Origin: Alphaproteobacteria bacterium
GTDB lineage: Bacteria; Pseudomonadota; Alphaproteobacteria; Puniceispirillales; UBA1172
Assembly: GCA_038144675.1 (NCBI GenBank)
Contig: JAYQOF010000006.1
Location: 41,622-105,621, forward strand
Reading direction: 5' to 3'
Length of the DNA stretch: 64,000 nucleotides
The position numbers were made by a program, and so were the translations under genes. The notes beneath the pieces are model-generated. The model was not told the origin of the DNA, ran no database searches, and worked only from the letters and a program-made list of their open reading frames with translations. Positions 1-64,000 of the stretch are shown here, in pieces; positions within the stretch are counted from its first letter, which is position 1; the number at the start of each line of letters is the position of its first letter.

Positions 1-807
1 ATATGAGGCTTGCTCTTGAAGCTGGAGATGAGCAGGATGCGCTTACCGCCGGACGTGAAGCATTAGCATTGAAGCCACGTTCTGCCAGCATCGCAAATGC
101 CCTTTTTGTGCTTGAGGCCAAGGCCGGAGAATGGGACAAGGCCGAGGCGGTATTGAACATCGCCCGTCATCATCAATAGCCTGCCCAGTCAGCGCAAAGC
201 AAAGAAGCCGAAGCCATAATTCTGCTAGAAAAATCCAAATCAGCAGAATCCGAAAAATCCAGGCAAAAATTACTTGGCCGTTCGATTAAAGCCAAGCCGG
301 ATTTTCTGCCAGCTATTCTGGCACAATCTGAAGTTTTTCTGGCTAATAAGCAGACCCGTAAAGCTACCGCATTACTGGAAAAACATTTCCTTCATGCGCC
401 ACACCCTGCTACAGCTGAACTTCTGATGCAGCACTGGTCAGGTAATCCTGCCGAAAACTGGCACGGCTGATTACCCTTACAGATAAGGGTGGCCAGCAGA
501 AAGAAGCATTGCTGGCAACAGCAAGGGTGGCTTTTGATCAGAAATTATGGGGGAAGCAAACCGGTTGGTGCATCTGATCCCTGATACAGATCGTGATGCG
601 CGCGTCTGGCAATTACTAGCTGATCTGGCTGAACATCACACCGACAATGATGACATGGATAAACTTGATAGCAGTCAGATGTTGCGACATGCTGCATTAG
701 CACCCAGACAACCGGAATGGCGGTGTCATAGTTGTCATAGCCAGCTATCAGACTGGCATGCCATATGCCCACAATGTCAGTCTTTTGCCAGTATAAAATG
801 GCAATAG
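1..807 (+). pseudogene. hemY: HemY-like TPR protein, C-terminal part (5' end outside window), disrupted
   Basis: The frame from nt 3 reads LALEAGDEQDALTAGREALALKPRSAS and hits an in-frame TAG at 177-179. It continues in the same frame (PAQSAQSKEAEAIILLEK...PDFLPAILAQSEVFL) to TGA 468-470. Coding then resumes in another frame (LWGEANRLVHLIPDTDRDARVW...CPQCQSFASIKWQ, ORF 547-807). Confidence 0.6.
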
Positions 808-817
808 CCAGATATCA

Positions 818-1027
818 TTACAGCCGTTGCTGGCCACCTAGCCATTGCAGGGTAGTATGGGATAATGCCATATGCGGAGGCGTGAAGTTTTCTTTTTCTA
901 CCAGATAGAAAAAGCCAAGCCGCATATGACCGGAAAAAGATCGTTCCGGTTTTCGCGGTTGATCAAACATCCGGGCATGTGATCGCGCCATCTGATTTTC
1001 GATAGCATGTAACGTTAGCATTGACAT
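818..1027 (-). CDS. hypothetical 69-aa ORF, no recognisable family
   Basis: ORF track only. It sits at the boundary between core and AT-rich DNA and could be a gene remnant. Confidence 0.2.
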   Translation of the reverse strand: MSMLTLHAIENQMARSHARMFDQPRKPERSFSGHMRLGFFYLVEKENFTPPHMALSHTTLQWLGGQQRL

Positions 1028-1157
1028 AAATATATAGACGACGCTTTTCCATAAAACTTTAACGCAAAAGATGGTTTTATTTTCCAGAAATGTCGGAAAT
1101 AAAGTCGCTTATGCTTCTTGTTCGGGGTTGGTTATGGTTGGAATATCAAAAAAGTCA

Positions 1158-1328
1158 TTAGGGGGTTACATTACCATTTGTGACTTCAACGATTTTAATC
1201 ATGGTTTTGCGTGTGGGTATGTATTTGCCAGCAGCATAGCGTGACACTAGCGATGGCGATACATCCACGTCTTGAGCAAATTGCTTCACCGTTATGTTTG
1301 ATTTTTTTAACCACTTGGATAATTTCAT
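1158..1328 (-). CDS. small Cro/YdaS-like helix-turn-helix DNA-binding protein (56 aa)
   Basis: My own translation, below the ORF-track cutoff: MKLSKWLKKSNITVKQFAQDVDVSPSLVSRYAAGKYIPTRKTMIKIVEVTNGNVTP. The HTH core pattern is typical. A palindrome lies just upstream. Confidence 0.6.
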   Translation of the reverse strand: MKLSKWLKKSNITVKQFAQDVDVSPSLVSRYAAGKYIPTRKTMIKIVEVTNGNVTP

Positions 1329-1336
1329 ATTTTATA

Positions 1337-1353
1337 TGTGCGATAAACGCACA
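1337..1353. promoter_or_regulatory. candidate operator palindrome TGTGCG-ATAAA-CGCACA
   Basis: Perfect 6-bp inverted repeat with a 5-nt spacer, 9-25 nt upstream of the 1158-1328 HTH gene start. A near-identical motif lies at 1798-1814. Confidence 0.4.
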
Positions 1354-1383
1354 ATTTTGTCAATGTAAAACAGGGCTTAATGC

Positions 1384-1766
1384 TTAATTTGACGCCATAA
1401 TATTTTTTATAATTTCTGTCATGGCCTCACTATCAGACTTGATATCGTAATTATATATTTCTGTTGCGATGATGCTAAGAATATCGGTGGAAGGTGTTAT
1501 TCCCCGTTTTGATAGCTCTGTTATCGCTGCATCAATGCAGCTGGCTAATTTTACAGGTTCAATGAGAGTTACGCCTTCAAAATCAGAACTGATTTCATCA
1601 AAAGGAACGTCAAATAATTCAGATAGTTTCTTAATGTGCCACCGTGGCACCTGATCTTTTTCCGTTTAAATATCGTGATATTCTTGACCGATCAACATTC
1701 AGGATATGAGCCAATTTTTGCTGACTCATCCCATTTAACTTCATGATCTTCCTGATTTTTTCCATT
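1384..1766 (-). pseudogene. XRE-family HTH regulator with extra C-terminal domain, frameshifted
   Basis: The N-terminus from ATG at 1766 reads MEKIRKIMKLNGMSQQKLAHILNVDRSRISRYLNGKR and then stops. The sequence continues in another frame as PRWHIKKLSELFDVPFDEI (ORF 1384-1650). The switch sits at an A/T run at 1657-1661. Confidence 0.6.
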
Positions 1767-1797
1767 TTACATTATACCCTCTGAACATCATAACAAA

Positions 1798-1814
1798 ATT
1801 GCGAATAACGCACA
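1798..1814. promoter_or_regulatory. second copy of operator-like motif (ATTGCG-AATAA-CGCACA)
   Basis: Lies 32-48 nt upstream of the XRE gene start. TTGCGAATAA at 1799-1808 is also repeated inverted as TTATTCGCAA at 1836-1845. Confidence 0.35.
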
Positions 1815-2025
1815 TAATATTCGACCTCTTATGAATTATTCGCAATGATCAGTAAGATTAGTTCATTATATTTTGATCTGATAAACCGGTTGTCCCGCAT
1901 GACAGGACAGATGCGCTTTAATTGAGCGAAGATAGAGATAATCAGTAGCGCGTAATGTTAGTAAAGTTATCCTAATAAGATAACGACCCTGATCACTTAT
2001 ATTTTAGTCCTCATGCCTATTTTAT

Positions 2026-2069
2026 TTGCAGGCTGGTGTTTGCCAAAACAATATGGCTCGGCATACAGG
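2026..2069 (+). repeat. orphan, diverged copy of the tRNA-Thr promoter region
   Basis: ttgcaggctggtgtttgccaaaacaatatggctcggcatacagg aligns with 4625-4669 ttgcaggctgatgcttgc-aaaacaatatgtcgacaggtatatagg. No intact tRNA follows. 2090-2125 resembles a tRNA 5' half only weakly. Confidence 0.45.
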
Positions 2070-2386
2070 AAATGAACGTCTTACTTTTGCTGGAAGGCAG
2101 AGATGTTGAAGAGGATATTGGGGAAACTGCGCATCAATGAAAAGAAATGAGCTGAGCTAATAGACTCCATCATTTTCATAACCAAAAGTTGCATATAAAA
2201 GAGATTAATATTCAATTTATGAAAGAAAACTAACCCAATAGTTTCATAACACAATCGCCATGCTTTTCTGTTCCTTTTATGAAACCTAGAGATGTACAAG
2301 TTTTGATATGCTTATTAATTGGATTTTCAGATGTTTCAAAATATGGCCCTGAGCAGTCACCATTCATATGGAAAACTAAATTATCA

Positions 2387-2924
2387 TCAGCTGCAAACTT
2401 CATGATTGGGGGTGTTGAGATTTATAGTCATTCCTCCTATTGGAAAAACTTTATTTGGTGTTTCTTCTAAAAATATTTCACCACCTTCTTCAACACCATC
2501 AAGAGAAAGTAAAAGAAATGTATCAAGTCCATTATTTACTTCACTAAAATCAAGCTTTGCGGAAATTATTGGCATATTGTCATTATTAAATACTTTCGAG
2601 TACACTTCTGAAAAAACTTCATCAGCCTCTTCATATCCCATCGGCCCTATGTCTCTATCATAGGTACAGGCTGCTGTTTCTCCTATTGGCTCATCCCCAT
2701 AAGTTAATATTGTTTCACCAGTATAGAAATTCAGTCTACAGCTTTGTGTGATGAAATAGACACCTTTTTTCAAACGTAAAGTCACAGGAATTATTATAGT
2801 CTTCGGAATGAGCATAGGATGAAACTAAAGCAAAGTACTGATTGTTAGTATATATTTGAGCTGGTTGATCATAATTCCCTCCTATGCACCTAAAACATGT
2901 CCTTATTGAAGGGAGAGCAATCAT
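2387..2924 (-). pseudogene. hypothetical protein, apparently frameshifted (ORFs 2736-2924 and 2387-2815)
   Basis: Two overlapping minus-strand ORFs in different frames. The first start overlaps the stop of the upstream gene (ATGA at 2921-2924). No family recognised. Confidence 0.35.
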
Positions 2925-3346
2925 ATTATTTTTAGTATCGCCAGCATACTTTCTAATGGTTGAGCATTATTTCTGATGACTTCCCCATGGACTATCAATT
3001 GAATGCTGTTTATCTGGTAGCATCCAATGACTTCTTCATAAGTTTCATTAGTATAATTTCCACTTTCATATTTATTAAAGATAAGCTCTATATTCTTCTG
3101 CATGACTGTATCAGCTTGAAGGACGTCTTGTGAGTCAGGCCTAGTGCCATATACATATCCAAAATAACCTGCATATGCGACTTCGAGTGCAACTTCCATA
3201 TTATCTGCATTGCCATCAAGGTCATAAGTAATGGCAGCATCACCAATAATCATCCCGGCACAGGCCGCAGTATCAGTTAATTCAGATGCTAATACATGAT
3301 TGATTGAAAATAGAAATGTAAACGCTATATAAAGTTTCTTCATCAT
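2921..3346 (-). CDS. secreted hypothetical protein (141 aa)
   Basis: N-terminal signal peptide MMKKLYIAFTFLFSINHVLA followed by an acidic Tyr/Gly-rich mature part. No family recognised. Confidence 0.5.
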   Translation of the reverse strand: MMKKLYIAFTFLFSINHVLASELTDTAACAGMIIGDAAITYDLDGNADNMEVALEVAYAGYFGYVYGTRPDSQDVLQADTVMQKNIELIFNKYESGNYTNETYEEVIGCYQINSIQLIVHGEVIRNNAQPLESMLAILKII

Positions 3347-3560
3347 ACCCTACTTTATCTAATTCTAATAATGTTAATTAAACTAGTATTCTAAGTAATT
3401 ATCAAGCCAGCTATGCCCGACGTTATGGCTATCGATGTTATCGTGCTTCTACCTATTGATTAAAATGATGATGATCATAGATAGTTTATATAAAACATAA
3501 TCTGTCTTCTAGATTTTCACATTTATATCTTTTCAGGATAGTTAAAAGAGCGACATCATC

Positions 3561-4320
3561 ATGAAAAAGTTTATTTATTACTCATTGTTACCAATAGCGT
3601 TACTCTCATGGCATTTATGAATTCTGCCTGGTCAGAAGGAAATAGTTCTCATTTACAATATAAAAGTGGGGATAAAGAATTTCTGGCCTATCTTGAACAT
3701 TCAACAGGCACATCTAATGGAACAGTTATCATTATTCATGACTGGGATGGTCTGACTGAGTATGAAAAAATGAGAGCGAAGATGCTATCTGACCTTGGAT
3801 ACGATGCTGTTGCCATTGATTTATTTGGCATTGATGCGACGTTGGAGAGCCGGGTTGATTATATGCGTGAAACGGGGGCTTTTATGGAAATCGTAATGAA
3901 TTTAGGGCAAGAATTCATGCTGCCTTAAAGGCTTCTAAAAACAGTGGAATTAATACAGACCAAATAATCATTTGTGGTTATTGTTTTGGTGGAGCAGCAA
4001 CTCTTGAAGCAGCAAGAAGCAGGCATTGAAACAGATGGTTTCGTAAGCTTCCATGGCGGTCTTGGCACCCCTGAAGGCCAAATTATAATCAAACTACTGC
4101 TCCAATATTACTTTTACATGGTTCAGCTGACCCCGTATCGGGAATGAATGATTTGGCCAGTCTCCTCAATCAACTCGAAGAAGCCAATATTCCTCATGAC
4201 GCTGAAATCTATGGAGGTGCCCGACATTCATTTACTGTATCAGGGTCAAGGGACTATGATGAACAGGCAGATGCAAAATCATGGGAAGCCCTTGTCAGGT
4301 TTCTCAATAGGCTGGGTTAG
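3561..4320 (+). pseudogene. dienelactone hydrolase family protein, multiple frameshifts
   Basis: Signal-like MKKFIYYSLLPIALLS, then TVIIIHDWDGLTEYEKMRAKMLSDLGYDAVAIDLFG (ORF 3608-3928). Other frames give IICGYCFGGAATLEAA and LLLHGSADPVSG...ARHSF...WEALVRFLNRLG, ending at TAG 4318-4320. Confidence 0.75.
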
Positions 4321-4638
4321 ATGTTAAACCAAAATGTGGAATAAAGACGTTTCTGTTCTATCAATTAAAATAGAACTCATTTAGCTTCGGGTCAGCTTTA
4401 CAGCCTGTGCTAATCAGCACCTAATTACCTTAGGGCAGGGATAGATAGCAGGATTTTCCTCTCCTTAGCTCACTGCTTATTCACCAGCCCAAATTCCATT
4501 TACTCTGGTACCAACATCATCACTATACATTGACCATATGTCAGTTCACATATCCCCACTTTCATTGCAAATTACTACTTTCTGGACACCATACTGAGCA
4601 TTAGCTGGTGTCCCATACTCATTGTTGCAGGCTGATGC

Positions 4639-4667
4639 TTGCAAAACAATATGTCGACAGGTATATA
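4639..4667 (+). promoter_or_regulatory. sigma70-type promoter for tRNA-Thr
   Basis: TTGCAA (4639-4644), a 17-nt spacer, then TATATA (4662-4667), 13 nt upstream of the tRNA 5' end. Confidence 0.5.
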
Positions 4668-4679
4668 GGCTTTACCATT

Positions 4680-4755
4680 GCTGCTGTAGCTCAGTTGGTA
4701 GAGTAACTGATTCGTAATCAGTAGGTCGTTGGTTCAATTCCAATCAGCAGCACCA
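4680..4755 (+). tRNA. tRNA-Thr (anticodon CGU)
   Basis: 76-nt cloverleaf. Acceptor stem gctgctg/cagcagc, anticodon stem actga/tcagt, loop ttCGTaa (anticodon 4713-4715), T-arm gttgg-ttcaatt-ccaat, encoded CCA. Confidence 0.93.
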
Positions 4756-4821
4756 TATTTTTCTATTTATTTATAGTTGCTTTACATATTTAAAATGCTT
4801 AATATTGATTTATGCTCACAT

Positions 4822-4860
4822 AAAGTTATGAGCGTATTGTAAGCAATAAAACGATATTAA
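4822..4860 (+). repeat. 39-bp direct repeat, copy 1 (candidate integrase arm-type sites)
   Basis: aaagttatgagcgtattgtaagcaataaaacgatattaa matches 12695-12733 at 34 of 39 positions. It contains reiterated GTGAGCA-like heptamers. Confidence 0.5.
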
Positions 4861-4949
4861 AGCGAATAATCAGGAGTAAATACACCTGTTATGGACTTGC
4901 TAGCTGGAAATACTTTCTTCTCTTGCTTTAATCCTGTCAGAAACGACCT

Positions 4950-5204
4950 TTAGAGAGGCGAGGAGTCCGCTTGACTCCTGAGCAAGCAATTTTGCTTTGG
5001 CTTGCCCCAACCTCTGTCTAACAGCGCCTGAGCGGCCGTTCCGCGCACATGCTCATCCTTGCCATGCCTCATGAGCTCAACAAGCGTATCAATAGCCTCG
5101 CTAGTGTAGGTTCTAGCAAGCTCAGCAACCTTATATTCATCCTTTGGTCGCCCAGAAGGGTTGCCAGAGTGTCCTGAGATGTATTGACCACGGGAATTAC
5201 GCAT
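4950..5204 (-). CDS. phage-associated small protein with GNPSGRPK motif (DUF5681-like)
   Basis: MRNSRGQYISGHSGNPSGRPKDEYKVAELARTY...LLDRGWGKP. The motif is recalled from phage and plasmid proteins. Confidence 0.5.
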   Translation of the reverse strand: MRNSRGQYISGHSGNPSGRPKDEYKVAELARTYTSEAIDTLVELMRHGKDEHVRGTAAQALLDRGWGKPKQNCLLRSQADSSPL

Positions 5205-5228
5205 TTACAGTTATCTCAAAATATTTAA

Positions 5229-5941
5229 TTATTTATAACATCTAAACCCAATATAGACCACGGCCATATCTCTTGGCTTAGTTGCTCCATAATCTGCCTT
5301 CATTTGTTCTGATCCATACCACCATGAACCACCCATCGTAGCTTGTTGTTGGTCTTCTGGAGAAATCATAGCCCATTCCCAAACATTAGCCCCCATATCA
5401 TAAAGACCATTAACACCTTGTTTGGTTGTGCCCACCCTTGCATGCCCATGGCCTCTCATAAGCATTGAAGAGAAGTCTGGTTTGCTATTTGGGTTACCTT
5501 TGGGATTGCCGCAAGCATTTAGACAATTAGCTCCAATAGGGGACGTCCCAGTAGGGTATGGATAAGTTATTCCTTTTTCATATTCTGGATGAAAGGGCGT
5601 TGCTCAGTATATGCAAAGTTTATCCATTCATAGCGTAAAGGAAGCCTTTTACCCTTCCATATACAATAGGCTTGTGCCTCATCATATGTGATATGAACAG
5701 CTGGCTCATCAGGATGACCTTTAATGCCGTAAGGTGATTTCCAGTTCCACTCAGGCTTAATGACCCAACCGTTTTCATATACCATGCCGCCTTGTTTCTC
5801 GGCTTTTGTTATATATCCAGTTTGGTCGACATATTCTTGGAAGTCAGAAATTGATGTTTCAGTTTGATCCATGGATGAAGTATTTGCTTGGGCAAATGAT
5901 GAAAATATACAAATACTGAAAATAATCACTCGATTATGCAT
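5229..5941 (-). pseudogene. secreted formylglycine-generating-enzyme (FGE/SUMF1, NirV-like) domain protein, one frameshift
   Basis: Signal peptide, then HITYDEAQAYCIWKGKRLPLRYEW (ORF 5567-5941) and GLYDMGANVWEW...GGSWWYG...IGFRC (ORF 5229-5465). The two frames join across an A/T run at 5574-5578. Confidence 0.75.
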
Positions 5942-6236
5942 TCTGCCTAGCTTCTATGATACCTAGAGTTGCTGTTGTAGAATCTACTACATAGGGTACA
6001 AGTGTAGATAGAGCCATTTTTGTCCAGCAAACGGACGTTAAAGCTCCTGCCATAATAGTATCACCATGATTTATAAAGGCTAAAATTGTTCCCACGATAA
6101 TAGCAACCTTAATTGCACGCTTCATTACCTTTGAACTAAAAAATATTGAACTAAAATTTGAAATAGTGGTCATATAAACACCCCATTTAAACGACATCAT
6201 GTTGTTTATCCTAGTATACTGTGTCTGAGAATTCAA
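5934..6236 (-). CDS. small membrane protein resembling NrtS (putative nitrate/nitrite transporter family)
   Basis: KRAIKVAIIVGTILAFINHGD motif plus transmembrane segments. Its 3' end overlaps the FGE gene start by 8 nt. Confidence 0.45.
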   Translation of the reverse strand: MNSQTQYTRINNMMSFKWGVYMTTISNFSSIFFSSKVMKRAIKVAIIVGTILAFINHGDTIMAGALTSVCWTKMALSTLVPYVVDSTTATLGIIEARQNA

Positions 6237-7045
6237 ATTAGATTACTATTAAATTAAGGCATTTAATCGCAACTTGTGCGCCTTGGCATCCCGCCTAAAG
6301 CACTAAAGCTCAGGAGCAGTTATGACTGACATTCGTTCCCTTTATACGTCTTAAACACCACTCAGAAGCCGCTGAGACCAGTTTAAAGCTTGTTCCTGAT
6401 AATGTGATCAAGCAGGAGCTCATCACCTATGTACAGGCTGATAACGGTGTTTCAATTGTTCAAAAGACTTACTCGTGACTTTGTTGGCGATAGCCATAAT
6501 GAAAATCTTGTTGTCAAAGTATTTCGAACTCAACCTGAAGCTTAGGGAGAGTAATATAATTCACAGCTAAACAGATTGATGATCTTGCTCGAGTAGTAGC
6601 TAGAGCTTGGAGATAAGTCGAGTGGATTATCCAAGCCTCATCCTGCGGAATATGCTGTTTATTAACCATCAGTTAGCCAAGAACTCTTAAGCATAGAGAT
6701 GGTGATGTGTCTAAAGTAACCATACGATGAGGATAGTTGGATGTTACGAGATGATAGAGGAAGTGTGGGGTGCTCACATTTGAAGCTCATTATCAAAGAT
6801 CTACAAACATAGGATAATCAGATCTATCTGCTAACCCCAGCTGTTTCTCTCACTATTATTAGTTTTTTACAATTTGTTACAAAACCCAACTAAAAAAATA
6901 ATTTAGCTCTTGGATATGTATCATAAAATCAACGTGATTACCTTCGTGTATAAATGAAAGCCTCATATTTTTGTTGGTGTATAAAAAATTATCAGGAAAC
7001 CTTTTCCCCAAACAAAGTTGTGCCTGAAGGAAAAAAATGACTTTT

Positions 7046-7240
7046 CTAAAAAAACTGTACCGAAATCAACGTGGATTCCAAATGGCTCATCGGAATTAAA
7101 TTGTTCAGGGTTATTCTATTTGGGTTAATCTCAACTTCCCCTGTTGAAATGCAACTGTAAAAACCCTCTTCTAGTTTTTCCCCACCCCAACTAGGCGTGG
7201 CAAGCATAACAAAGGCGAAAGTGGCTAAGATGATGCGCAT
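7046..7240 (-). CDS. small signal-peptide protein (64 aa)
   Basis: MRIILATFAFVMLATPSWG leader, paralogous to the leaders at 7355-7537 and 9192-9410. Confidence 0.4.
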   Translation of the reverse strand: MRIILATFAFVMLATPSWGGEKLEEGFYSCISTGEVEINPNRITLNNLIPMSHLESTLISVQFF

Positions 7241-7354
7241 TAGTAAAATTTATCAACCTCAGTATATTAGTTACTAATATTCTCCTAGCTATAAACGATT
7301 GTCGTTCACATATTGCTCTAGCTGGGTTTCCAATAGTTCTATAATAGTAAAAAT

Positions 7355-7537
7355 TTAGAGACTTCGATTATAATAAAACCATAGATGTTGTGTATCCCAA
7401 TCAGAATTGGTGTATGCTTTAATCAATGTTCCACGCTCCATAGCTTGAAAACATTCTTCTAAGCTTACTCTTATCCAAGCATAACTAGGCGTAGCGAAAA
7501 TAACAAAGGCTATAGCGGCTAGGATGATGCGATACAT
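7355..7537 (-). CDS. small signal-peptide protein (60 aa)
   Basis: MYRIILAAIAFVIFATPSYA leader, paralogous to the 7046-7240 leader. Confidence 0.4.
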   Translation of the reverse strand: MYRIILAAIAFVIFATPSYAWIRVSLEECFQAMERGTLIKAYTNSDWDTQHLWFYYNRSL

Positions 7538-7538
7538 A

Positions 7539-8353
7539 TCAGCAATCCTTGTATTCTTTCTTCACGCATTCTGATGTTAATTCCCGAGTTTTCTCTATTT
7601 GTGATGGGGTCATTAACGATCCATAAAATTCGCGATTATGGTAAGCTTGAGCATCTCCATTAGCAATAGCAAGGTTTATCCATAAGCCCATAAGAATAAT
7701 CTTTTTGAACCCCATAGCCATTAAAGTATAACGTCGCAAGGAAAGTTTGTGCTTTGGCGTGACCCTGTTCACCTGCTAGCAAAAACCATTTAAAAGATTT
7801 TTGAGAATATTCGCGGTCGTTATCAAAATAATACAAACCCAATTCAAACTGCGCATCTTGGTTGACCTTGTTTTGCACCAAGTGTGTACCATTCATAAGC
7901 GGTTTTAAATCCTTATTCACCCCACCAATACCAATCTGATACATAAAGCCAAGCAAGCTTGTGCCTCAGGGTGACCTTGTTTTGCAGCAAGTGTGAACCA
8001 TTTCACTGATTCATAATCTTCTTCTTGAAGAAATCTACTATAATAATAATATATTTCCCCAAGGTGATATTGGGCATCAGAGTTGCCTTGTTCAGCTAGT
8101 ATTTTAAATCCGTTAACCGCTAATTTAAAATAGTGCTTTGCAGTTTTATAATTTTCTTGATTGAAACTCCATCACCATCAAAATATAGACGACCAATATA
8201 ATATTGGGCTTATAAAGTCGGCTTGCTCAGCAGAGTTTCCATTCCTTTAAAGCAGTTGCGTAATCGCCATTATTATATGCTTCAAAAACCCTTATCCCAG
8301 TCGAAGCCCAACTATGTGAGATAAAAGGACAAGTGCAATGTAGCTAGGATGGT
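7539..8353 (-). pseudogene. Sel1-like repeat (SLR) protein with signal peptide, heavily disrupted
   Basis: Starts MGTILATLHLSF at 8353. Sel1 repeats are spread over three frames: AEQGNSDAQYHLGEIYYY, AAKQGHPEAQACLA, AQFELGLYYFDNDREYSQKSFKWFLLAGEQGHAKAQTFLATLYFNGYGVQKD. Confidence 0.7.
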
Positions 8354-8650
8354 GCCCATTATTTTTCTCCATACATCTGGGGTCAGTCTGCAATGTATTC
8401 CCATCAAAATCAATATGAGCCACGTTACCATTGTGCTTACGACAAAATACCTGCAGGCCCTATTTCAGTAAAGCCCACATCAACTAAAGAATAGCTCTGT
8501 AGTGATGCTGAGTCTGTCTGACCATTAACATCAGCCTCGCATTTTGAGCAGACAATCTGGTGCGCAATAGAGTTGAGAAAGAATAAGTACTGGTAGGTCT
8601 GAGGTCATTATCTTGGCGAACATTTGCCCATAGCTATTGAGCCACGACAA

Positions 8651-8932
8651 TTATTTCTCGATAAATGTCATCGTATTCTCAAATAACTGAACATCAAATT
8701 GGCTGGCAAAGACATAGTATTTACGGATTTCAGACCCAAAAAATGACCTCAATTCTATCGACCTTATACTCATCACAACTGAATTTTCCTGATGAGTCAT
8801 TTTTGACCCCACCTTGATAGCAAAGTATGCGCTGTCACTATGTACTCTTATGACTACAGCATATTTCCATTTATCTATCATTTCTTGGGAATAAGTATTT
8901 TTTCTGTGTCCCATTTTTTTGTACCAGGGCAA
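8651..8932 (-). CDS. hypothetical protein (93 aa)
   Basis: ORF track only. No family recognised. Confidence 0.3.
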   Translation of the reverse strand: MPWYKKMGHRKNTYSQEMIDKWKYAVVIRVHSDSAYFAIKVGSKMTHQENSVVMSIRSIELRSFFGSEIRKYYVFASQFDVQLFENTMTFIEK

Positions 8933-9191
8933 TTATACTCGGTAAAAGCAATATTAGTATTCAAAAAATAACAGTGTTATAAGAAGAAAAATTCCTCATT
9001 TGATTAATCCTTAAAGCAAATACCTGTTCTGATTGTTATCAATTTGCATAATTAGTTGAATACTGAATGTTCATATTTATGCTAGTTCCGCCTCCAAACG
9101 TGTAGTGTTTTCATTGATGCAATATAACCCTTTGCGGCAAACTCAACTATCCCTAATTTATCAATTAATTGAAGTTGGCTTTTAAGATTAT

Positions 9192-9410
9192 TCATCTGAT
9201 AGAATCGCCCCCAACAGTGTTTTCACGGATACTTATTAATAATCTTTCCTCTGTTTTTCCAGGTCCGAAGAAGCGTCCGTCATTTGCAACTTCCATATTA
9301 TCTACATTGCTACAAGTATTTTCTTCTGCAAAGCTAGGCGATGCAAACAGTAAAATAGGGAAAATAACCAATATGATCGCATTGCTATTTCCTATTGAAA
9401 ATAATTTAAT
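9192..9410 (-). pseudogene. third small signal-peptide protein, canonical start codon missing
   Basis: My own translation: IKLFSIGNSNAIILVIFPILLFASPSFAEENTCSNVDNMEVANDGRFFGPGKTEERLLISIRENTVGGDSIR. The position where Met is expected is ATT (9408-9410). The plus-strand ORF 9169-9414 is its antisense shadow. Confidence 0.3.
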
Positions 9411-9994
9411 ATGACGTAACTAGCCTCTTTGCAAACGTCCATGAATCATGCCTTCATTACAGGTGTAATATATTGACCTGTAGCCACATAATGCTCTTGA
9501 GGAAGGCTCAAAGAGTACATCTGATTAAGCTGAACCATTAAATCCAATGTTTGCTTCAGTTTGTTCAGTTAATGACTTTTCCAAACATTTATCGACAGTC
9601 TGCAATTACCTGAAGCAAATAACCAAGATTTGCGAGTCAGTAAAAAACTGATCTGACAGGCTCCTGACTATCATTTCTTGTATTTTGCAATAGATTAGCA
9701 ATCCACAAGTATAATGCAGAGCATCTCAGCGCCACATAACCAGCACTGCTTGGATCATCAATATGTTTGCGAAATTTATTGAGGAGGCTCTAACTCAAAT
9801 CTTCAGACCTTATTTTGATAAACATACTAACCAAATTGTTTAAAATCGCGCTCGATATTACTCTCATGATTGTTTCATGCTAAACATAACTTTATATAGT
9901 ATATATAGGTGGTACTAATTCAAGACCATAAATTCATCAAATTAATCCTGACGGGTACTAAATTTGGAACTTAAAAAGAGCACATATTTTATAA

Positions 9995-10470
9995 TTAACG
10001 CTCATCTAGCTCCATTTCTGCCTCTCTTCGTATGGCTTCAATACCGTAATCTGCATTAGGCCATTTGGGTTTAGGTCGCCAACGCATCCAATCATTGGTT
10101 GGTTGATGCCCTAAATAACCTTTATCAGTGAGGATGTATTCTGAGGCGCGTCTGCCTATAAAGCTACCTATTCTGGATCTCTTAATAAAACCATGCTCAA
10201 TAAGTTTTTTTATAGCTGATTGAGCAGTATTTTTTACTGATATGCAGAATATCTGCCGCCTCAGCCAAGCTTAGTGATATTTTGCCATTATTTTTGCCAT
10301 GGTAGCGTCTGCAGATCTCTAAATATAACTTACATGCGGCAGGAGGCAGATGTCGCCATGCTTCACTTGCTAAAACGCTGTGCCTCATCTTGTAATTGCT
10401 TATCAAGTTCTTCTATATTGCCTCTCTTTCTTTGCCTAGATGAGTACTTAGAGCGCATAGGATCAGGCAT
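9995..10470 (-). pseudogene. phage/island-type HTH DNA-binding protein, two frameshifts
   Basis: A strong Shine-Dalgarno ribosome-binding sequence (aggaggtgagg) precedes ATG at 10470, giving MPDPMRSKYSS. Then MRHSVLASEAWRHLPPAACKLYLEICRRYHGKNNGKISLSLAEAADILHISK (ORF 10197-10406). After a T/A run at 10230-10235 it continues NTAQSAIKKLIEHGFIKRSRIGSF...WPNADYGIEAIRREAEMELDER to TAA 9995-9997. Confidence 0.6.
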
Positions 10471-10493
10471 CCTCACCTCCTTTACTCTTAGAC

Positions 10494-10796
10494 TTAGGTT
10501 TTTTGCCTATAAGGACTCTTGCCCATTCTGAATGGCCATAGAGGGCATCCTGTATGAACACATAGTCTGGCCTCCTTTGGACTGCCTCCACTGCACTCAA
10601 CACAGTTCTTTCTGATAGCTTTTATGGGAGAGGTGTTGGTTAATCCCATTTCAACGAGAGTTTCCCCTATTTCAAGCGGATTTTTTGCCGACAAAGTGTT
10701 GTCCGGTATCCTGACTTCCCTTGAGAGGTTCTTTAAGAAAAAAGGGGCTTTAAGTGGGGTGTTTTTCATAATACACCCCACTTTATTTTCGTTCAT
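10494..10796 (-). CDS. small Cys-rich (zinc-ribbon-like) phage-associated protein
   Basis: IRKNCVECSGGSPKEARLCVHTGCPLWPFRMGK, a pattern recalled from small proteins of alphaproteobacterial prophage islands. Confidence 0.45.
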   Translation of the reverse strand: MNENKVGCIMKNTPLKAPFFLKNLSREVRIPDNTLSAKNPLEIGETLVEMGLTNTSPIKAIRKNCVECSGGSPKEARLCVHTGCPLWPFRMGKSPYRQKT

Positions 10797-11081
10797 GGGC
10801 TAGGGAGTGCTTATGAGGGGTGATCTGCTCATTAACCCACTCATCAAGCCACTCAGTCAGGTTTGTAAAACGCTCTTTTATTGATGAGGGTATATTTTGC
10901 CCCAGACCCTGTCATAGCCTGTCTAGCGAGGTTGTGGGCGAAGAAGGGAGGCCTAGGCTGTTTAAATATTCTGCGGCCTCTTTTCGGCTTAGTAGTCTTT
11001 GCATTTAGAACTCCAAAAAATATTACTGATATAGTTTGGGTATCATTTGCAAGACGTGAGTAGTTAGCAAAAACCTTCCTA

Positions 11082-11543
11082 TTATGAGGGTTTTTTACCA
11101 CATACGTTTTTTCTGTTGCCTGCTTCTTTTTTTAGAAGTTTGTATCTAAGCAGATCTGTCCTGAGGTAATTGCCAGTCTTGGGACAATAATTCCAGAACA
11201 TGCTCATCTGAAGCAAAAAATTTGTTTCTTCATAGATGTCGTATTTCTTGGCATCTACAAATATACAAAGCCAATCTAATATATAATCTTCCTGTGAGAC
11301 ATCTTTGACTGGCCTTCCACCACCACGAGGGGGTCTTAGAGATTTGTTAGATAATAACCAGTAATTTAAACTGGGATCTTGGTCTCTGAGTCTTTCTAGA
11401 AGGAATAGCACATGGTCTGATGGAGTAGATTTTCCTTTTTTGCAATCGGCTAACAAATCAATTAATCCATCCCATTTCCCAGCTAGTAGATCATTTATTG
11501 CTCTTAGTTGAAGGGGATAATAATTATCATCTTTATCTGCCAA
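11082..11543 (-). CDS. hypothetical island protein (153 aa)
   Basis: Intact ORF immediately downstream of the integrase, containing PPRGGGRPVKD. No family recognised. Confidence 0.4.
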   Translation of the reverse strand: MADKDDNYYPLQLRAINDLLAGKWDGLIDLLADCKKGKSTPSDHVLFLLERLRDQDPSLNYWLLSNKSLRPPRGGGRPVKDVSQEDYILDWLCIFVDAKKYDIYEETNFLLQMSMFWNYCPKTGNYLRTDLLRYKLLKKEAGNRKNVCGKKPS

Positions 11544-12679
11544 CTATATCCTCCCATATCTGACCATTGCTGGAATACTTGACGTTTCTGCTCTTTGTAT
11601 TCTGCAAGGTTATAGATGCCCGCTCACACCGCTTCTGGCAAAGGTTTTATGACCTATACAGGCATCAACAATATGCGGCGGCATTCCTGCTTCATTACAA
11701 TGGGTATCAAAAGCGTGCCTTAATTGGTGATATGTCCAATGCGGAATATTAATATTGAGCTTTTTCTTTATTTTATCTCCTAGCCAGATGGGCTTCTCGC
11801 CATTTACAGAAAATAGGTATGAGCCTTTATTCTTGGTTGGGATAAACTGCTTTGCGAAGGGTTAGATAAATATGGTTATCTAAGCTATTCTTTGCCTTAG
11901 CCGCTGGTAACGTCCACCAATCACCATTGATATCATGTTCCTCAAGCGTTGTTGTCTCTCTGTTTCTTTGCACTGTAAGAATGATAAACTTGAGAAGATT
12001 TTCCTGAATAGAGGTTAACCGTTTCGATGCTTCCAAATAATTTTGATTTCGTCGAGAGTAATCAGGCGTTTGATAGGTTGGGGTTTTTTAGGAGGAGATC
12101 TAGCAAGAGGTGGTTTTCAATATAGTCACGATCTAAACACCAGCTTAACAAACCGCTCATAGCACTCCATATTGCCAATGCCGTTCTATCTTTTCCTTTA
12201 GATTTAGCTTCATCAGTAATCGAATAGATATCTGAAGATCGAATATGAATAATCATATGCTTTGATAGGCGAGGTAAAATCAATTCTTAAAGATATTGAT
12301 CGTATCTTTTCGATGTTTTGGGCTTCGCTCATTTAGATAGACATCGACATATTTATCAAAAGCATCAGCAAGAATAGGAATACTTTGCTTCTTATGTAAA
12401 TCTTCAAGGTATGTGTGAGATGAAAATTCACTTGCTATCGCTTTGCTCGTTCTCGAGCTTCATCTACAGAGATAACATCACAGCCAGCAATTTTGATCTG
12501 TTTAGACCTACCTGACTGTTTGATGCGGCCTTTAAAGACAAATGATTTACGTGTCTTAGTTACACAAACGGCAAATCCCTTAAGTTTATCATCCTACACA
12601 AAAATTGGCTTTTGAGGGTCATCACAAAGAAAGCTTGCTAATGAGCTTAGCTGTTAATACTGGCACTAGCACCCCCCAT
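11504..12679 (-). pseudogene. int: P4-type tyrosine integrase, multiply disrupted
   Basis: N-terminal arm-binding domain LTAKLISKL...IFV*DDKLKGFAVCVTKTRKSFVFKGRIKQSGRSKQIKIAG with in-frame TAG at 12594-12596. Core region LTVQRNRETTTLEEHDINGDWWTLPAAKAKNSLDNHIYL. Catalytic region HWTYHQLRHAFDTHCNEAGMPPHIVDACIGHK...YNLAEYKEQKRQVFQQW. At least five frame changes, one at the C/G run 12672-12677. Confidence 0.85.
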
Positions 12680-12694
12680 TTGATTTAAGGGGGT

Positions 12695-12733
12695 AAAGTT
12701 GTGAGCATATTGTGAGCAATAATATGATATTAA
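12695..12733 (+). repeat. 39-bp direct repeat, copy 2 (candidate integrase arm-type sites)
   Basis: aaagttgtgagcatattgtgagcaataatatgatattaa, containing GTGAGCA twice. It lies just upstream of the integrase start and about 115 nt before the tRNA fragment. Confidence 0.5.
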
Positions 12734-12845
12734 CATTGATATACATTACATTAAGATGATAATGAATGTATAGCAAAAAATTAACTAATATACTGTATTT
12801 AAATACTTTAGTTTATTATTTTTGGTTTGGGCAATTGAGTTATTT

Positions 12846-12904
12846 GTTAGAGCAACTGATTCGTAATCAGTAGGTCGGAGGTTCAAGTCCTCTCAGCAGC
12901 ACCA
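12846..12904 (+). repeat. displaced 3' fragment of tRNA-Thr(CGU) (att site remnant)
   Basis: gttagagcaactgattcgtaatcagtaggtcggaggttcaagtcctctcagcagcacca. The anticodon arm and 3' acceptor/CCA match the intact gene. The T-arm differs (ggagg/cctct). The upstream sequence cannot pair with cagcagc, so there is no acceptor stem. Confidence 0.8.
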
Positions 12905-12980
12905 TAATCAAGATTTACTTGATGACCTAACGCGGGATTAAGGCTTGATAAGCATATGATCTGGTATAAAGTTAAAGACC

Positions 12981-13395
12981 ATGAAACCATCGATAACTTA
13001 CCTTCTTTTTCTCGCCCTATTTATGATCGGAAAACTTGCAATGGCCAGTGAAATCCAAATTGATATACTTACTGAAGGCACTGGTGATACTGCTGAAACG
13101 GGCAAAACCGTCTCTGTCCATTATGAAGGCCAGCTGTTGGATGGGTCAGTATTTGATGCATCAAGACCCAGAGGCCAGGCCTTTCGTTTTACCATTGGGG
13201 CGGGGCAGGTCATCCCCGGCTGGGAACAGGGTAACTGGCATGAAAGTCCGGGGAAATCAGCTGACCATCCCGCCAGAACTTGCCTATGGATCATCAGGGG
13301 CAGGTGATGTCATCCCACCAGATGCTACATTGATTTTCACCATTGAACTGCTTGAGGTTTCCAACCCCCGCGATACTGGGTCAGGCGACACCTGA
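12981..13395 (+). pseudogene. FKBP-type peptidyl-prolyl cis-trans isomerase with signal peptide, frameshifted
   Basis: [44 protein letters not shown] (ORF 12981-13307), then [43 protein letters not shown] in another frame. The break is near 13230. Confidence 0.8.
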
Positions 13396-13731
13396 TGAAC
13401 TGCTTTCCGCGCAAAAGGACGGGGTGATTATCATTGATATCCGCCGGGAAGAAGAATGGCAGGAAACCGGACTGATTGAAGGGGCGCAACCGATTACCGC
13501 GTTTCAGTCCAATGGCAGCCTGCATCCGGAGTTTTCCGGGATAAATTTTTTTGCTGCGGTCGAAAATCCGGACACCCCTATTCTCATCTATTGCCGATCA
13601 GGAAACCGGACAACCAGCCTGGGCAACGCATTAATTGATCAATTAGGGATTTTTCCAACGTCACCCATTTATCAGAAGGTATCATAGGCTGGCAGGCAGC
13701 GGGCAAGAACACGGTATCCTATCAACCGTAA
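13343..13731 (+). pseudogene. single-domain rhodanese-like sulfurtransferase, C-terminal frameshift
   Basis: GVIIIDIRREEEWQETGLIEGAQPI...ILIYCRSGNRTTSLGNAL. The true C-terminus EGIIGWQAAGKNTVSYQP is in another frame and ends at TAA 13729-13731. The start is uncertain. Confidence 0.55.
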
Positions 13732-13740
13732 CTGGGCTGA

Positions 13741-13770
13741 TGCGATAAGATTTATCGCAGTTTTTGTTTT
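13741..13770 (+). terminator. rho-independent terminator
   Basis: tgcgataa-gat-ttatcgca hairpin followed by gtttttgtttt. Confidence 0.5.
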
Positions 13771-13834
13771 CAATTCAATCAAAAACCGTTAAGGATAGGG
13801 CATGATTGATATTATGGATGAATAACGCACGCAG

Positions 13835-14632
13835 ATGAATGTCAGCCAATCCTCATTATCGACCCCCATATACTTGAAGTAAAGGATTTGCATAAATCCT
13901 ATGGAGCGCTTGAGGTTTTAAGAGGGGTAAGTTTTACTGCCCCCAAAGGTCAGGTTATTACCTTTATCGGATCATCCGGATCAGGGAAATCAACACTGCT
14001 GAGATGTTGTAACCTGCTTGAATTAAGCCATTCAGGTGAGATTATTTTTAATGGTGAGCCTGTTATATGGAGCGGTCAGGGGGCATCCCGGCAACCAGCT
14101 AACCGGCAACAGATTACGGCTATGAGAACCAATTTGGCCATGGTATTCCAGCAATTCAATTTATGGTCGCATATGACCATTCTGGATAATGTGATTGAAG
14201 CACCGGTGACGGTGCTGGGGCGGTCGCGGGATATTATGCGAAGTATAGGCCTTGATCTGCTGGATAAAGTTGGGATTGCAGATAAAGCTGATGCGTACTG
14301 GCCATCACAATTATCAGGTGGCCAGCAACAACGTGCTGCGATTGCAAGAGCACTTGCTATGGAACCTATGGCTATGCTGTTTGATGAGCCGACTTCCGCG
14401 CTTGACCCGGAATTGGAACAAGAGGTTGTTCGCGTGATTAAAGCGTTAGCAGAAGAAGGCCGTACCATGTTACTGGTAACCCATGATATGCGACTTGCCC
14501 ATGATCTATCAGATCATGTTATATTTCTTCATCAAGGAAAAATCGAAGAAGAAGGGAGCGCCAGAGGATATTCTGGTTCATCCCAAAACAGAACGGTTGC
14601 AGCAATTTTTAAGCGCTGGTGCTGTGAGCTGA
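13835..14632 (+). pseudogene. polar amino-acid/opine ABC transporter ATP-binding protein (HisP/OccP-like), frameshifts at both ends
   Basis: Walker [10 protein letters not shown], signature LSGGQQQR, Walker [12 protein letters not shown]. The N-terminus [11 protein letters not shown] is out of frame with [12 protein letters not shown]. The C-terminus reads correctly as [23 protein letters not shown] only after a shift, ending at TGA 14630-14632. Confidence 0.85.
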
Positions 14633-14665
14633 GATATTAAGCGCTAATATCTTTTGGAGGATGTT

Positions 14666-15386
14666 ATGAAAAAAGTAATTTTAGCAACAGCTTTAGCTAG
14701 CATGCTGGCAATGCCAGCCATGGCAGAAACAATCCGCATGGGAACAGAAGGGGCTTACCCTCCCTATAATTTCATCAATGATAAAAACGAAGTTGATGGA
14801 TTTGAACGCGAGGTAGGTGATGAGCTTTGTGCGCGTGCCAATCTGGATTGCGTATGGGTTGTAAATGACTGGGACTCTATTATCCCAAATCTGGTATCAG
14901 GGAATTATGATACGATTATTGCTGGCATGTCCATCACGGCAGAACGTGATGAGGTGATTGACTTCCACTCAGGAATATTTCCCGCCAAGCCCTTCCATGT
15001 ATGTCGGCCTGTCAGGTGGCAGTGTTGATATAAATGGCGGGGTTATTGCTGCACAGACAGGTACTATTCAGGCAGGTCATGTGGCATCATCTGGCGCAAC
15101 TCTTGTTGAGTTTGCCACCCCTGATGAAACCATTGCGGCGGTTCGTAATGGTGAAGCTGATGCCGTTCTTGCTGATGGTGATTATCTGATGCCAATCGTT
15201 GAATCAGGCGGTGAGTTAGCCGTTGTTGGTCAGGTTGGAATCGGTGGCGGTATCGGCATGGGTATTCGCGAATCTGATTCAGCCCTGAAAGCCAAAATGG
15301 ATAAAGCGATTGCTTCCATGAAATCTGATGGCACCCTGAATACCATGATTAAAAAATGGTTTGGTGATGATGCGCTGACATTCTAG
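14666..15386 (+). pseudogene. periplasmic polar amino-acid-binding protein (LAO/HisJ/Occ-type), frameshifted
   Basis: MKKVILATALASMLAMPAMA signal peptide, then TEGAYPPYNFINDKNEVDGFEREVGDELC...IIAGMSITAERDEVIDF. It continues in a second frame (ORF 14958-15386). Confidence 0.8.
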
Positions 15387-15421
15387 TCAACGCCGTTCAG
15401 GTGAAGCCATAACTATCTGGT

Positions 15422-15441
15422 CGGGGCAAATTTTTGCCCCG
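15422..15441 (+). terminator. intercistronic hairpin after the binding-protein gene
   Basis: cggggcaa-attt-ttgccccg. No clear T-run, so it may be an attenuator or mRNA-stabilising hairpin rather than a full terminator. Confidence 0.35.
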
Positions 15442-15481
15442 GCTTTAAGGTCTAACCACTGATGCAAGATTAGATATAATC

Positions 15482-16354
15482 ATGTTTTCCTGTACCAATC
15501 CCGATCAGATTGAAGGCTTCAACTGGCTTGTCTGTTATCTTGGCACGGCCAAACATATGGCATTCTATCAATCTTTTCTGGTGGTCTTTGTCACTGGTGT
15601 TGATAACGGCGCCTCTGGCCATGTTATTCGGGCTTATGGCGGCATCTGCCAGCCGGTCAGCGATACGGATCATCCAATGGCCCGGAAAAATCTATATTGC
15701 TATGGTCAGGGGTGTTCCTGATATCGTTTTCTTTCTTTTTGTCCCGCTTGCCCTGGATCAGGGTATTGAATATATCCGCCATCGTATCATGTGTTCTGAT
15801 CAAACCGGATCAGTCTGGCAGGGCAATGATTTCGTTGTTTGTGATATGGCAAAAATGCCGCTTTCCAGTGCTAGCCCGTGGGTGCATGATGCTTATGGAT
15901 TTATGCTGGCCGTGACAGCTTATGCCATTGTCTTTGGTGCTTTTGTGGGTAATGTTCTGGCAGGTGCCATGGCGGCAGTGCCGCGCGCTCAACTGGAAAC
16001 CGGATCAGCCTATGGCATGACAAGGCGGCAGGTATACTGGCGTATTCTTTTCCCACAAATGTGGATTTACGCCTTGCCCGGTCTATCCAATTTATGGGTG
16101 CTTCTGATAAAGGCGACGCCATTGCTGTTTCTTGCTGGGGATACAGGATATTGTGTATTGGGCACGAGCTTGGCAGTGCCAAAACATCGGCTTATAGCTA
16201 CCCGCATCCGGATTGGCGGGTCTGGTATTTTCTGGCCTTGCTGATTTTCTATCTGTTTATAACATGGGTCAGTGAGCGCGTGTTTAGCTGGTTGAACCGC
16301 CGGTTTTCACGCGGCCAGTCCATGTTGATGAACAGCCAGCAGCCAGATGGGTAA
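15482..16354 (+). pseudogene. ABC transporter permease (HisQ/OccQ-like), frameshifted
   Basis: ETGSAYGMTRRQVYWRILFPQMWIYALPGLSNLWVLLIKATPLLF (ORF 15510-16244), then ELGSAKTSAYSYPH...FYLFITWVSERVFSWLNRRF (ORF 16061-16354). Confidence 0.75.
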
Positions 16355-17197
16355 TCCTATGTCTTCATGTCTAGATGCATTTCAGAATTATGGATTACGC
16401 GCCATCGGGTATGGCGAACGGTTATTACCCAAGGCTGATATCACCATATGTGAGCAATTTGCCCTGATCGGGTCAGGATTGATCTGGAATATCTTTTTCG
16501 GGGTTCTGGCGGTAATGATCGGGTACTGGTTTGCACTGGCGCTGGCGGTTGGAAAAATGTCACGATCATGGTTCTATCGCCAGTTTTCCATCGGGTTTAT
16601 CTATCTGTTTCGTGGCACGCCATTATTTATCCAGTTTTTCTTTGCCTATGAGCTGTTTGTTTTATTGCGAAAGGTCGGGATCACGCTTGATCTATGGGTG
16701 GTTTCGATTGATCTGGAAACGCGCTGGCTGACGCGGGCATGGCTGGGGGCATTACTGGTTTTGATATTCACATCGGCTTATTCAGCGGAAATATTTTATG
16801 GTGCCTTGCGGTCAACACCACGGGAGTAGTAGAAGCAGCCATGGCATATGGCATGTCAGGCTGGCAACGGTTCTGGCGCGTGATATGGCCACATATGATG
16901 CGGCTGGCATGGCCATCTTATACTAATGAAGCGATCTTTCTGTTTCATGCCACAACACTGGTATTCTTTTCCGGATTTCCGGCATGGCGGCAATCGGGAG
17001 ATGCGCTTTATTATGCGAATTATTTTGCTGACAAAACATTCAATCCCTTTATTGCCTATCCGATCATTGCCTTTTATTTTATCATATTTACCTTGATGAT
17101 AATCACCTTGTTCGGATGGATAAACCGCCGCCTAAATCGGCATCTTCCACAGGATGCCAAACGCCGGTTATCTATTCGGCTTAACCTTATTCGCTAG
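16347..17197 (+). pseudogene. ABC transporter permease (HisM/OccM-like), frameshifted
   Basis: FIYLFRGTPLFIQFFFAY...SAYSAEIFYGALRSTP, then VVEAAMAYGMSGWQRFWRVIWPHMMRLAWPSYTNE in a second frame. The break is near 16815. Confidence 0.75.
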
Positions 17198-17202
17198 GGG
17201 AT

Positions 17203-18353
17203 ATGCCGACATCCATGATCAGAGAAACCCATCACATAGCCGCTGATACAGCTGGCACCAGTCATGAATTGACCATCCTTCGTTTCAGGCCTGAGAAACC
17301 CTTGGCTAAAATCTATCTGCAAGCAGCCCTGCATGCGGATGAACAGCCGGGCATGCTGGTTCTGCATCACCTGATCCAGTTGCTTACCAAAGCAGAAAAA
17401 GAAGACCGGCTTAAGGCTGAGTTTGTCATTTTGCCTATGGTAAACCCGCTGGGCATGGCGCATCTTGCTTTGGCAAGCATCGTGGCCGCTATCATCCGCT
17501 GAATGGCCTGAATTATAATCGCAACTGGCCAGACCTTGATGCAATGATCCATAGCAATGATGCCGATTTTTCCAGTCAGCTAACAGATGACGTAGTACAT
17601 AATCAACAGGTGATCAGACAGGCGGTTAAGGCGGCTATTGATAGCCAGTCACCAACATCTGCACTTGACCGGTTGCGGCATATGGTTATGGCAGAAACCT
17701 ATGACGCGGATATGGTGCTTGATCTGCATTGCGCGGATGATGCGCTTAACCATATTTATATTGTTCCGCAGTTAATGCCCGAATATCAGGATTTATCCGA
17801 CTGGATGCAGTCAGCGGCAACAATGACCGCAGAAGATTCCGGTGGTGGATCATTTGATGAGGTATGGCCAGGTTTATGGATCAAATGTGCCAGACGTTAT
17901 CCGGGGGCGGCATGGCCTGATCTCATGCTTTCGGCGACATTGGAATATCGCGGGGAAAATGCTGTTGATGACCAGATCAACTATCAGGATGCTCTTAACC
18001 TATATCAATTTCTGGTGGGGCGTGGATTTATTTCGGGGACGCCGGCAGAATATCCCTCTGGTGGTGTTGAGGCAACGCCGCTTACAGCCGTGGAATATTT
18101 GCGAGCTGAACGGCCTTGTCTGGTGATCTTTCAACAACCACTTGGGGCGGTAGTCAGGGCTGGTGATGTGATTGCCGAATTGCTATCGCTTGAAGGTGAT
18201 GACGCATTTACCGGCAAAACATTGCTTCGGGCTGGCACGGATGGGGTATTTTTTGACAGGAGCCTGATCAAACTGGCCTGGCCGGATCATATTGTGGCAA
18301 AGATTGCGGGCAAAACCCCATTAGTGGATGATGGTTATTTGCTGTCAGACTGA
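17203..18353 (+). pseudogene. succinylglutamate desuccinylase/aspartoacylase (AstE/AspA, M14-like) family deacylase, frameshifted
   Basis: KIYLQAALHADEQPGMLVLHHL...FVILPMVNPLGMAH, then GRYHPLNGLNYNRNWPDL in another frame. The rest is ORF 17544-18353. Confidence 0.75.
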
Positions 18354-18406
18354 TGTGATGATAATGATATTGTGATGAAACGGAAACAACAGCATAAGCA
18401 GATGAT

Positions 18407-19576
18407 ATGCCATATCAGGTTAACCCCGACATTTTTCATTTAAACGCTCCGCCCGTGGCACAGGTGCAGGAATGGATTGATCAATATCAGGGCAACGCGC
18501 CCATGATTGATCTTTCGCAGGCTGTACCGGGATATCCGCCACATGATGATCTGAAAGCGGCTCTTGCCAGATATGCAGATGATGAGCGTGTTTTTGGTTA
18601 TGGTGCCATTGAAGGCGAGCCGGAATTCCGGCAGGTTTATGCTGATCATGTCAGCCAGCTTTATCATAATACGATTATGGCTGATCAGGTGCTGATTTCT
18701 TCAGGCTGTAATCAGGCCTTTATCTTTGCCATGATGGGGCTGGCAAAGGCGGGTGATGCCATTCTTTTACCCGAACCGAGTTATTTTAATCATTCTTCCA
18801 GTCTGGCTATGTTGGGTATTAAGGCGATTGGTGTCGCTGGTCATCCAGCGCGTCAATTTTTGCCAGATGTTGCCAGTTTCGAGCAAGCTATCACCCCGCA
18901 AACGCGTGGTATTGCGCTGGTGAGTCCGAATAATCCGACTGGCACGCGTTATCCGGATGATTTGCTGGATGATTTATTCCGTCTGTGTCAACGTCATCAT
19001 CTGGCGTTAATCATTGATGAAACCTATCGTGATTTCTGTGATCTGGATATTCAGCGTCCCCATGGTCTGTTTGATCATCCGGACTGGATGGATACCGTGA
19101 TCCAGCTTTATAGTTTTTCCAAAGCCTATTGTCTTCCCGGATATCGCCTTGGGGCTGTTGTGGCAGGCGCAGATATGATTGCCCAGATGGCAAAGGTGAC
19201 AGATAATATTCAGATATGTGCCCCGCGTATTGGCCAGAAGGCATTGACTGAAATGTTGCCGAAGCTGACAGAATGGCGACTTGCCAATCAGACAGAAATT
19301 ACGGCAAGGCGGTTAGCTTTTCGTGACGCATTCGCCGCCCTGCCAGAATGGTCAATCACCAGTGATGGCGGCTATTTCGGATTTGTCCGTCATCCCTATC
19401 CTGATCGTAACAGTGCTGAGGTAGCGGCAGCTTTGATGCGCCAGACAGGGCGTTTTGACCATACCGGGGGATTTTTCGGGGCAGAATACGAAGATCATTT
19501 GCGGTTTGCTTTTGCCAATGCTGATATAGCGGCTATTGCGTGTCTGCCTGACCGATTATCAGGCCTTTCTATCTGA
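18407..19576 (+). CDS. PLP-dependent aminotransferase, class I/II (389 aa, intact)
   Basis: LSQAVPGYPP, SGCNQAF, SPNNPTG, IIDETYRDF, and YSFSKAYCLPGYRLG with the PLP lysine. Confidence 0.85.
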   Translation: MPYQVNPDIFHLNAPPVAQVQEWIDQYQGNAPMIDLSQAVPGYPPHDDLKAALARYADDERVFGYGAIEGEPEFRQVYADHVSQLYHNTIMADQVLISSGCNQAFIFAMMGLAKAGDAILLPEPSYFNHSSSLAMLGIKAIGVAGHPARQFLPDVASFEQAITPQTRGIALVSPNNPTGTRYPDDLLDDLFRLCQRHHLALIIDETYRDFCDLDIQRPHGLFDHPDWMDTVIQLYSFSKAYCLPGYRLGAVVAGADMIAQMAKVTDNIQICAPRIGQKALTEMLPKLTEWRLANQTEITARRLAFRDAFAALPEWSITSDGGYFGFVRHPYPDRNSAEVAAALMRQTGRFDHTGGFFGAEYEDHLRFAFANADIAAIACLPDRLSGLSI

Positions 19577-19614
19577 TTGAAAGTGGCTTTCATGACCGGC
19601 ACTCCGTCCTATTT

Positions 19615-20163
19615 ATGATTTTACGACGTTTTCTATGGCTGGGTCTGACCAGTTTTGGTGGGCCAGTGGCACATATTGGATATTTTCGCATTCTTTTTGT
19701 TGAGCAACACAAATGGATATCCCCTGCGGCTTTTCAATCATTATTGGGTCTATGCCAGATGTTGCCGGGGCCCAGTTCTAGTCAGTTAGGTTTTGCGCTG
19801 GGGGTTCGCTGGGGTGGTCTTGCTGGTGGCTGCCTTGCCTTTATCGGTTTCACACTACCATCTGCGATAGTGATGATCGGGTTCGGTTATGGTCTGATGC
19901 ATATTGGGGCTAACCTTGAACAACTGATTAATGCGCTGAAACTGGTGACAGCGGCTGTCGTGCTTCATGCGGTGGTGGGAATGGCGCAAAGTTTTGCTTT
20001 TGGTGCGGTCAAATCGATGCTGGCTCTGGCAATGATGAGCGTGGTGCTGTTTATTGATATGCCATTCCTGCATCCATTATTTATCATGATATTTGGCCTG
20101 ATCGGTATGCTGGTTCTTAGACATGAACATCATGAAGATGATTTGCATAAGGATAAGGGTTGA
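19615..20163 (+). CDS. chromate transporter (CHR) family protein, first half-size member
   Basis: LGLTSFGGPVAHIGYFR...MLPGPSSSQLGF motifs. Confidence 0.75.
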   Translation: MILRRFLWLGLTSFGGPVAHIGYFRILFVEQHKWISPAAFQSLLGLCQMLPGPSSSQLGFALGVRWGGLAGGCLAFIGFTLPSAIVMIGFGYGLMHIGANLEQLINALKLVTAAVVLHAVVGMAQSFAFGAVKSMLALAMMSVVLFIDMPFLHPLFIMIFGLIGMLVLRHEHHEDDLHKDKG

Positions 20164-20194
20164 TCCGGTTGCTGATGCTTATCAAAGCCGGTTG

Positions 20195-20791
20195 ATGCCG
20201 TTGATCTGGTTATGGGGATTTGCGGCGATATTTGCCATGTTGTTATTTCTGGCTCATCTGAAACCGGATAGCATCTGGATTGCCTTGAGCCAGTTTTATA
20301 TCGCTGGTTCACTGGTATTTGGTGGTGGTCATGTTGTCTTACCATTATTGCAAGCATCAGTGGTTGAAACCGAACTGGTCACATTAGCGGACTTTCTTGC
20401 CGGATATGGCATGGCACAAGTCATTCCCGGCCCCTTATTCACCTTTGGCGGGTTTTTAGGTGCTGTCATGGGGGAAGGCATGGCCGCCATCTGGTTTGGG
20501 CTGATCGCTATGCTGATGTTATTTTTGCCATCATTTCTACTGGTGCTGGGGGTGTTGCCATTCTGGGAGATATGGATGCGCTCACGCCTTTTTCAGGCCG
20601 CGCTAGCAGGCATTAATGCCGCCGTGGTTGGTCTGCTTGTGGCCGTGCTGATTGATCCGGTTCTGATAACAGCTATTCATGATTATCATGATTTGGCGAT
20701 TGTCATAGCCGGATTTCTGGTGCTTTTATCCGGACGCATCAATACCGGTTTTGTTGTATTGGCATTAGTTGCCATGGGCTGGTTTATCTAG
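20195..20791 (+). CDS. chromate transporter (CHR) family protein, second half-size member
   Basis: [19 protein letters not shown]...[16 protein letters not shown]. Start taken at ATG 20195. This may instead be the second half of a frameshifted full-length ChrA. Confidence 0.65.
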
Positions 20792-22491
20792 AGGGGTAAA
20801 TACTAGCGTTGACGGTTTTCCCAATCTGGTGATGATGAGGCGTCAAATTAACCGGCGGCAGAGGCTGGCGGCCAAGGATAAAATCAGATGCTTTTTCGCC
20901 AACCATAATCGAAGGCGCGTTGAGATTACCATTTGTAATACGCGGGAAAATGGAACTATCCGCTACCCGCAGACCATCAACCCCTATGACCCGGCATTCC
21001 GGATCAACAACAGCCATGGGATCACTGGCCTGACCTATGCGCATGGTGCCGCATGGGTGATAGGCACTTTCCGCGTGCTCCCGGATAAAATCATCAATGG
21101 CATCATCGCTGATAACATGATTGCCCGGCTGAATTTCATCGCCGCGGAATTCATCCATAGCAGGCATGGAAAGAATCTCTCTTCCCAGACGGATGCATTG
21201 GCGAAATTCAACCCAGTCATCAGCATGGGACATATAATTGAAACGGATTTCCGGTGCGGTATGGATATCCGCGTTGCGGATATGAACATGCCCGCGGGAT
21301 TTTGATCGCATGGGCCCAATATGCATCTGGAATCCATGCCCGTCCGCGGCAGCTTTACCATCATAACGGACAGCGGCTGGCAGAAAATGAAACTGGATAT
21401 CCGGATAGGAAATGCCTTTATCCGACCTTATAAAGCCCAGAGTTTCAAATTGATTGCTGGCACCTATCCCTGACCGGTTGAGCAACCAGCGAAGCCCGAT
21501 CAATCCCTTGGAAAAGAGATTCATATGCTTATTCAGGGTGATAGGTTTGAGGCAATGAACCTGAAAATAGACTTCCAGATGATCTTGCAGATTTGCCCCC
21601 ACACCAGGCCGGTCGGCAATCACTTCAACACCTGCCTGTTGCAGAATCTGGACCTGGTCCGATGCCTGACCGTTGCATGATCTGTGGGCTATTGATAGCG
21701 CCAGCGGCAAGGATAATTTCCCGTCTGGCGCGCGCTGTGATGGTCTGGCCACCCTGCTGAAATGTAACGCTATCCGCGCGGCCATTGGTGATATCGATTT
21801 TATCCACCAATGCCCCTTTGATCAGCCGTACGCCATGATTTTTAATCGCTGGCTTCAGATAGGCATTAGCCGCTGACCAGCGCTGACCTTTCCATATTGT
21901 CATATCGGCAGGGCCAAAGCCTTCCTGCTGGTAGCCGTTATAATCTGCGGTGGCATCATAGCCGGCTTCTTCGGCCGCCTTGACAAAAGCATGATGCAAC
22001 GGATTCTGTCGACTACCGCGGGTGACATGCAGCGGGCCGTCACTGCCGCGAAAACCGCCATCTTGAAAATCAGGGGTATGGCCGCCTTCGTGCCAGTGTT
22101 CCATGCGCCGAAAATAGGGTAGAACATTGGCATAATTCCATCCTGTTGCACCTTTTTCTTCCCAATGGGCATAATCACCAGCATGGCCACGCACATAAAT
22201 CATGCCATTAATGGATGAAGACCCGCCAATCACTTTGCCGCGTGGACAGACGAGCCGCCGGTTATTTAGGGTCGCCTCCGGTTCAGCCAGATACCCCCAA
22301 TCATAGCGTTTCATATTCATGGGAAAGGACAATGCGGCTGGCATCTGGATAAAGGGCCCTATATCCGTGCCGCCATATTCCAGCACAAGCACAGAATATT
22401 TTTTATCTTCTGATAACCGATACGCCATCGCCGATCCAGCAGAACCTGAACCGATAATGATGAAATCAGCATCTTCTATCTGGGTTACCAT
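20784..22491 (-). pseudogene. betA: choline dehydrogenase (GMC oxidoreductase), frameshifted
   Basis: N-terminus [21 protein letters not shown]...[18 protein letters not shown] (ORF 21625-22491). C-terminus [13 protein letters not shown]...[10 protein letters not shown]...[13 protein letters not shown] (ORF 20784-21785). The break is near 21660. Confidence 0.85.
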
Positions 22492-22501
22492 GGGTCAGGG
22501 C

Positions 22502-23327
22502 TCAATGTCGGTTAGCGTGCCATGTGATATGATCAGCCATGAAACTGGCAACAAAATAATAGGAATGATCATAACCGGGATGTTGCCGGAGCGTGAGGGG
22601 AATGCCGGCCTTTTCGGCGGCCTCTGCCAGCAAATGTGGCTTGAGATGTTCATCAAGAAAAGCATCGGCTAACCCCTGATCAACCAGCATATCGCCCTTC
22701 CAGCCATGGCTGGCCATTAATGCGGTGGCGTCATGTAATTGATGGGCGGCGGCATCATCCCCAGATACACTGGTAGAACATTCTGCCCCCAGCCGCTTGC
22801 CATTGCTGATGATATCGGGGCGAATGCCGATACTGACCGGAACAGATGCGGATGTTTCATGGCTAGGGTCAGGGCACCATGACCGCCCATAGAATGGCCG
22901 GTTATGCCCATGCCTCTGGATGATATATCTCTTCCCAGTGCCGTATTGATCAGATCAGGTAATTCTTCGGTGATATACCGATCCATGGCAAAATGTGGTG
23001 CCCAAGGCGATTGGGTAGCTGTTAGATAAAATCCTGCACCCCTGTCCCAGAAAATAATCATTGCTGTTAGCGACATTTTCCCCGCGCGGTGATGTGTCGG
23101 GGAATACCACAGCCATATTATGCTGGGCGGCGGCGGCTTGGGCGCCCGCCTTGGTGGCGGCATTTTCCCATGTGCAGGTTAACCCCGACAGATAGATGAG
23201 GACACTATCAGGCTTGCCATGTTCAGGGGTGAATAAGGCCCAGTCCATGGAACATTGCGTGGCTGTACTATCATGACGAAAGACACGATGCGTGCCCCCA
23301 TCATGCGGGTCTCGGCTATGGTTTGCA
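22502..23327 (-). pseudogene. fghA: S-formylglutathione hydrolase (esterase D), frameshifted
   Basis: Starts MQTIAETRMMGGTHRVFRHDS. Then YLSGLTCTWENA, GITGHSMGGHGAL and GYDHSYYFVASFMADHITWH, spread over three ORFs in different frames. Confidence 0.85.
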
Positions 23328-23367
23328 TGGGTGTCCTGTCTGTTAAGTTTGTTTTCTTTCCCGCCAG

Positions 23368-24474
23368 TTAAAATTCCACAACTGAGCGGATGCTTTTGCC
23401 TTCATGCATCAGATCAAAAGCGGTATTGATTTCTTCCAGTGGCATCTTATGGGTAATCATCGGATCAATCTGAATTTTTCCATCCATATACCAGTCGACA
23501 ATTTTCGGCACATCGGTACGGCCACGTGCGCCGCCAAAAGCGGTGCCACGCCATGACCGGCCGGTCACCAGCTGGAACGGACGGGTGCTAATTTCCTGAC
23601 CAGCACCGGCCACCCCGATAATGATGGATTCGCCCCATCCCTTATGACAGCATTCCAGCGCGGTGCGCATGACACTGGTGTTACCAATACATTCAAAACT
23701 GTAATCCGCGCCGCCGCCGGTTATTTCCACCAGATGCGCGGCCAGATCGCCTGATACGTCATTGGGGTTAACAAAATGGGTCATGCCAAATTTTCCCCCA
23801 TGCTTTTTGTCGTTGTTCATATCCACCCCGACAATCATATTCGCGCCAATCAGCTTTAGCCCCTGCAGAACATTGAGCCCGATGCCGCCAAGCCCGAACA
23901 CAACCGCATTACATCCCGGTTCGGCTTTGCTGTATTGATCACCGCACCGATGCCTGTCGTCACCCCGCAACCGATATAGCAAACTTTATCAAATGGCGCC
24001 GCCGGATTAATCTTTGGCCAGCGCGATTTCAGGCAAAACCGTATGATTGGCAAAGGTCGAGGTTCCCATATAGTGAAAAATAGGCTTACCATTCATGGAA
24101 AACCGCGACGTGCCATCTGGCATAAGCCCCTGACCTTGAGTGGTACGGATAGCCTGACACAGATTCGTTTTCGGATGCAGGCAATAATCACATTCCCGGC
24201 ATTCCGGTGTATAGAGAGGTATCACATGATCACCGGGCTTGAGCGAGGTAACTCCCGCACCAACTTCAAGCACAACACCGGCGCCCTCATGTCCCAAAAT
24301 GGCAGGAAAGATGCCTTCAGGGTCAGCGCCTGATAAGGTAAACTCATCAGTATGACAGATGCCGGTAGCTTTAATTTCAACCAGTACTTCACCTGCTTTC
24401 GGGCCTTCCAGATCTACTTCCATAATCTCAAGTGGCTTGCCCGCTTCAAGGGCAACAGCAGCACGCGTTTTCAT
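23368..24474 (-). pseudogene. adhC: S-(hydroxymethyl)glutathione dehydrogenase / class III alcohol dehydrogenase, frameshifted
   Basis: [54 protein letters not shown]...GHEGAG (ORF 24007-24486). It continues over two more frames ([14 protein letters not shown]; [11 protein letters not shown]...). Confidence 0.9.
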
Positions 24475-24666
24475 GATTTCCTCCAATATTATCTTTCGAT
24501 TTCACTCAATCCTGCAATAGGATAATATGGTGGTGCGCAATTAAGCAAGCCAGATATCTCTAATGCTTTGATTTTTTGTCTGACTTCATGAAAGTCTGAT
24601 AGCATGATTTAACGGTTTACAAGATGATAGCTTGATGGGCTGATAACGATACCAGAGGCATATCTA

Positions 24667-25335
24667 TGTTACATATAAATGATTGGCTGATTCCTGGCTT
24701 TGACCTGTCTGGCTGGTGCAGCAAGTCCCGGGCCTAGTGTTGTCGTATTGATCCGCAGTGTCACCAGCACAGGTGTGATGGCGGGCGTGATATTCGGCAT
24801 TGTCCCACGGATTGGGGATTCTGATTTATGCCGGGCTGGTTTCACTGGGGTTAGTTTCGCTTCTGCTGTTATCCCCATTTTCTATTTATCCTGATTCAGG
24901 TGGTGGGCATCTGTTTTCTGGTCTGGATTGGCGGGCATATGATCAGGGCCGGCATAAAGGATATTCGGGGTGGTGGCATTAATGATCATGCCCATAAAGC
25001 TGATATAAATCTTTTCTGACACATTAACCCCTTTGCCATATTGGTTCCATGCCCGTGACGGGTTTCTGATCGCTTTCCTGAACCCGAAAGTGGCGGTGTT
25101 CTTCACCGCTGTCTTTAGCCAGTTTCTGACAGTCGGCCAGACGGCCCAGATACGGATACAGATGGCAGCAACGGCATGGATCGTTGATACATTGTGGTAT
25201 ATGTTGCTGGCATCTATATTTGGCTTGCCAATGATTTTACGATGGTTCCGGCGACATGCCAGTCAGATCAATCTGATCATGGGGGGCATATTGATTTTTC
25301 TTTCGGGGGTAATCGCTTTATCGCTCATGACCTGA
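24667..25335 (+). pseudogene. LysE/RhtB-family amino-acid exporter, several frameshifts
   Basis: LAGAASPGPSVVVL motif (ORF 24700-24894) and C-terminal FLNPKVAVFFTAVFSQF (ORF 25033-25335). The ATG at 24667 is in a third frame. Confidence 0.65.
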
Positions 25336-25428
25336 AATGATTATTTGCAATGAAAATTAGATTTATTTCTACAGGACATCAGGCTATGATGCGGCGAAAA
25401 TGACAAATAGGCTAATGGGGATATATCC

Positions 25429-26418
25429 ATGACATTCAGGGCATTATTGCTAACAAGTGAAGATGACGCTAAGCCAGTTGCTCAAGTGACAGAATTAACA
25501 GATGCGGATTTGCCAGATGGTGATGTTGTTGTCGATGTATCTTATTCGGGCCTGAATTTTAAAGATGGCATGTGTCTGACTGGGTTGGGTCGACTGGTGC
25601 GAAGTTATCCCCATATTGGCGGCATTGATATGGCTGGCGTGGTGCATTCATCGAAAGATGAACGGTTCAAAGCCGGTGAAGCCGTTATCCTGACTGGCTG
25701 GCGTGTTGGTGAAGCATGGTGGGGCGGCTATGCGGAAAGGGCATGTGTGAAAGGTGACTGGCTGTTGCCGATGCCGGACGGGTTTACCGCAAAAACGGCA
25801 ATGGGTGTTGGTACGGCTGGATTTTCTGCCATGCTGGCGATTATGGCACTCGAAGATGCTGGCGTTACGCCTGATAAGGGTCCTATTCTGGTGACTGGTG
25901 CAACAGGTGGTGTTGGCTCGATATCCGTGCAATTACTGGCACGGCGTGGCTATGATGTGGCGGCGGTTAGCGGCAAACCAGATGCAGAACAATTCCTGAA
26001 ACCTCTTGGGGCGCAGGAGATTCTTCCGCGTGAAGAGTTTGCGGCATCAAACAGACCATTGGAAAGCGCCCGCTGGGCTGGCGTGATTGATAATGTGGGC
26101 GGTGACATGCTGTCACGCATTCTTAGTCAGGTGAATTACGGCGGTGCTGTTGCCATTGTTGGTAATGCCGGCAGTAATAATATCAACACAACAAATATTC
26201 CGTTTATGTTACGCGGGATAAAAATGCTTGGCATTGATAGTGTCATGCAACCGAATGACCGGCGTAAAGCCGTATGGGCCGAACTGGCCAAGACACTGGA
26301 TGCGGATCAATTTGCTTCGGTTATTCATCCGATTTCACTGGCAGAATTGCCTGAATATGCAGATAAAATTCTCAGCGGCAATATCAGTGGCCGGATAGTT
26401 GTTGATCTCTCTCTATAA
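25429..26418 (+). CDS. acuI: acrylyl-CoA reductase, YhdH/AcuI-type MDR oxidoreductase (329 aa, intact)
   Basis: VVVDVSYSGLNFKDGMCLTG...WGGYAERACVKGDWLLPMP...ILVTGATGGVGS pattern typical of the YhdH/AcuI family. Adjacent to dmdA. Confidence 0.8.
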   Translation: MTFRALLLTSEDDAKPVAQVTELTDADLPDGDVVVDVSYSGLNFKDGMCLTGLGRLVRSYPHIGGIDMAGVVHSSKDERFKAGEAVILTGWRVGEAWWGGYAERACVKGDWLLPMPDGFTAKTAMGVGTAGFSAMLAIMALEDAGVTPDKGPILVTGATGGVGSISVQLLARRGYDVAAVSGKPDAEQFLKPLGAQEILPREEFAASNRPLESARWAGVIDNVGGDMLSRILSQVNYGGAVAIVGNAGSNNINTTNIPFMLRGIKMLGIDSVMQPNDRRKAVWAELAKTLDADQFASVIHPISLAELPEYADKILSGNISGRIVVDLSL

Positions 26419-26459
26419 ATCTGTCCTGCTAAACATGTTTTTATTATGGAAGTTTTAAG

Positions 26460-27604
26460 ATGTCTTTTTCTATTGCAATTGGCCCCAGAATTCGTAAATC
26501 ACCATTTTTCGATAAAACCGTAGAAGCTGGCGTCAGCCATTTTTCCACCTATAATCATATGTATATGCCCGTTTCATATGGTGATCCTCTGGCTGAATAT
26601 GATCGGGTTATCAATCATGTTGATATTCGTGATGTGTCTGTTCAGCGTCAGGTTCGGCTCAAAGGCCCTGATGCGGTGCGACTGGCACAGTTATTGACGC
26701 CGCGTAATCTGGATAATCTGGAAATTGGTAAGGGCCTTTACATGCCTATCTGTAACAGCAAAGGCACATTGGTGAATGATCCGGTGTTGTTGCGCCTTTC
26801 CGAAGACGAATTATGGCTGTCCATTGCTGATAATGATACGCTGATGATGGCCGAAGGGTTCATCTGTGCGCTTGGACTGGATGTTGATGCGTCCGAACCC
26901 GATGTTTCACCCTTGGCAATACAGGGCCTAAATCCCATTATGTTGCCCGTGATTTGCTTGATGATACCCCATTGCGATTAAGTTATTTCGGGTTTTATGA
27001 AACAGAATTACAGGGCATTCCGCTGGTAGTGGCCAGATCAGGGTGGAGCAAACAGGGCGGCTATGAATTCTATTTGCGCGATGGCTCCAAAGGTGGCCAG
27101 CTCTGGGATCTTGTCATGGAAGCAGGAAAGCCATACCAGATAGGGCCAGGGGCGCCGAATTATATTGAACGCGTGGAAAGTGGAATTATTTCCGTTAATG
27201 CGGATACAGATGAACATTCCAATCCTTATGAAATGGGGCTTGGCGTGATTTGTGATCTTGATCAGGATGTTAATTTTATTGGCAAAGCGGCATTGAAAAA
27301 AATCAAAGCCGAAGGGGCAAAGCGGGCATTCTGCGGCATTATCATGGACGGGGCACCATTTTCTGCGACTAATGAAAATCCCTGGCCTATTTCACTAAAT
27401 GGCAGCTTTGTCGGTTATGCCACGGCAGCGGCATATTCGCCGCGTATGGATAAAAATATTGCGGTTTGCCTGATGACTAATGAAGCTATTGCGGCGGCGG
27501 CGGATATGGTTGTTGAAACCAGTTATGGCATTCGCAATGCGACGGTCACCAGCTTGCCATTTATGCCACCATCCACAAAAGTACCAAAAGAGCTATTATC
27601 ATGA
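26460..27604 (+). pseudogene. dmdA: DMSP demethylase-like aminomethyltransferase (GcvT family), single frameshift
   Basis: SIAIGPRIRKSPFFDKTVEAGVSHFSTYNHMYMPVSY...DVSVQRQVRLKGPDA...EPDVSPLAIQG, then PKSHYVARDLLDDTPLRLSYFGFYETELQGIPLVVARSGWSKQGGYEFYL in another frame. The break is at about 26924-26930. The resemblance to characterised DmdA is from memory. Confidence 0.7.
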
Positions 27605-28907
27605 GTAAATCATTTGGCTTTGACACATTAGCATTGCATGCTGGTTATACCCCTGATGACAGACATGGGTCACGCGCTGTTCCTATTCATCAGACAACGT
27701 CATATATGTTTCATGATACCGAACATGCGGCATCACTCTATAATCTTGAGGTGGGGGGCATCTCTATACCCGGATTTCCAATCCAACTATTGCGGCACTG
27801 GAAAACCGCTTGGCTGCCCTTGATGAAGGCGTTGCGGCTGTTGCTGTTGCAACAGGTATGTCTGCGGTTTTTCTGTCAATTATCGCATTAGCATCACAAG
27901 GTGATCATATCGTCGCCTCTTCGCAAATGTATGGCGGTAATATTAATTTGCTTGAACATACGATGTCACGTTTTGGCGTTACCACCAGCTTTGTTGATCC
28001 AACAGACCTTGATGCGATTGCTGCCGCCATCAGACCAAATACCAAGATGGTTTTTGGTGAAGTTATCGGCAATCCGGGACTGGATGTGATGGATGTTGCC
28101 GCCGTCGCTGAGGTTGCTCATGCTGGTGGGGTTCCTCTGGTTATTGATGCGACGTTGAACACACCATATCTGATCAAACCGATAAAACATGGTGCCAATA
28201 TCGTTATCCATTCGCTGACCAAATGGATTGGTGGGCATGGGGTTGCCATGGGAGGAATTATTATTGACGGGGGTAATTTTGACTGGGGACAAAATGATCG
28301 CTTCCCGACATTGACGAAACCACATTTTGCCTTTCAGGAGGTCAATTTATGGGAAGAGTTTGGCCCGGCTGCTTTTTCCATGCGGGTACGAAGTGAAGGC
28401 ATGTATAATATTGGCCCGACATTAAGTCCGACAAATGCGTTTCATATACTGCAAGGACTGGAAACACTGGGTATGCGGATGGAACGGCATATATCTAACA
28501 CGACGGAACTGATTGCATTTCTTCAGAACCATGATGGCGTGGCATGGGTAAATCACCCCAGCCTTGCTGATCACCCGTGCCATGATGTTGCTATGCGGCA
28601 AATGCCAAAAGGGGCCGGATCAATCGTGACCATGGGAATTAAGGGTGGCCGCATGGCAAGTCAGGCCTTTATCGAAAAGGTTGAACTGGCTTCGCATCTG
28701 GCCAATGTTGGTGATGCAAAAACGCTGGTGATTCATCCGGGTAGCACAACCCATTCACATATATCTGCTGATGCCATGAAAGCCGCAGGGTTAACAGATG
28801 ATCTGATCCGGATTTCTGTCGGGTTAGAAGATATAGATGATATCAAGGCAGATTTTGATCGTGCCATCAATTTTGCGGTGAAAAAAACATCATCTAAAGG
28901 TGCTTGA
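27601..28907 (+). pseudogene. metY: O-acetylhomoserine sulfhydrylase (aminocarboxypropyltransferase), single frameshift
   Basis: [14 protein letters not shown]...[12 protein letters not shown]...LYNLEVGG, then [24 protein letters not shown] after the G-run at 27753-27758. SLTKWIGGHG holds the PLP lysine. The start ATG overlaps the dmdA stop (ATGA 27601-27604). Confidence 0.85.
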
Positions 28908-28911
28908 GCTT

Positions 28912-29711
28912 ATGCAGATAATGATAAATGATGCTGATATTTTTGTTTCTACAGGTGGCCGCGAACCAGATAAAGATGCCCCTGTTCTGTTGTTTATTCA
29001 TGGCAGTGGACAGACGCATCTGACCTGGCTTCTGCAAGCGAGTATTTGCAAATCGGGGCTGGTCTGTCATGGCTCCGGATTTGCCGGGGCATGGGCTCAG
29101 CAAAGGTCGCCGCTTACCAGTATCGAAGATCTGGCCGATTGGTGTCATGATCTTATTTGTCAGGCAGGCCATGGAAAGTAACTGTTGTTGGTCATTCCCA
29201 AGGAGGACTGGTAGCATTGGAACTGGCCAGACGATATCCGGATGTTATTGCCGGTATCGGTCTGATTGCACTGGCATTAACAATTCCGGTTAACCCACAA
29301 CTCATTAATATGGCCGAACATAATGAACCTGCTGCCTTTAATGCCATGGTGAGAGAACGGGCCATGGACGTGATGGTGCGTTTCATGATCACACCATGCC
29401 GGGAAATAGCCATATCAATCTGGGCAAACGCATCATGGCTAGTAATGATGAAGGCGTATTGGCCATTGATCTTAAGGCATGTGACGCTTATCAGGGCGGT
29501 GAAACGGCGGCGGCCAGCATCACAGCCTGCTCTTATTATTCTGGCAAAAGAAGACAAGATGACACCAAGCAAGCGAGGATATGAACTGGCTAAGGCTATT
29601 CCGCATGCCGAATTGGTTGTGATAGAAAATGCTGGCCATATGTTGCCGGTTGAACGCAGTGATGATGTTAATAAATCATTACGCCGGTTATTTGAAAAAA
29701 CAGGAGCATAA
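28912..29711 (+). pseudogene. alpha/beta-fold hydrolase, frameshifted
   Basis: VLLFIHGSGQTHLTW, APDLPGHGLSKG, nucleophile elbow VVGHSQGG and ENAGHMLPVE, spread over three frames. Confidence 0.65.
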
Positions 29712-29717
29712 TTTTTC

Positions 29718-32065
29718 ATGACAAGTCATTTCCCTGATATCCCGTTTTCGTCCATTGCCGTCATTGGTGCGGGTACGATGGGTAGTGCAATCGCCGGACA
29801 AATTGCTAATGCTGGCCTTGATGTATTATTGCTTGATATGCCGGATGATGATGCCGAACATGTTAACCGGCCGCAGCATGGAAGCCGTGGAACGGCTAAA
29901 GAAATCTGATCCGCCTGCTTTGTTTTCCAAATCATGTGCTGACCGTATCAAGACAGGTAATATCCGTGATGATATGGCAAAGCTTGCCGATGCAGACTGG
30001 ATTATTGAAGCGGTGGTCGAACGGCTGGATATCAAGAAAGCCCTTTATCAACAGCTGGCTGAGGTTATTCCGGATCATGCTGTTGTCACATCAAATACAT
30101 CCACCATTCCAATTCGTGTGCTGATTGAGGATATGGATAAGGATTTTCGCCGCCGGTTTGCCATCACCCATTATTTTAATCCGGTGCGCTATATGCGCCT
30201 GCTGGAACTGGTCGAAGGTGAGGATACAGACGCTGATATCATGGCAAAACTAAAAGATTATGAATGACCGTGTTTTGGGAAAAGGCGTTGTGCAATGCCG
30301 CGATACGCCGGGCTTTTTAGGAAACCGTGTTGGGGTTTATGCGCTTCAGGTTGGTCTGGCTGAAGCATATGATCAGGGCTTATCGCTGGAACATGCCGAT
30401 GCCGTGATGGGTCGCCCAATGGGTATCCCTAAAACAGGAGTATTCGGTCTTTATGATCTGATTGGTGTTGATCTGATGTCTGACGTGGTAGCAACATTAG
30501 CAACCATTCTTCCTGCTGATGATAGTTTTCATGCAGTGGGAAGGATCATAATCCGGTGGCTAGCACCATTGCATCAATGCTGGCAGATGGCCATAAGGGT
30601 GATAAATCAGGTGGGGGGTTTTATCGCGAAGATCGCACCATGATGATTGATCTGGCTAGTGGTGATCTGGTCAAGACAGGGGAAAATCCATCAAAACTCA
30701 TTGATACAGCAAATGCCATGATGGCGGCAGGCGATGATGCGCTTGTCCTGATGATTAGCCCGCCCGACAATACAGCAGACGCCTCACTGGTGCGTTTTGC
30801 CCGTCGTGTTCTGGGTAAAGTTTTTGCTTATGCGGCTTCTCTGATACCGGCGGGAACACAGCCCCCCCAAGATATTGATGATGCGATGAAACTGGGCTTT
30901 AACTGGCAACGTGGGCCGTTTGAGATGATGGACGCCATAGGTCATGATACGGTCAGAACCATGATCCGTGAAATCTGATATGGATATCCCGCCTATTCTG
31001 GCGGACAGAGCATGTGAATGCCTTTTATCAGCCCAAAGATGGCCAGTTGATGGTAGCGGCATTTACCAGAGAAGATCAGACAGCGGATATGCGGCCAGTT
31101 AATTTGCCGCCGCGCACCATTCGTTTTCATATGATGCGCCGTTGCCTGACTCCGGTACAACAAAACAAGGCCGCCAGTCTATTTGCGCTGGACGGTGATA
31201 TCAGGCTGATTGAGTTTCATTCCAAAGCCAATGCCCTGACTGATGAATCTATGGAAATTGTTGCCGCCGCCGCCACAGATCATGGCCGTGGTATTATTAT
31301 CCATAATGATGCCCAGCATTTTTCGGCGGGGTGGATTTAACCTCTGTTCTGGCATTAATCAGGCAACAGGACTGGGCAGGAATTGATGCTTTTCTGATCC
31401 GGTTTCAGGATGCGGTTGCAGCCATGCGTGATGCGCCGGTTCCGGTTATTGCGGCCCCTTCAGGGCTGGCCATTGGTGGCGGGTTTGAAGTGATTGTCCA
31501 TGCTGATGAAGTCATAGCTCATGGTAATTCAGTGTTTGGATTAGTTGAAGCCGCTGTCGGGGTTGTTCCCGGTGGGGCGGCGTCAAGGAAACCGATGCGG
31601 CGCTGGCTTGATGCAACAAACGATCCTGAAACAGCGGCATGGAAGACCTGGATGCAGATTGGCTATGCCCGCACTGGCACCAGTCCAGAGGAAAGCGCAA
31701 AGCTTCAATATTTTCTACCCGAAAGGGATAGGATGGAAATGAACCGTGATAAGCTTCTGGCTAGTGCGATGGAACGTATCGAAACTATTCATAGCGCCGG
31801 ATATATGCCACCCAAAGCTCCGCAATTAACCTTGCCTAGCGTGGATTTGCGTAAAAAAATGTCTGATTTCATGGATAAGGGCATTGCAGATGGGTTGTTT
31901 TTACCACATGATAAAACGGTTGCAATGGCGGTTGCTAGCATTGTCGTCAGTGATACCGATGGTGAAGAAACTGTATCTGAACGGGATATGTTTGCGCGTG
32001 AAAGGCGGGCCTTTCTGGCTTTAGCAAAAACAGAACCTACGCTGGAACGTATTTCGATGCATTAA
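29718..32065 (+). pseudogene. bifunctional 3-hydroxyacyl-CoA dehydrogenase (N-terminal) / enoyl-CoA hydratase (C-terminal), at least five frameshifts
   Basis: [55 protein letters not shown], then a crotonase-like part PVPVIAAPSGLAIGGGFEV. Six ORF-track pieces. Confidence 0.8.
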
Positions 32066-32122
32066 TGGAAAAGGGGCAATCTATAAGAAATTGATTGCCA
32101 GAGATGATTTGGAGAATAGTTA

Positions 32123-33767
32123 ATGACAAACCCGTATGATGCCTTTCCGGCGGTTTCAGCAAATTATGTTCCTCTATCACCTTTATCATTCTTGCCACGG
32201 GCGGCATCAATTTATCCTGATGGTGATGCCGTTATTCACGGCAAACGCAGATATTCATGGCGTGAAACCTTTAACAGATGTCGACAGCTGGCAACGGGAT
32301 TGAATGCTATCGGGGTTAGTAAAGGCGACACGGTATCCATTCTTGCCCCCAATATTCCTGAAATGGTTGAGGCGCATTTTGGTGTTCCGGCAAGTGGCGG
32401 GGTTTTGAATGCAATCAACACCCGGCTTGATCCGGAAACAATTGCCTATATCCTCGGTCATGGGGAATGCCGGGTTTTGCTAGTTGATCAGGAGTTTGCG
32501 GAAACAGCCAAACACGCGCTGGCCGCCATGGATCCGGCAGATGTGGCAAAGATCACGGTGATTGATATCATTGACAACGCGTATCAGGGAGATATCAACC
32601 CTATCGGATCAATGGATTATGATGCGCTTCTGGCAAAGGGGAATGTAAATGATCCATGGCAATTGCCAGAAAGCGAATGGGATGCGCTGACCTTGAATTA
32701 TACGTCAGGGACAACTAATCGACCGAAAGGTGTCGTTTATCATCATCGCGGGGCATATCTGTTATGTATGGGAACGATCAGCGACTGGTTTGCGGCGAAA
32801 AGACCATGTTATTCTGGCGCTTGTTCCATTATTCCATTGTAATGGCTGGGGGCATAGCTGGACAATGGCAGCACTTGGGGGGACAATTATTTGTACTCGT
32901 GCTGTTTCGGCGAAAGTGATCTTTGATTCTATTGCGGATCATGGCGTTACCCATTTTGGTGGCGCACCGATTGTTCTATCCATGATCATTAACGCCGAGG
33001 AGAATATCAAACGGCCTATCCCCGAAGGAATACAGGTTGTAACAGCCGGCGCCCCACCACCACCATCTGTTATCACCCAGATGGAAGCGCTTGGGTTTGT
33101 TGTCACACATGTCTATGGCCTGACCGAAACTTATGGCCATGTGACCATGAATATCTGGCATGATGAATGGGATCAGGATGATAGCAAAAACCGTGATCTT
33201 CTCTTGGCGCGGCAAGGTGTAGCCATGACATTTTTGGAAGAACAGGATGTTGTGGATTCGGAAACCATGACACCTGTTCCTGCCGATGGATCAACCATTG
33301 GTGAGATTGTGTTTCGTGGCAATACGGTGATGAAAGGATATTTCAAAAATCCTGACGCTACTGATGAGGCCTTTTCCGGCGGCTATTTCCATACGGGTGA
33401 TCTGGCGGTCAAACACCCTGATGGTTATGTCCAGATTATGGATAGGTTGAAAGATATCATCATTTCTGGCGGCGAAAATATCTCATCTGTTGAAGTTGAA
33501 GCAACCTTGCACAAACATCCTGCTGTTGCGCTGGCAGCGGTTGTAGCCATGGCTGATGAAAAATGGGGTGAAGTGCCTTGTGCTTTTGTTGAATGTAAAG
33601 GTGATATTGCCCCTAGCGAAGATGAACTTATTGCCTTTTGCCGTGAACATATGGCGTCCTTTAAGCGACCAAAGAAAGTTGTCTTCACAACCATCCCGAA
33701 AACCTCAACAGGTAAAATGCAGAAATTCGAATTACGCCGGATGCTTAAGGACGGCCAGTTCAGCTGA
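32123..33767 (+). pseudogene. AMP-dependent acyl-CoA synthetase (candidate MMPA-CoA ligase DmdB-like), one frameshift
   Basis: ANYVPLSPLSFLPRAASIYPDGDAVIHG...LNYTSGTTNRPKGVVYHHRGAYL, then VPLFHCNGWGHSW...YFHTGDLAV...GGENISSVEVE...PKTSTGKMQK. The break is near 32785. Confidence 0.8.
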
Positions 33768-34524
33768 TTGACAGATCAGGCGGAAGAAGCGTTAACCCAA
33801 GCACATAACTATCCGGCAGAATTAATCCATCCGGCATATCTGTGACTGTTGGGAATTGATCTGGTAAATGCGCTGGCGACTGCTGTTCAGCTTCAGCGAT
33901 AACGCTTTCCATCATCATCCCTCCCTGATCATTGGAACAAATCCGAAAGATATCCGATTGATAGGTTATGTCAGGATATCGGGCAGATTGTTGCCGCTGG
34001 TGCCATCCTTCCTGTCGTTCAATGCGTATACGCGGGGTGACCAGTATGATCGGCAATCGTTGCATCTCATCATCCAGCCTGCGGCCTTGTGGTGCCCATA
34101 ATACCTGCTCGCATCTTGATATCACTGGCCAGCCGAATGATAGCTGTCTGATCAGCATTGGTGGCGGTGAGCGTATCAAGCCGACGATCAGCCCGGATAT
34201 GATATGTCCGGCCGCCCAGCATCCATGCACCGCCATGATCAAGTCGGGCATCAGCCAGTTGCAGGATAGCGTCCTGTGAAAGCGGCAAGCGCATGTGCTA
34301 ATCCCGTTATCGGCAAGGCTGGTGGGTAATTCATGCCAGCGTTGACGTCTTAGTTCAGGGCCCGCATCCCGCCAGATAGTGACCTCATCATGGGGACGCT
34401 GGCATCCACTGCATCCGCTATGTTCGGTGTGATCACATATACCAACACAAGGGCTATGTGATGATGTGTCATAATCCAGCGCATCTTCAAGCATGGCATG
34501 ATAGGTCATATCTATGTTAGTCAT
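33760..34524 (-). pseudogene. DUF1289-type Cys-rich N-terminus followed by an unclear, probably frameshifted body
   Basis: SPCVGICDHTEHSGCSGCQRPHDEVTIW resembles DUF1289/YdhL. A more protein-like alternative frame (ORF 34070-34294) suggests that part of the long ORF is out of frame. Confidence 0.3.
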
Positions 34525-35427
34525 TCGCTTTGATCCTGATTAATCCCAGTTGCTGTTCTTCTTTAAGTGTTGCGGCCAGACCAGCATGATAATCGGGGTA
34601 AAGTAAATCAAGCCCGATAGCAGATTTCAGTTTGCTGGAATCCACGCATCTGGCCGTGGCATAAAAACTCCGTGCCATGGCTGACATATCAGCATCGGCA
34701 AAATCTACGGGATCAGGCGGATCTACACCTAGCATCTCTGCTGCCTTTCTGATCACTTCCCCGGCCTCGCTAGGGTTGCCATCGGCACAATTCAGCACCC
34801 GACGTGGCATAGGCTGTTCCATGGCTGCTATGATAATGCGGGCAAGATCAGTAACGTGAATACGATTAAACAAATGCCCCGGTTTACGGATAATCCGTGC
34901 CTTGCCAGATAATAATGCCTGAAAGGCTGACCGCCCAGCACCATAGATACCAGCGGCGCGGAATATTCTGCCCCCAGTTGATCCTGCCAGTCCATTTCAG
35001 CCTGTCGTCGCCACTGGCCGCGTGTTGATATGGCATCTGTGGGGCTGTCTTCATTAACCCATCCGCCATCTGCTTCGGTATAGACGCTGGTAGCGGAAAC
35101 ATAGCCTGCCCATAAACCACGCTCTGCCTTAATAGTACTTAAGGCGTTTCCATGTGCGGCCAGCACCGGGTCGGTGCCGCCAATAACAGCAATGGTGGAT
35201 AGAACATGGGTGACACCAGCAAAGGCGCGGTCAGGATCAGAAATGGGCTCATCCGCGGCAAAGTTAAATACCTCAACAGATGAAGGAAGGGCATGAATGC
35301 CGCTGTCAGGGCGCATGCCGCCCCTTTTGGTTCCACGCACATGCCAACCCTTTTCCACAAGCATCCGTGCCAGTTTAGTGCCGGTGAAGCCAAGACCAAA
35401 AATAAATATAGTGGGTTGATAAGACAT
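34517..35427 (-). pseudogene. NAD-dependent epimerase/dehydratase (SDR) family protein, frameshifted
   Basis: MSYQPTIFIFGLGFTGTKLARMLVEKGWHVRGT, then IFRAAGIYGAGRSAFQAL in another frame, then FNRIHVTDLARIII (ORF 34517-34873). Confidence 0.7.
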
Positions 35428-35566
35428 GATCTGAACTTTAACTTTTTCCGTCATCTTGGCAAGGCGGAAATTCCATTGCGCTTCATGATAGCAAAGGCTA
35501 TGACAGGATAACGTTATCAAAAGCGAAAAAAAGGGATGAATATGACCAGGATCACGGCTCTGGACA

Positions 35567-36163
35567 ATGGCGATGGCTTTGGCCATATTGACCGCCGCGG
35601 CGATAGCGGCAATAGCACTCTATACCCTAACAGACCGGTTGGCGCGTGAAAAAATGGAACCGTTTTTCCCGCATCTGGCTGACGCTTCGTTTGAACTGGT
35701 ATCTGCAAGTGGCGGGGCAATAAGCAATAATGATCTGATTGGTCAGCCAAGATTGATGTTTTTCGGATTTACCCATTGTCCGGAAATTTGTCCGACAACA
35801 CTTTACCGGTTGTCGAGTATAGCAGAGAGGCTGGATGCCACAGACCAGCTGGGGATTGTATTTGTTACGGTTGATCCGGAAAGAGATACCGCCGCTTACC
35901 TTGCCGATTATATCAGTAATTTTGCCCCCAATATTACCGCATTAACCGGAACGCCGGCAGCGGTTAGGCAACTGGCTGATCACTATCGGGTTGTTGTACA
36001 GAAAGTTGATCTTGACGATGGGGATTATACGGTTGATCACACAGCGTCGGTATTTATGTTTGATCGTAAAGGGGAGTTTTCTGGTATCATTGCCTGGGGT
36101 GAGGCTGATGCAACCATAGAAGAAAAAATCAAAAAGACTGTTAAAATAGATGACATGGGATAG
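35567..36163 (+). CDS. SCO1/SenC family copper chaperone / thiol-disulfide oxidoreductase (intact)
   Basis: FFGFTHCPEICPTTL motif, N-terminal membrane anchor, and DHTASVFMFD. Confidence 0.85.
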   Translation: MAMALAILTAAAIAAIALYTLTDRLAREKMEPFFPHLADASFELVSASGGAISNNDLIGQPRLMFFGFTHCPEICPTTLYRLSSIAERLDATDQLGIVFVTVDPERDTAAYLADYISNFAPNITALTGTPAAVRQLADHYRVVVQKVDLDDGDYTVDHTASVFMFDRKGEFSGIIAWGEADATIEEKIKKTVKIDDMG

Positions 36164-36172
36164 ATAAGCCAT

Positions 36173-37321
36173 ATGGCTAAACAGGTGATTATTATAGGTG
36201 ATGGGGTGGCAGGATTGTCTATGGCGCTGGCCATGGCAAATGCTGGTAAGTCCGTTACATTAATTGGTGCAAAAAAAGATTCTACCGATATCATGCCGGG
36301 CGGTGTTCAGATGGCGGCGAATGGCTGGTCAGCCCTGCATGCGCTAGGTTGTGATGCGGCCGTTTGGGAACATGCAAACCGGTTGACACTGATGCGGATT
36401 ATGTCCCTCGCCAATGGTCATAATCTTGTTAGTATTCCACTTGATGAACAACATAGCCGACAGCCCTATGCTTCGGTGACTCGTCACGGGCTATTATCAT
36501 CTTTATCCGCGGCTGTTGACGCATGTTCCTTGATAACGCGCATCACAGCGACCATTTCAGATATCGAACATCATGCTGATCAGGTGACGGTTACTGATGA
36601 AGATCACAATAGCTATCAGGCAGACTGGGTTTTTGGTGCGGATGGAATGATGGGGTTATGCCGGCAATATGTCGATGGCGGCATTAGCGTTAAATCTGGA
36701 AAAGCCAGTCGCTATGCCTATCGGTTTCTATTGCCCCTACATCAATTGCCGCCAGTATTGTCTTCGGCGTCAACCAGTGTCTGGCTGGGGCAGGATGGCC
36801 ATATGGTGCATTATCCCCTTTCAGATGGACATTTCAATCTTGTGGTCATGACACATGGCAGTGATGATAAAGACCAACGCTGGGCGTCGGTAAAGACTCT
36901 CCTTCAGGCGCATCCATGGCTAGAAGAAACTGATCCCATGCTGTCAGAGGATAAAGCGCATATCATACCATTACAATCATGGCCACGCTGTGATAGCTGG
37001 ATCAGGGGAAGGGTTGTCATCACCGGCGATAGCGCCCATCAGATGCCCCCACATCTGGCACAAGGTACTGGTCAGGCGTTAATTGATGCGGCTAGTTTAG
37101 GACAGATGATATCCGGTGGTATGACCATGACAGATGCTATTCCGGCATGGGCTGGTCAGCGTATGCGGCGGATCAGATCGGTGCTGGCATCAGCCGAACA
37201 AGCCGGAAAAGTATTTGCGCCACCGCCAGTTCTTTCCCCGGTTAGAGATATGATGGTGGGGCTTGGTGGGATGGCGATCATGCCGCGTATTCTGGATAAA
37301 ATCTGGTCAGATCAGTTATAA
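36173..37321 (+). CDS. FAD-dependent monooxygenase (UbiH/salicylate hydroxylase-like; intact, 382 aa)
   Basis: VIIIGDGVAGLSMALAMANAG dinucleotide fold and ITGDSAHQMPPHLAQGTGQALIDA. Confidence 0.85.
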   Translation: MAKQVIIIGDGVAGLSMALAMANAGKSVTLIGAKKDSTDIMPGGVQMAANGWSALHALGCDAAVWEHANRLTLMRIMSLANGHNLVSIPLDEQHSRQPYASVTRHGLLSSLSAAVDACSLITRITATISDIEHHADQVTVTDEDHNSYQADWVFGADGMMGLCRQYVDGGISVKSGKASRYAYRFLLPLHQLPPVLSSASTSVWLGQDGHMVHYPLSDGHFNLVVMTHGSDDKDQRWASVKTLLQAHPWLEETDPMLSEDKAHIIPLQSWPRCDSWIRGRVVITGDSAHQMPPHLAQGTGQALIDAASLGQMISGGMTMTDAIPAWAGQRMRRIRSVLASAEQAGKVFAPPPVLSPVRDMMVGLGGMAIMPRILDKIWSDQL

Positions 37322-37323
37322 AA

Positions 37324-37353
37324 AACCCGCAAACAGATATCTATTTGCGGGTT
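37324..37353. terminator. bidirectional hairpin terminator between convergent genes
   Basis: aacccgcaaa-cagatatcta-tttgcgggtt: a perfect 10-bp stem, with a partly self-complementary loop. A-run on one side, T on the other. Confidence 0.7.
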
Positions 37354-37377
37354 GATGATCGATATCAATATGGGGAT

Positions 37378-38121
37378 TTATTCACGGTTTCCAATTAACT
37401 GGATCAGGAATAAGAACATATTGATGAAATCGAGATATAGCTGAAGCGCACCATGAATGGATTTTTTCTGGGCAGTGCTATAACTATCAGACGCCATATA
37501 CATCATCTTGATTTTCTGTGTGTCGTAAGCGGTCAGACCAGCAAAGATCAGAACACCGGCAACACTGATTAGCAGACCCATTCCCATGGAACCGACAAAC
37601 ATATTGACAATCATGGCCAGCAGAAGACCAACCACGCCAATCATCAGAAAGGCACCAAGTGGCCCCAGATCACGTTTGGTCGTATAACCATAAATGCTGA
37701 GTGATGCAAAAGCCGCGGCAGTAATGAAAAAGGCGCGGGCAACGCTTTCACCTGTATAGACGATCAGGATAGAAGATAGGGAAATACCCATCAAAGCAGC
37801 AAAGGCATAAAATACACCCTGAGCCTTAGATACGCTCATGGCATGAATGCGAGCGGAAAGCCAGAACACCATAGCTAATGGCGCCAGAGCAATAACCCAT
37901 TTCAAAGGTGACAGATAAATGGCTTCACCAAGCGGGGTTAGCAGCGTGATGCTGCCCACTTCACCTGCAACAGTGAGCATTTTCGTGCCATAAGCGGCAA
38001 GGCCTGTCACTGCCAGTGCGGTGGTCATATAATTATAGACCCCCAGCATGTAGCTTCTCAAGCCTTCATCGATAGCGGCTTGGTTGGCTACGGTTGAATT
38101 CATATAACGATGGTCGTTCAT
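37378..38121 (-). CDS. Bax inhibitor-1/YccA family membrane protein (intact)
   Basis: Seven-transmembrane profile with C-terminal ALQLYLDFINMFLFLIQLIG, typical of the BI-1/YccA family. Confidence 0.85.
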   Translation of the reverse strand: MNDHRYMNSTVANQAAIDEGLRSYMLGVYNYMTTALAVTGLAAYGTKMLTVAGEVGSITLLTPLGEAIYLSPLKWVIALAPLAMVFWLSARIHAMSVSKAQGVFYAFAALMGISLSSILIVYTGESVARAFFITAAAFASLSIYGYTTKRDLGPLGAFLMIGVVGLLLAMIVNMFVGSMGMGLLISVAGVLIFAGLTAYDTQKIKMMYMASDSYSTAQKKSIHGALQLYLDFINMFLFLIQLIGNRE

Positions 38122-38199
38122 GTCATCCTCCGATTCAAACGAACAGTTTTATCTATTCTTAAGATAAACATTACTTGTGGCGATTTCAAGACAAACCTA

Positions 38200-39273
38200 T
38201 CAGGCAGTGATCGCTTTTATCTGGCTTTTTCGCAAACGTTCTGATGCGGTTTTCAGCTGGCCACATGCAGCAAGGATATCTTCGCCTCTGGGCGTGCGGA
38301 TAGGGCTGGCATACCCGGCTTTCATGACAATCGCGGCAAAGCTGTCAATGCGGTCATCTGTTGATCGTTCATAGCCACTTCCCGGCCATGGATTAAAGGG
38401 GATCAGATTAATTTTAGATGGTATTCCCTTGATCAGTTTTACCAGTGATCGCGCTTCGGCATCGCTGTCATTAATCCCGTCAAGCATAACATATTCCCAT
38501 GTAATCCGGCGCGCATTGGATAGTCCCGGATACTGGCGGCAGGCGTCAATCAGGGTTTTCAAGGGTATTTGCGATTGATTGGGACTAATGTATCACGCAA
38601 TTCATCATTGGTGGCATGTAATGATATGGCCAGATTAACCTAATTCTTCTCCGCACCGCATGATTTCAGGCACAATACCAGAGGTCGATAGCGTAATCCG
38701 CCGTTTGGATAACCCGATGCCTTCACCACTCATGATAATTTTTAATGCCTTGGCTACGTTGTCATAGTTAAATAAGGGTTCACCCATACCCATCATGACG
38801 ATATTAGTCAGCCGTCTGCCATCTTGGGTGGCTGGCCATTCGCCCAGTTCATCCATGGCAATCAGCACCTGGCCAGTGATTTCCGCCACTGTCAGATTAC
38901 GGACTAGCCGCTGTGTGCCAGTATGACAAAATGTACAGGTCAGGGTGCAACCAATCTGGGATGATACGCAAAGTGTGCCCCTATCTGCGTCAGGGATATA
39001 AACAGCCTCGGCTTCGTTCCCATCGGCAAAACGGAGCAACCATTTAATGGTACCATCTGTTGATTTCTGCCGGCTGGTGATGGTCGGGCGGGTAATCATC
39101 ATCTGCTCGGACAGGCGTTCACGAACAGGTTTGCCCAAATCTGTCATATCCTCAAATCGGGTTAGGCCATGCCGCCATACCCAGCGCCATATCTGTTTTG
39201 CTCGAAAACTAGGCAGACCTAATGCTTTGATGGCTTCATTCAGATCATCGGCATCACATCCGGTTAAATCCAT
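38200..39273 (-). pseudogene. rlmN: 23S rRNA/tRNA (adenine-C2)-methyltransferase RlmN (radical SAM), two frameshifts
   Basis: LCVSSQIGCTLTCTFCHTG, IVMMGMGEPL. The first ORF stops after [31 protein letters not shown] is in a second frame. [10 protein letters not shown]...[14 protein letters not shown]...ACGQL is in a third. Confidence 0.9.
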
Positions 39274-39337
39274 AAGGGGTTGTGATGCGGGTTAGCCCCG
39301 CAGGAGCTAATATCAACCTGATCAGGGGATGGGTAAC

Positions 39338-39877
39338 TCACTTTGGGCATAATGTGTTGATAGCTTTATAGGCAGCAGTAAATCCGGAAAGAGAATAAAT
39401 ATCTATGGTTTTGTTGCCTCTGCTGGAAATGCCGGTAACGGTCAATTCCTTGCCGCGCCGCATGGCCGCAATCATTTTTGAAGCATCATTTTCATATGCC
39501 CATGCATAATTACCATCAATATAGAGTTTATATGTTTTACCATCAATTTTGAAAATCACTTCGGACTGGTCGCGATAACGATAGCCGGCATAGGTACTGA
39601 TTTCATTCCGTGATCCATTACGGTGGGTGACGTATATGCGGGTTTGCCCACGATTATTGCGATCATATTCCCCTTTGAGCTGTTTAGGTGTGCTGGTCAT
39701 AAAACACTGTTTCTGGCTACCACTGCCATGGGTATGTGCTTCCCAGTCTTTGTGAATGCTTTTCGGTTCACTTGTAGATTGAGCATAGGCAGGGGTGATG
39801 GCCAGCATAGTTGCCATTACCAAAATCATCATATTTATACGCCACATATGCTTGGTTAACTGGATCATCTTTATCAA
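39338..39877 (-). CDS. invasion-associated locus B (IalB) family periplasmic protein (intact)
   Basis: Signal peptide, KDWEAHTHGSGSQKQCFMTS...YAGYRYRDQSEVIFKIDG...MIAAMRRGKELTVTG...SLSGFTAAYKAINTLC. Confidence 0.75.
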   Translation of the reverse strand: MIKMIQLTKHMWRINMMILVMATMLAITPAYAQSTSEPKSIHKDWEAHTHGSGSQKQCFMTSTPKQLKGEYDRNNRGQTRIYVTHRNGSRNEISTYAGYRYRDQSEVIFKIDGKTYKLYIDGNYAWAYENDASKMIAAMRRGKELTVTGISSRGNKTIDIYSLSGFTAAYKAINTLCPK

Positions 39878-40115
39878 CCTTTATCCGTTTTCCGTTGCTA
39901 AACTGTCAAAAATCAGGGGCAAGGGCAATCCCCAACCGTATTTTCTTTCTGGTTTTTATTTATAACTTTTTTAAGGAATTATTCCTATCAGCAATCATAA
40001 AAATATCCAGAATCTGAACCTGTTGCGGGTGTTTATTCATGTCGTTTAAGCTTCCGCACCCATAAAGGATCACCAAAGGCCGGTATTTCCAGTGTATCGG
40101 TGCCGCCACCGGGCA

Positions 40116-40574
40116 TTAATGGTCTGGGGCAAAACGTTCCATCGACTGCATACGATCATATAATACCAGCGCCCCTGCTACCGCAAGATTGAGGGAAAAC
40201 CGTGTTGGTATCTGTATCACATGATCGCATAGCTCTAGCATGTTGTCGCTTAATCCCATTCGTTCTGATCCCAGGATATAAGCTGCCATGCGGGGATGGC
40301 GAAAACTGGGCAAAAGATGGGCATCATCTGTTAATTCTATGCCGACCAGCTGACAGCCCCTGAGGCAAGCGAAAATCTTCTGTGCTGTCAAACATATGAA
40401 AGGGAGTTGTTCAATCGCTTTGGAGGTATCGCTCTGAATAATTTCACGCTGGCTAAACGCACCGCCAACCATAAATGCAAACGAAGCATGAAAGGCATGT
40501 GCGGTACGAATCACTGCACCAGCATTCCGCATCTTACTGACGCCTTCCACCCCTAATGCTGAATAGCCACGCAT
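40116..40574 (-). CDS. SpoU/TrmH-family RNA 2'-O-methyltransferase (C-terminal tail probably frameshifted)
   Basis: GVEGVSKMRNAGAVIRTAHAF, ILGSERMGLS, IPTRFSLNLAVAGALVLYD. After FAP the expected tail RPLMPGGGTDTLEIPAFGDPLWVRKLKRHE is in another frame, ending at TAA 40033-40035. The switch is at the G/C run 40126-40129. Confidence 0.7.
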   Translation of the reverse strand: MRGYSALGVEGVSKMRNAGAVIRTAHAFHASFAFMVGGAFSQREIIQSDTSKAIEQLPFICLTAQKIFACLRGCQLVGIELTDDAHLLPSFRHPRMAAYILGSERMGLSDNMLELCDHVIQIPTRFSLNLAVAGALVLYDRMQSMERFAPDH

Positions 40575-40576
40575 GA

Positions 40577-40885
40577 TTAATGATTCAACTCGCCTGCTGT
40601 TTTATCCATGAATGTAGCCAAGGTCACATCCAGTTCAGTCAGGCCAGACGCGTCATGGGTGGTCAGGGTGACATCAACTTTATGATAGACATTTGCCCAT
40701 TCTGGATGATGGTTCATCTGCTCGGCTTTCATCGCTGCCATTGTCATGAAAGCAAAGGCTGATTTGAAATTGTTAAAGGTGAATTGCCGATGAATGGCTG
40801 TCTGATCCGGATTGGTATTCCAGTCAGGAAGCTGGGTGAGGGCTTGGTTTAATTCATCGGGGCTAAGGCGTTCTTGAGTCATCAA
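40577..40885 (-). CDS. phhB: 4a-hydroxytetrahydrobiopterin (pterin-4a-carbinolamine) dehydratase (intact)
   Basis: FMTMAAMKAEQMNHHPEWANVYHKVDVTLTTHDASGLT, the signature of this family. Confidence 0.85.
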   Translation of the reverse strand: MMTQERLSPDELNQALTQLPDWNTNPDQTAIHRQFTFNNFKSAFAFMTMAAMKAEQMNHHPEWANVYHKVDVTLTTHDASGLTELDVTLATFMDKTAGELNH

Positions 40886-41003
40886 TTTATCATCCTGTCA
40901 TCTGTTTATAGTCTGGCTTTATATCATTACTGAAAATTGTGCCAGATTGCATCAAAAAAGCATCAGTATTGCCATCATTTGATTTATCATCTATACCGCA
41001 GGC

Positions 41004-42236
41004 ATGACTGACACACCACAAATAAACAAAATCGTTCTTGCCTATTCGGGCGGTTTGGATACGTCTGTTATCTTGCGCTGGCTTCAGGATGTCAAGCGTG
41101 CCGAGGTCGTGACCTTTACGGCTGATATCGGACAGGGCGAAGATATAGAACCAGCCCGTGCAAAAGCCGAAGCGATGGGCATTCGTGAAATATATATCGA
41201 AGATTTGCGCGAAGAGTTTGTTCGGGATTATGTGTTCCCGATGTATCGTGCCAATCCATTATATGAAGGCGAATACATGCTGGGCACGTCTATTGCCCGT
41301 CCGTTAATTGCTAAACGCCAGATTGAAATTGCACGGGAAACCGGTGCTGATGCGGTTAGCCATGGCGCAACCGGCAAGGGTAATGATCAGGTGCGGTTTG
41401 AACTCGGCTATTACGCCCTGGCACCTGATATCAAAGTGGTAGCCCCATGGCGGGAATGGGATCTGACGTCACGCACCAAACTGATTGAATATGCCGAACA
41501 GCATCAGATCAAAATCCCCAAGGATAAACGCGGTGAAGCACCATTTAGCGTTGATGCTAATCTGCTTCATATCTCGGCCGAAGGTAAAGTGCTGGAAGAC
41601 CCTTGGGTTGAACCGGAAGAATATATTTATTCGCGAAGCGTATCGCCAATGGATGCACCGGATACGCCAACGGAAATCACGATTGATTTTGTTGCTGGTG
41701 ATCCAGTGGCGATAAATGGCCGTGATTTGTCACCTGCCCGTCTATTGGAAGAACTGAATATCCTTGGCGGAAAAAATGGGATTGGTCGTGCTGATCTGGT
41801 CGAAAACCGGTTTGTTGGGATGAAATCCCGCGGGGTATATGAAACGCCGGGCGGCACTATTCTGCTTAAGGCCAGACGTGCTATGGAATCTATTACCCTT
41901 GATCGTAATGCCGGCCATGCCAAAGACGCCATGTTGCCGGGTTTTGCAGAATTGGTCTATAATGGGTTCTGGTTTGATCCGGAACGGGAAATGTTGCAGA
42001 AAGCCATAGATAGAAGCCAGCATAATGTGACAGGACGTGTCCGGCTCAAACTCTATAAAGGGAATGTCATCATAACCGGACGGCAATCACCGCAATCGCT
42101 ATATCAGCCTGATCTGGTGACATTCGAAGAAGGCGCGGCCGATTATGATCAGTCAGACGCCCATGGCTTTATCCGCCTTAATGCGTTGCGGTTGCGGGTC
42201 AATCGCATGATTGCGGATAAATCTTCTGATACCTGA
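41004..42236 (+). CDS. argG: argininosuccinate synthase (410 aa, intact)
   Basis: [45 protein letters not shown]. Confidence 0.95.
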
Positions 42237-42764
42237 GTGCTAAAATATTATTGTGATGTTGTCTTAATTTAAGCAAACAGGTTCGCTGACCGTGCCATCG
42301 GTGTTTACCTGTTTCAGGACAACAGAGCCAAATGGCGCCACCGCATAGCCAGTGTCATATTTTCCTGTCTGGCAAGGCGTTTTTGACACAAATTTATATT
42401 CTGCCATTCCGTTACTGTTTTTGAAAATTCCTGATAGGGTTCTGAATTGACGGTGGCAATTAAAGCCAGAGCAATGATAATAGGCATATTGAAACTCCTT
42501 ATGGCATAATTATTTTGAATAATTCATCATGAATTAACCATCATATGTTGCTGTTATGCTCACAAGTTACTATCAGGCTTTGGCAGAATTTTTACCAAAT
42601 TATGTCTAGTTTATGTCAATAGAGATGTAATCAGGGCTTTTCGATTATGCGTTCATGCCCTATATATATGGATATGAAATAACACTGGTAGGTGACAATA
42701 ATGCTCGCCTGATCAGTTGATCTTTTCAGATCAATAAGCCCCATAATCCAGAAGGAGAAATAAG

Positions 42765-43367
42765 ATGGCTTTTACTCTTCCCGACCTTCCTTATGCCTAT
42801 GATGCGCTTGCCGCGGCTGGCATGAGCCAGGAAACACTAGAATTTCACCATGACCTGCACCATAAGGCATATGTCGATAACGGCAATAAACTGCTAGAAG
42901 GTTCAGGCCATGAAGGCAAGTCCCTAGAAGATATCGTTGTTGCCACATATCAGCCGGGGGCATTGGTGCAATCCGGGCTGTTCAATAATGCATCCCAGCA
43001 CTGGAATCACATTCAGTTCTGGGAAATGATGGGGCCATCAGGTCAGGCGATGCCATCTGAACTGGAAAGCGCATTGACAGAAAACTTTGGTTCTGTTGAT
43101 GCATTCAAGGCGGAATTTTCTGCCGCTGGTGCCGGACAGTTTGGTTCCGGCTGGTGCTGGCTGGTTAAGGATAAGGATGGCTCGCTCAAGGTGACCAAAA
43201 CCGAAAACGGCGTCAACCCGCTATGTTTCGGCCAGACACTGCTCTGCTTGGATGTGATGTATGGGAACATTCCTATTATATTGATTTCCGCAACAAACGC
43301 CCCGCCTATTTGAGTAACTTTCTCGATAATCTGGTTAACTGGGAAAATGTAGCGTCACGCATGTCAT
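42765..43367 (+). pseudogene. sodB: Fe/Mn superoxide dismutase, frameshift before the C-terminal metal-ligand motif
   Basis: AFTLPDLPYAYDAL...FHHDLHHKAYV...NNASQHWNHIQFW...GSGWCWLV in frame. From about 43232 the conserved [41 protein letters not shown] is in another frame, ending at TAG 43365-43367. Confidence 0.85.
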
Positions 43368-43396
43368 AGGTAATGTGGCGAATAAATCATAAGCTT

Positions 43397-43429
43397 AAGG
43401 CCTGATAGCAATGTCAGGCCTTTGTTTTT
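43397..43429 (+). terminator. rho-independent terminator downstream of sodB
   Basis: aaggcctga-tagcaatg-tcaggcctt followed by tgttttt. Confidence 0.7.
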
Positions 43430-43520
43430 ATGGGGATATGTGATGATTGCGGCTTGACCCCATGCATGGTGCTGGCGATAGTATGATTAAGAACACAACA
43501 CATACAATTGAGGAATTATC

Positions 43521-44970
43521 ATGAACCTATCTGATCCTTCGCTTCTGAAAACGGATGCCTATATCAACGGTAAATGGGTTGATGCAGGCGGTAAAACTAT
43601 TGCGGTGACCAACCCTGCCACGGGTGAGGTTATTGCCAATGTTGCTGATCATGGGGCAGAAATGACCAGAACAGCGATTGAAGCAGCGGAAGTCGCGCAA
43701 AAGAAATGGGCGGCCCTGACAGCCAAGGAACGTGCTATGATTATGCGCCGCTGGTTTAATCTCATCATGGAAAATCAGGAAGACCTGGCACAGATATTAA
43801 CCGCTGAAATGGGCAAGCCATTGGCAGAAGCACGGGGTGAGGTGGCCTATGGTGCGTCATTTATCGACTGGTTTGCCGAAGAAGGCCGCCGTGTTACCGG
43901 TGATGTGCTGATGCCGCATCAGTCTGATAAGCGGCTGGTCGTGATGAAACAGCCGATTGGCGTTTATGGTGCGATTACGCCGTGGAACTTTCCTAATGCC
44001 ATGATCACCCGTAAGGTCGGGCCCGGTATGGCGGCGGGATGTGCTGGCGTGGTAAAACCAGCTAAGCAAACCCCGCTTTCTGCCCTTGCTCTGGCTGAAC
44101 TGGCTGATCGGGCAGGTGTTCCGGCCGGTGTGCTGAATGTTCTTAACGGGAGCAGTGCTTCAGCTATTGGAACAGAGATTTGTACAAATCCGATTGTCCG
44201 CAAAGTCACTTTTCACCGGATCAACCGAAATTGGCCGTGTGTTGATGAAACAATCGGCAGATACGATTAAGAAAGTCAGTATGGAATTGGGCGGAAATGC
44301 ACCATTGATTGTATTTGATGATGCAGATTTAAGCGTGGCAGTACCAGAAGCTCTGGCTTCAAAGTTTCGAAACGCCGGCCAGACATGTGTCTGTGCCAAC
44401 CGGATTTTTGTTCAGGATGGCATTTATGATGAATTTGCCGCCGCCATGGCTGCTGAAGTCGCCAAGATGAAGCTGGGTAATGGTGCTGATGATGGCGTCA
44501 CCATGGGGCCGCTGATTGATGAACAGGGTCTGCAAAAAGCCGAAGAACATGTGAAAAATGCGGTTAGTGGCGGTGCCAAGACGCTAATCGGCGGTAACAG
44601 GTCTAATCTGGGGTCGACATATTTTGAACCAACGGTGCTAACCGATGTGACACCGGATATGCAGATTTTCCACGAAGAAACATTTGGCCCTGTGGCACCA
44701 TTATTCCGTTTCAAGACAGAAGAAGAAGTGATTGCTCTGGCTAATGATACGATTTTTGGACTAGCCGCGTATTTCTTTGCTAAGGATGTATCTCGTGTCT
44801 GGCGTGTGGCCGAACAACTGGAATATGGAATTGTTTCTGTGAATACAGGCATCTTTTCTAATGAGATTGGCCCATTTGGCGGCATCAAGCAATCCGGTGT
44901 TGGCCGCGAAGGTAGCCGTTACGGGATCGAGGAATATATGGAAATGAAATATATGTGCCTAGGCGTATAA
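43521..44970 (+). pseudogene. gabD: succinate-semialdehyde dehydrogenase (NAD(P)+), one frameshift
   Basis: LLKTDAYINGKWVDA...AITPWNFP (ORF 43521-44270). FTGSTEIGRVLM...MELGGNAP...EETFGPVAPLF...GGIKQSGVGREGS (ORF 44137-44970). The break is near 44205. Confidence 0.85.
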
Positions 44971-45016
44971 GGTTCCGGCAAAACTAAATAATATCAGGGA
45001 TGAGGGTTGAAAGATC

Positions 45017-45637
45017 ATGGGTGATGATGCCGCAAGCGGTAAAGCCGATACCAAAGAGTTGCCTGACTATGAGGTGGATATCCTCATCCCTGAATCTGAA
45101 ATAGCAGCACGCGTTAATGCTCTGGCGCGGGATATCAATGCCCATTATCGCGGTACCAGAAAGCTGGTTGTCGTAGGGTTGTTGCGTGGCTCATTCATCT
45201 TTATTGCTGATCTGGTGCGGCGACTTGATCTACCGGTTGAGGTGGATTTCATGACCGTATCCAGTTATGGCAAAGCCATGGAATCCAGCCGTGACGTCCG
45301 CATTCTGAAAGACCTTGAGGGGGATATCATAGGGACAGATGTTCTTGTGGTTGAGGATATTATCGATACAGGCCATACGCTTCATCAGGTGCTGGAAATT
45401 CTGCAAACGCGGCAACCTAAAAGTCTTGAGGTGTGTTGCCTGCTCAATAAACCGTCCCGGCGGGAAGCCGATGTCAAGGCGCGCTGGATCGGCTTTGATA
45501 TTCCGGATGCGTTTGTGGTTGGTTACGGGATTGACTATGCCCAGAATAACCGCCACCTGCCCCATATCGGCGCGGTCAGGGTTAAGGGTGATTTGGCCGG
45601 ACTAACCCCAGCCTATCACGCTAGCCCCATCAGCTGA
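45017..45637 (+). CDS. hpt: hypoxanthine phosphoribosyltransferase
   Basis: [22 protein letters not shown] motif [23 protein letters not shown]. The C-terminal tail is longer than usual and overlaps the convergent dddP 3' end. Confidence 0.85.
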
Positions 45638-46954
45638 TCATCCCATGGGTAACTGGTCATATTTTCCACCCCGTCTTCGGTCACCAGCACCTGATTTTCC
45701 AGCTTGATGGAATAAGGGCCGCCATCGCGTCCGATCAATGCTTCCACGCATAGCATCATCCCCGGTTTCAGCACATGATCAAAGGCGCCTTCGACAAAAT
45801 CCTGCGGATAGCCACCAGCGGCCATTCATCACAAAGCCCGACCCCATGGAACCGGCAGGAATATCGCCCCGCCACATAGGAATCCGGTAATTGATGGCCT
45901 TTATAGGTCAGATCACGCAAATGCACCCCCGGTGCCATTAACGCGGTATTGGTTTCAATATGTTCAACGCCCAGCCGGTAGTCATCAATCATATCCTGCG
46001 TCGGTTTACCATCCCCAGAAACCATGTGCGGGAAATATCACAACACATGCCATATACCCCGATCAGATCCGTATCAAAGGCCAGAATTTCATTATTCTGG
46101 ACAATGCGGGGGCCCACATTCCTGAAACCATGGATAGGTGCGGGGCCTGATGCCAGAAGCCGCGTTTCAATCCATTCCCCGCCACGTTTGATATTTTCGG
46201 CATGCAGATGCGCCCATATGGCATCCTCTGTCATGCCCGGGCTGGCTTCACGTTCCATAACGCGAACAGATTGCTCACACGCATGAATGGCACAGCGCAT
46301 GGCCAGAATCTCATCCGGGCCTTTGATGGCGCGGTTATGTTCCATTAACTCTTCGCCTTCGGCTACGGTATAACCAGCCGCTTCAAACGCTTTATAGCCA
46401 TGCACCATGATTTTATCGATAGCCAGCCGCCGGCCCCTGCCCACACGGTCCTGCATGATGGATGTCACATCCTTGACAAAATCATTAGCGGCCGAGCCAG
46501 TTTTATCACCATTGGCAAAATAGAACATGGATGCACCGGAACGCACTTCACGCACCAGCGGGTTATAATCACATAAAAACGGTGACATTTTATAATCATA
46601 AAACCACCATATAGCCATCTGCTGTTACCAGACAGGCGCGGAACGGATTATGGGTATTCCATAACTGCATATTGGTGGTATCAGACGCATATCTGATATT
46701 CAGCGGATCAAATAGCAACACACCATCAAGATCACGTTCGGCAAGGCCGGCCATAATACGGTTAAGCCGGAACAACGCATGGCTTCAAGGTCAGGCGGGG
46801 TTAATCCGGCGGCCGCCCATTCATCAAAAGCCAGCTGTGTCGGCCCTATTTCGATCCGGTCATTATCATCAGGCGACCCATCTGGCCGCAGGTGACCGTT
46901 AGTCGGCTGGGTTGGGTTAATTTTTCTAGTATCCCGAAAATGCTGAATTGTCAT
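45616..46954 (-). pseudogene. dddP: DMSP lyase DddP-like M24 metallopeptidase-fold protein, at least three frameshifts
   Basis: MTIQHFRDTRKINPTQ...DGSPDDNDRIEIGPTQLAFDEWAAAGLTPPDLEAMR; NPLVREVRSGASMFYF...KGPDEILAMRCAIHACE...RGGEWIETRLLASGP...FDTDLIGVYGMCCDISRTW; FHGVGLCDEWPLVA; PGMMLCVEALIG...SIKLENQVLVTEDGVENMTSYP. The close resemblance to characterised DddP is from memory. Confidence 0.8.
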
Positions 46955-47098
46955 GGCTAGCCCCCATTTTTCCTTATTGAGGCTAGTCATAAACCATTTG
47001 CAGTTCAAGCAGAAATGATAATCGACACATCCAATCTTACTTCAGGATATCAGGAATAATTGTGACGACCTGAGGGAATAATGCCAAGATCGCAAGTC

Positions 47099-49396
47099 CT
47101 AACAGCTGAATGAGAACAAAGGCATAACACCTCTATATATCTGCTTTGTTGTCACGCTAGATGGAGCCACTCCACGCAGATAGAACAGTGCAAAACCAAA
47201 TGGCGGTGTCAAAAATGACGTCTGCAGGTTAATGGCAATCATGATGGTCACCCATTTAGGGTCAAATGAGCCGCCATAAATAACAGGGCCGACAATCGGA
47301 ATAACAATATAGATAATTTCCAGAAAATCTAAATCAAACCCCAGAATAAACAGCACGAGCATCACGATGAAAAAGGCTGTCCATTCATTGGAAAAACTTC
47401 TCAAGAACTGCTGGATATAATGTTCACCGCCAAAGGATATCAAGACCAAATTTAATACTTGGGAGCCAATCAAAATGGTGAACACCATGGAGGTTACTTT
47501 GGCGGTTTCACGCACCACTGGTGCTAGCACTTATTCTTTATACAGGTAATAGCATGCCCAGAAAATCCCGAACATGGAAAATAGGAAGGCTGTAAAAGCA
47601 ACGCCGAAAGCAATGATATTTTCAACGGCCATATCAGAGTTAAGCCGCATATCAAAATTAATCCCTACTAGCAGCATAACCATAATGGCAAGGGCAATAC
47701 GAATAACGGGAGTTGCAGGCATGCCGGCAACCCCAAGTCCGTCGTGCGGCTGCCAGCAAGATGGCACCGCCTGCCCCTAATGCGGCAGCTGGTGTCGGAT
47801 TTGTTATACCCTCAGAATGGAGCCAAGAACCGCAGGTATAAGCACTAATGGCGGAAAGATAACCCTTATGAGGTCATTTTCGAACAATCTTCTGACCCCT
47901 TCGCGGACGCCATATAATGCCAGTAGTCCGGGCAGGGCAATGATTAAGACCGTTACCCCGGAGATGTCAGGGGAGAAATAAACAGGATATCAGCCAGGAC
48001 AACTAAATCACACCAATGGCACCTATAATCAGTGGGGTTGTGTCCTTTGCAACATTAACCGCCCGGCCAAAGATAAGAATAAGTGCCATAATCAATGAGC
48101 CTATGCCCAGGCCAATTCCGATAGGGGAAATATTTTCAAGGCGTTCAGATAATAAAATATCGCGCTCTTCTACGGAAAGTTCGCGTGATGTTTAATGCCG
48201 CCTGATGCATCGATAGCCATCTGCTGAGTGATGGCAGCATCCCATGCGGCCTGACCATGCAATTCAATCATGGATGCGGCGCATTCAGGGCTGACATTTG
48301 TTCTTACGTGCTGCGCTTTCACCGATATCAGAGAAAGTATCAATAATGGCAGACTGGCTTCCGATTACGCCAAACTGCAGAGAAAGAAGAAATATGGCAA
48401 ATAAACCAAAGGGGATGAGTAAAGCCCATAATTGGATTTGACGACTTGATGTGCCATTGCCGGATGTTGCTAAATTCTGGCACCAGAGGTGGTGCTTTTG
48501 ATGGATTAAATAATGCAAAGACAAACACATATAAGGCATAAAGCAGCGATAGCATGATACCTGGCAATAATGCAGCCTGGAAAAGTGTACCAACAGATAC
48601 AACAGCAGGTTCCCCTAGATATGTCAGGGCATCAGTGCAACCGGCCAGTTGAGCGCGGTCTTCCTGGTTCAGATGCGGTTGAATATATGTCGCCTGCTAA
48701 TGTGCCTAACAGAACAATGACAATAGATGGCGGTATCACTTGTCCCAGTGTTCCGGATGCAGCGATAACCCCAGTTGAAAGTTCAGGCGAATAATTATTT
48801 CGTAACATAGTTGGTAAGGCTAGCAACCCCATGGTCACAACTGTGGCGCCAACTATTCCGGTAGATGCGGCAAGAAAAGCCCCAACAACCACAATAGATA
48901 CCGCTAAGCCCCCGGGAAGTGAGCCAAATATATTGGCCATTTTGGTCAATAATTCATCTGCAATTTTGGATCTTTCAAGTACTATTCCCATCAAAACAAA
49001 CATTAAAACAGCAAGCAGGGTTTCAATAGACTGGCCTGCAAATACGCGTTCATTCATTCTGTTGACAATAAAGGAAAGATTGCGATCAAGGGCAACTTCC
49101 CAGCCTTGAGGGAAGAGGGGATATTCTGTTGTGGGTAAATCCGGGTAAGTGAATATGGATATCTTTTCGGGTCGTATCCCCGATGAAACAATATCTTTAT
49201 AGACTGCCGAACCGGTATCAATGGCTTGATGAACCAGAAATCCATTCCCATCAAGGATAGCAATCAATGCAAAGGATATTATCTAACCAGCACCACCGAT
49301 GGCAAAGGCAACGGGAAAACCTGATAAAATTGCTGAAAACAGTGTGGCAAACACAATAATCAGCCCAATTTCAACTCCATCCAGTCCTAATATCAT
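47099..49396 (-). pseudogene. TRAP transporter large permease (DctM/FcbT3-type), shattered
   Basis: Starts MILGLDGVEIGLIIVFATLFSAILSGFPVAFAIGGAG at 49396. Then LERSKIADELL...GSLPGGLAVS...GIVGATVVTMG...SGTLGQVIPPS (ORF 48632-49267). C-terminus NLQTSFLTPPFGFALFYLRGVAP (ORF 47099-47530). There are many frame changes between them. Confidence 0.75.
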
Positions 49397-49397
49397 A

Positions 49398-50301
49398 TCA
49401 TTTTTCCAAAGGCTGATGTGCTAGCGGGGTTGTGCATTCATTGACCCAAGGTCGCGATCCAGATAAATTTTTTTCCGAACTTTCGCCTTCTATCCATTCC
49501 AGATAGGAACGGTAAAAAGCAATTGCATGGAGAATGACCAAACCTGTAAAGGCAAGAATTAACATTTTAAATAGAAAATAAGCATTAAAGCCATTGGGAG
49601 AAAAGCCAAATGTTTCAACATTCCAGCGTAAAGCACGCGATTTCATCAGTAACTTTTCTACCGTATCCGATGCAGATGGTTTAGGAACAATCAAATGCCG
49701 CCACATAAAAAACCAACTATACATCCAGATCAGAATACCGCAGGAAGCATAAAGAATATACTACCAAACATATCGATTATTTTTTTGTGCGAAAAGACAC
49801 CGCTGAATAGATTAAATCCACCCTAACATGGCCACCTTGAACAAAAGTATATGATGGCGCATAATGCAATGATCATGGCATTGTAGAGCTTCAGGATTTC
49901 CGACCACCAGCTCACATCAAATGAAAAGGATATGCCAAATCCGAGAGAGTGATTTTGTGAAACGGCAAAAACACGCTGGGTGAAAATAATCATAATCTGG
50001 ATCAACACCATGATTAACCTGCTCCATACCCAATGCGTCCAATACGATTAGCCATGCTTTCCAGAGTAAAAACCGTCTGCCACATCAATGGGCGATAGAA
50101 TATTCCCAAAATGGTGTATGAAATAAAGATCAGGAGAAAGACAAAGAATAATTCAATAGAAGCACCATAATAAATAAACCGCATTAACGATTGTTTATCT
50201 TCTATGGTATTGCCCCAAGTCATCCAGTCTAGCCAGAGCTGAGGACTTGTTAAGGTATTGAAAGAGATTTTATGGCAAATAGGATATGTGATAATATCCA
50301 T
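49398..50301 (-). pseudogene. TRAP transporter small permease (DctQ/FcbT2-type), multiple frameshifts
   Basis: Hydrophobic ORF pieces 50014-50301, 49823-50011 and 49398-49724. My own translation shows GGHVRVDLIYS (the DctQ-like HxRxD motif) between the pieces. The stop lies 1 nt before the large-permease start. Confidence 0.55.
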
Positions 50302-50430
50302 GTTATCGGGTTGTCAGAAAAGGTTGCAACGTTATCCATCCCCATGCCCAATGCTATATTTATCTAGAGCCTAGATTTTGGGATGTGAATAGAATAATTA
50401 TCCTATTCACATCCATTAAGTTTTAATCAT

Positions 50431-51508
50431 TTATCCATTAACACGGTTACGCTGATTTGCGAATACTCCGTCGGATATGCTCATCCAGTCATATGTCTGG
50501 ATGGACGCTTCATAACTTGTCCGAATTTTTGCAAATAGCGGATCATCCATGAAGCTATCTAGAGCTTCTTTGGAAGCTTTGCCAAATGCATCCCAGATGG
50601 AATCATCAAAACTCATCACTTTAACGCCTTCTGAACGAAGCCGCTCAAGAGCCTGGGCATTTCTGGCGTTAGATTGTGCCAAGCCCAGCTATGTGTTGCA
50701 GCAGCCGCATTCTCGATGATGGCTTGCTGTGATGGTGTGAGAGATTCAAAGACATCTCTGTTTAGAGCTGTTGAAAGTGCTGACCCTGGCTCATGGAAGC
50801 CTGATGTATAGTAGAACTCACAAATTTCCTGAAAACCAAGACGCTCATCAGCAAATGGCCCAATCCATTCGGCACCATCAATAGCACCTGAAGATAGAGC
50901 CTGATAAATCTCACCACCAGGAATGTTCTGAACAGAAGCACCAGTAAGGCCAAGTGCCTTACCCAAATCTGGAATACGGAACTTAAGCCCCTGAAGGTCA
51001 TCAGCTGACTTAATTTCCTTATTAAACCAACCGCCAGGCTGATGCCCAGTGTTGCCTGCAAGAAATGACTTTAGTCCAAAATTTGGCCAAGCTCGTCATG
51101 AAGCTCCTGACCACCATTATGTAAATACCAGCTCATTGTTTCAGGGCCAGTCATTCCAAATGGAACAGAGGTAAAGAATGCATAGGCTGGATGCTGATTC
51201 ATAAAGTAGTAATCGGCAGAATGGTACATGTCTGCTTGACCAGCACTAACCGCATCAAACACTTCTAATGCTCCAACAAGAGTTCCTGCCGGTTTTTTAT
51301 CAATGGTAATCTGACCATCAGTCATTGCCATAATACGGTCAGCAAGGTTTTGTGCTGCATCATCAAAAACAGCAAATCCTTCAGGTACCGATGTAACCAT
51401 AGTTAAAGTACGTTTACCTTGAGCGTAAACTGGGGCTGCGAGTGATGATGTCGCAACAGCGGCCGTAGCACCTACAGCTGAGTTTTTTAAAAACGAACGA
51501 CGTTTCAT
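50431..51508 (-). pseudogene. TRAP transporter substrate-binding protein (DctP/FcbT1-type) with twin-arginine signal, frameshifted
   Basis: MKRRSFLKNSAVGATAAVATSSLAAPVYA, then MVTSVPEGF...GALEVFDAVSAGQADMYHSADYY (ORF 51071-51508). It continues in two other frames (50616-50966, 50431-50682). Confidence 0.8.
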
Positions 51509-51839
51509 TATAATCCTCCTTGATTGTGGATTAACGTTAGAAAAAGTTTACACAATTGCCCCGTAATCGAAAGCTATATTTCTGTAAACCACTATGCACA
51601 TTACATAGATGTGGCAAAGGTTCAGTCAACTAAAAACTAGAAATTTTGAAGATTAAATTTAGCGAATCTCACATTTATCTTAATCTATTAATGCATAAAT
51701 AATTCTGTATTTTTTAACATTATTATTATTCGCGCCCTAATAATCGAGACTTGATTCTGTTTGCTTGACCTGTCTTGATTATCCTAGCATCGCCTAGATG
51801 CGGACTGATAATAGACAACGTGAATAAAGGGAGGAATTC

Positions 51840-52453
51840 ATGACAACAGCATTTATAGCTATTGATGTTCAGAATGATTTTTGCCCCGGGGGTGCGCTGG
51901 CCGTTAATGATGGTGATGCCGTAGTAGACCCCATTAATGCGCTGATGGATATTTATGATCATGTTATCCTGACACAGGATTGGCACCCGGATGGCCATTC
52001 CAGTTTCGCCAGCCAGCATGATGGGCATGACCCCTTATCCACGATCACCTATGCCATGGCGAACAAACCCTATGGCTGGATCATTGCATACAGGGAAAGT
52101 GGGGGCTGAATTTCATGCCCGATTAAATCTGACACGGGCTGAGCTGATTATCCGCAAAGGATATCGCCGTGAAATTGATTCCTATTCGGCCTTTTTTTGA
52201 AAATGATCACAAAACCACAACAGGTCTTGCCGGGTATTTGAATGATAGGGGGATCACCCATGTGGTCATGGCCGGGCTGGCCACTGATTTCTGCGTTGCC
52301 TTTTCCGCCATTGATGCCCGTAAATGCGGTTTTAGTTGTCAGGTGGTTATGGATGCGTCGCGGGCAATTGATTTTGGTGGATCATTAGCAGCTATGACAG
52401 ATGCCATGATAAGTGCCGGAGTAGAATTGGTCAATAGCACTGAACTCAAATAA
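51840..52453 (+). pseudogene. pncA: nicotinamidase/pyrazinamidase, frameshifted
   Basis: AFIAIDVQNDFCPGGALAV...LTQDWHPDGHSSFA, then GKVGAEFHARL...RKGYRREIDSYSAFF, then GLATDFCVAFSAIDA, in three frames. Confidence 0.8.
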
Positions 52454-52465
52454 CAGTTTCCACCG

Positions 52466-53725
52466 TTATCTTTTCATCAGGGCTTTCAGATCGGTATTCG
52501 GGTCAGCAATCAGATCAATGGTAATAGGCTGGGCGGTTTCCCGTGGCAGATAACAGATGCCGGCCACCATAGGCTGCCCGTCATTTGGGATTCAATGGCG
52601 GCAAATCTGCCTTCCGCCGTAAATGACCAGAAAGATACCTGTCCTTCACGTCGTCCGTCCGGCGAACAGTTTCATGTTCTGCCGGAACCAGTCCTGCTGA
52701 TTGCAGACGTTGATCATATTGTTCCGACCAGAACCATGGGACTTCATGAATGCCGGCTGTTTGATTCATCATCGTTTGGGCAGCGATATCTGCACTCATC
52801 TGGGCGTGATGAACGGATTCCAGTCTTATCTGGACCATTGGTAGCCATCTGCCGGAAGGCGACATCGCCAATGGCGAAAATATCTGGCTTATTCGTGCGA
52901 TAGAATGTATCTGTCCGGATACCATTGTCAGTTTTGATGCCAGCTTTAGCGGCGATATCCATATCCGGAATGACACCAATACCGGCAATCACCAGATCAG
53001 CATCTATGGATGAATTATTACTGGCGTTAACCGTTACCTGATGGTCTGATGGTAGTATGCCACTGACCTGAGTATTTGTATAAATAGCAACCCCATGTGA
53101 CTGGTGAAGCGCATCAAAATAGGATGATGCCATACGGCTAGCTACCCGTGCCAGCAAACGGTCGGCGGCTTCAATAACAGATACCTCTTTACCCAGAGCG
53201 CGGCACTTGCCGCGACTTCCAGCCCGATATAGCCGCCACCAATAATGCTAACCTTTTCTGCGTGATGTAATTTATCACGCAACTGTCTGGCATCGTCAGG
53301 GTGGCGTAATACCAACAGCCGGTCACTGTCGGCACCGTCAACAGGTAGAGGCCGAGGATATGCACCAGTGGCAAGAACCAATTTATCCCAGTCAAGCACC
53401 TGCCCATCCGAAAGGGTCAGTTGATGATCATCCGGCGCGATGGCCGTGACATGATATCCGTCCATGAAGGTGATGGTGTTATCATCAAACCAGTTATCAG
53501 GACGCAGGCAAAAGGATTTATCTTCTGTTACATCTGCTTTCAGAAACGCTTTCGACAAAGGGGGCGTTCCAGTGGCAATCCGGATAGCCGGTCGATAATG
53601 GTGATTGCACCTTCATGCCCTAATTTGCGGAGTCGTTCTGCACAGGCAATTCCCGCATGACTTCCACCTATAATAATAATATTATGTTGAGCCAAGACGA
53701 TTTGATCAGATGCAGATTCGGTCAT
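52466..53725 (-). pseudogene. FAD-dependent pyridine nucleotide-disulfide oxidoreductase (ferredoxin reductase-like), frameshifted
   Basis: NIIIIGGSHAGIACAERLRKLG (53540-53725), LVLATGAYPRPLP...VSIIGGGYIGLEVAA (53142-53558), IFAIGDVA (52744-53157). The C-terminal part is in further frames. Confidence 0.75.
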
Positions 53726-53844
53726 GATAGTATTCCAGCGTCATTGATTATTATCCATTCTTTACTGTCATATAGAACGTGATTTGACAATAGTCGGATG
53801 ATGCGTGATAAAAATACATCCATAACTAGTTAATAGGATTTTGT

Positions 53845-55199
53845 ATGGGAGAGTGGATCAACCGTATTCCTGATCATGCTCAGGAATATATCAGCAACCG
53901 CCGTCTGGATGAGGTGGAATGTCTGGTTGCTGATCTATCTGGTATCGCGCGTGGTAAAGCCATGCCAGCAAAAAAATTTTCAAAACAAGCCTATTTTCAC
54001 CTGCCTACATCTATTTTTACCCAGTCGATTACAGGGGGACTGGATGGATGATACATTACTAAATCAGATCGAACCTGATATGGTCATGCGTCCGGATTAT
54101 GCGACCACCAGTGCCGCGCCATGGACAGCTGATGTTACCTTACAGATCATTCATGATGTTTATGATCAGAATAATGAACTATATCCGGTTGCCCCACGCA
54201 ATGTACTCAAACGTGTGATTGCGCTTTATCAGGATATGGGGCTAAAGCCGATTGTTGCGCCGGAAATGGAATTCTTTCTTGTGGCACCAAATATAGACCC
54301 CAATCAGCCTATTGAACCCCTATGGGACGGTCAGGCAGGCGGGTGGCGGCGCGGCAATCCTATTCCATGTCTGCTATTGATGAATATGGGCCGGTCATTG
54401 ATGATATTTATGATTTTGCCGAACTGCAGGGACTGAAATCGATGGTATCCTTCAGGAAGGTGGATCAGGACAGGTTGAACTTAATCTGCAACATGGTGAT
54501 CCTTTGCGTCTGGCGGATGAAGTGTTCTATTTCAAGCGCATGATTAGAGAAGCTGCATTGCGGCATAACTGTTTTGCAACATTCATGGCCAAGCCCATTC
54601 AGGATGAACCGGGTAGCGCTATGCATCTGCATCATTCGGTTGTGGATATAAAAACCGGTGATAATATATTTGTCACCGCCGATGGTCAGAACAGTGATGC
54701 CTTTATGCATTTTATTGCTGGCATGCAGAATCATATGCCGGATGTTGTGGCAATCATGGCACCTTATGTGAACAGTTATCGCCGTTATGTGCGGGATTTT
54801 GCCGCCCCGATCAATCTGGAATGGGGGCAGATAACCGGACAACCGGATTGTGTGTGCCTGTATCCGACCCGAATGCCAGACGGATAGAAAACCGTCTGCC
54901 GGGAATGGATGTAAACCCATATCTGTGTATTGCTGCATCGCTGGCCTGCGGATATATGGGCATGATTGAGAAACGTCAACCACGTCCGCAATTCACTCAG
55001 GACGCCCATACGATAGAACAGGAATTGCCAAATAATCTCTATGATGCTCTTGATATTTTTGATCAGGCTACTGCCATGCATGAAATTCTGCATCCTGATT
55101 TCTGTCAGATATATTCTGCCATCAAACGGATTGGAATATATGGCGTATCAGCAAGTGATCAGCCCGTGGGAACGTGAACATTTATTGATGAACGTATGA
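53845..55199 (+). pseudogene. glutamine synthetase-family gamma-glutamyl ligase (PuuA/GlnA3-like), frameshifted
   Basis: VECLVADLSGIARGKAMP, PEMEFFLV, ATFMAKPIQDEPGSAMHLHHS, RIENRLPGMDVNPYL, in at least four frames. The true C-terminus ISPWEREHLLMNV ends at TGA 55197-55199. Confidence 0.75.
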
Positions 55200-56487
55200 A
55201 TCTGCTTACAGCAAATGATCAGCAAGGTCAGTATCCGCCCAGATTTTACGCGGCGACGACAAGTCACCTGCCCTTGCAAGCCACATAAAAGGGCGAACAT
55301 AAGGCCGATGTGGTGATTGTCGGGGCGGGATTTACCGGATTATCAGCGGCATTGCATCTGGCTGAACGGGGGTATGATGTCCATGTGCTGGATGCCCATC
55401 GTATCGGCTTTGGCGCATCTGGCCGCAATGGTGGTCAGGTTGGCAGTGGTCAGCGTGTAGAACAGGACTGGCTGGAAAAAGCCTATGGTATAGATACCGC
55501 ACGGCAATTATGGCATCTGGCCGAAGACGCCAAGGCGTTGGTCAGGGAACTGATCAAGACCCATCAGATTGATTGTCATTATCGCACCGGAATTGCTCAT
55601 AGCTGCTGGCGACAGGGGTGAGGTTGATGAAGATCACCGCTATGTCGAAAAGCTTCAGCGTGAATATGGATATGAACACATCGAAACCTTAGATCAGGAT
55701 GCCATGTATAGCATGATTGGATCACCAGTCTATCGGGGCGGCAGCATTGATCATGGTGCTGGTCATCTGCACCCGTTGGCATATGTGCTTGGGTTGGGGC
55801 AGGCAGCGTTGGCGGCTGGCGTGACGATATATGAAAACAGTATGGTCACGCGCATTATCGAGGGCAAAAAACCAAGTATTGTGACCGATCAGGGGGCAAT
55901 ACATGCCGATCATCTGATACTGGCCTGTAATGGATATCTGGGTAAATTAAATAAGCCAGTTGCCAGACGTGTCATGCCGATTAACAATTTTATTGTCACA
56001 ACGGAACCTCTAGGGGCGGAAGCACCAAGGGTGCTGGCAAAAGATATTGCCGTTGCTGATAGCAAGTTTGTTCTGAATTATTTCCGCCGATCCCATGATA
56101 ACCGGTTAATTTTTGGTGGTGGGGAAAATGTCAGCTATCGGTTTCCTTCTGATATCCGGGGCATGGTATCAAAACCGTTACATGCAGTATTCCCGCAACT
56201 GAAAGGGATTGCGCTTGATTATGCTTGGGGGTACCCTTGCCATTACGGTAAACCGGATGCCCTGCTTTATTCGGCTCAATGGTAATGTCATGTCAGCGTC
56301 AGGATATTCTGGTCATGGCGTTGCAATGGCAACACTGGCGGGCAAGCTTCTTGCGGAAGCAACAACAGGCGTATCAGAAGGGTTTGACTGTATGGCCGGT
56401 TTGCATGTGCCGCGGTTCCCCGGGGGGGGATTTGTTGCGCTGGCCATCGCTGGTGATTGGCATGAACTGGTATATGTTGCGCGATAA
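55196..56487 (+). pseudogene. FAD-dependent oxidoreductase (gamma-glutamylputrescine oxidase PuuB-like), nonsense codon plus frameshifts
   Basis: The ATG overlaps the upstream stop (ATGA). In-frame TAA at 55286-55288 precedes DVVIVGAGFTGLSAALHLAERGYDVHVLDAHRIGFGASGRNGGQ. Spacing from FYAA to DV matches E. coli PuuB as I recall it. Later pieces are 55569-56285 and 56209-56487. Confidence 0.75.
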
Positions 56488-56496
56488 ACTAGGCTT

Positions 56497-57119
56497 CTAG
56501 CTGAAAAACAACATTAACAGCTTGGCTGATATGGCCAGCATGATCATCCCGATGATAATATCCAGCACACGCCAGTGACGACGGCTTGTCATATAGCGGG
56601 AACAATATCTGGCACCATATCCAAGTGATGCAAAAAATACAAAACCAGCCGTCATAGCACCAAGGGCAAAATGCCATTTGCCGATCACGTCATAGGCTAT
56701 GGAAAAACTGCCAATCAGGATCACGGTATCCAGATAAACATGGGGGTTACTTATAGGTCAGTATCGCCAGTGTTGTGAGAGATTTTTGCCATGACATTCG
56801 CGTAGGTGCAGAGGTTATATCTTCCAAGATCATAAACACCGCGCCATGCAGATATGAAATGCATGATTGCGTAACTGAATAGCCATGATGAAGCAACAAT
56901 AGCCAGAATATACTGATAATCTGCCATGATGGCCTGAACCGCGACAGCCATGCCGCCAACGCCAGCCGCTATCAATAAGGCATCCGAACAGGCGCAAAAT
57001 AGGACAGATAACGTTACATGTTGCTGCCGTAATCCTTGTTTGAGCACAAAGCTATTTTGTGCCCCGATGGCAAGAATAAGAGAAAACCCCAGCCCAAACC
57101 CGTTTATGAAAGCAAGCAT
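56497..57119 (-). pseudogene. argO: LysE/ArgO-family arginine/lysine exporter, frameshifted
   Basis: MLAFINGFGLGFSLILAIGAQNSFVLKQGLRQQHV...CACSDALLIAAGVGG (within ORF 56751-57179). C-terminal half PHVYLDTVILIGS...IIGMIMLAISAKL is in another frame (56497-56724). Confidence 0.7.
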
Positions 57120-57236
57120 GATATTTTTTCCGGTTAAAGGAGTCAAAGCCAGCACGTCATTGATTTTAATGGATATCAAGAATGTTGACCATTGCTATTT
57201 GCTAGCAGAATTATTACTTGCGTCTAGTATCTTGCA

Positions 57237-57261
57237 AAAAAGTTAGTATGTGCCTAACTTT
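57237..57261. promoter_or_regulatory. perfect palindrome in the argO/sitA divergent intergenic region (candidate metalloregulator operator)
   Basis: aaaagttag-tatgtgc-ctaactttt: a 9-bp inverted repeat about 40 nt upstream of the sitA start. Confidence 0.35.
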
Positions 57262-57299
57262 TCAGTTATTGGCAAAACCTGAAGCATAAATATGATCCC

Positions 57300-58230
57300 A
57301 TGTTGTCTTATCATATCTTAAAGCGATTTTTTATTCTGGCCATCATGCTATCCGGCCTTTTTATGGCTGGTCTGGCTTGAGCTGAACGGATTAAGGTTGT
57401 CACCAGCTTTACCATTCTGGCTGATATGACCCGCCAAGTGGCTGGGACTTATGCTGATGTGGTATCCATTCACCCGTCCGGGGGGCGGAAATACATGGCT
57501 ATCAGCCAACTCCGCAAGACTTGGTTCAGGCCATTGATGCTGATCTTATCATCTATAATGGTTTTAATCTGGAACAATGGATGGATCAGTTTCTGCAACA
57601 GCTGGGCGATATTCCAACGGTCCGAATTAGTGCAGGTATAGCCCCAATTGCCATTGATGCTGGCGTTTATGAAGGCAAAGCCAATCCACATGCATGGATG
57701 GGACTGGAAAACGCATATCTTTATATTGATAATATTGCTGCTGCGCTATCAGATATTGATCCGCAAAATAAGACGCAATACATGACTAATGCCAGCCAAT
57801 ATAAGGCCAGATTATCAGCACGGGTTTTGCCACTGAAAGCAGAAATTGCAGCCTTTGCCAGAACATGCCCGATGGTTAGTCACCTGTGAAGGAGCATTTA
57901 GTTATCTGGCCTGCCGATCTGGGGATGCGGGAATTATATTTATGGCCTATTAATGCTGATAGTCAGGCAACCCCGCAACAGGTTCGCCGGGTGATTGATC
58001 AGATACGCATACATGATATTCCGGTTATATTTTGTGAAAGCACGGTCAATACCGCGCCAGCAGAACAGGTTGCCAGAGAAACAGGCATACATTACGGCGG
58101 GGTTTTATATGTTGATAGCCTAAGTGCTGAAGATGGCCCTGTCCCCCATTACGAAGATTTAATTGCGCTTAATGTTAACAACATCAAACAGGCGATTGAT
58201 GCGGCATTAGCCAGAACACAGAAACCATAA
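57300..58230 (+). pseudogene. sitA: Mn/Fe ABC transporter substrate-binding protein (SitA/MntC family), nonsense codon plus frameshifts
   Basis: MLSYHILKRFFILAIMLSGLFMAGLA, then in-frame TGA at 57378-57380, then AERIKVVTSFTILADMTRQVAG. Further pieces: AIDADLIIYNGFNLEQW...NPHAWM (57521-57889) and DIPVIFCESTV (57886-58230). Confidence 0.8.
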
Positions 58231-58234
58231 AACC

Positions 58235-59108
58235 GTGATTAAAAATCTGACTGAAAATCAAAATGAAGGTATAAGGCGGATAACGTTTCGGTGATCTATC
58301 CGAACGGGCATAAAGCGTTATGGGATGCCAGTTTTACCTTGCCTCAAGGGACGGTTTGCGGACTGGTTGGTATTAATGGTGCTGGAAAATCAACCTTGTT
58401 CAAAGCCATGATGGGGATTCACGAAACTATCCCGCGGCAGCATAAGCATTATGTGCAGAACTGTATCTGAGGCATTAAAGGAAAATCTGATTTCCTATGT
58501 GCCACAAACAGAACAGGTGGACTGGACTTTTCCGGTTCTGGTCGAAGATGTTGTGATGATGGGGCGGTTTGGCCATATGGGTTTTTGCGGATACCCAGAA
58601 AGGCTGATCATGAAGCCGTTGAGCAGGCATTACAACGGGTCAATATGCAGGATTATCGCTATCGCCAGATAGGGGAGTTGTCAGGAGGACAGCGCAAGCG
58701 TGTTTTTCTGGCAAGAGCCATCGCCCAGAACGGGCATGTTATTCTGCTTGATGAACCATTTACCGGTGTTGATGTCCATACCGAAGAACAGATTATTAAA
58801 TTGATGCTGGATTTGCGTGCAGAAGGCCGGATTATCCTTGTATCAACACATAATCTGGGATCAGTGCCAGAGTTTTGTGACCGCACCATTCTGATCAAGG
58901 GTACAATATTAAGTTATGGGGAAACCGAAACCACATTTACTCAGGAAAACCTGCAACAGGCTTTTTGGCGGGGTCTTGCGATATTTCACACTTAGCGGCA
59001 AAACCTGCATGAAGACAGCGATAGCCTGTTACCATTCTGACCGATGATGAACGTCCGCTGGTGCAGTATGATGGTAAAACCAAAACCAAGGAAGGGAAGT
59101 CCAAGTGA
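58235..59108 (+). pseudogene. sitB: Mn/Fe ABC transporter ATP-binding protein, frameshifted
   Basis: GLVGINGAGKSTLFKAMMG (my own translation), [25 protein letters not shown] (58585-58995). The tail LTDDERPLVQYDG ends at TGA 59106-59108, overlapping the sitC GTG start. Confidence 0.8.
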
Positions 59109-59959
59109 TTTTGCTTGAACCCTTTGCCTATGACTATATGAAAAATGCCATGCTGATGGCCGGACTTGTCGGTGGGATGTGTGCCTTTCTGTCTGCCTAT
59201 CTGATGTTGAAAGGATGGTCATTAATCGGCGATGCCTTATCCCATTCGGTTGTTCCGGGGTGGCAGGTGCTTATATGCTGGGCTTGCCCTTTGCGCTTGG
59301 GGCCTTTCTGGCGGGCGGACTGGCGGCCTTGGCAATGCTTTTCTGTCGGAACGGTCAGGGTTAAAAATTGATACGATTATAGGGATTATTTTCACCTCAT
59401 TCTTTGGCCTTGGTCTTTTCCTGATATCGTTATGGCCGATGTCGGTATCTATCAAGACGATTGTCTTTGGCAATATCCTGTCGGTTACTCCTGAGGATAC
59501 GGTTCAGCTTCTGTTGATCTCATTAGTGGCTATTTCGATCTTGATCTTTAGATGGAAAGATCTGATGGTGACCTTTTTTGACGAAGAGCATGCGCGAAGT
59601 GTGGGCTTAATCAACGCGACTAAAATTGCTGTTTTTTTATGTTTTATCGGCGTCGGTTGTTGCCGCAATGAAAACGGTCGGCGCCTTTCTGGTGATAGCC
59701 ATGGTTATCACGCCGGGGGCAACCGCTTATCTGATTTGTGACCGGTTTCCACGGTTGATAATGCTATCGGTTTCATCGGGGTGGTATCCAGTGTTCTGGG
59801 CACTTATATCAGCTATTTCTGGACGGAGCCACTGGCGGGGTGATTGTTACCCTTCAACTGGTTATGTTTCTGGTCACCTTTATAGCCGCCCCAAAATATG
59901 GCCTGATTGCCAGCCGCCGCAAGGCACGTGCTGAGATGATCTATCAAGGTTCTGCCTGA
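59105..59959 (+). pseudogene. sitC: Mn/Fe ABC transporter permease, frameshifted
   Basis: LLEPFAYDYMKNAMLMAGLVGGMCAFLSAYLMLKGWSLIGDALSHSVVPG, then further pieces in other frames (59232-59741, 59626-59934). Confidence 0.75.
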
Positions 59960-60802
59960 TGGAATGGGCTGATATCATATTACCATTCCAGTTCGGCTTT
60001 ATGCAGAAAGCGTTTCTGATTGGTATTATCGTGGCAGTGCCAACAGCTTTACTATCTTGTTTTCTGGTCATGAAAGGCTGGGCGCTGATGGGTGATGCTG
60101 TCAGCCATGCTATTCTGCCCGGCATTGTTCTGGCCTATATTTTTGGTTTCCCGTTGCTGATTCGGGGCATTTCTGGCCGGCATGTTATGTGCGTTGATGA
60201 CCGGTTTCCTGACGACAAATAGCCGCGTCAAACAGGATACCATTATGGGTGTTGTTTTTTCGGGAATGTTCGGGGTTGGCATTGTTCTTTATGTATCAAT
60301 AAAAACGGATCTGCATCTGGATCATATCTTGTTTGGACATCTGCTAGGTGTAAATAACAATGATCTGTTTCTGACAGCAATGATTGCTATTCCCATTAGT
60401 CTTATTCTGATCCTGAAATGGAAAGACCTGATGCTTCATAGTTTTGATGCGATGCAGGCGAAAGCAAGCGGGCTTTCAGTTGGAATATTGCATTATGGGC
60501 TTTTGACCATGATCTCACTGGGGATTGTAGCAACGCTATCGGCAACAGGTCTGATTCTGGCTATCGGATTACTGATTGCTCCCGGTGCCATTGCCTATCT
60601 GATAACCCGACGTTTTGCTTATATGCTTTGGATATCCGTGATGATATCTGTGTCTGCCATGGTGATCGGCATATATCTGAGCTTTTTTATCAATAGTGCG
60701 CCAGCCCCGACCGTGATTCTTATTCTGACGTTCTGGTTTATCATGGCGTTCTGTTTCCGTATGGCGCGTATCAAGATGCTGACACGCCAGATGGAACACT
60801 GA
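59959..60802 (+). pseudogene. sitD: Mn/Fe ABC transporter permease, one frameshift
   Basis: LPFQFGFMQKAFLIGIIVAVPTALLSCFLVMKGWALMGDAVSHAILPG (59959-60222), then MTGFLTTNSRVKQDTIMGVVFSG (60182-60802). Confidence 0.75.
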
Positions 60803-61018
60803 AAATTCGATTTGGCTGATAAAAAACCTCTTTACAAGCATGATGCCCAAGGAGTAATTTCTGCCCGAATGATGGCGTCATTCATTGGCGATTTTCGCCA
60901 ACCTTTGTTTCTGATTTGATCAACACATCCTGTACGCCGGGATGATCATCTCGGGAGTAGGGGAATCTATGCTCCTGAGAACATGTTTGCTTTAAACTGT
61001 GTTTCAAAGGAGCTAAAA

Positions 61019-62227
61019 ATGAAAAGACCTCAATTCTATCGTTTTCATAACGGAACCAAAGACGCATTACCCTTTTCTCAAAATGAATATGCACGCCGCC
61101 TGACTGCGATCAGGGCGCGTATGGCAGCAAGAGAAATTGATGCGATTATCCTGACTTCAATGCATAATGTAGCCTATTATACAGGCTTTCTTTATTGTTC
61201 ATTTGGTCGGCCATATGCCGCCGTGATTACCCCTGATGCCTGTACGACCGTATCGGCGGCTATTGATGCCGGTCAACCCTGGCGGCGTTCCATTGATGAT
61301 AATGTGACCTATACAGACTGGCAGCGCGGGAATTACTTTCGGGCGATAAATGATCTGCTTCCTGCCGCCAAACATATCGGCATAGAAGATGATCATGTAA
61401 CATTACAAACCCGTCAGGCATTTGCCAGTTTCATGCCTGATGTAAGATGGACTGATATTGCTGCTGATACCATGACCGAACGGATGATCAAATCCGAAGA
61501 AGAGATCACACTAATAAAAGCAGGTGCGGCAGTAGCGGATATTGGTGGCTATGCTATCCATGCCGCCATAAAGGAAAATGTGCGGGAAATTGATGTTGCC
61601 ATGGCTGGGCGTGATGCCATGGAAGCGGCGATTGCCGAACGTTTTCCTGATAGCGAATTGCGGGATACATGGGTTTGGTTCCAGTCTGGCATCAATACCG
61701 ATGGTGCCCATAATCCGGTCACTTGTCGACAGCTTGGGGCAGGTGATCTGTTATCGCTTAACACCTTTCCAATGATTTCCGGCTATTATACAGCACTGGA
61801 ACGCACAATGTTTCTGGGTGAACCGGATGCCGATACCCGAAAGCGTGGCAAGCTAATCTGGATGTTCATGAATACGGGCTTAGCCTGATCAAGCCGGGGC
61901 CACTTGTAGCGGTATTACAGCGGAATTGAATAAACTTTTTGAAGATTTGGGTTATCTTGATCGCGTCGCACCTTTGGTTATGGGCATTCCTTTGGGGTGT
62001 TATCCCATTATTATGGGCGTGAAGCCGGATTGGAATTGCGTGAAGATATTGATACGGTTCTGCAACCGGGCATGGTTGTATCCATGGAACCGATGATCAC
62101 TATCGGCGATGATGAACCGGGACGCGGTGGTTACAGGGAACATGATATTCTGGTTGTCACCGAACATGGTGCCGAAAATATCACGAAATACCCTTATGGC
62201 ATGGAGCAAAATGTTATATCGATATGA
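61019..62227 (+). pseudogene. creatinase (creatine amidinohydrolase, M24 fold), frameshifted near the C-terminal third
   Basis: YYTGFLYCSFGRPYAAVIT...GQPWRRSI...VTYTDWQRGNYF...WVWFQSGINTDGAHNPVT...PMISGYYTALERTMFL, then LSHYYGREAGLELREDIDTVLQPGMVVSMEPMI...GGYREHDILVVTEHGAENITKYPYG (61997-62227). Strong remembered similarity to Pseudomonas putida creatinase. Confidence 0.85.
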
Positions 62228-62382
62228 TTGTTAGATCATTTGAGATGTCAATTTGACCGGAAGTTATCATTATGTTAAAATCAGAAGCGTTTAAACTGGA
62301 CAAATTGTATAGATAAGAGTTAAATTAAACTCAATAAATGATTCAATTATGGATCAATATAATTATATGGCAGGAGATAAAT

Positions 62383-63440
62383 ATGAGAAATTTGCCACTT
62401 ATCGTAATCGTTCTCGTTATTGGTTTTGGTATAGGCTACTTCCTTAACGGATCAAACGAACAAGCTGTTGAGCAAGAAGCAACGTATGGAAGTGTCAACC
62501 ACTTCTACGCTAGAAGCAGTGAAAGAAAAGGCTATGTCCAGTGTGGCGTGAGTCAGGGGCTTCCGGATTTTCAAACGCAGATGACAATGGTAACTGGACA
62601 GGGATTGATGTTGATCTTTGCCGTGGTGTTGCTGCTGCTGTCTTTGGTGATGCTGATAAAGTCCGGTTTACACCATTATCTGCAAAGCAGCGTTTTACCG
62701 CGTTATCTTCAGGTGAAATTGATATTCTTTCACGGAATACAACATGGACGATGACACGTGATACCCAGCTCGGTCTTAACTTTGCCGGCGTCAATTATTA
62801 TGATGGTCAGGGCATGATGGTTCCTGCGTCACTGGGTGTTACATCAGCGACTGAACTTGATGGTGCTAATATCTGCACAAATACGGGTACAACAACAGAA
62901 CTCAACATTACAGATTATTTCCGTGCAAATAACATGAGCTTTGAACTTGTTGCCTTTGAAAAAGCAGATGAGGTTGTTGCCGCTTATGATGCTGGCCGTT
63001 GTGACGTCTACACAACTGACCGTTCCGGTCTGGCTGCACAGCGGACGAAGCTGACTAACCCAGATGCACATGTTGTGCTTCCTGAAATCATTTCAAAAGA
63101 GCCACTTGGCCCGGTTGTTCGTCAGGGTGACGATGAGTGGTTTAACATTGTTCGGTGGTCACTCAATGCCATGATCAACGCTGAAGAACTCGGCGTGACA
63201 CAAGCCAATGTTGATAGCATGATGGGATCAGATAATCCCGCTATCAAGCGTCTTCTGGGTGAAGAAGGCAATTTTGGTGAAAAGCTTGGTCTTAGCAATG
63301 ACTGGGCAGCAAACATCATCAAAGCTGTCGGTAATTATGGTGAGTCTTATGACGCACATGTTACTCCACTTGGTCTTGCCCGTGGTGCTAACGCGTTATG
63401 GAACAATGGTGGCATTCTCTATGCTGCTCCAATTCGCTAA
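62383..63440 (+). pseudogene. aapJ: general L-amino-acid ABC transporter substrate-binding protein (AapJ-like), frameshifted
   Basis: Start is ATG 62383 after caggag. STTSTLEAVKEKGYVQCGVSQGLPGFSNADDNGNWTGIDVDLCRGVAAAVFGD is reconstructed across frames. The bulk is ORF 62541-63440. Confidence 0.8.
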
Positions 63441-63454
63441 TACATAACATGATT

Positions 63455-63487
63455 GAAGCATCCATTTCTTTCGTAAATGGGTGCTTC
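63455..63487 (+). terminator. intercistronic hairpin after aapJ
   Basis: gaagcatccattt-ctttcgt-aaatgggtgcttc: a 13-bp stem with one G-T pair. No T-run follows. Confidence 0.4.
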
Positions 63488-63543
63488 CATTCCCTTGCAG
63501 ATTTCAATGATAATTAGAATAATCTGATAAAGGGCGTTAAAAA

Positions 63544-64000
63544 ATGCAATTATCTGATTTATCAAGTTTATGGAATGATGTTCGTGTCCGGCGTATTGCC
63601 ATACAGGTGATTCTGCTGGCACTTAGTTGTATTCTGTTTCTGGTGGTTGATCAGCAACACTTCTCAAAATCTGGATAAATTGAATAAATCCATCGGATTT
63701 GATTTTCTTTCACAAAATGCCGGTTTCCAAATTGCACCAACCCTAGGCACATGGCTTTTTTCCTATGAGGTTGGGCAGTCGACATACTGGGACGTTTATT
63801 TAATTGGCATTATCAATACGCTTCTGGTGGCTGTTCTGGGGATAATGGCGGCAACAATCATCGGCTTTCTGATCGGAATTATGCGATTATCGCATAACGT
63901 GATCTTTAGAAGCTTTGCAACAGTCTATATTGAACTCTTACGGAATATTCCCCTGCTATTGCAGTTGTTTTTCTGGTATTTCACGGTTTTGCGCGCATTA
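63544..64000 (+). pseudogene. aapQ: general L-amino-acid ABC transporter permease (AapQ-like), 5' part, frameshifted; continues beyond window
   Basis: MQLSDLSSLWNDVRVRRIAIQVILLAL, then a stop. It continues in another frame: NLDKLNKSIGFDFLSQNAGFQIAPT...LLRNIPLLLQLFFWYF. Confidence 0.7.

Follow-up and report, generated by a model that had tools for sequence, protein, structure and literature searches.

Gene content and interruption of the window

The window analyzed here, a 64,000-nucleotide stretch of DNA (positions 1-64000), belongs to a contig of a Puniceispirillales (SAR116) bacterium, and its list of open reading frames directly displays the fragmentation of its genes. A preliminary description of this DNA held that most genes are interrupted, and this was borne out when 48 reference proteins from related loci were aligned to the window with a frameshift-aware protein-to-DNA method. 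Interruptions affect 41 of the 48 corresponding genes and amount to 129 frameshifts and five in-frame stop codons across 48.6 kb of coding sequence (2.65 frameshifts per kb); in only 8 genes does an unbroken stretch span 95% or more of the reference. The frameshifts comprise +1, -1, +2 and -2 shifts at 129 unrelated sites, and they are spread evenly over the length of the genes (KS p = 0.97). Seven genes are intact, against 5.1 expected by chance from gene length alone. By region, the genes and their lesions are as follows:

3-20788, region 0 (island excluded): hemY, FKBP-rhodanese, a polar amino-acid ABC system, an AstE-like gene, an aminotransferase and a chromate transporter; 19 frameshifts in 8.3 kb of coding sequence (2.3 per kb)
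18407-19576, plus strand: the aminotransferase of region 0, with opposite shifts near 19448 (+1) and 19468 (-1)
20806-32091, region 1: betA, fghA, adhC, LysE, acuI (intact), dmdA, metY, an alpha/beta hydrolase and HAD/ECH; 26 frameshifts in 10.9 kb (2.4 per kb)
32123-45589, region 2, the cleanest stretch: FAD monooxygenase, BI-1/YccA, a 179-aa protein, phhB, argG and hpt intact; rlmN (three frameshifts), a TrmH-like methyltransferase (three), sodB (one) and gabD (one) broken; 15 frameshifts in 12.4 kb (1.2 per kb)
45619-51508, minus strand, region 3: dddP (six frameshifts), the TRAP fused DctM permease (nine and a stop), a DctQ-like 318-aa protein (seven) and dctP (two); 4.2 frameshifts per kb
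51990-63994, region 4: pncA, a ferredoxin reductase, a glnA-like gene, a puuB-like gene, argO, sitABCD, creatinase, and aapJ-like and aapQ-like genes; 45 frameshifts in 11.3 kb (4.0 per kb)

The aminotransferase frame is open solely because its two shifts compensate. The TRAP locus, earlier described as shattered (47099-51508), is indeed the densest in lesions, with 18 frameshifts and one stop in 4.4 kb. Two blocks had been described as free of disruption: 40577-42236 (phhB, argG) is intact, and 35567-38121 is open, but SCO1 has an indel at either extremity, at 35550 and 36135.

The five in-frame stop codons are:

177-179, plus strand: TAG in hemY, where the reference has Ser
12594-12596, minus strand: TAG in the island integrase, before DDKLKGF
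47531-47533, minus strand: TAA in the TRAP fused permease
55286-55288, plus strand: TAA in the puuB-like FAD oxidoreductase, where references have Leu
57378-57380, plus strand: TGA in sitA (ZnuA family), right after the signal peptide, where references have Ser

Each of the four nonsense codons named previously is in frame and flanked on either side by homologous sequence. The fifth, in the TRAP permease, is new here and results from four adjacent mismatches (GAGGGT in the relative L001, GAATAA in the window). TAG, TAA and TGA are all present, and the residues replaced are Ser, Leu, Gly and Ser. When the integrase is read through its TAG, the flanks match Arm-DNA-bind_3, with the match beginning three residues downstream of the stop. 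Five stops is somewhat more than the ~1.5-2.5 expected from the estimated substitution-error rate.

The integrase belongs to an element inserted at a tRNA gene:

4680-4755, plus strand: tRNA-Thr(CGU), left edge of the inserted island
4758-12843: low-GC genomic island of ~8.1 kb with fragmented open reading frames
12844-12906, plus strand: displaced 3' part of tRNA-Thr, an attR-like direct repeat 89% identical to 4695-4757

In Rfam the 12844-12906 segment scores as a weak tRNA, and the island is missing from the relatives L088 and L089. Because the island has no reference sequence, its lesions are not assignable to error or decay; the integrase is an example of a lesion that could be real.

Indels are private to the window sequence

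The window was compared with L001 (an NCBI MAG), L082 (ENA) and L086 (Logan), three independent assemblies that represent the same species. These are 95.8-96.5% identical to the window over 17.7-52 kb, and their genes are intact. All four genes of region 3 are intact in L001, and the genes of region 1 are full length in L082 (96% nucleotide identity) except adhC, which is called at 252 aa there and for which the 369-aa L087 gene served as alignment reference instead. Once their frames are repaired, window proteins are 94-100% identical to same-species references. Gene order is also kept, the window being collinear with L001, L082, L088 and L090. The closest relatives with a stated source are marine or aquatic metagenome assemblies, judging by titles or contig names.

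The indels themselves are private to the window sequence. In the three-way overlap of the window, L001 and L082 (31011-36416), the window alone carries 10 of the 11 indels; between L001 and L082 there is a single, intergenic indel against 222 mismatches. Control pairs of same-species assemblies show one indel in 5.4 kb and one in 1.9 kb, both intergenic, compared with ~3 per kb between the window and the same-species assemblies. References for 1-17.7 kb and 52-64 kb are only ~80% identical (the nearest for region 4, L090, at 80% nucleotide identity), so the polarity of changes there is inferred.

The indel spectrum depends on homopolymer length. The probability of an indel per run rises from 0.14% at length 1 through 0.19%, 1.0%, 2.3% and 10% to 19% at length 6 or more. 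Deletions outnumber insertions overall (60 versus 44), and among runs of at least 4 nt almost all events are deletions (23 versus 2); about a third of single-base events lie outside homopolymers or other repeats. Homopolymer indels that break gene calls are a recognized residual error of nanopore consensus sequences (PMC9262707). Replication slippage produces the same homopolymer bias, so the spectrum alone is not decisive.

Damage varies by region rather than by gene function

The damage had been described as uneven, with transport and catabolic functions hit hardest. The unevenness is real but modest (Poisson deviance 79.2 on 47 degrees of freedom, p = 0.002), and it is regional rather than functional: contiguous regions explain it (likelihood-ratio p = 9e-5, residual p = 0.095). 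In the Poisson test by functional class that the preliminary description had suggested, class has an effect taken alone (p = 0.013) that vanishes once region is fitted (p = 0.48). With region fitted, we found no concentration in dispensable functions and no sparing of essential ones among the 48 genes, and rlmN, sodB, the TrmH-like methyltransferase, hemY and metY show that housekeeping genes are broken too. Frameshift density tracks homopolymer density (rho = 0.43, p = 0.002).

The window lineage remains under purifying selection

We polarized substitutions against relatives and compared the window branch with a sister branch in two comparisons. With L001, synonymous and non-synonymous changes number 124:61 on the window branch and 117:49 on the sister branch, and window-branch substitutions fall 35/23/127 at the three codon positions; with L082, the counts are 126:45 for the window and 151:58 for the sister. 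Of the 54 changes private to the window in the three-way overlap, 43 affect the third codon position. Purifying selection on the window lineage is thus as strong as on its sisters, with no elevated dN/dS on the window branch in either polarized comparison, and this persistence implies that the genes were functional until the present.

These counts can be set against what real decay would require. Indel-to-substitution ratios are ~0.09-0.27 in Vibrio mutation-accumulation lines, wild type and mutS-deficient (PMC5854121). At such ratios, the 50 frameshifting indels in the 19.3 kb used for this calculation would call for ~0.01 neutral substitutions per site, and hence for ~140-190 extra non-synonymous changes. 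The two comparisons gave observed non-synonymous excesses of +12 and -13 on the window branch.

IS expansion was likewise not seen: the window contains no IS elements and, save the tRNA att repeat, no repeats of at least 40 nt. GC-to-AT versus AT-to-GC changes number 103:78 and 105:55 on the window branch and 86:56 and 89:90 on the sisters, one higher and one lower; with unpolarized counts of 261 versus 271, there is no consistent drift toward AT. In the TRAP fused permease, window-private non-synonymous changes number 15 against 5 in L001, an excess that is non-significant by our own rough estimate (p = 0.1-0.2).

Alternative explanations

Taken together, we put at roughly 90% the probability that the breaks are not mutations but errors in the consensus of an indel-prone assembly, the likeliest type being a low-coverage or unpolished nanopore-type assembly; the sequencing platform and the role of coverage are what we infer from sequence. 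The source would be a free-living marine SAR116 (Puniceispirillales) genome in a long-read assembly, and the organism itself would have ordinary, compact, intact genes, including a DMSP and amine catabolism neighborhood. The base caller or consensus step would have under-called homopolymers and, outside them, lost or gained single bases, for a total of ~3 indels per kb; substitution errors, less frequent at no more than roughly 0.7 per kb, would have created the handful of in-frame stops. Error density would follow homopolymer density and presumably local read depth from region to region, mimicking uneven damage, and the share of indels outside homopolymers would point to low depth or a lack of polishing.

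The preliminary description had paired an error-rich assembly, which our data favor, with early genome decay, toward which it leaned as a product of relaxed selection after host restriction. Genome-wide frameshifts and nonsense codons following recently relaxed selection (host restriction or a bottleneck) would fit the number of interrupted genes, the excess of deletions, the in-frame stops and the uneven damage with its heavily struck TRAP locus. We nevertheless consider genuine decay very unlikely: the window branch has the same non-synonymous to synonymous ratio as its sisters and lacks the expected extra changes, IS or repeat expansion is absent, gene order is that of relatives from marine or aquatic metagenomes, and rlmN, sodB and hemY are broken at the rate of their neighbors. 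It is marginally harder still to credit that the sequence is accurate and captures a free-living-type SAR116 at the onset of massive gene inactivation, through unprecedented indel-dominated mutation. That onset reading needs at least ~3 indels per neutral substitution, with too little time elapsed for substitutions to record the lost selection. If the lesions were real, wholesale pseudogenization in a planktonic SAR116 would be remarkable, and the evidence is strongly against it. A recent burst of real homopolymer indels in a mismatch-repair-deficient hypermutator would match the steep rise with homopolymer length, as in mutS-deficient lines, but those lines accumulate ~4-11 base substitutions per indel (PMC5854121), and the window branch shows no substitution excess over its sisters. 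Together with the third of single-base indels outside repeats and the near-exclusive deletions in runs of at least 4 nt, this leaves a hypermutator highly improbable. Least credible of all is expression of the genes despite their breaks, through stop-codon reassignment or programmed frameshifting. Residues flanking the in-frame stops do remain aligned, but the three kinds of stop have no consistent correspondence to amino acids, the shifts of both signs and sizes occur at unrelated sites, and same-species relatives encode the same proteins without recoding.

The alternative that we take most seriously, while still thinking it unlikely, is a mixture of mostly errors with a minority of real pseudogenes, for which the tRNA-Thr island (its integrase and its cargo) and perhaps the TRAP transporter are candidates. 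Decay is common in the remnants of integrated elements, the low-GC island has an integrase with many frame breaks and a stop, and the TRAP locus combines the highest frameshift density with the non-synonymous excess in its permease, so that some of its lesions could be real. Against this, the TRAP excess is non-significant by our estimate, substitutions there still fall mainly at third codon positions, the adjacent 52-64 kb is equally dense across unrelated genes, and the fragment sizes of the island's open reading frames fit ~3 indels per kb in AT-rich DNA.

Relation to known systems

Mycobacterium leprae, Sodalis glossinidius and Shigella are host-restricted degraders with many frameshifted or stopped genes, in which, as in the window, gene order and recognizable homology remain. 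Relaxed selection, IS proliferation or rearrangement, and lesions common to independent assemblies are expected in such genomes, and of these features none that is testable here is present in the window. The gene interruption in the window is most probably an assembly artefact. Its importance lies mainly in data quality: unless the contig is polished or frame-corrected, its gene calls, counts of pseudogenes, metabolic reconstructions and any inference of genome reduction would be wrong, and the same caution probably extends to the whole assembly. More generally, error and decay can be separated without reads by polarizing substitutions and indels against two close relatives, and asking whether the lineage that bears the frameshifts also carries the non-synonymous load that decay requires.

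At ~300 indels per 100 kb, the density in the window seems high for a polished nanopore assembly, and about a third of its single-base events fall outside homopolymers; nanopore is the presumed platform. Spurious pseudogenes in public bacterial assemblies depend on platform, assembler and coverage (Cooley & Wright 2024, PMC11017572). That study was statistical and covered many genomes, whereas ours uses branch-specific substitutions in one 64 kb window; the likeness lies in far more pseudogenes than near-identical genomes have and in internal stops beside frameshifts, a marker of poor consensus quality. The window also resembles R9-era or low-coverage Oxford Nanopore assemblies and MAGs (Sereika et al. 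2022, PMC9262707; Homopolish, PMC8011154; Kastor, PMC12007338), in sharing with them indel-dominated errors, a steep rise with homopolymer length and contraction of long runs, proteins truncated relative to close homologues (an IDEEL-type signal, here 8 of 48 full length), and frames that are restored by comparison with homologues.

Relatives of the window and their gene content

The intact argG gene (41004-42236) finds its closest relatives in Candidatus Puniceispirillales (SAR116) MAGs, at up to 98% amino-acid identity; looking up its exact protein sequence returned no match. The window also encodes dmdA, acuI, dddP, betA, metY, gabD, a TRAP transporter, sitABCD, a creatinase-type peptidase and polar amino-acid ABC systems, a gene content in keeping with the SAR116 group. 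GC content is mostly 46-52%, but only 35-42% over the initial 12 kb.

Seven related loci served as references.
Reference loci, with window span and nucleotide identity
L001, NCBI MAG ME_XS_2109_bin_56, same species: 31011-51990, 96.5%
L082, ENA scaffold, same species: 19800-36416, 96.1-96.5%
L086, Logan contig, same species: 17702-21705, 95.8%
L087, L088 and L089, more distant: 1-1085 and 12937-29572, ~80%
L090, JGI contig, more distant: 51993-63993, 80.5%

The window is collinear with all of them, and in every one the genes are long, compact and full-length. For the 52-64 kb segment, the best relatives are a 2.5 kb contig (88% amino-acid identity) and the JGI contig (80% nucleotide identity). 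Two short-read assemblies made independently are interrupted at one place inside pncA: L001 ends at window position 51990 and L090 begins at 51993. Left of this place the best relative has 96.5% identity, and right of it only ~80%. The probable cause is a recombination breakpoint, or the border of a strain-variable segment, at which assembly graphs split. Upstream of adhC and LysE, window 24285-24545 cannot be aligned to L082 4489-4590 (260 versus 100 nt) and is a variable intergenic segment. The adhC call itself is 252 aa in L082 and 369 aa in L087.

Most genes in the window are interrupted

Fragmentation of most genes, as claimed in the preliminary description, is visible in the six-frame ORF list. 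To count it, we aligned 48 reference proteins to the window (48.6 kb of coding sequence) by frameshift-aware dynamic programming, having dropped tblastn HSP counting because it under-counted closely spaced frameshifts, and having removed spurious antisense reference ORFs by hand. We found 129 frameshifts (64 of -1, 50 of +1, 8 of -2 and 7 of +2), or 2.65 per kb, interrupting 41 of the 48 genes; only 8 retain an unbroken stretch of at least 95% of the reference length. With frames repaired, the translations share 94-100% identity with same-species references.

Frameshifts (and in-frame stops) in the 48 reference-matched genes
hemY, 3-804: 2, TAG
FKBP-rhodanese, 12972-13728: 5
ABC ATPase, 13835-14629: 2
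binding protein, 14654-15383: 1
permease, 15479-16351: 3
permease, 16359-17194: 1
AstE-like, 17215-18350: 1
aminotransferase, 18407-19573: 2 (compensating pair)
chromate transporter, 19583-20788: 2
betA, 20806-22491: 2
esterase, 22505-23328: 3
adhC, 23371-24474: 2
LysE, 24666-25332: 4
acuI, 25429-26415: 0
dmdA, 26439-27601: 1
metY, 27601-28894: 2
hydrolase, 28900-29708: 5
HAD/ECH, 29718-32091: 7
AMP-ligase, 32123-33764: 1
DUF1289, 33763-34524: 2
hypothetical, 34520-35595: 3
SCO1, 35536-36145: 1
FAD monooxygenase, 36173-37318: 0
BI-1, 37381-38121: 0
rlmN, 38203-39350: 3
hypothetical, 39341-39877: 0
TrmH-like, 40036-40574: 3
phhB, 40580-40885: 0
argG, 41004-42233: 0
sodB, 42765-43366: 1
gabD, 43521-44967: 1
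hpt, 45017-45589: 0
dddP, 45619-46990: 6
TRAP permease, 47040-49396: 9, TAA
DctQ-like, 49401-50351: 7
dctP, 50434-51508: 2
pncA, 51990-52450: 3
ferredoxin reductase, 52469-53725: 8
glnA-like, 53805-55196: 6
puuB-like, 55196-56497: 3, TAA
argO, 56500-57119: 2
sitA, 57264-58227: 4, TGA
sitB, 58235-59102: 6
sitC, 59105-59956: 5
sitD, 59959-60799: 1
creatinase, 61019-62224: 3
aapJ-like, 62368-63437: 3
aapQ-like, 63544-63994: 1

Frameshift positions are uniform along gene length (KS p=0.97), and the 7 intact genes compare with 5.1 expected on gene lengths alone. Of the genes singled out earlier as intact, argG, phhB and BI-1 indeed have no frameshift, while SCO1 and hpt carry indels in their first or last few codons (35550, 36135 and 45587) that move the start or lengthen the C-terminus; hpt is 206 aa in the window versus 191 aa in L001. 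The aminotransferase ORF (18407-19576) reads as an intact 389 aa with a short garbled stretch, where a +1 near 19448 and a -1 near 19468, 20 nt apart, cancel out. An intact ORF in the window is thus not necessarily error-free.

Each of the four nonsense codons in the preliminary description lies in frame with aligned flanks on both sides, and we identified a fifth.
In-frame stops
hemY: TAG 177, Ser in the reference
integrase: TAG 12594, minus strand; the read-through frame matches Arm-DNA-bind_3 from three residues past the stop
TRAP fused permease: TAA 47531-47533, minus strand, the addition
puuB-like: TAA 55286, Leu in the references
sitA: TGA 57378, Ser in the references

The TRAP permease stop arises from four adjacent mismatches with L001 (GAGGGT to GAATAA), which look like a local consensus failure, not a point mutation. 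The 48-gene alignment also counts five stops, with a glnA-like stop at 53827 included and the integrase, which has no reference, excluded. The 53827 codon should not be counted as nonsense: it sits among the opening 8 residues of a stop-to-start reference ORF and probably precedes the true glnA-like start. Five in-frame stops slightly exceed the 1.5-2.5 expected at the estimated substitution-error rate (~0.7 per kb or less). Since TAG, TAA and TGA all occur and the frame shifts in four ways at 129 unrelated sites, we exclude stop-codon reassignment and programmed frameshifting.

Indels are private to the window and depend on homopolymer length

Over 21 kb, the window differs from L001 by 643 mismatches and 70 indels; 53 of these indels fall within the 19 intact genes of L001, and 50 of the 53 shift the frame. 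In the 5.4 kb shared by L001, L082 and the window, 10 of 11 indels relative to L001 recur at the same place relative to L082, showing that those 10 are private to the window. As controls, L001 and L082 (95.9% identity) differ by 222 mismatches and one indel, and L082 and L086 by 86 mismatches and one indel, both indels being intergenic. At this level, natural divergence yields about one indel per 150 substitutions, none in genes, versus one per 9 in the window. In 1-17.7 kb and 52-64 kb, where references are only ~80% identical, we ascribe the lesions to the window since the references are intact.

Among 104 indels between 17.7 and 52 kb, 86 are single-base (50 deletions, 36 insertions). Indels become more probable in longer runs, increasing per run from 0.14% at length 1 through 0.19% (2), 1.0% (3), 2.3% (4) and 10% (5) to 19% at 6 or more. 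Runs of at least 4 nt show 23 deletions versus 2 insertions; outside any repeat there are 17 deletions and 14 insertions. Intergenic indel density is above coding density (17 in 1.7 kb), a comparison that, as a test of selection, is confounded by genuine intergenic divergence, notably at 51.5-52 kb. We found no convincing enrichment near indels of 8 methylation motifs (GANTC, GATC, CCWGG and others) using crude flank handling; CCWGG gave 4 matches (p=0.01, uncorrected for the 8 motifs).

Damage varies by region, and selection on the window branch is not relaxed

Uneven damage, from which the preliminary description argued for relaxed selection with transport and catabolism hit hardest, is real beyond a uniform Poisson model (deviance 79.2, 47 df, p=0.002).
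Frameshift rate by block
up to 20.8 kb: 2.3 per kb
20.8-32.1 kb: 2.4 per kb
32.1-45.6 kb: 1.2 per kb
45.6-51.5 kb: 4.2 per kb
52-64 kb: 4.0 per kb

Once these five contiguous blocks, picked after the data were seen, are fitted, the counts are no longer overdispersed (likelihood-ratio p=9e-5, residual p=0.095). Housekeeping genes have 1.66 frameshifts per kb versus 2.96 for transport and catabolism, a difference with p=0.013 alone but p=0.48 once region is fitted; in the first block, housekeeping genes are if anything more heavily damaged, and rlmN, sodB, hemY, metY and the TrmH-like methyltransferase are all broken. Damage thus follows position, not function. Frameshifts are denser where homopolymers are denser (rho=0.43, p=0.002), and show no correlation with local GC (rho=-0.07). 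What the preliminary description read as function-specific relaxed selection is therefore a technical effect of region, likely stemming from local depth or polishing success.

Decay under relaxed selection should also leave a non-synonymous load on the window branch. Unpolarised coding mismatches with L001 fall 87/55/402 at codon positions 1/2/3, and comprise 398 synonymous, 146 non-synonymous and 0 single-step nonsense changes. When changes over 21 kb are polarised with outgroups, 124 synonymous and 61 non-synonymous ones map to the window branch versus 117 and 49 to that of L001; an independent replicate against L082 (19.8-36.4 kb) gives 126 and 45 versus 151 and 58. Third codon positions hold 43 of the 54 substitutions private to the window in the three-way overlap. 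These counts resemble those of the sister branches, so the window lineage is neither longer nor less constrained, and yet all frameshifts lie on it alone. The TRAP permease has 15 window-private non-synonymous changes versus 5, a non-significant excess.

In mutation-accumulation lines, indel-to-substitution ratios are 0.27 and 0.16 for wild-type Vibrio and 0.09 and 0.27 for mutS-deficient strains (PMC5854121). At these ratios, 50 neutral frameshifts in 19.3 kb would require ~0.010-0.013 neutral substitutions per site, and decay would add ~140-190 non-synonymous changes to the window branch; we observed +12 and -13 in the two comparisons. A real mutational origin would demand at least ~3 indels per neutral substitution, an order of magnitude beyond the measured Vibrio spectra (PMC5854121). 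Extra AT pressure was not consistent between the two polarised comparisons (GC-to-AT versus AT-to-GC 103:78 and 105:55 on the window branch, 86:56 and 89:90 on the sister branches). Within the window, we found no IS-like or other repeats of at least 40 nt beyond the tRNA attachment repeat. A 41-nt inverted pair (19089-19129 and 56692-56732, 85% complementarity, 37.5 kb apart) is probably a chance match.

A low-GC island at tRNA-Thr

Features of the island region
1086-4634: 3.5 kb at ~35% GC, between a hemY-adjacent small gene and tRNA-Thr
4680-4755: tRNA-Thr(CGU)
4758-12843: ~8.1 kb island, GC 35-42%, inserted at the tRNA
~11000-12650, minus strand: fragmented P4-type integrase (Arm-DNA-bind_3 and Phage_integrase)
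12844-12906: right copy of the flanking 63-nt direct repeat (89% identity)

The right repeat copy represents the tRNA's native 3' half, now displaced; Rfam scores it as a weak tRNA and ARAGORN does not call it. L088 and L089 carry hemY, tRNA-Thr and FKBP without the island, and in L087 another integrase occupies this tRNA, which looks like an integration hot spot. Pfam searches of ORF fragments from 2.4-3.9 kb and the island gave partial matches only: FGE-sulfatase, Sel1 and HEAT/DUF5681 in the island cargo, and a weak DLH, the sole family match in 1086-4634, which is also missing from L088 and L089. Neither the island (~4.8-12.8 kb) nor 1086-4634 has a reference locus. Their fragmentation fits the error rate of the rest of the window, and it could also reflect real decay of an integrated element.

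Discussion

Our data confirm the interruptions and not their biological interpretation, and they add no new biological feature. The window-private indels, their homopolymer-dependent spectrum and the unrelaxed selection on the window branch bear out the alternative of an error-rich assembly that the preliminary description had also raised. We conclude with high confidence (probability about 0.9) that the window is a normal free-living SAR116 genome seen through a nanopore-like, error-rich consensus in which indels dominate. The finding is of value as a warning about the quality of this assembly, and the polarised-substitution test distinguishes decay from error without reads. Residual errors in nanopore consensus sequences are likewise homopolymer indels that produce frameshifts in gene calls (PMC9262707), and platform and coverage are known to have filled public assemblies with widespread spurious pseudogenes (PMC11017572).

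Follow-up and report, generated by a model that had tools for sequence, protein, structure and literature searches.

Features of the island

The window, a stretch of 64,000 nucleotides from a SAR116 (Candidatus Puniceispirillales) metagenome-assembled genome, contains a single tRNA gene recognized by ARAGORN, tRNA-Thr(cgt) at positions 4680-4755. Between this gene and a tRNA-like copy that ends at 12904 there is 8.1 kb of low-GC DNA (about 0.38, compared to about 0.46-0.48 in the surroundings). An earlier note had described this DNA as an integrative element in tRNA-Thr(CGU), and the tRNA calls, the direct repeat, the integrase and the empty site in relatives bear this out. The features of the locus are the following:

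4680-4755, plus strand: attL, putatively functional chimeric tRNA-Thr(CGU) (ARAGORN; Rfam tRNA 74.6 bits, every stem paired)
4699-4728, plus strand: interval that necessarily holds the strand exchange
4756-12847: integrative element
4821-4860, plus strand: 40-nt direct repeat, left copy, 35/40 identical to 12694-12733 (local alignment, motif scan)
4918-5204, minus strand: DUF5681 protein with a weak small-terminase likeness, one frame break (Pfam PF18932; phrog_2538)
5235-5941, minus strand: secreted FGE-sulfatase-domain protein, one frame break (Pfam PF03781)
5946-6173, minus strand: NrtS-family small membrane protein, frame intact (NCBIfam NF038050)
7046-7561, minus strand: two small proteins with the common signal-peptide-like N-terminus MRIILA.IAFV.LATPSWG (ORF translations; repeat D2)
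7696-8325, minus strand: Sel1-repeat protein in at least two frames (Pfam PF08238; tblastn with the L026 Sel1 protein)
8358-8580, minus strand: small Cys-rich protein, one frame break, kept in related islands (tblastn: homologues of 85 aa in G005 and 82 aa in G010)
9998-10603, minus strand: HTH_36 / phage replication-initiator-O-like protein, three frame breaks (tblastn with the L025 homologue)
10512-10769, minus strand: 87-aa Cys-rich (zinc-ribbon-like) protein, frame intact (78% identity to an 87-aa ORF of L025)
10795-11001, minus strand: small candidate excisionase, by position only (52% identity to an 89-aa ORF of L025)
11082-11543, minus strand: 153-aa ORF adjoining the integrase (ORF list)
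11555-12708, minus strand: P4-type tyrosine integrase (Pfam Arm-DNA-bind_3 and Phage_integrase), with seven frame changes and one stop as assembled
12694-12733, plus strand: 40-nt direct repeat, right copy, spanning the integrase start codon and 5' leader
12829-12904, plus strand: attR, hybrid pseudo-tRNA with the full length of 76 nt (end-to-end match to the Rfam tRNA model)

The integrase, the 153-aa ORF, the possible small excisionase, the Cys-rich protein and the HTH_36 / Rep-O-like protein form the integration and replication core of the element. Its cargo consists of secreted or membrane proteins, namely the Sel1 protein, the small signal-peptide proteins, NrtS and the FGE-domain protein; a DUF5681 protein is also present. 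The cargo assignments of the earlier note hold, those of FGE and Sel1 by Pfam, that of NrtS by NF038050 (50.5 bits, cut-off 25) and those of the small secreted-like proteins by eye on their N-termini. The same N-terminus is found on cargo proteins of G005, which is the closest relative of the window's genome, of genome G010 and of contig L026. The NrtS protein is 92% identical to its G005 homologue, and the FGE protein aligns in two frames with 90-92% amino acid identity to an intact 238-aa G005 protein (dN/dS 0.215). The match of the DUF5681 protein to phrog_2538 (terminase small subunit) is weak (E 4e-5); its intact G005 homologue has 101 aa (tblastn).

In the core, the pieces at 9998-10603 are 86-93% identical to an intact 202-aa L025 homologue (dN/dS 0.125), which matches Pfam HTH_36 and phrog_678/186/270. 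Excisionases usually occupy a position such as that of 10795-11001. ORFs of 159 and 181 aa occur in L025 and L026 at the same position as the 153-aa ORF and have, as judged by eye, only an N-terminal DKDDN motif in common with it; tblastn of the 159-aa L025 ORF on the window gave nothing at E<=1e-4. Scans of Pfam, PHROG and NCBIfam returned no family match for the 8358-8580, 10512-10769 and 10795-11001 proteins or the 153-aa ORF, and no primase or helicase was detected among the 15 proteins scanned against Pfam and PHROG.

The tRNA junctions and the empty site

Among the direct repeats of the region, the longest (4695-4757 and 12844-12906; 63 nt, 89% identity) lies across the two tRNA sequences. 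Reading of both copies confirmed that they share 24 identical nucleotides (4705-4728 = 12854-12877) and differ in the T-arm, which is GTTGG..CCAAT in 4680-4755 and GGAGG..CCTCT in 12829-12904. The second copy had been described as a 3' fragment. A native 3' part is indeed present, but the copy is a full-length hybrid, in which an element-borne decoy 5' part (12829-12847) is joined to the displaced 3' 57 nt of the native tRNA-Thr(CGU) (12848-12904). Its identity to the G005 tRNA is 7/19 over the former and 57/57 over the latter. The Rfam tRNA model matches it over 12831-12901 with 36.1 bits (gathering 29), its acceptor and D stems are mispaired, and ARAGORN does not call it. Loci with an intact homologous integrase have a complete tRNA-Val(TAC) at the position that corresponds to this pseudo-tRNA. 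No third tRNA-Thr copy was found in window positions 1-20000 or in the whole genome.

In G005 (contig G005:C16) the site is empty: HemY, the tRNA and FKBP are contiguous, as are the equivalents of window positions 1-2057, the tRNA and 12844-19999, with a flank identity of 95%. The tRNA of G007:C197 also runs directly into FKBP; this copy has A51G plus a TTCAATT loop. The predicted empty site with the ggagg/cctct T-arm therefore exists, for this T-arm is found in the G005 tRNA, and in 8 further relatives of the genus (9/10 altogether). The 3' part of the 12829-12904 copy is matched at 100% in 8 genus genomes besides G005, and at 97% in G001. The variant T-arm 3' part occurs in a single one of 192 genomes of the order, namely the window's own. 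Since the G005 tRNA carries the T-arm of the supposed fragment, the 3' part of the working tRNA derives from the element and its native counterpart has been left behind at the other end, as had been suggested. In G010 the same left end of the island adjoins a tRNA with the native T-arm, so either the G010 attP differed or the history of the T-arm is more complex. This left end is 92.8% identical, compared to 71-75% for the chromosomal flanks; that the island end is more alike than the flanks points to horizontal spread.

The native bases of the working gene are the first 24 (4680-4703), whereas the element contributed the T-arm (GTTGG/CCAAT, with the loop TTCAATT) as well as T4704; most of the gene is now provided by the island. 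Six positions set the gene apart from the tRNA typical of the genus. Four of them form two T-stem pairs with compensatory changes, and judging from the sequence the restored gene should be functional. G4698/T12847 and T4704/C12853 separate native and element bases on opposite sides and confine the strand exchange to 4699-4728, or tRNA positions 20 to 49. This interval includes the anticodon loop, where the recombination had been placed, but the anticodon arm is not required: the most parsimonious site is the D-stem TAGAG at 4699-4703 (= 12848-12852). Just two informative positions underlie this placement in the D-arm. To put the crossover in the anticodon loop, as in the anticodon-centred class A of Islander, one would need an additional C-to-T substitution at position 4704 of a gene that does not otherwise vary across the genus.

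In the proposed mechanism, recombination by a tyrosine integrase would have put the element into the single tRNA-Thr(CGU) gene. The attP, itself a tRNA-like sequence, would have recombined with this gene. The exchange would leave at the left junction a working tRNA of 24 native bases followed by element sequence, including the T-stem with its two compensatory pair changes, and at the right junction a non-functional element 5' part joined to the displaced native 57 bases.

The integrase and the frame breaks

The 40-nt repeats are candidate arm-type integrase sites; the right copy contains two TTGTGAGCA words and the left copy TTGTGAGCA-like words (motif scan). Homology to tRNA-Val-linked islands begins at 4824.

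Fragments of the integrase match the N-terminal arm-binding PF13356 and the C-terminal PF00589 with 27.6 and 31.9 bits, the architecture of P4-type (Arm-DNA-bind_3 / DUF4102) tyrosine integrases. The intact homologue P0001 (395 aa) carries PF22022, PF13356 and PF00589. The pieces are about 90% identical to it in amino acid sequence and together cover residues 1-388. HQLRH and a C-terminal stretch containing a Tyr, possible parts of the catalytic R..HxxR..Y set, are visible in them. Integrases of the P4 type usually follow the intact tRNA immediately and are co-directional with it. Here, in contrast, the integrase is at the end distal from the intact tRNA, on the opposite strand and divergent from the pseudo-tRNA, with its start about 120 nt away from the latter.

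The search for related elements with intact integrases was successful: such relatives (about 90% amino acid identity) adjoin tRNA-Val(TAC), not tRNA-Thr, which suggests that the target of the integrase changed recently. Its dS to the tRNA-Val-linked loci is about 0.5, yet the spacer 12666-12775, around the right copy of the 40-nt repeat, is about 93% identical. Searches of IMG/VR found neither a relative of P0001 nor an exact match to the attP-type tRNA part, a negative that carries little weight.

Compared with P0001, the frames of the integrase from 12708 to 11555 run -2,-3,-2,-1,-3,-2,-3,-1, with a stop near codon 8. The gene is thus in pieces as assembled, in agreement with the earlier note, but the conclusion that it is dead does not follow. 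The assembly is long-read-like, and breaks of this kind are typical of all of it: the 7.1-kb housekeeping flank has 25 indels relative to G005, whose ORFs are intact. Short-read metagenome contigs from three studies are at least 99.5% identical to the integrase region in substitutions and have indels at the frame changes. Their substitutions and gap letters number 1/3, 1/5, 1/3, 1/6 and 27/22, and in 3 of 4 runs an extra C follows 12280, exactly at a frame change. These are contigs, not reads, and cannot prove an origin from the same strain. The dN/dS of the integrase against intact homologues is 0.08-0.09 (341-367 codons), indicating strong purifying selection. Most likely, to judge by these alignments, its frame breaks are assembly indels, and those in most other island genes very probably have the same cause. 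Of 19 query proteins tried by tblastn, seven gave good cover; their frame breaks number 1, 1, 0, 1, 3, 0 and 0, with amino acid identities of 52-93% inside the pieces. The indels relative to G005 are not confined to homopolymers, so some of the breaks could be real.

A degraded element locked in its site is therefore not supported; the element may still be mobile, and its present-day mobility is a conjecture of ours. Neither a circular form or an attP junction nor another complete element of the tRNA-Thr type was recovered. There is one joint that leads back, from 12732 to 4894 (contig runs X1 and X7), and the 40-nt repeat is enough to explain it.

Origin of the island and comparison with known systems

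Insertion of the element by its integrase, with the frame breaks as assembly errors, is, in our opinion, highly probable. The island could instead be an old, decaying remnant, fixed in place after real nonsense and frameshift mutations destroyed its integrase. The broken integrase as assembled would agree with this, as would the lack of any ORF longer than 153 aa in 4756-12845 and the integrase-less related islands in G009, G010, G004 and the tRNA-Val locus of the window's own genome. We find it improbable, however, because breaks are about as frequent in housekeeping genes beyond the island, which are intact in G005, because indels account for almost all differences from the near-identical short-read contigs, and because the integrase pieces combine low dN/dS with high amino acid identity. 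A mutation of the native T-arm in place, with the downstream copy as a local duplication, is extremely improbable. T-arms do vary within the genus, as in G007:C197, but the gene is 100% conserved in 9/10 genus relatives and six differences with two compensatory pairs would have had to arise while the G005 flanks diverged by just 5%. Moreover, an integrase is present inside the interval, identity switches abruptly from 7/19 to 57/57 at 12847/12848, and the spacer between integrase and tRNA of related elements is colinear with the decoy 5' part.

A composite island, formed in at least two steps, is rather unlikely. An older integrase-less cargo by tRNA-Thr would have been joined by a tRNA-Val-type integrase and replication module. 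The older block might, though we doubt it, be DUF5681-FGE-NrtS with small secreted proteins, resembling the cargo of G010 and G009, and the module would have come by recombination between related islands. The identity is in fact mosaic: over 4824-6178 it amounts to 90-93% with copies at other loci and in other genomes, over 6462-8579 to 72-84%, and over 9893-12905 to 85-91% with tRNA-Val-linked contigs. G009 and G010 hold parts of the cargo at the same site without integrase or repeat, and tycheposon islands are described as growing by accumulation beside a tRNA (10.1101/2020.12.28.424599). On the other hand, there is no internal tRNA fragment between two units, the newer element would be expected beside the intact tRNA and not distally, and the tRNA-Val-linked contig L026 has integrase, core, Sel1 and signal-peptide cargo in this order in one piece.

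The single-element reading can be compared with several known systems. The island resembles marine phage satellites (VEIMEs, PICI-like; 10.1101/2022.07.26.501625) in its size of about 8 kb, tyrosine integrase, regulator- or excisionase-sized gene, replication-initiator-like gene and weakly small-terminase-like DUF5681 protein, but beyond that weak likeness no capsid or packaging genes were recognized in it, and IMG/VR yielded neither a relative of its integrase nor a copy of the attP-type tRNA part. Tycheposons, the tRNA-proximal islands of marine picocyanobacteria (10.1101/2020.12.28.424599), are likewise small cargo elements of an oligotrophic marine host, with a tRNA-specific tyrosine recombinase, flanks of a full and a partial tRNA, and hot spots that hold remnants of earlier elements in relatives. 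The present island, in an alphaproteobacterial host, differs in that only an HTH_36 / Rep-O-like gene was found in it, and no primase, helicase or another hallmark replication gene.

The D-loop sublocation islands of Klebsiella, with the leu5A-IX and arg2A-VII integrases (10.1101/2020.11.02.365908), have a recombination site that reaches the tRNA D-arm and is not limited to the anticodon loop, the T-loop or the 3' end, as inferred here: the att repeat starts in the D-loop (4695/12844) and the boundary between native and element sequence is at 12847/12848. Relatives of the island's integrase also lie upstream of a complete tRNA. The host phylum is different, however, and the present island is downstream of the working tRNA-Thr.

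Islands flanked by a 3' fragment are the common case in the Islander collection (3760/3919; Hudson, Lau & Williams 2015, PMC4383910). They likewise have an internal tyrosine integrase, an intact tRNA at one end and, at the opposite end, a displaced 3' fragment with the orientation of that tRNA, and their own sequence restores the tRNA gene. The same-orientation tDNA pair, the integrase inside it, the restored tDNA and the empty site in a relative are all found here. Compared with those islands, the native block is long (57 nt, from the D-stem) and fused to a full-size decoy 5' part, so that the scar still scores as a tRNA, and the inferred exchange interval reaches 5' of the anticodon arm. The island is nevertheless an ordinary tDNA island, and splicing into a tRNA gene is already a well-known route of insertion.

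The chimeric tRNA-Thr gene and its exchange site

The sole tRNA that ARAGORN detects in the window is tRNA-Thr(cgt) at 4680-4755, and the genome (2.27 Mb, 6 contigs, 39 tRNAs) has no other tRNA-Thr(CGU). An 8.1-kb island separates it (attL) from a pseudo-tRNA at 12829-12904 (attR). The longest direct repeat in 4000-14000 is formed by 4695-4757 and 12844-12906 (63 nt, 89% identity), including 24 identical nucleotides at 4705-4728 and 12854-12877. No further copy of either tRNA sequence was found in positions 1-20000 of the window or in the whole genome. The GC content of the island is 0.34-0.44, compared to 0.46-0.52 further right. Reading of the sequence and the repeat search thus bear out an earlier note, which described two tRNA-like copies with 24-nt identity and differing T-arms.

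In the closest relative, G005 (flank identity 95%), window positions 1-2057, the tRNA and 12844-19999 are contiguous, constituting an empty site with the order HemY - tRNA-Thr - FKBP. The G005 tRNA contains the GGAGG/CCTCT T-arm of the window's pseudo-tRNA. Ten genus genomes were searched with the 3' part of the pseudo-tRNA: besides G005, eight have a 100% match and the last one a 97% match. Among 192 genomes of the order, only that of the window has the GTTGG/CCAAT variant of the working tRNA's 3' part. Six positions separate the working tRNA from the genus sequence: C25 has become T, a G in the T-loop has become T, and two pairs of the T-stem are altered on both strands (G-C to U-A and A-U to U-A). 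The working tRNA scores 74.6 bits against the Rfam model, with all stems paired. Because of the empty site, the genus T-arm and the presence of the variant in a single genome, the 3' part of the working gene must be foreign and the native 3' part lies stranded 8 kb away, which is the arrangement the earlier note had proposed; the empty site with a ggagg/cctct T-arm, sought in related genomes, was found in G005. The island and the chimeric tRNA are real.

The far copy had been described as a 3' fragment only, and this part of the description has to be replaced. Positions 12831-12901 align with the full length of the Rfam tRNA model (36.1 bits, gathering score 29), so that the scar is a hybrid, full-length pseudo-tRNA. 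Its acceptor and D stems are mispaired and ARAGORN makes no call. Positions 12848-12904 are identical to the G005 tRNA (57/57), and the element-borne 5' part, 12829-12847, matches tRNA-Thr at 7 of 19 positions and tRNA-Val at 10 of 19. At the other end 4680-4703 is native, unlike T4704, which places the exchange within 4699-4728. If T4704 came with the element, the exchange would lie in TAGAG (4699-4703), the 3' strand of the D-stem. The chances of this placement and of one in the anticodon loop are about even; the latter would require one additional substitution, C to T, in a gene without other variation in the genus. One study proposes a D-loop sublocation for some Klebsiella islands (bioRxiv 10.1101/2020.11.02.365908), and another gives anticodon-centred and T-stem sites as the common classes (PMC4383910).

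Gene content and frame breaks

The gene set of the island was defined from intact homologues of its proteins:

11555-12708 region: integrase, in pieces relative to an intact homologue
Same position as the 159-aa and 181-aa ORFs of related loci L025 and L026: 153-aa unknown ORF; tblastn matched neither of those ORFs to the window
Excisionase position: small protein without family match (putative, by position)
Integration/replication side of the gene set: 87-aa Cys-rich protein
202-aa HTH_36 / replication-initiator-O-like protein
Cargo: Sel1 repeats; small proteins sharing one signal-peptide-like N-terminus; 85-aa Cys-rich protein; NrtS; secreted FGE-domain protein
DUF5681 protein with a weak likeness to small terminases

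No conjugation, capsid or primase/helicase genes were found in this set. The core has on either arm one copy of a 40-nt direct repeat; the copies, 4821-4860 and 12694-12733, agree at 35 of 40 positions, contain TTGTGAGCA-like words and are putative arm-type sites. The small cargo proteins and one Sel1 protein have a near-identical N-terminus, MRIILA.IAFV.LATPSWG, on unrelated mature parts (window 7046-7249 and 7355-7561; L019 10740-11560; L020 399-776 and 1618-1839; L026 3867-).

The frame breaks of the island are most likely errors of the assembly. Such breaks are found throughout the genome, which has a completeness score of only 75.7% (6 contigs). Relative to G005, where the ORFs are intact, 7.1 kb of housekeeping flank contain 25 indels. 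Seven of 19 query proteins are well covered in tblastn, and DUF5681, FGE, NrtS, p85, Rep-like, Cys-rich and p89 have 1, 1, 0, 1, 3, 0 and 0 frame breaks, respectively, with a within-piece identity of 52-93%. Short-read contigs from four metagenome runs of three studies were aligned to the island:

Substitutions and gap letters in the integrase region relative to short-read contigs
11251-11614: 1 substitution, 3 gap letters
11665-11896: 1 substitution, 5 gap letters
11514-11819: 1 substitution, 3 gap letters
11817-12066: 1 substitution, 6 gap letters
10954-12585: 27 substitutions, 22 gap letters

Three runs have an additional C after 12280, coincident with a frame change. The in-frame pieces of the integrase, compared with intact homologues, give dN/dS of 0.091 and 0.080 (dS ~0.5); the Rep-like gene has 0.125 and FGE 0.215. 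Had seven frameshifts arisen naturally, a long period of neutral evolution would have to be assumed, for which these values leave no room. A residue of doubt is left to the artefact reading because the aligned sequences are contigs, not reads, and some indels relative to G005 are outside homopolymers. The breaks throughout the genome, the contig differences that consist of indels and the purifying selection do not support the earlier description of a degraded element, locked in by a dead integrase. A 'dead' integrase or a 'decaying' island in a long-read MAG can be an assembly artefact, and caution is needed.

The integrase and its tRNA-Val-linked relatives

Arm-DNA-bind_3 and Phage_integrase matches were found in pieces between 12708 and 11555. 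The pieces correspond to residues 1-388 of P0001, an intact homologue of 395 aa, with ~90% identity, in frames -2, -3, -2, -1, -3, -2, -3 and -1. A metagenome scan gave seven loci, five of which (L024-L028) contain close relatives with 90-98% identity; L029 and L030 (26-29% identity) were excluded. The GTDB representative genomes added one further locus. A complete tRNA-Val(TAC), divergent from the integrase and ~120 nt away, is present in all four loci that include the upstream region (L023, L024, L025 and L028; L026 and L027 lack this end), and is followed by tRNA-Asp in two of them. The nearest relatives of the integrase serve tRNA-Val. Of the 192 genomes of the order, a search by DNA detected the integrase-proximal arm in three, which belong to one genus, and IMG/VR contained neither relatives of P0001 nor the attP-type tRNA part.

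The window spacer is colinear with the tRNA-Val loci, with ~93% identity over 12666-12775, 69% over 12776-12830 and 14 matches in the 25 bases with which the tRNA-like part begins. When the 5' part of the pseudo-tRNA was compared with each of the genome's 39 tRNAs, tRNA-Val(TAC) came first by a narrow margin, 16 vs 15 (mean 11, sd 2.3), and the tRNA-Val origin of this part therefore rests mainly on positional homology. In the window's island, a tRNA-Val-type integrase module seems to be combined with an attP half that restores tRNA-Thr.

A tentative reading, which we consider possible but rather doubtful, is that this integrase lineage recombines in the D-arm, shared almost base for base by tRNA-Val(TAC) and tRNA-Thr(CGU), and can change its chromosomal target by simply swapping the tRNA-restoring 3' two-thirds of its attP, a whole pseudo-tRNA; the window would preserve such a switch. 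The integrase is ~90% identical to those beside a complete tRNA-Val(TAC) (all four loci with the upstream region), and its spacer is colinear with theirs. The 5' part would have drifted at a roughly neutral rate (10/19 identical to tRNA-Val at an integrase dS of ~0.5), and the 3' part is tRNA-Thr-like, with its own T-arm. In the alignment, the tRNA-Val next to the integrase in L024 (1171-1246) and L028 (173-248) shows a mismatch in the acceptor stem, C4·A69; this is expected if the 5' part is element-borne and the 3' part host-derived, and gives only a hint. A native tRNA-Val with the L024/L028 3' variant, sought as proof that this copy is hybrid, was found in 0 of 192 genomes. In a search of the relatives G002 and G004 for a second tRNA-Val copy or the lon-hupB flank, meant to reveal an entire tRNA-Val-type element, G002 had a single tRNA-Val and the flank gave no match. 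Such a switch, if true, would be a natural case of a tRNA-specific integrase retargeted by modular attP exchange, with the new target gained through few changes (~10% amino acid divergence from the tRNA-Val-linked integrases).

Mosaic islands of the genus and the kind of element

A copy of the DUF5681-FGE-NrtS module follows tRNA-Val(TAC) in G005 (90% identity), and in the window's own genome another follows tRNA-Val and precedes tRNA-Asp. The islands are a genus-level family of mosaics that uses two tRNA hot spots, tRNA-Thr and tRNA-Val, and in several species related cargo modules (the secreted FGE-domain protein, NrtS, Sel1 and the proteins with the shared signal peptide) shuttle between these two. 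Copies of the DUF5681 / FGE module outside the island, 87-93% identical, are located in the window's genome at C5:1455283-1457696, C4:82159-85780 and C4:97978-98591; one of them is that between tRNA-Val(TAC) and tRNA-Asp, and two are inverted DUF5681 copies ~2 kb from tRNA-Leu(GAG).

The neighbourhood of the island is variable as well. A low-GC (0.35) stretch upstream of the tRNA, 2057-4625, is entirely absent from G005, and parts of it are present in G009 and G010. This makes a second variable region, 5' of the tRNA, with the following content:

2387-2824, minus strand: unknown ORF
2921-3349, minus strand: unknown ORF
3542-4320: frameshifted dienelactone hydrolase

The flank gene on the other side (12981-13687) is an FKBP-rhodanese fusion with a signal peptide, split by indels here and intact in G010 as a single 252-aa ORF (L020 3155-3913). 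A copy with 67-70% identity lies downstream of tRNA-Val(TAC), not tRNA-Thr, in G002, G004 and L024, so the two hot spots have swapped either the flank or the tRNA halves. One MAG has two contigs, G007:C197 (L014) and G007:C146 (L016), that agree in the 5' half of tRNA-Thr and in the 60 nt before it, and then diverge: one runs straight to FKBP with a slightly different T-arm and the other into different DNA. They are probably the occupied and empty alleles in one population.

Two kinds of joints in the metagenome contigs were considered. The only joint of the kind expected from an empty site, 4703 to 12873 in one contig of run X5, is too short (side 20) to be told from the tRNA-Thr of any other bacterium and was discarded as evidence. 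Runs X1 and X7 have joints of 12732/12733 to 4894, leading from the integrase leader to the end with DUF5681; the linker, of 31-32 nt, resembles 4862-4893. These joints could stem from a circular or tandem form that collapsed at the 40-nt repeat, or from a deletion variant that exists in nature. As a sign of a circular or tandem form they were rejected; they lack the tRNA-like core and span exactly the 40-nt repeat, and could equally well result from an assembly jump at k=31 or from a deletion between the repeats. In the metagenome contigs, depth peaks sharply in the bins of 6005-6566, and loose ends are numerous at 6270 and 6309; a ~40-nt motif at this place is thus common to other, abundant marine organisms. 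Positions 6248-6319 (+) weakly match a SAM-V riboswitch (31.8 bits, gathering 41, E 0.047), and no obvious plus-strand gene was seen after them.

The element is a tDNA island in the Islander sense, a well known kind, and a clear example of the tRNA-targeting islands that build the flexible genome of SAR116, an abundant group of marine bacterioplankton. Tycheposons and marine satellites resemble it in their ecology, a likeness that does not establish membership in either.

Follow-up and report, generated by a model that had tools for sequence, protein, structure and literature searches.

Marine bacteria acquire reduced sulfur mainly through DMSP demethylation, which also steers sulfur away from DMS, a climate-active gas. 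Beyond a few model roseobacters, what follows DmdA in the pathway is poorly resolved, and dmdD is rare. The closest described systems are demethylation through DmdABCD/AcuH (Reisch et al. 2011; reviewed in PMC5395565), a SAR92 cluster with the order dmdA-acuH-dmdB-dmdC (PMC10746254), and the dmdA-acuI operon that roseobacters such as Ruegeria pomeroyi carry (Todd et al. 2012, PMC3338564; DmdR regulon, PMC12992908). The SAR92 DmdAs ratified by complementation are only 35–40% identical to the R. pomeroyi and Pelagibacter ubique enzymes (PMC10746254). In SAR116, only weak dmdB and dmdC homologues and sparse dmdD have been reported (PMC8547437, PMC12262181).

We analysed a 64,000-nt stretch of contig JAYQOF010000006.1 (hereafter the window); its host is a free-living SAR116 (Puniceispirillales) bacterium. 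Open reading frames and family scans placed six genes and their neighbours as follows.

22665–24486, minus strand: adhC and fghA, divergent from the cluster, frameshifted in the window
24660–25335, plus strand: LysE/RhtB-family exporter (PF01810 in the L001 and L002 gene calls), four indels (24692, 24802, 24881, 25015)
25429–26418, plus strand: acuI/yhdH-type acrylyl-CoA reductase, 329 aa, intact
26460–27604, plus strand: DmdA-like GcvT-family methyltransferase, in two pieces, 381 aa once repaired; a CCC run at ~26927–26929 has lost one base
27601–28907, plus strand: metY, O-acetylhomoserine sulfhydrylase, in two pieces; one 1-bp deletion at ~27753–27756
28912–29711, plus strand: alpha/beta-fold hydrolase, 267 aa in relatives; five indels (29041, 29107, 29178, 29355, 29525)
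29718 to ~32094, plus strand: 3HCDH_N/3HCDH/ECH (HAD/ECH) fusion, 790 aa in relatives; nine indels
32123–33767, plus strand: AMP-forming acyl-CoA synthetase (PRK08162 subfamily), 547 aa; a single-base insertion at ~32813

These six genes, from acuI to the ligase, stand where and in the order that an earlier note, made from the letters alone, had placed them. Its description also holds in that all but acuI are frameshifted (five of six genes broken in the window sequence), with one indel each in the DmdA-like gene, metY and the ligase; indel positions were set by alignment to intact same-species contigs. Likewise, no DmdC-like acyl-CoA dehydrogenase is present in the window, as the PROSITE signature of that family was absent from all frames. 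The metY ATG overlaps the stop codon of the DmdA-like gene (ATGA). An Rfam search near the cluster returned tRNAs only and no riboswitch or other RNA, and promoter-like and terminator-like sites were not in excess over shuffled sequence. The LysE/RhtB exporter lies directly upstream of acuI and keeps this synteny in SAR116; it is uncertain whether it is part of the functional unit. The adhC and fghA genes (glutathione-dependent formaldehyde dehydrogenase and S-formylglutathione hydrolase) are syntenic in all SAR116 loci, and a functional tie to the cluster is conjecture.

Like the roseobacter operon, the locus has a DmdA-family gene and acuI/yhdH adjacent on the same strand. It differs in its reversed order, with acuI first, in that no GntR-type dmdR was seen adjacent, in a DmdA-like protein of a sister clade, and in four additional genes (metY, hydrolase, HAD/ECH and ligase), none of which is mentioned in PMC3338564 or PMC12992908. 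Similar to the DmdABCD/AcuH system and the SAR92 cluster, a methyltransferase, an AMP-forming CoA ligase and a crotonase are grouped with a DmdA-family gene. In contrast to both, DmdC is missing from the window, the ligase is of PRK08162 and not DmdB type, the crotonase follows a 3-hydroxyacyl-CoA dehydrogenase within one fused protein, and MetY and the hydrolase are integral to the cluster. We found no description of the metY/hydrolase/HAD-ECH/ligase module in the literature searched.

All SAR116 loci share the identical six-gene order, including those whose DmdA-like protein is as little as 61% identical, and the genes are separated by 4–45 bp or overlap. The cluster is thus coherent, as previously proposed: tightly packed, on one strand and conserved throughout SAR116. 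Other lineages likewise carry a metY, hydrolase and HAD/ECH core, in many cases together with the ligase, and the four module genes occur in rearranged order in the distant homologues L112–L114; IMCC1322 was not among the 120 best HAD/ECH matches. A DmdA-family gene lies within 310 bp of the module in 13 of the 40 informative loci. The DmdA of Amylibacter ulvae and those of six metagenome loci pass the NCBIfam model NF009133 (476–524 bits) and stand divergently beside metY-hydrolase-HAD/ECH-ligase, and other model-passing DmdAs (427–479 bits) are immediately followed by HAD/ECH or by metY-hydrolase-HAD/ECH (L066, L072, L100). The earlier note had staked its reading partly on conserved linkage to dmdA in relatives, and this linkage is borne out, since in unrelated lineages, and in varied arrangements, the module repeatedly adjoins DmdA-family genes.

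The best PDB match of the DmdA-like protein is Pelagibacter DmdA (3tfh, E = 6.6e-82; 38% identity), ahead of GcvT (1woo, 2.4e-35; 27% identity). It aligns with the P. ubique enzyme over its full length, contains both domains of the GcvT fold (PF01571 and PF08669), and keeps the Trp, Glu and Tyr of the SGWSKQGGYE motif; DMSP-contact residues were checked through those quoted in PMC7487153. The motif Trp is key for DMSP interaction but is not discriminating, as it is also found in some 'non-DmdA' clades (PMC7487153). The GcvT fold, the closeness to DmdA over GcvT and the motif residues are necessary but insufficient for a DMSP demethylase. The repaired window protein scored 367.4 bits against NF009133, below the cutoff of 410, and the intact orthologue at 3797–4939 of L005, whose gene product is 99% identical, scored 365.5; for comparison, P. 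ubique DmdA reached 636, the A. ulvae protein 476 and IMCC1322 P0052 383. In a bootstrapped neighbor-joining tree built without the R. pomeroyi and Howard clade A–E reference sequences, the canonical DmdA clade (P. ubique and six other sequences passing the NCBIfam cutoff) was monophyletic in 98 of 100 replicates and excluded the window protein. The latter grouped in a neighbouring radiation with gammaproteobacterial and Acidimicrobiales sequences, and the two groups together excluded GcvT and DMGDH in 80 of 100 replicates. Placement within the characterised DmdA clade, on which the earlier note had made its reading depend, is therefore not upheld by tree or score; the protein falls in a sister radiation. 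The DmdA clade assigned to SAR116 in the field is 'clade B' (PMC6771949). The IMCC1322 relative (60% identity) adjoins dimethylglycine-dehydrogenase-like and threonine-aldolase genes instead.

AcuI passed TIGR02823 (423 bits, cutoff 297) and missed the equivalog NF051456 (393, cutoff 440). By sequence, the metY product is MetY, an O-acetylhomoserine sulfhydrylase: the intact L005 protein passed the subfamily model TIGR01326 (574 bits, cutoff 495) and was just under the equivalog NF006004 (629.7, cutoff 636). Methanethiol is accepted in the field as a MetY substrate, and metY of R. pomeroyi is down-regulated on DMSP, not induced (PMC9769926). The hydrolase carries Abhydrolase_1/6 and Hydrolase_4 Pfam domains and the nucleophile motif GHSQG. 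It passed no NCBIfam model (best, PcaD-like, 111 bits), and its best PDB match is the esterase 5frd.

The fusion consists of N-terminal 3HCDH_N and 3HCDH domains and a C-terminal ECH_1 crotonase, which occupies the last third of the 790 residues and compares with stand-alone DmdD/AcuH proteins of ~260 aa. In the crotonase, the motifs GGGFE and GLVEAAVG and the two catalytic Glu residues they contain are invariant across 12 orthologues. The domain order that the earlier note had called reversed is a known architecture, that of Staphylococcus aureus-type FadB (NF052272), with which the fusion shares an N-terminal dehydrogenase, a C-terminal crotonase and a length of ~750–800 aa. Cupriavidus necator FadB' is a further example of this order. 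Unlike S. aureus-type FadB, the window fusion stands beside metY, hydrolase and often dmdA, has no thiolase or acyl-CoA dehydrogenase (ACAD) neighbour, and scored far under the cutoff (421 vs 999 bits). The intact ligase orthologue passed NF006020 (PRK08162; 816 bits, cutoff 677) and missed the DmdB model NF005426 (301, cutoff 822); the ligase, earlier proposed for the DmdB role, is not a member of the DmdB family. The DmdB structure 6ihk is only its fourth PDB match. His231 and Trp235 of DmdB are kept in the ligase but are also present in unrelated ligases (PMC6850173).

Taken together, we consider it reasonably likely that the six genes form a functional, conserved, operon-like SAR116 cluster leading from DMSP or MMPA through methanethiol to methionine, one that is not decaying and whose indels are assembly errors. 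Judging from homology and context, the DmdA-like methyltransferase would demethylate DMSP to MMPA with tetrahydrofolate as methyl acceptor, and the PRK08162-type ligase may activate MMPA and/or acrylate to the CoA thioester. Methylthioacrylyl-CoA would be made by a DmdC-type dehydrogenase encoded outside the window. The crotonase half of the fusion could then hydrate it and free methanethiol, in the role of DmdD/AcuH, and MetY would condense methanethiol (or sulfide) with O-acetylhomoserine to methionine (or homocysteine), a chemistry known for MetY enzymes. Speculatively, AcuI, the dehydrogenase half of the fusion and the hydrolase might handle the reactive C3-CoA remainder. A further-reaching and tentative proposal, which we think possible but doubtful, is that the four-gene module represents an undescribed branch of DMSP demethylation in SAR116, Amylibacter-type roseobacters and other abundant pelagic bacteria, in which it replaces DmdB and the rare DmdD. 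There, the fusion would free methanethiol from methylthioacrylyl-CoA, and MetY would trap it directly as methionine. The fusion may then, with the help of AcuI, turn the remaining 3-oxopropionyl-CoA via 3-hydroxypropionyl-CoA and acrylyl-CoA into propionyl-CoA.

Alternatively, the cluster could serve detoxification and assimilation of acrylate or 3-hydroxypropionate downstream of DMSP cleavage, not demethylation. The ligase would form acrylyl-CoA for reduction by AcuI, or ECH/HAD and hydrolase would take acrylyl-CoA via 3-hydroxypropionyl-CoA to malonate semialdehyde, with no need for an acyl-CoA dehydrogenase or thiolase; the missing ACAD and thiolase suit such a C3 unsaturated substrate. Consistently, acuI comes first in the SAR116 cluster and also leads the module in L045, where dmdA is absent; in IMCC1322, acuI shows linkage to dddP, which encodes a DMSP lyase (PMC3338564). 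However, only 6 of 84 loci, each of them SAR116-like, have acuI beside the module, and the recurrent neighbour is DmdA, not a DMSP lyase. This route also fails to account for metY, the gene that most constantly accompanies hydrolase-HAD/ECH (in 48 of 84 loci) and is translationally coupled to them, and we regard this alternative as unlikely.

It is also improbable that the locus has no link to DMSP at all, with metY merely beside ordinary short-chain fatty-acid beta-oxidation genes, a GcvT-family protein that demethylates another compound, and SAR116 synteny reflecting shared ancestry only. In keeping with that view, the DMSP-specific models for DmdA, AcuI and DmdB were all missed, and unrelated flanking genes are equally syntenic within SAR116. 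Most module loci, including Amylibacter marinus, L045 and many metagenome loci, have no adjacent dmdA, so the substrate need not be DMSP-derived, and one locus adjoins MTTB, DMGDH-like and xsc-pta genes instead. Against it, adjacency of the module to DmdA recurs with three DmdA subtypes, model-passing ones among them, across orders and in four or more arrangements, which chance or inheritance fails to explain.

Over 22 kb, from 19.7 to 42.1 kb of the window, we counted 46 small indels, every one private to the window and evenly spaced (KS p = 0.46); they hit neighbouring genes (transporters, adhC/fghA, rlmN) and intergenic DNA at the same density. Comparison with relatives that hold the intact cluster argues against the recent loss previously suggested, as every gene is intact in three independent same-species assemblies (L001, L005 and L042/L043; 96–97% nucleotide identity). 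In a three-way alignment, the window had 37 private indel columns and L005 one, although the window had fewer private substitutions (173 vs 212); this amounts to about one indel per 4–5 private substitutions in the window versus one per 212 in L005. The private substitutions of the window comprised 113 synonymous and 51 non-synonymous changes and no stops (69% synonymous), 74% lay at codon position 3, and neutrality was rejected (binomial test against the neutral expectation, p = 2e-27); the ratio resembles that of L005 (152:48). The genes thus probably do not qualify as pseudogenes, since the substitutions show no relaxed selection and the indels are missing from the three other assemblies. 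Deletions fell in homopolymers and insertions were mostly random bases, five of them unlike either neighbour. Indels were not enriched at GANTC or GATC and marginally so at CCWGG (two sites, p = 0.04), a pattern that points to no specific sequencing platform. The acuI gene has no indel relative to L005 or L042, an outcome with a chance of 0.13 at the window indel rate.

Given the intact same-species assemblies, the private and even spread of the indels and substitutions marked by purifying selection, the 1–2 bp indels breaking five of the six genes are most likely errors of this assembly. Some real decay of the hydrolase and the HAD/ECH gene may have occurred, as both exceed the expected indel number (5 vs 1.6, p = 0.026; 9 vs 4.9, p = 0.06), about twice the expected density, and the private N:S of HAD/ECH is somewhat raised (16:21). 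Genuine recent pseudogenisation, with the strain having lost DMSP demethylation and the cluster decaying by frameshifts, is highly unlikely: the indels are present in the sequence and all derived in the window lineage, but nearly all genes would be broken in a genome 97% identical to intact free-living relatives, which is implausible. The apparent decay is thus most likely a property of the assembly, and no pseudogene call from this genome should be relied on.

The dmdA-linked, metY-coupled module offers specific candidates for two functions, the missing hydratase step and direct methanethiol capture, and these can be tested in existing SAR116 isolates. As far as homology and gene context indicate, the cluster probably takes sulfur from algal DMSP into methionine.

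ORF listing and profile scans confirmed the six-gene content that the earlier note had described for 25429-33767 of the window, with all six genes on the + strand:

First, +: YhdH/AcuI-type reductase, intact (TIGR02823, 423 bits)
Second, +: GcvT-family gene, in 2 pieces
Third, +: metY, in 2 pieces, its ATG overlapping the stop codon of the gene before
Fourth, +: alpha/beta hydrolase
Fifth, +: 3-hydroxyacyl-CoA dehydrogenase/enoyl-CoA hydratase (HAD/ECH) fusion, in many pieces
Sixth, +: AMP-forming acyl-CoA synthetase, in 2 pieces

As that note had also stated, no acyl-CoA dehydrogenase signature was detected anywhere in the window. The repaired GcvT-family protein has 381-aa relatives, intact and 97-99% identical, in marine metagenomes whose assemblies carry the label Candidatus Puniceispirillales (SAR116), and more distant SAR116 relatives formed a graded ladder of identities.

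The frameshifts had been read as recent loss of the cluster. However, four same-species contigs (L001, L005, L042 and L043; 96-97% DNA identity) carry the identical gene order with all genes intact. The window differs from L042 by 46 indels of 1-2 bp over 22.4 kb. In a three-way alignment, 37 indel columns were private to the window versus 1 to L005, and private substitutions were fewer in the window (173) than in L005 (212). In the intact-gene frame, the window's private substitutions comprised 113 synonymous, 51 non-synonymous and no nonsense changes, with 74% at third positions; this pattern could not be statistically distinguished from that of L005 (Fisher p = 0.16) and was incompatible with neutral decay (p = 2e-27). 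The indels were spread uniformly over the 22 kb, whether the DNA was coding or not (KS p = 0.46), and the probability of an intact acuI by chance was 0.13. Deletions clustered in homopolymers, 14/25 lying near runs of 4 or more, versus 3/21 insertions; five insertions added a base differing from both neighbours. One signal points the other way, towards true gene decay: a roughly two-fold indel excess in the hydrolase (p = 0.026) and the fusion gene (p = 0.06), both uncorrected. Genuine pseudogenes with so many indels would show many non-synonymous and nonsense changes, and an organism with nearly all genes broken would not stay 97% identical to intact planktonic relatives. The frameshifts are thus very probably assembly or sequencing errors, and the claim of recent loss should be dropped. 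All pseudogene calls from this assembly are suspect.

Indels of 1-2 bp (~1 per 490 bp) break nearly all genes in 19724-42089 and apparently also in the rest of the window, including amino-acid ABC transporter genes, a choline-dehydrogenase-like GMC oxidoreductase, adhC, fghA, lysE and rlmN; only 47 ORFs of at least 150 aa occur in 64 kb. In L001 (3569-4712), adhC is called with a length of just 252 aa, against 369 aa elsewhere, and a 385-bp gap comes after it; this is either a local assembly defect or a real lesion in an otherwise intact contig. Elsewhere in the window, ~8 kb of low-GC DNA (38% vs 47%) is flanked by an intact tRNA-Thr at 4680-4755 and, at 12831-12901, by a degenerate duplicate of the 3' portion of this tRNA (90% identity over 59 bp; 36 bits in Rfam; no ARAGORN call). 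It contains Sel1-repeat ORFs and a tyrosine-integrase remnant (11613-11861, - strand). This stretch (4680-12901) looks like a genomic island integrated at tRNA-Thr.

The repaired GcvT-family protein (DmdA-like protein) scored 367 bits on the NCBI DmdA equivalog model NF009133, below the cutoff of 410 and far above its scores on the GcvT (157) and TMAO demethylase (163) models. It shares 38% identity with Pelagibacter DmdA, 39% with Amylibacter DmdA and 27% with T. maritima GcvT. In a bootstrapped NJ tree, model-passing DmdAs formed a 98% clade, and the DmdA-like protein fell outside it, in a neighbouring radiation alongside sequences from Gammaproteobacteria, Kiloniellaceae and Acidimicrobiales; by these strict criteria it falls outside the DmdA family. 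The cluster-linked SAR116 sequences formed their own group (81%), apart from the IMCC1322 type, which adjoins DMGDH-like and threonine-aldolase genes. P0052 of Ca. Puniceispirillum marinum IMCC1322 (L039, CP001751.1 2372937-2394046), with 60% identity to the DmdA-like protein and a DmdA-model score of 383 bits, lies outside the cluster; a threonine-aldolase-like gene adjoins it on one side and a dimethylglycine-dehydrogenase-like gene of 806 aa on the other. It may act on a different methylated compound. Papers dispute the presence of dmdA in IMCC1322-type SAR116, and SAR116 dmdA has been treated as clade B (PMC6771949). SAR92 DmdAs, tested by complementing an R. pomeroyi dmdA mutant, are peripheral to clades A-E and, like the DmdA-like protein, have low identity (35-40%) to reference enzymes (PMC10746254). 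A DMSP demethylase role is thus plausible; supporting this idea, canonical DmdAs hold the same slot in other lineages.

The ligase, suggested earlier for the DmdB role, failed the DmdB model (301 bits, cutoff 822) and passed PRK08162 instead (816 bits, cutoff 677); the DmdB structure 6ihk was only its fourth-best PDB relative. The fusion retains both crotonase glutamates and shares its domain order with S. aureus FadB, scoring 421 bits against a cutoff of 999. The hydrolase matched no curated family, and its best structural relative by sequence was the esterase 5frd, which was reported with bound CoA. MetY passed the sulfhydrylase subfamily model.

The order adhC-fghA(-)/lysE/acuI/dmdA-like/metY/hydrolase/HAD/ECH/ligase/DUF1289(-) was kept in all SAR116 loci recovered, down to 61% DmdA-like identity. 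This alone could reflect inheritance, since unrelated flanks are equally syntenic; the decisive evidence was found in other lineages. The metY-hydrolase-HAD/ECH-ligase genes of Amylibacter ulvae (Rhodobacterales) overlap at their stop and start codons, and their divergent neighbour is a GcvT-family gene scoring 476 bits on the DmdA equivalog (cutoff 410). L127 (ENA contig_21310, 2.75 Mb) has the same divergent arrangement, and a Rhizobiaceae MAG groups dmdA-like with metY, hydrolase and HAD/ECH. Among 84 loci with a HAD/ECH orthologue (80 from a metagenome scan, 4 others), 48 had metY, hydrolase and HAD/ECH; the ligase was also present in 17/33 informative loci, and a DmdA-family gene lay within 310 bp in 13/40 informative loci. 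In three further loci a DmdA immediately precedes HAD/ECH, with metY and hydrolase both missing, and distant homologues (L112-L114) have the same four genes reordered. The adjoining DmdAs belong to three subtypes, and the four tested passed the curated model (427-524 bits). The module also occurs without dmdA, in Amylibacter marinus, in L045 (order beginning acuI-metY) and in L128 (where the neighbours are MTTB, DMGDH-like and xsc-pta genes), as a cluster unrelated to DMSP would allow. The linkage to dmdA expected in the earlier note is real and recurs, though it is not obligatory.

Four genes follow the L127 module immediately downstream, on the opposite strand (11039-16325). They encode a free-standing ECH, an acyl-CoA synthetase of the ADP-forming type (CoA_binding_2/Succ_CoA_lig/ATP-grasp_5), an acyl-CoA dehydrogenase that may be a DmdC, and a fusion of 3HCDH with a thioesterase. 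The DMSP lyase DddX belongs to the same superfamily as this synthetase, and the genes may jointly constitute a larger DMSP island. The adhC-fghA formaldehyde-detoxification pair (window 22665-24486), which divergently adjoins lysE-acuI-dmdA-like in all SAR116 loci, might be tied to one-carbon or methanethiol oxidation products or may be plain synteny. HAD/ECH proteins of Amylibacter (P0223) and SAR116 (P0155 and others) share 64-67% identity, a level also seen between SAR116 subclades; this hints at horizontal movement of the module from one pelagic lineage to another. Certain clusters are highly abundant, with 830 and 1224 member sequences.

SAR116 dmdA, dmdB/C homologues and acuH have been covered as gene inventories (PMC8547437, PMC12262181), and the dmdA-acuI operon is already known (PMC3338564, PMC12992908). 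Full-text searches turned up no account of linkage between dmdA and metY, this hydrolase, the HAD/ECH fusion or a PRK08162 ligase. From gene content, conservation and linkage, we infer all catalytic steps of the best-supported reading, a putative route from DMSP/MMPA through methanethiol to methionine. The DmdA-like protein would act first and the CoA ligase second, a DmdC encoded elsewhere would follow, the crotonase domain would free methanethiol and MetY would take it up. Disposal of the C3-CoA remainder would fall to AcuI, the dehydrogenase domain and the hydrolase, proteins that a rival reading, an acrylate/3-HP cluster, would also use. In an attractive but hypothetical version of the methanethiol route, this remainder would pass from 3-oxopropionyl-CoA through 3-hydroxypropionyl-CoA and acrylyl-CoA to propionyl-CoA.
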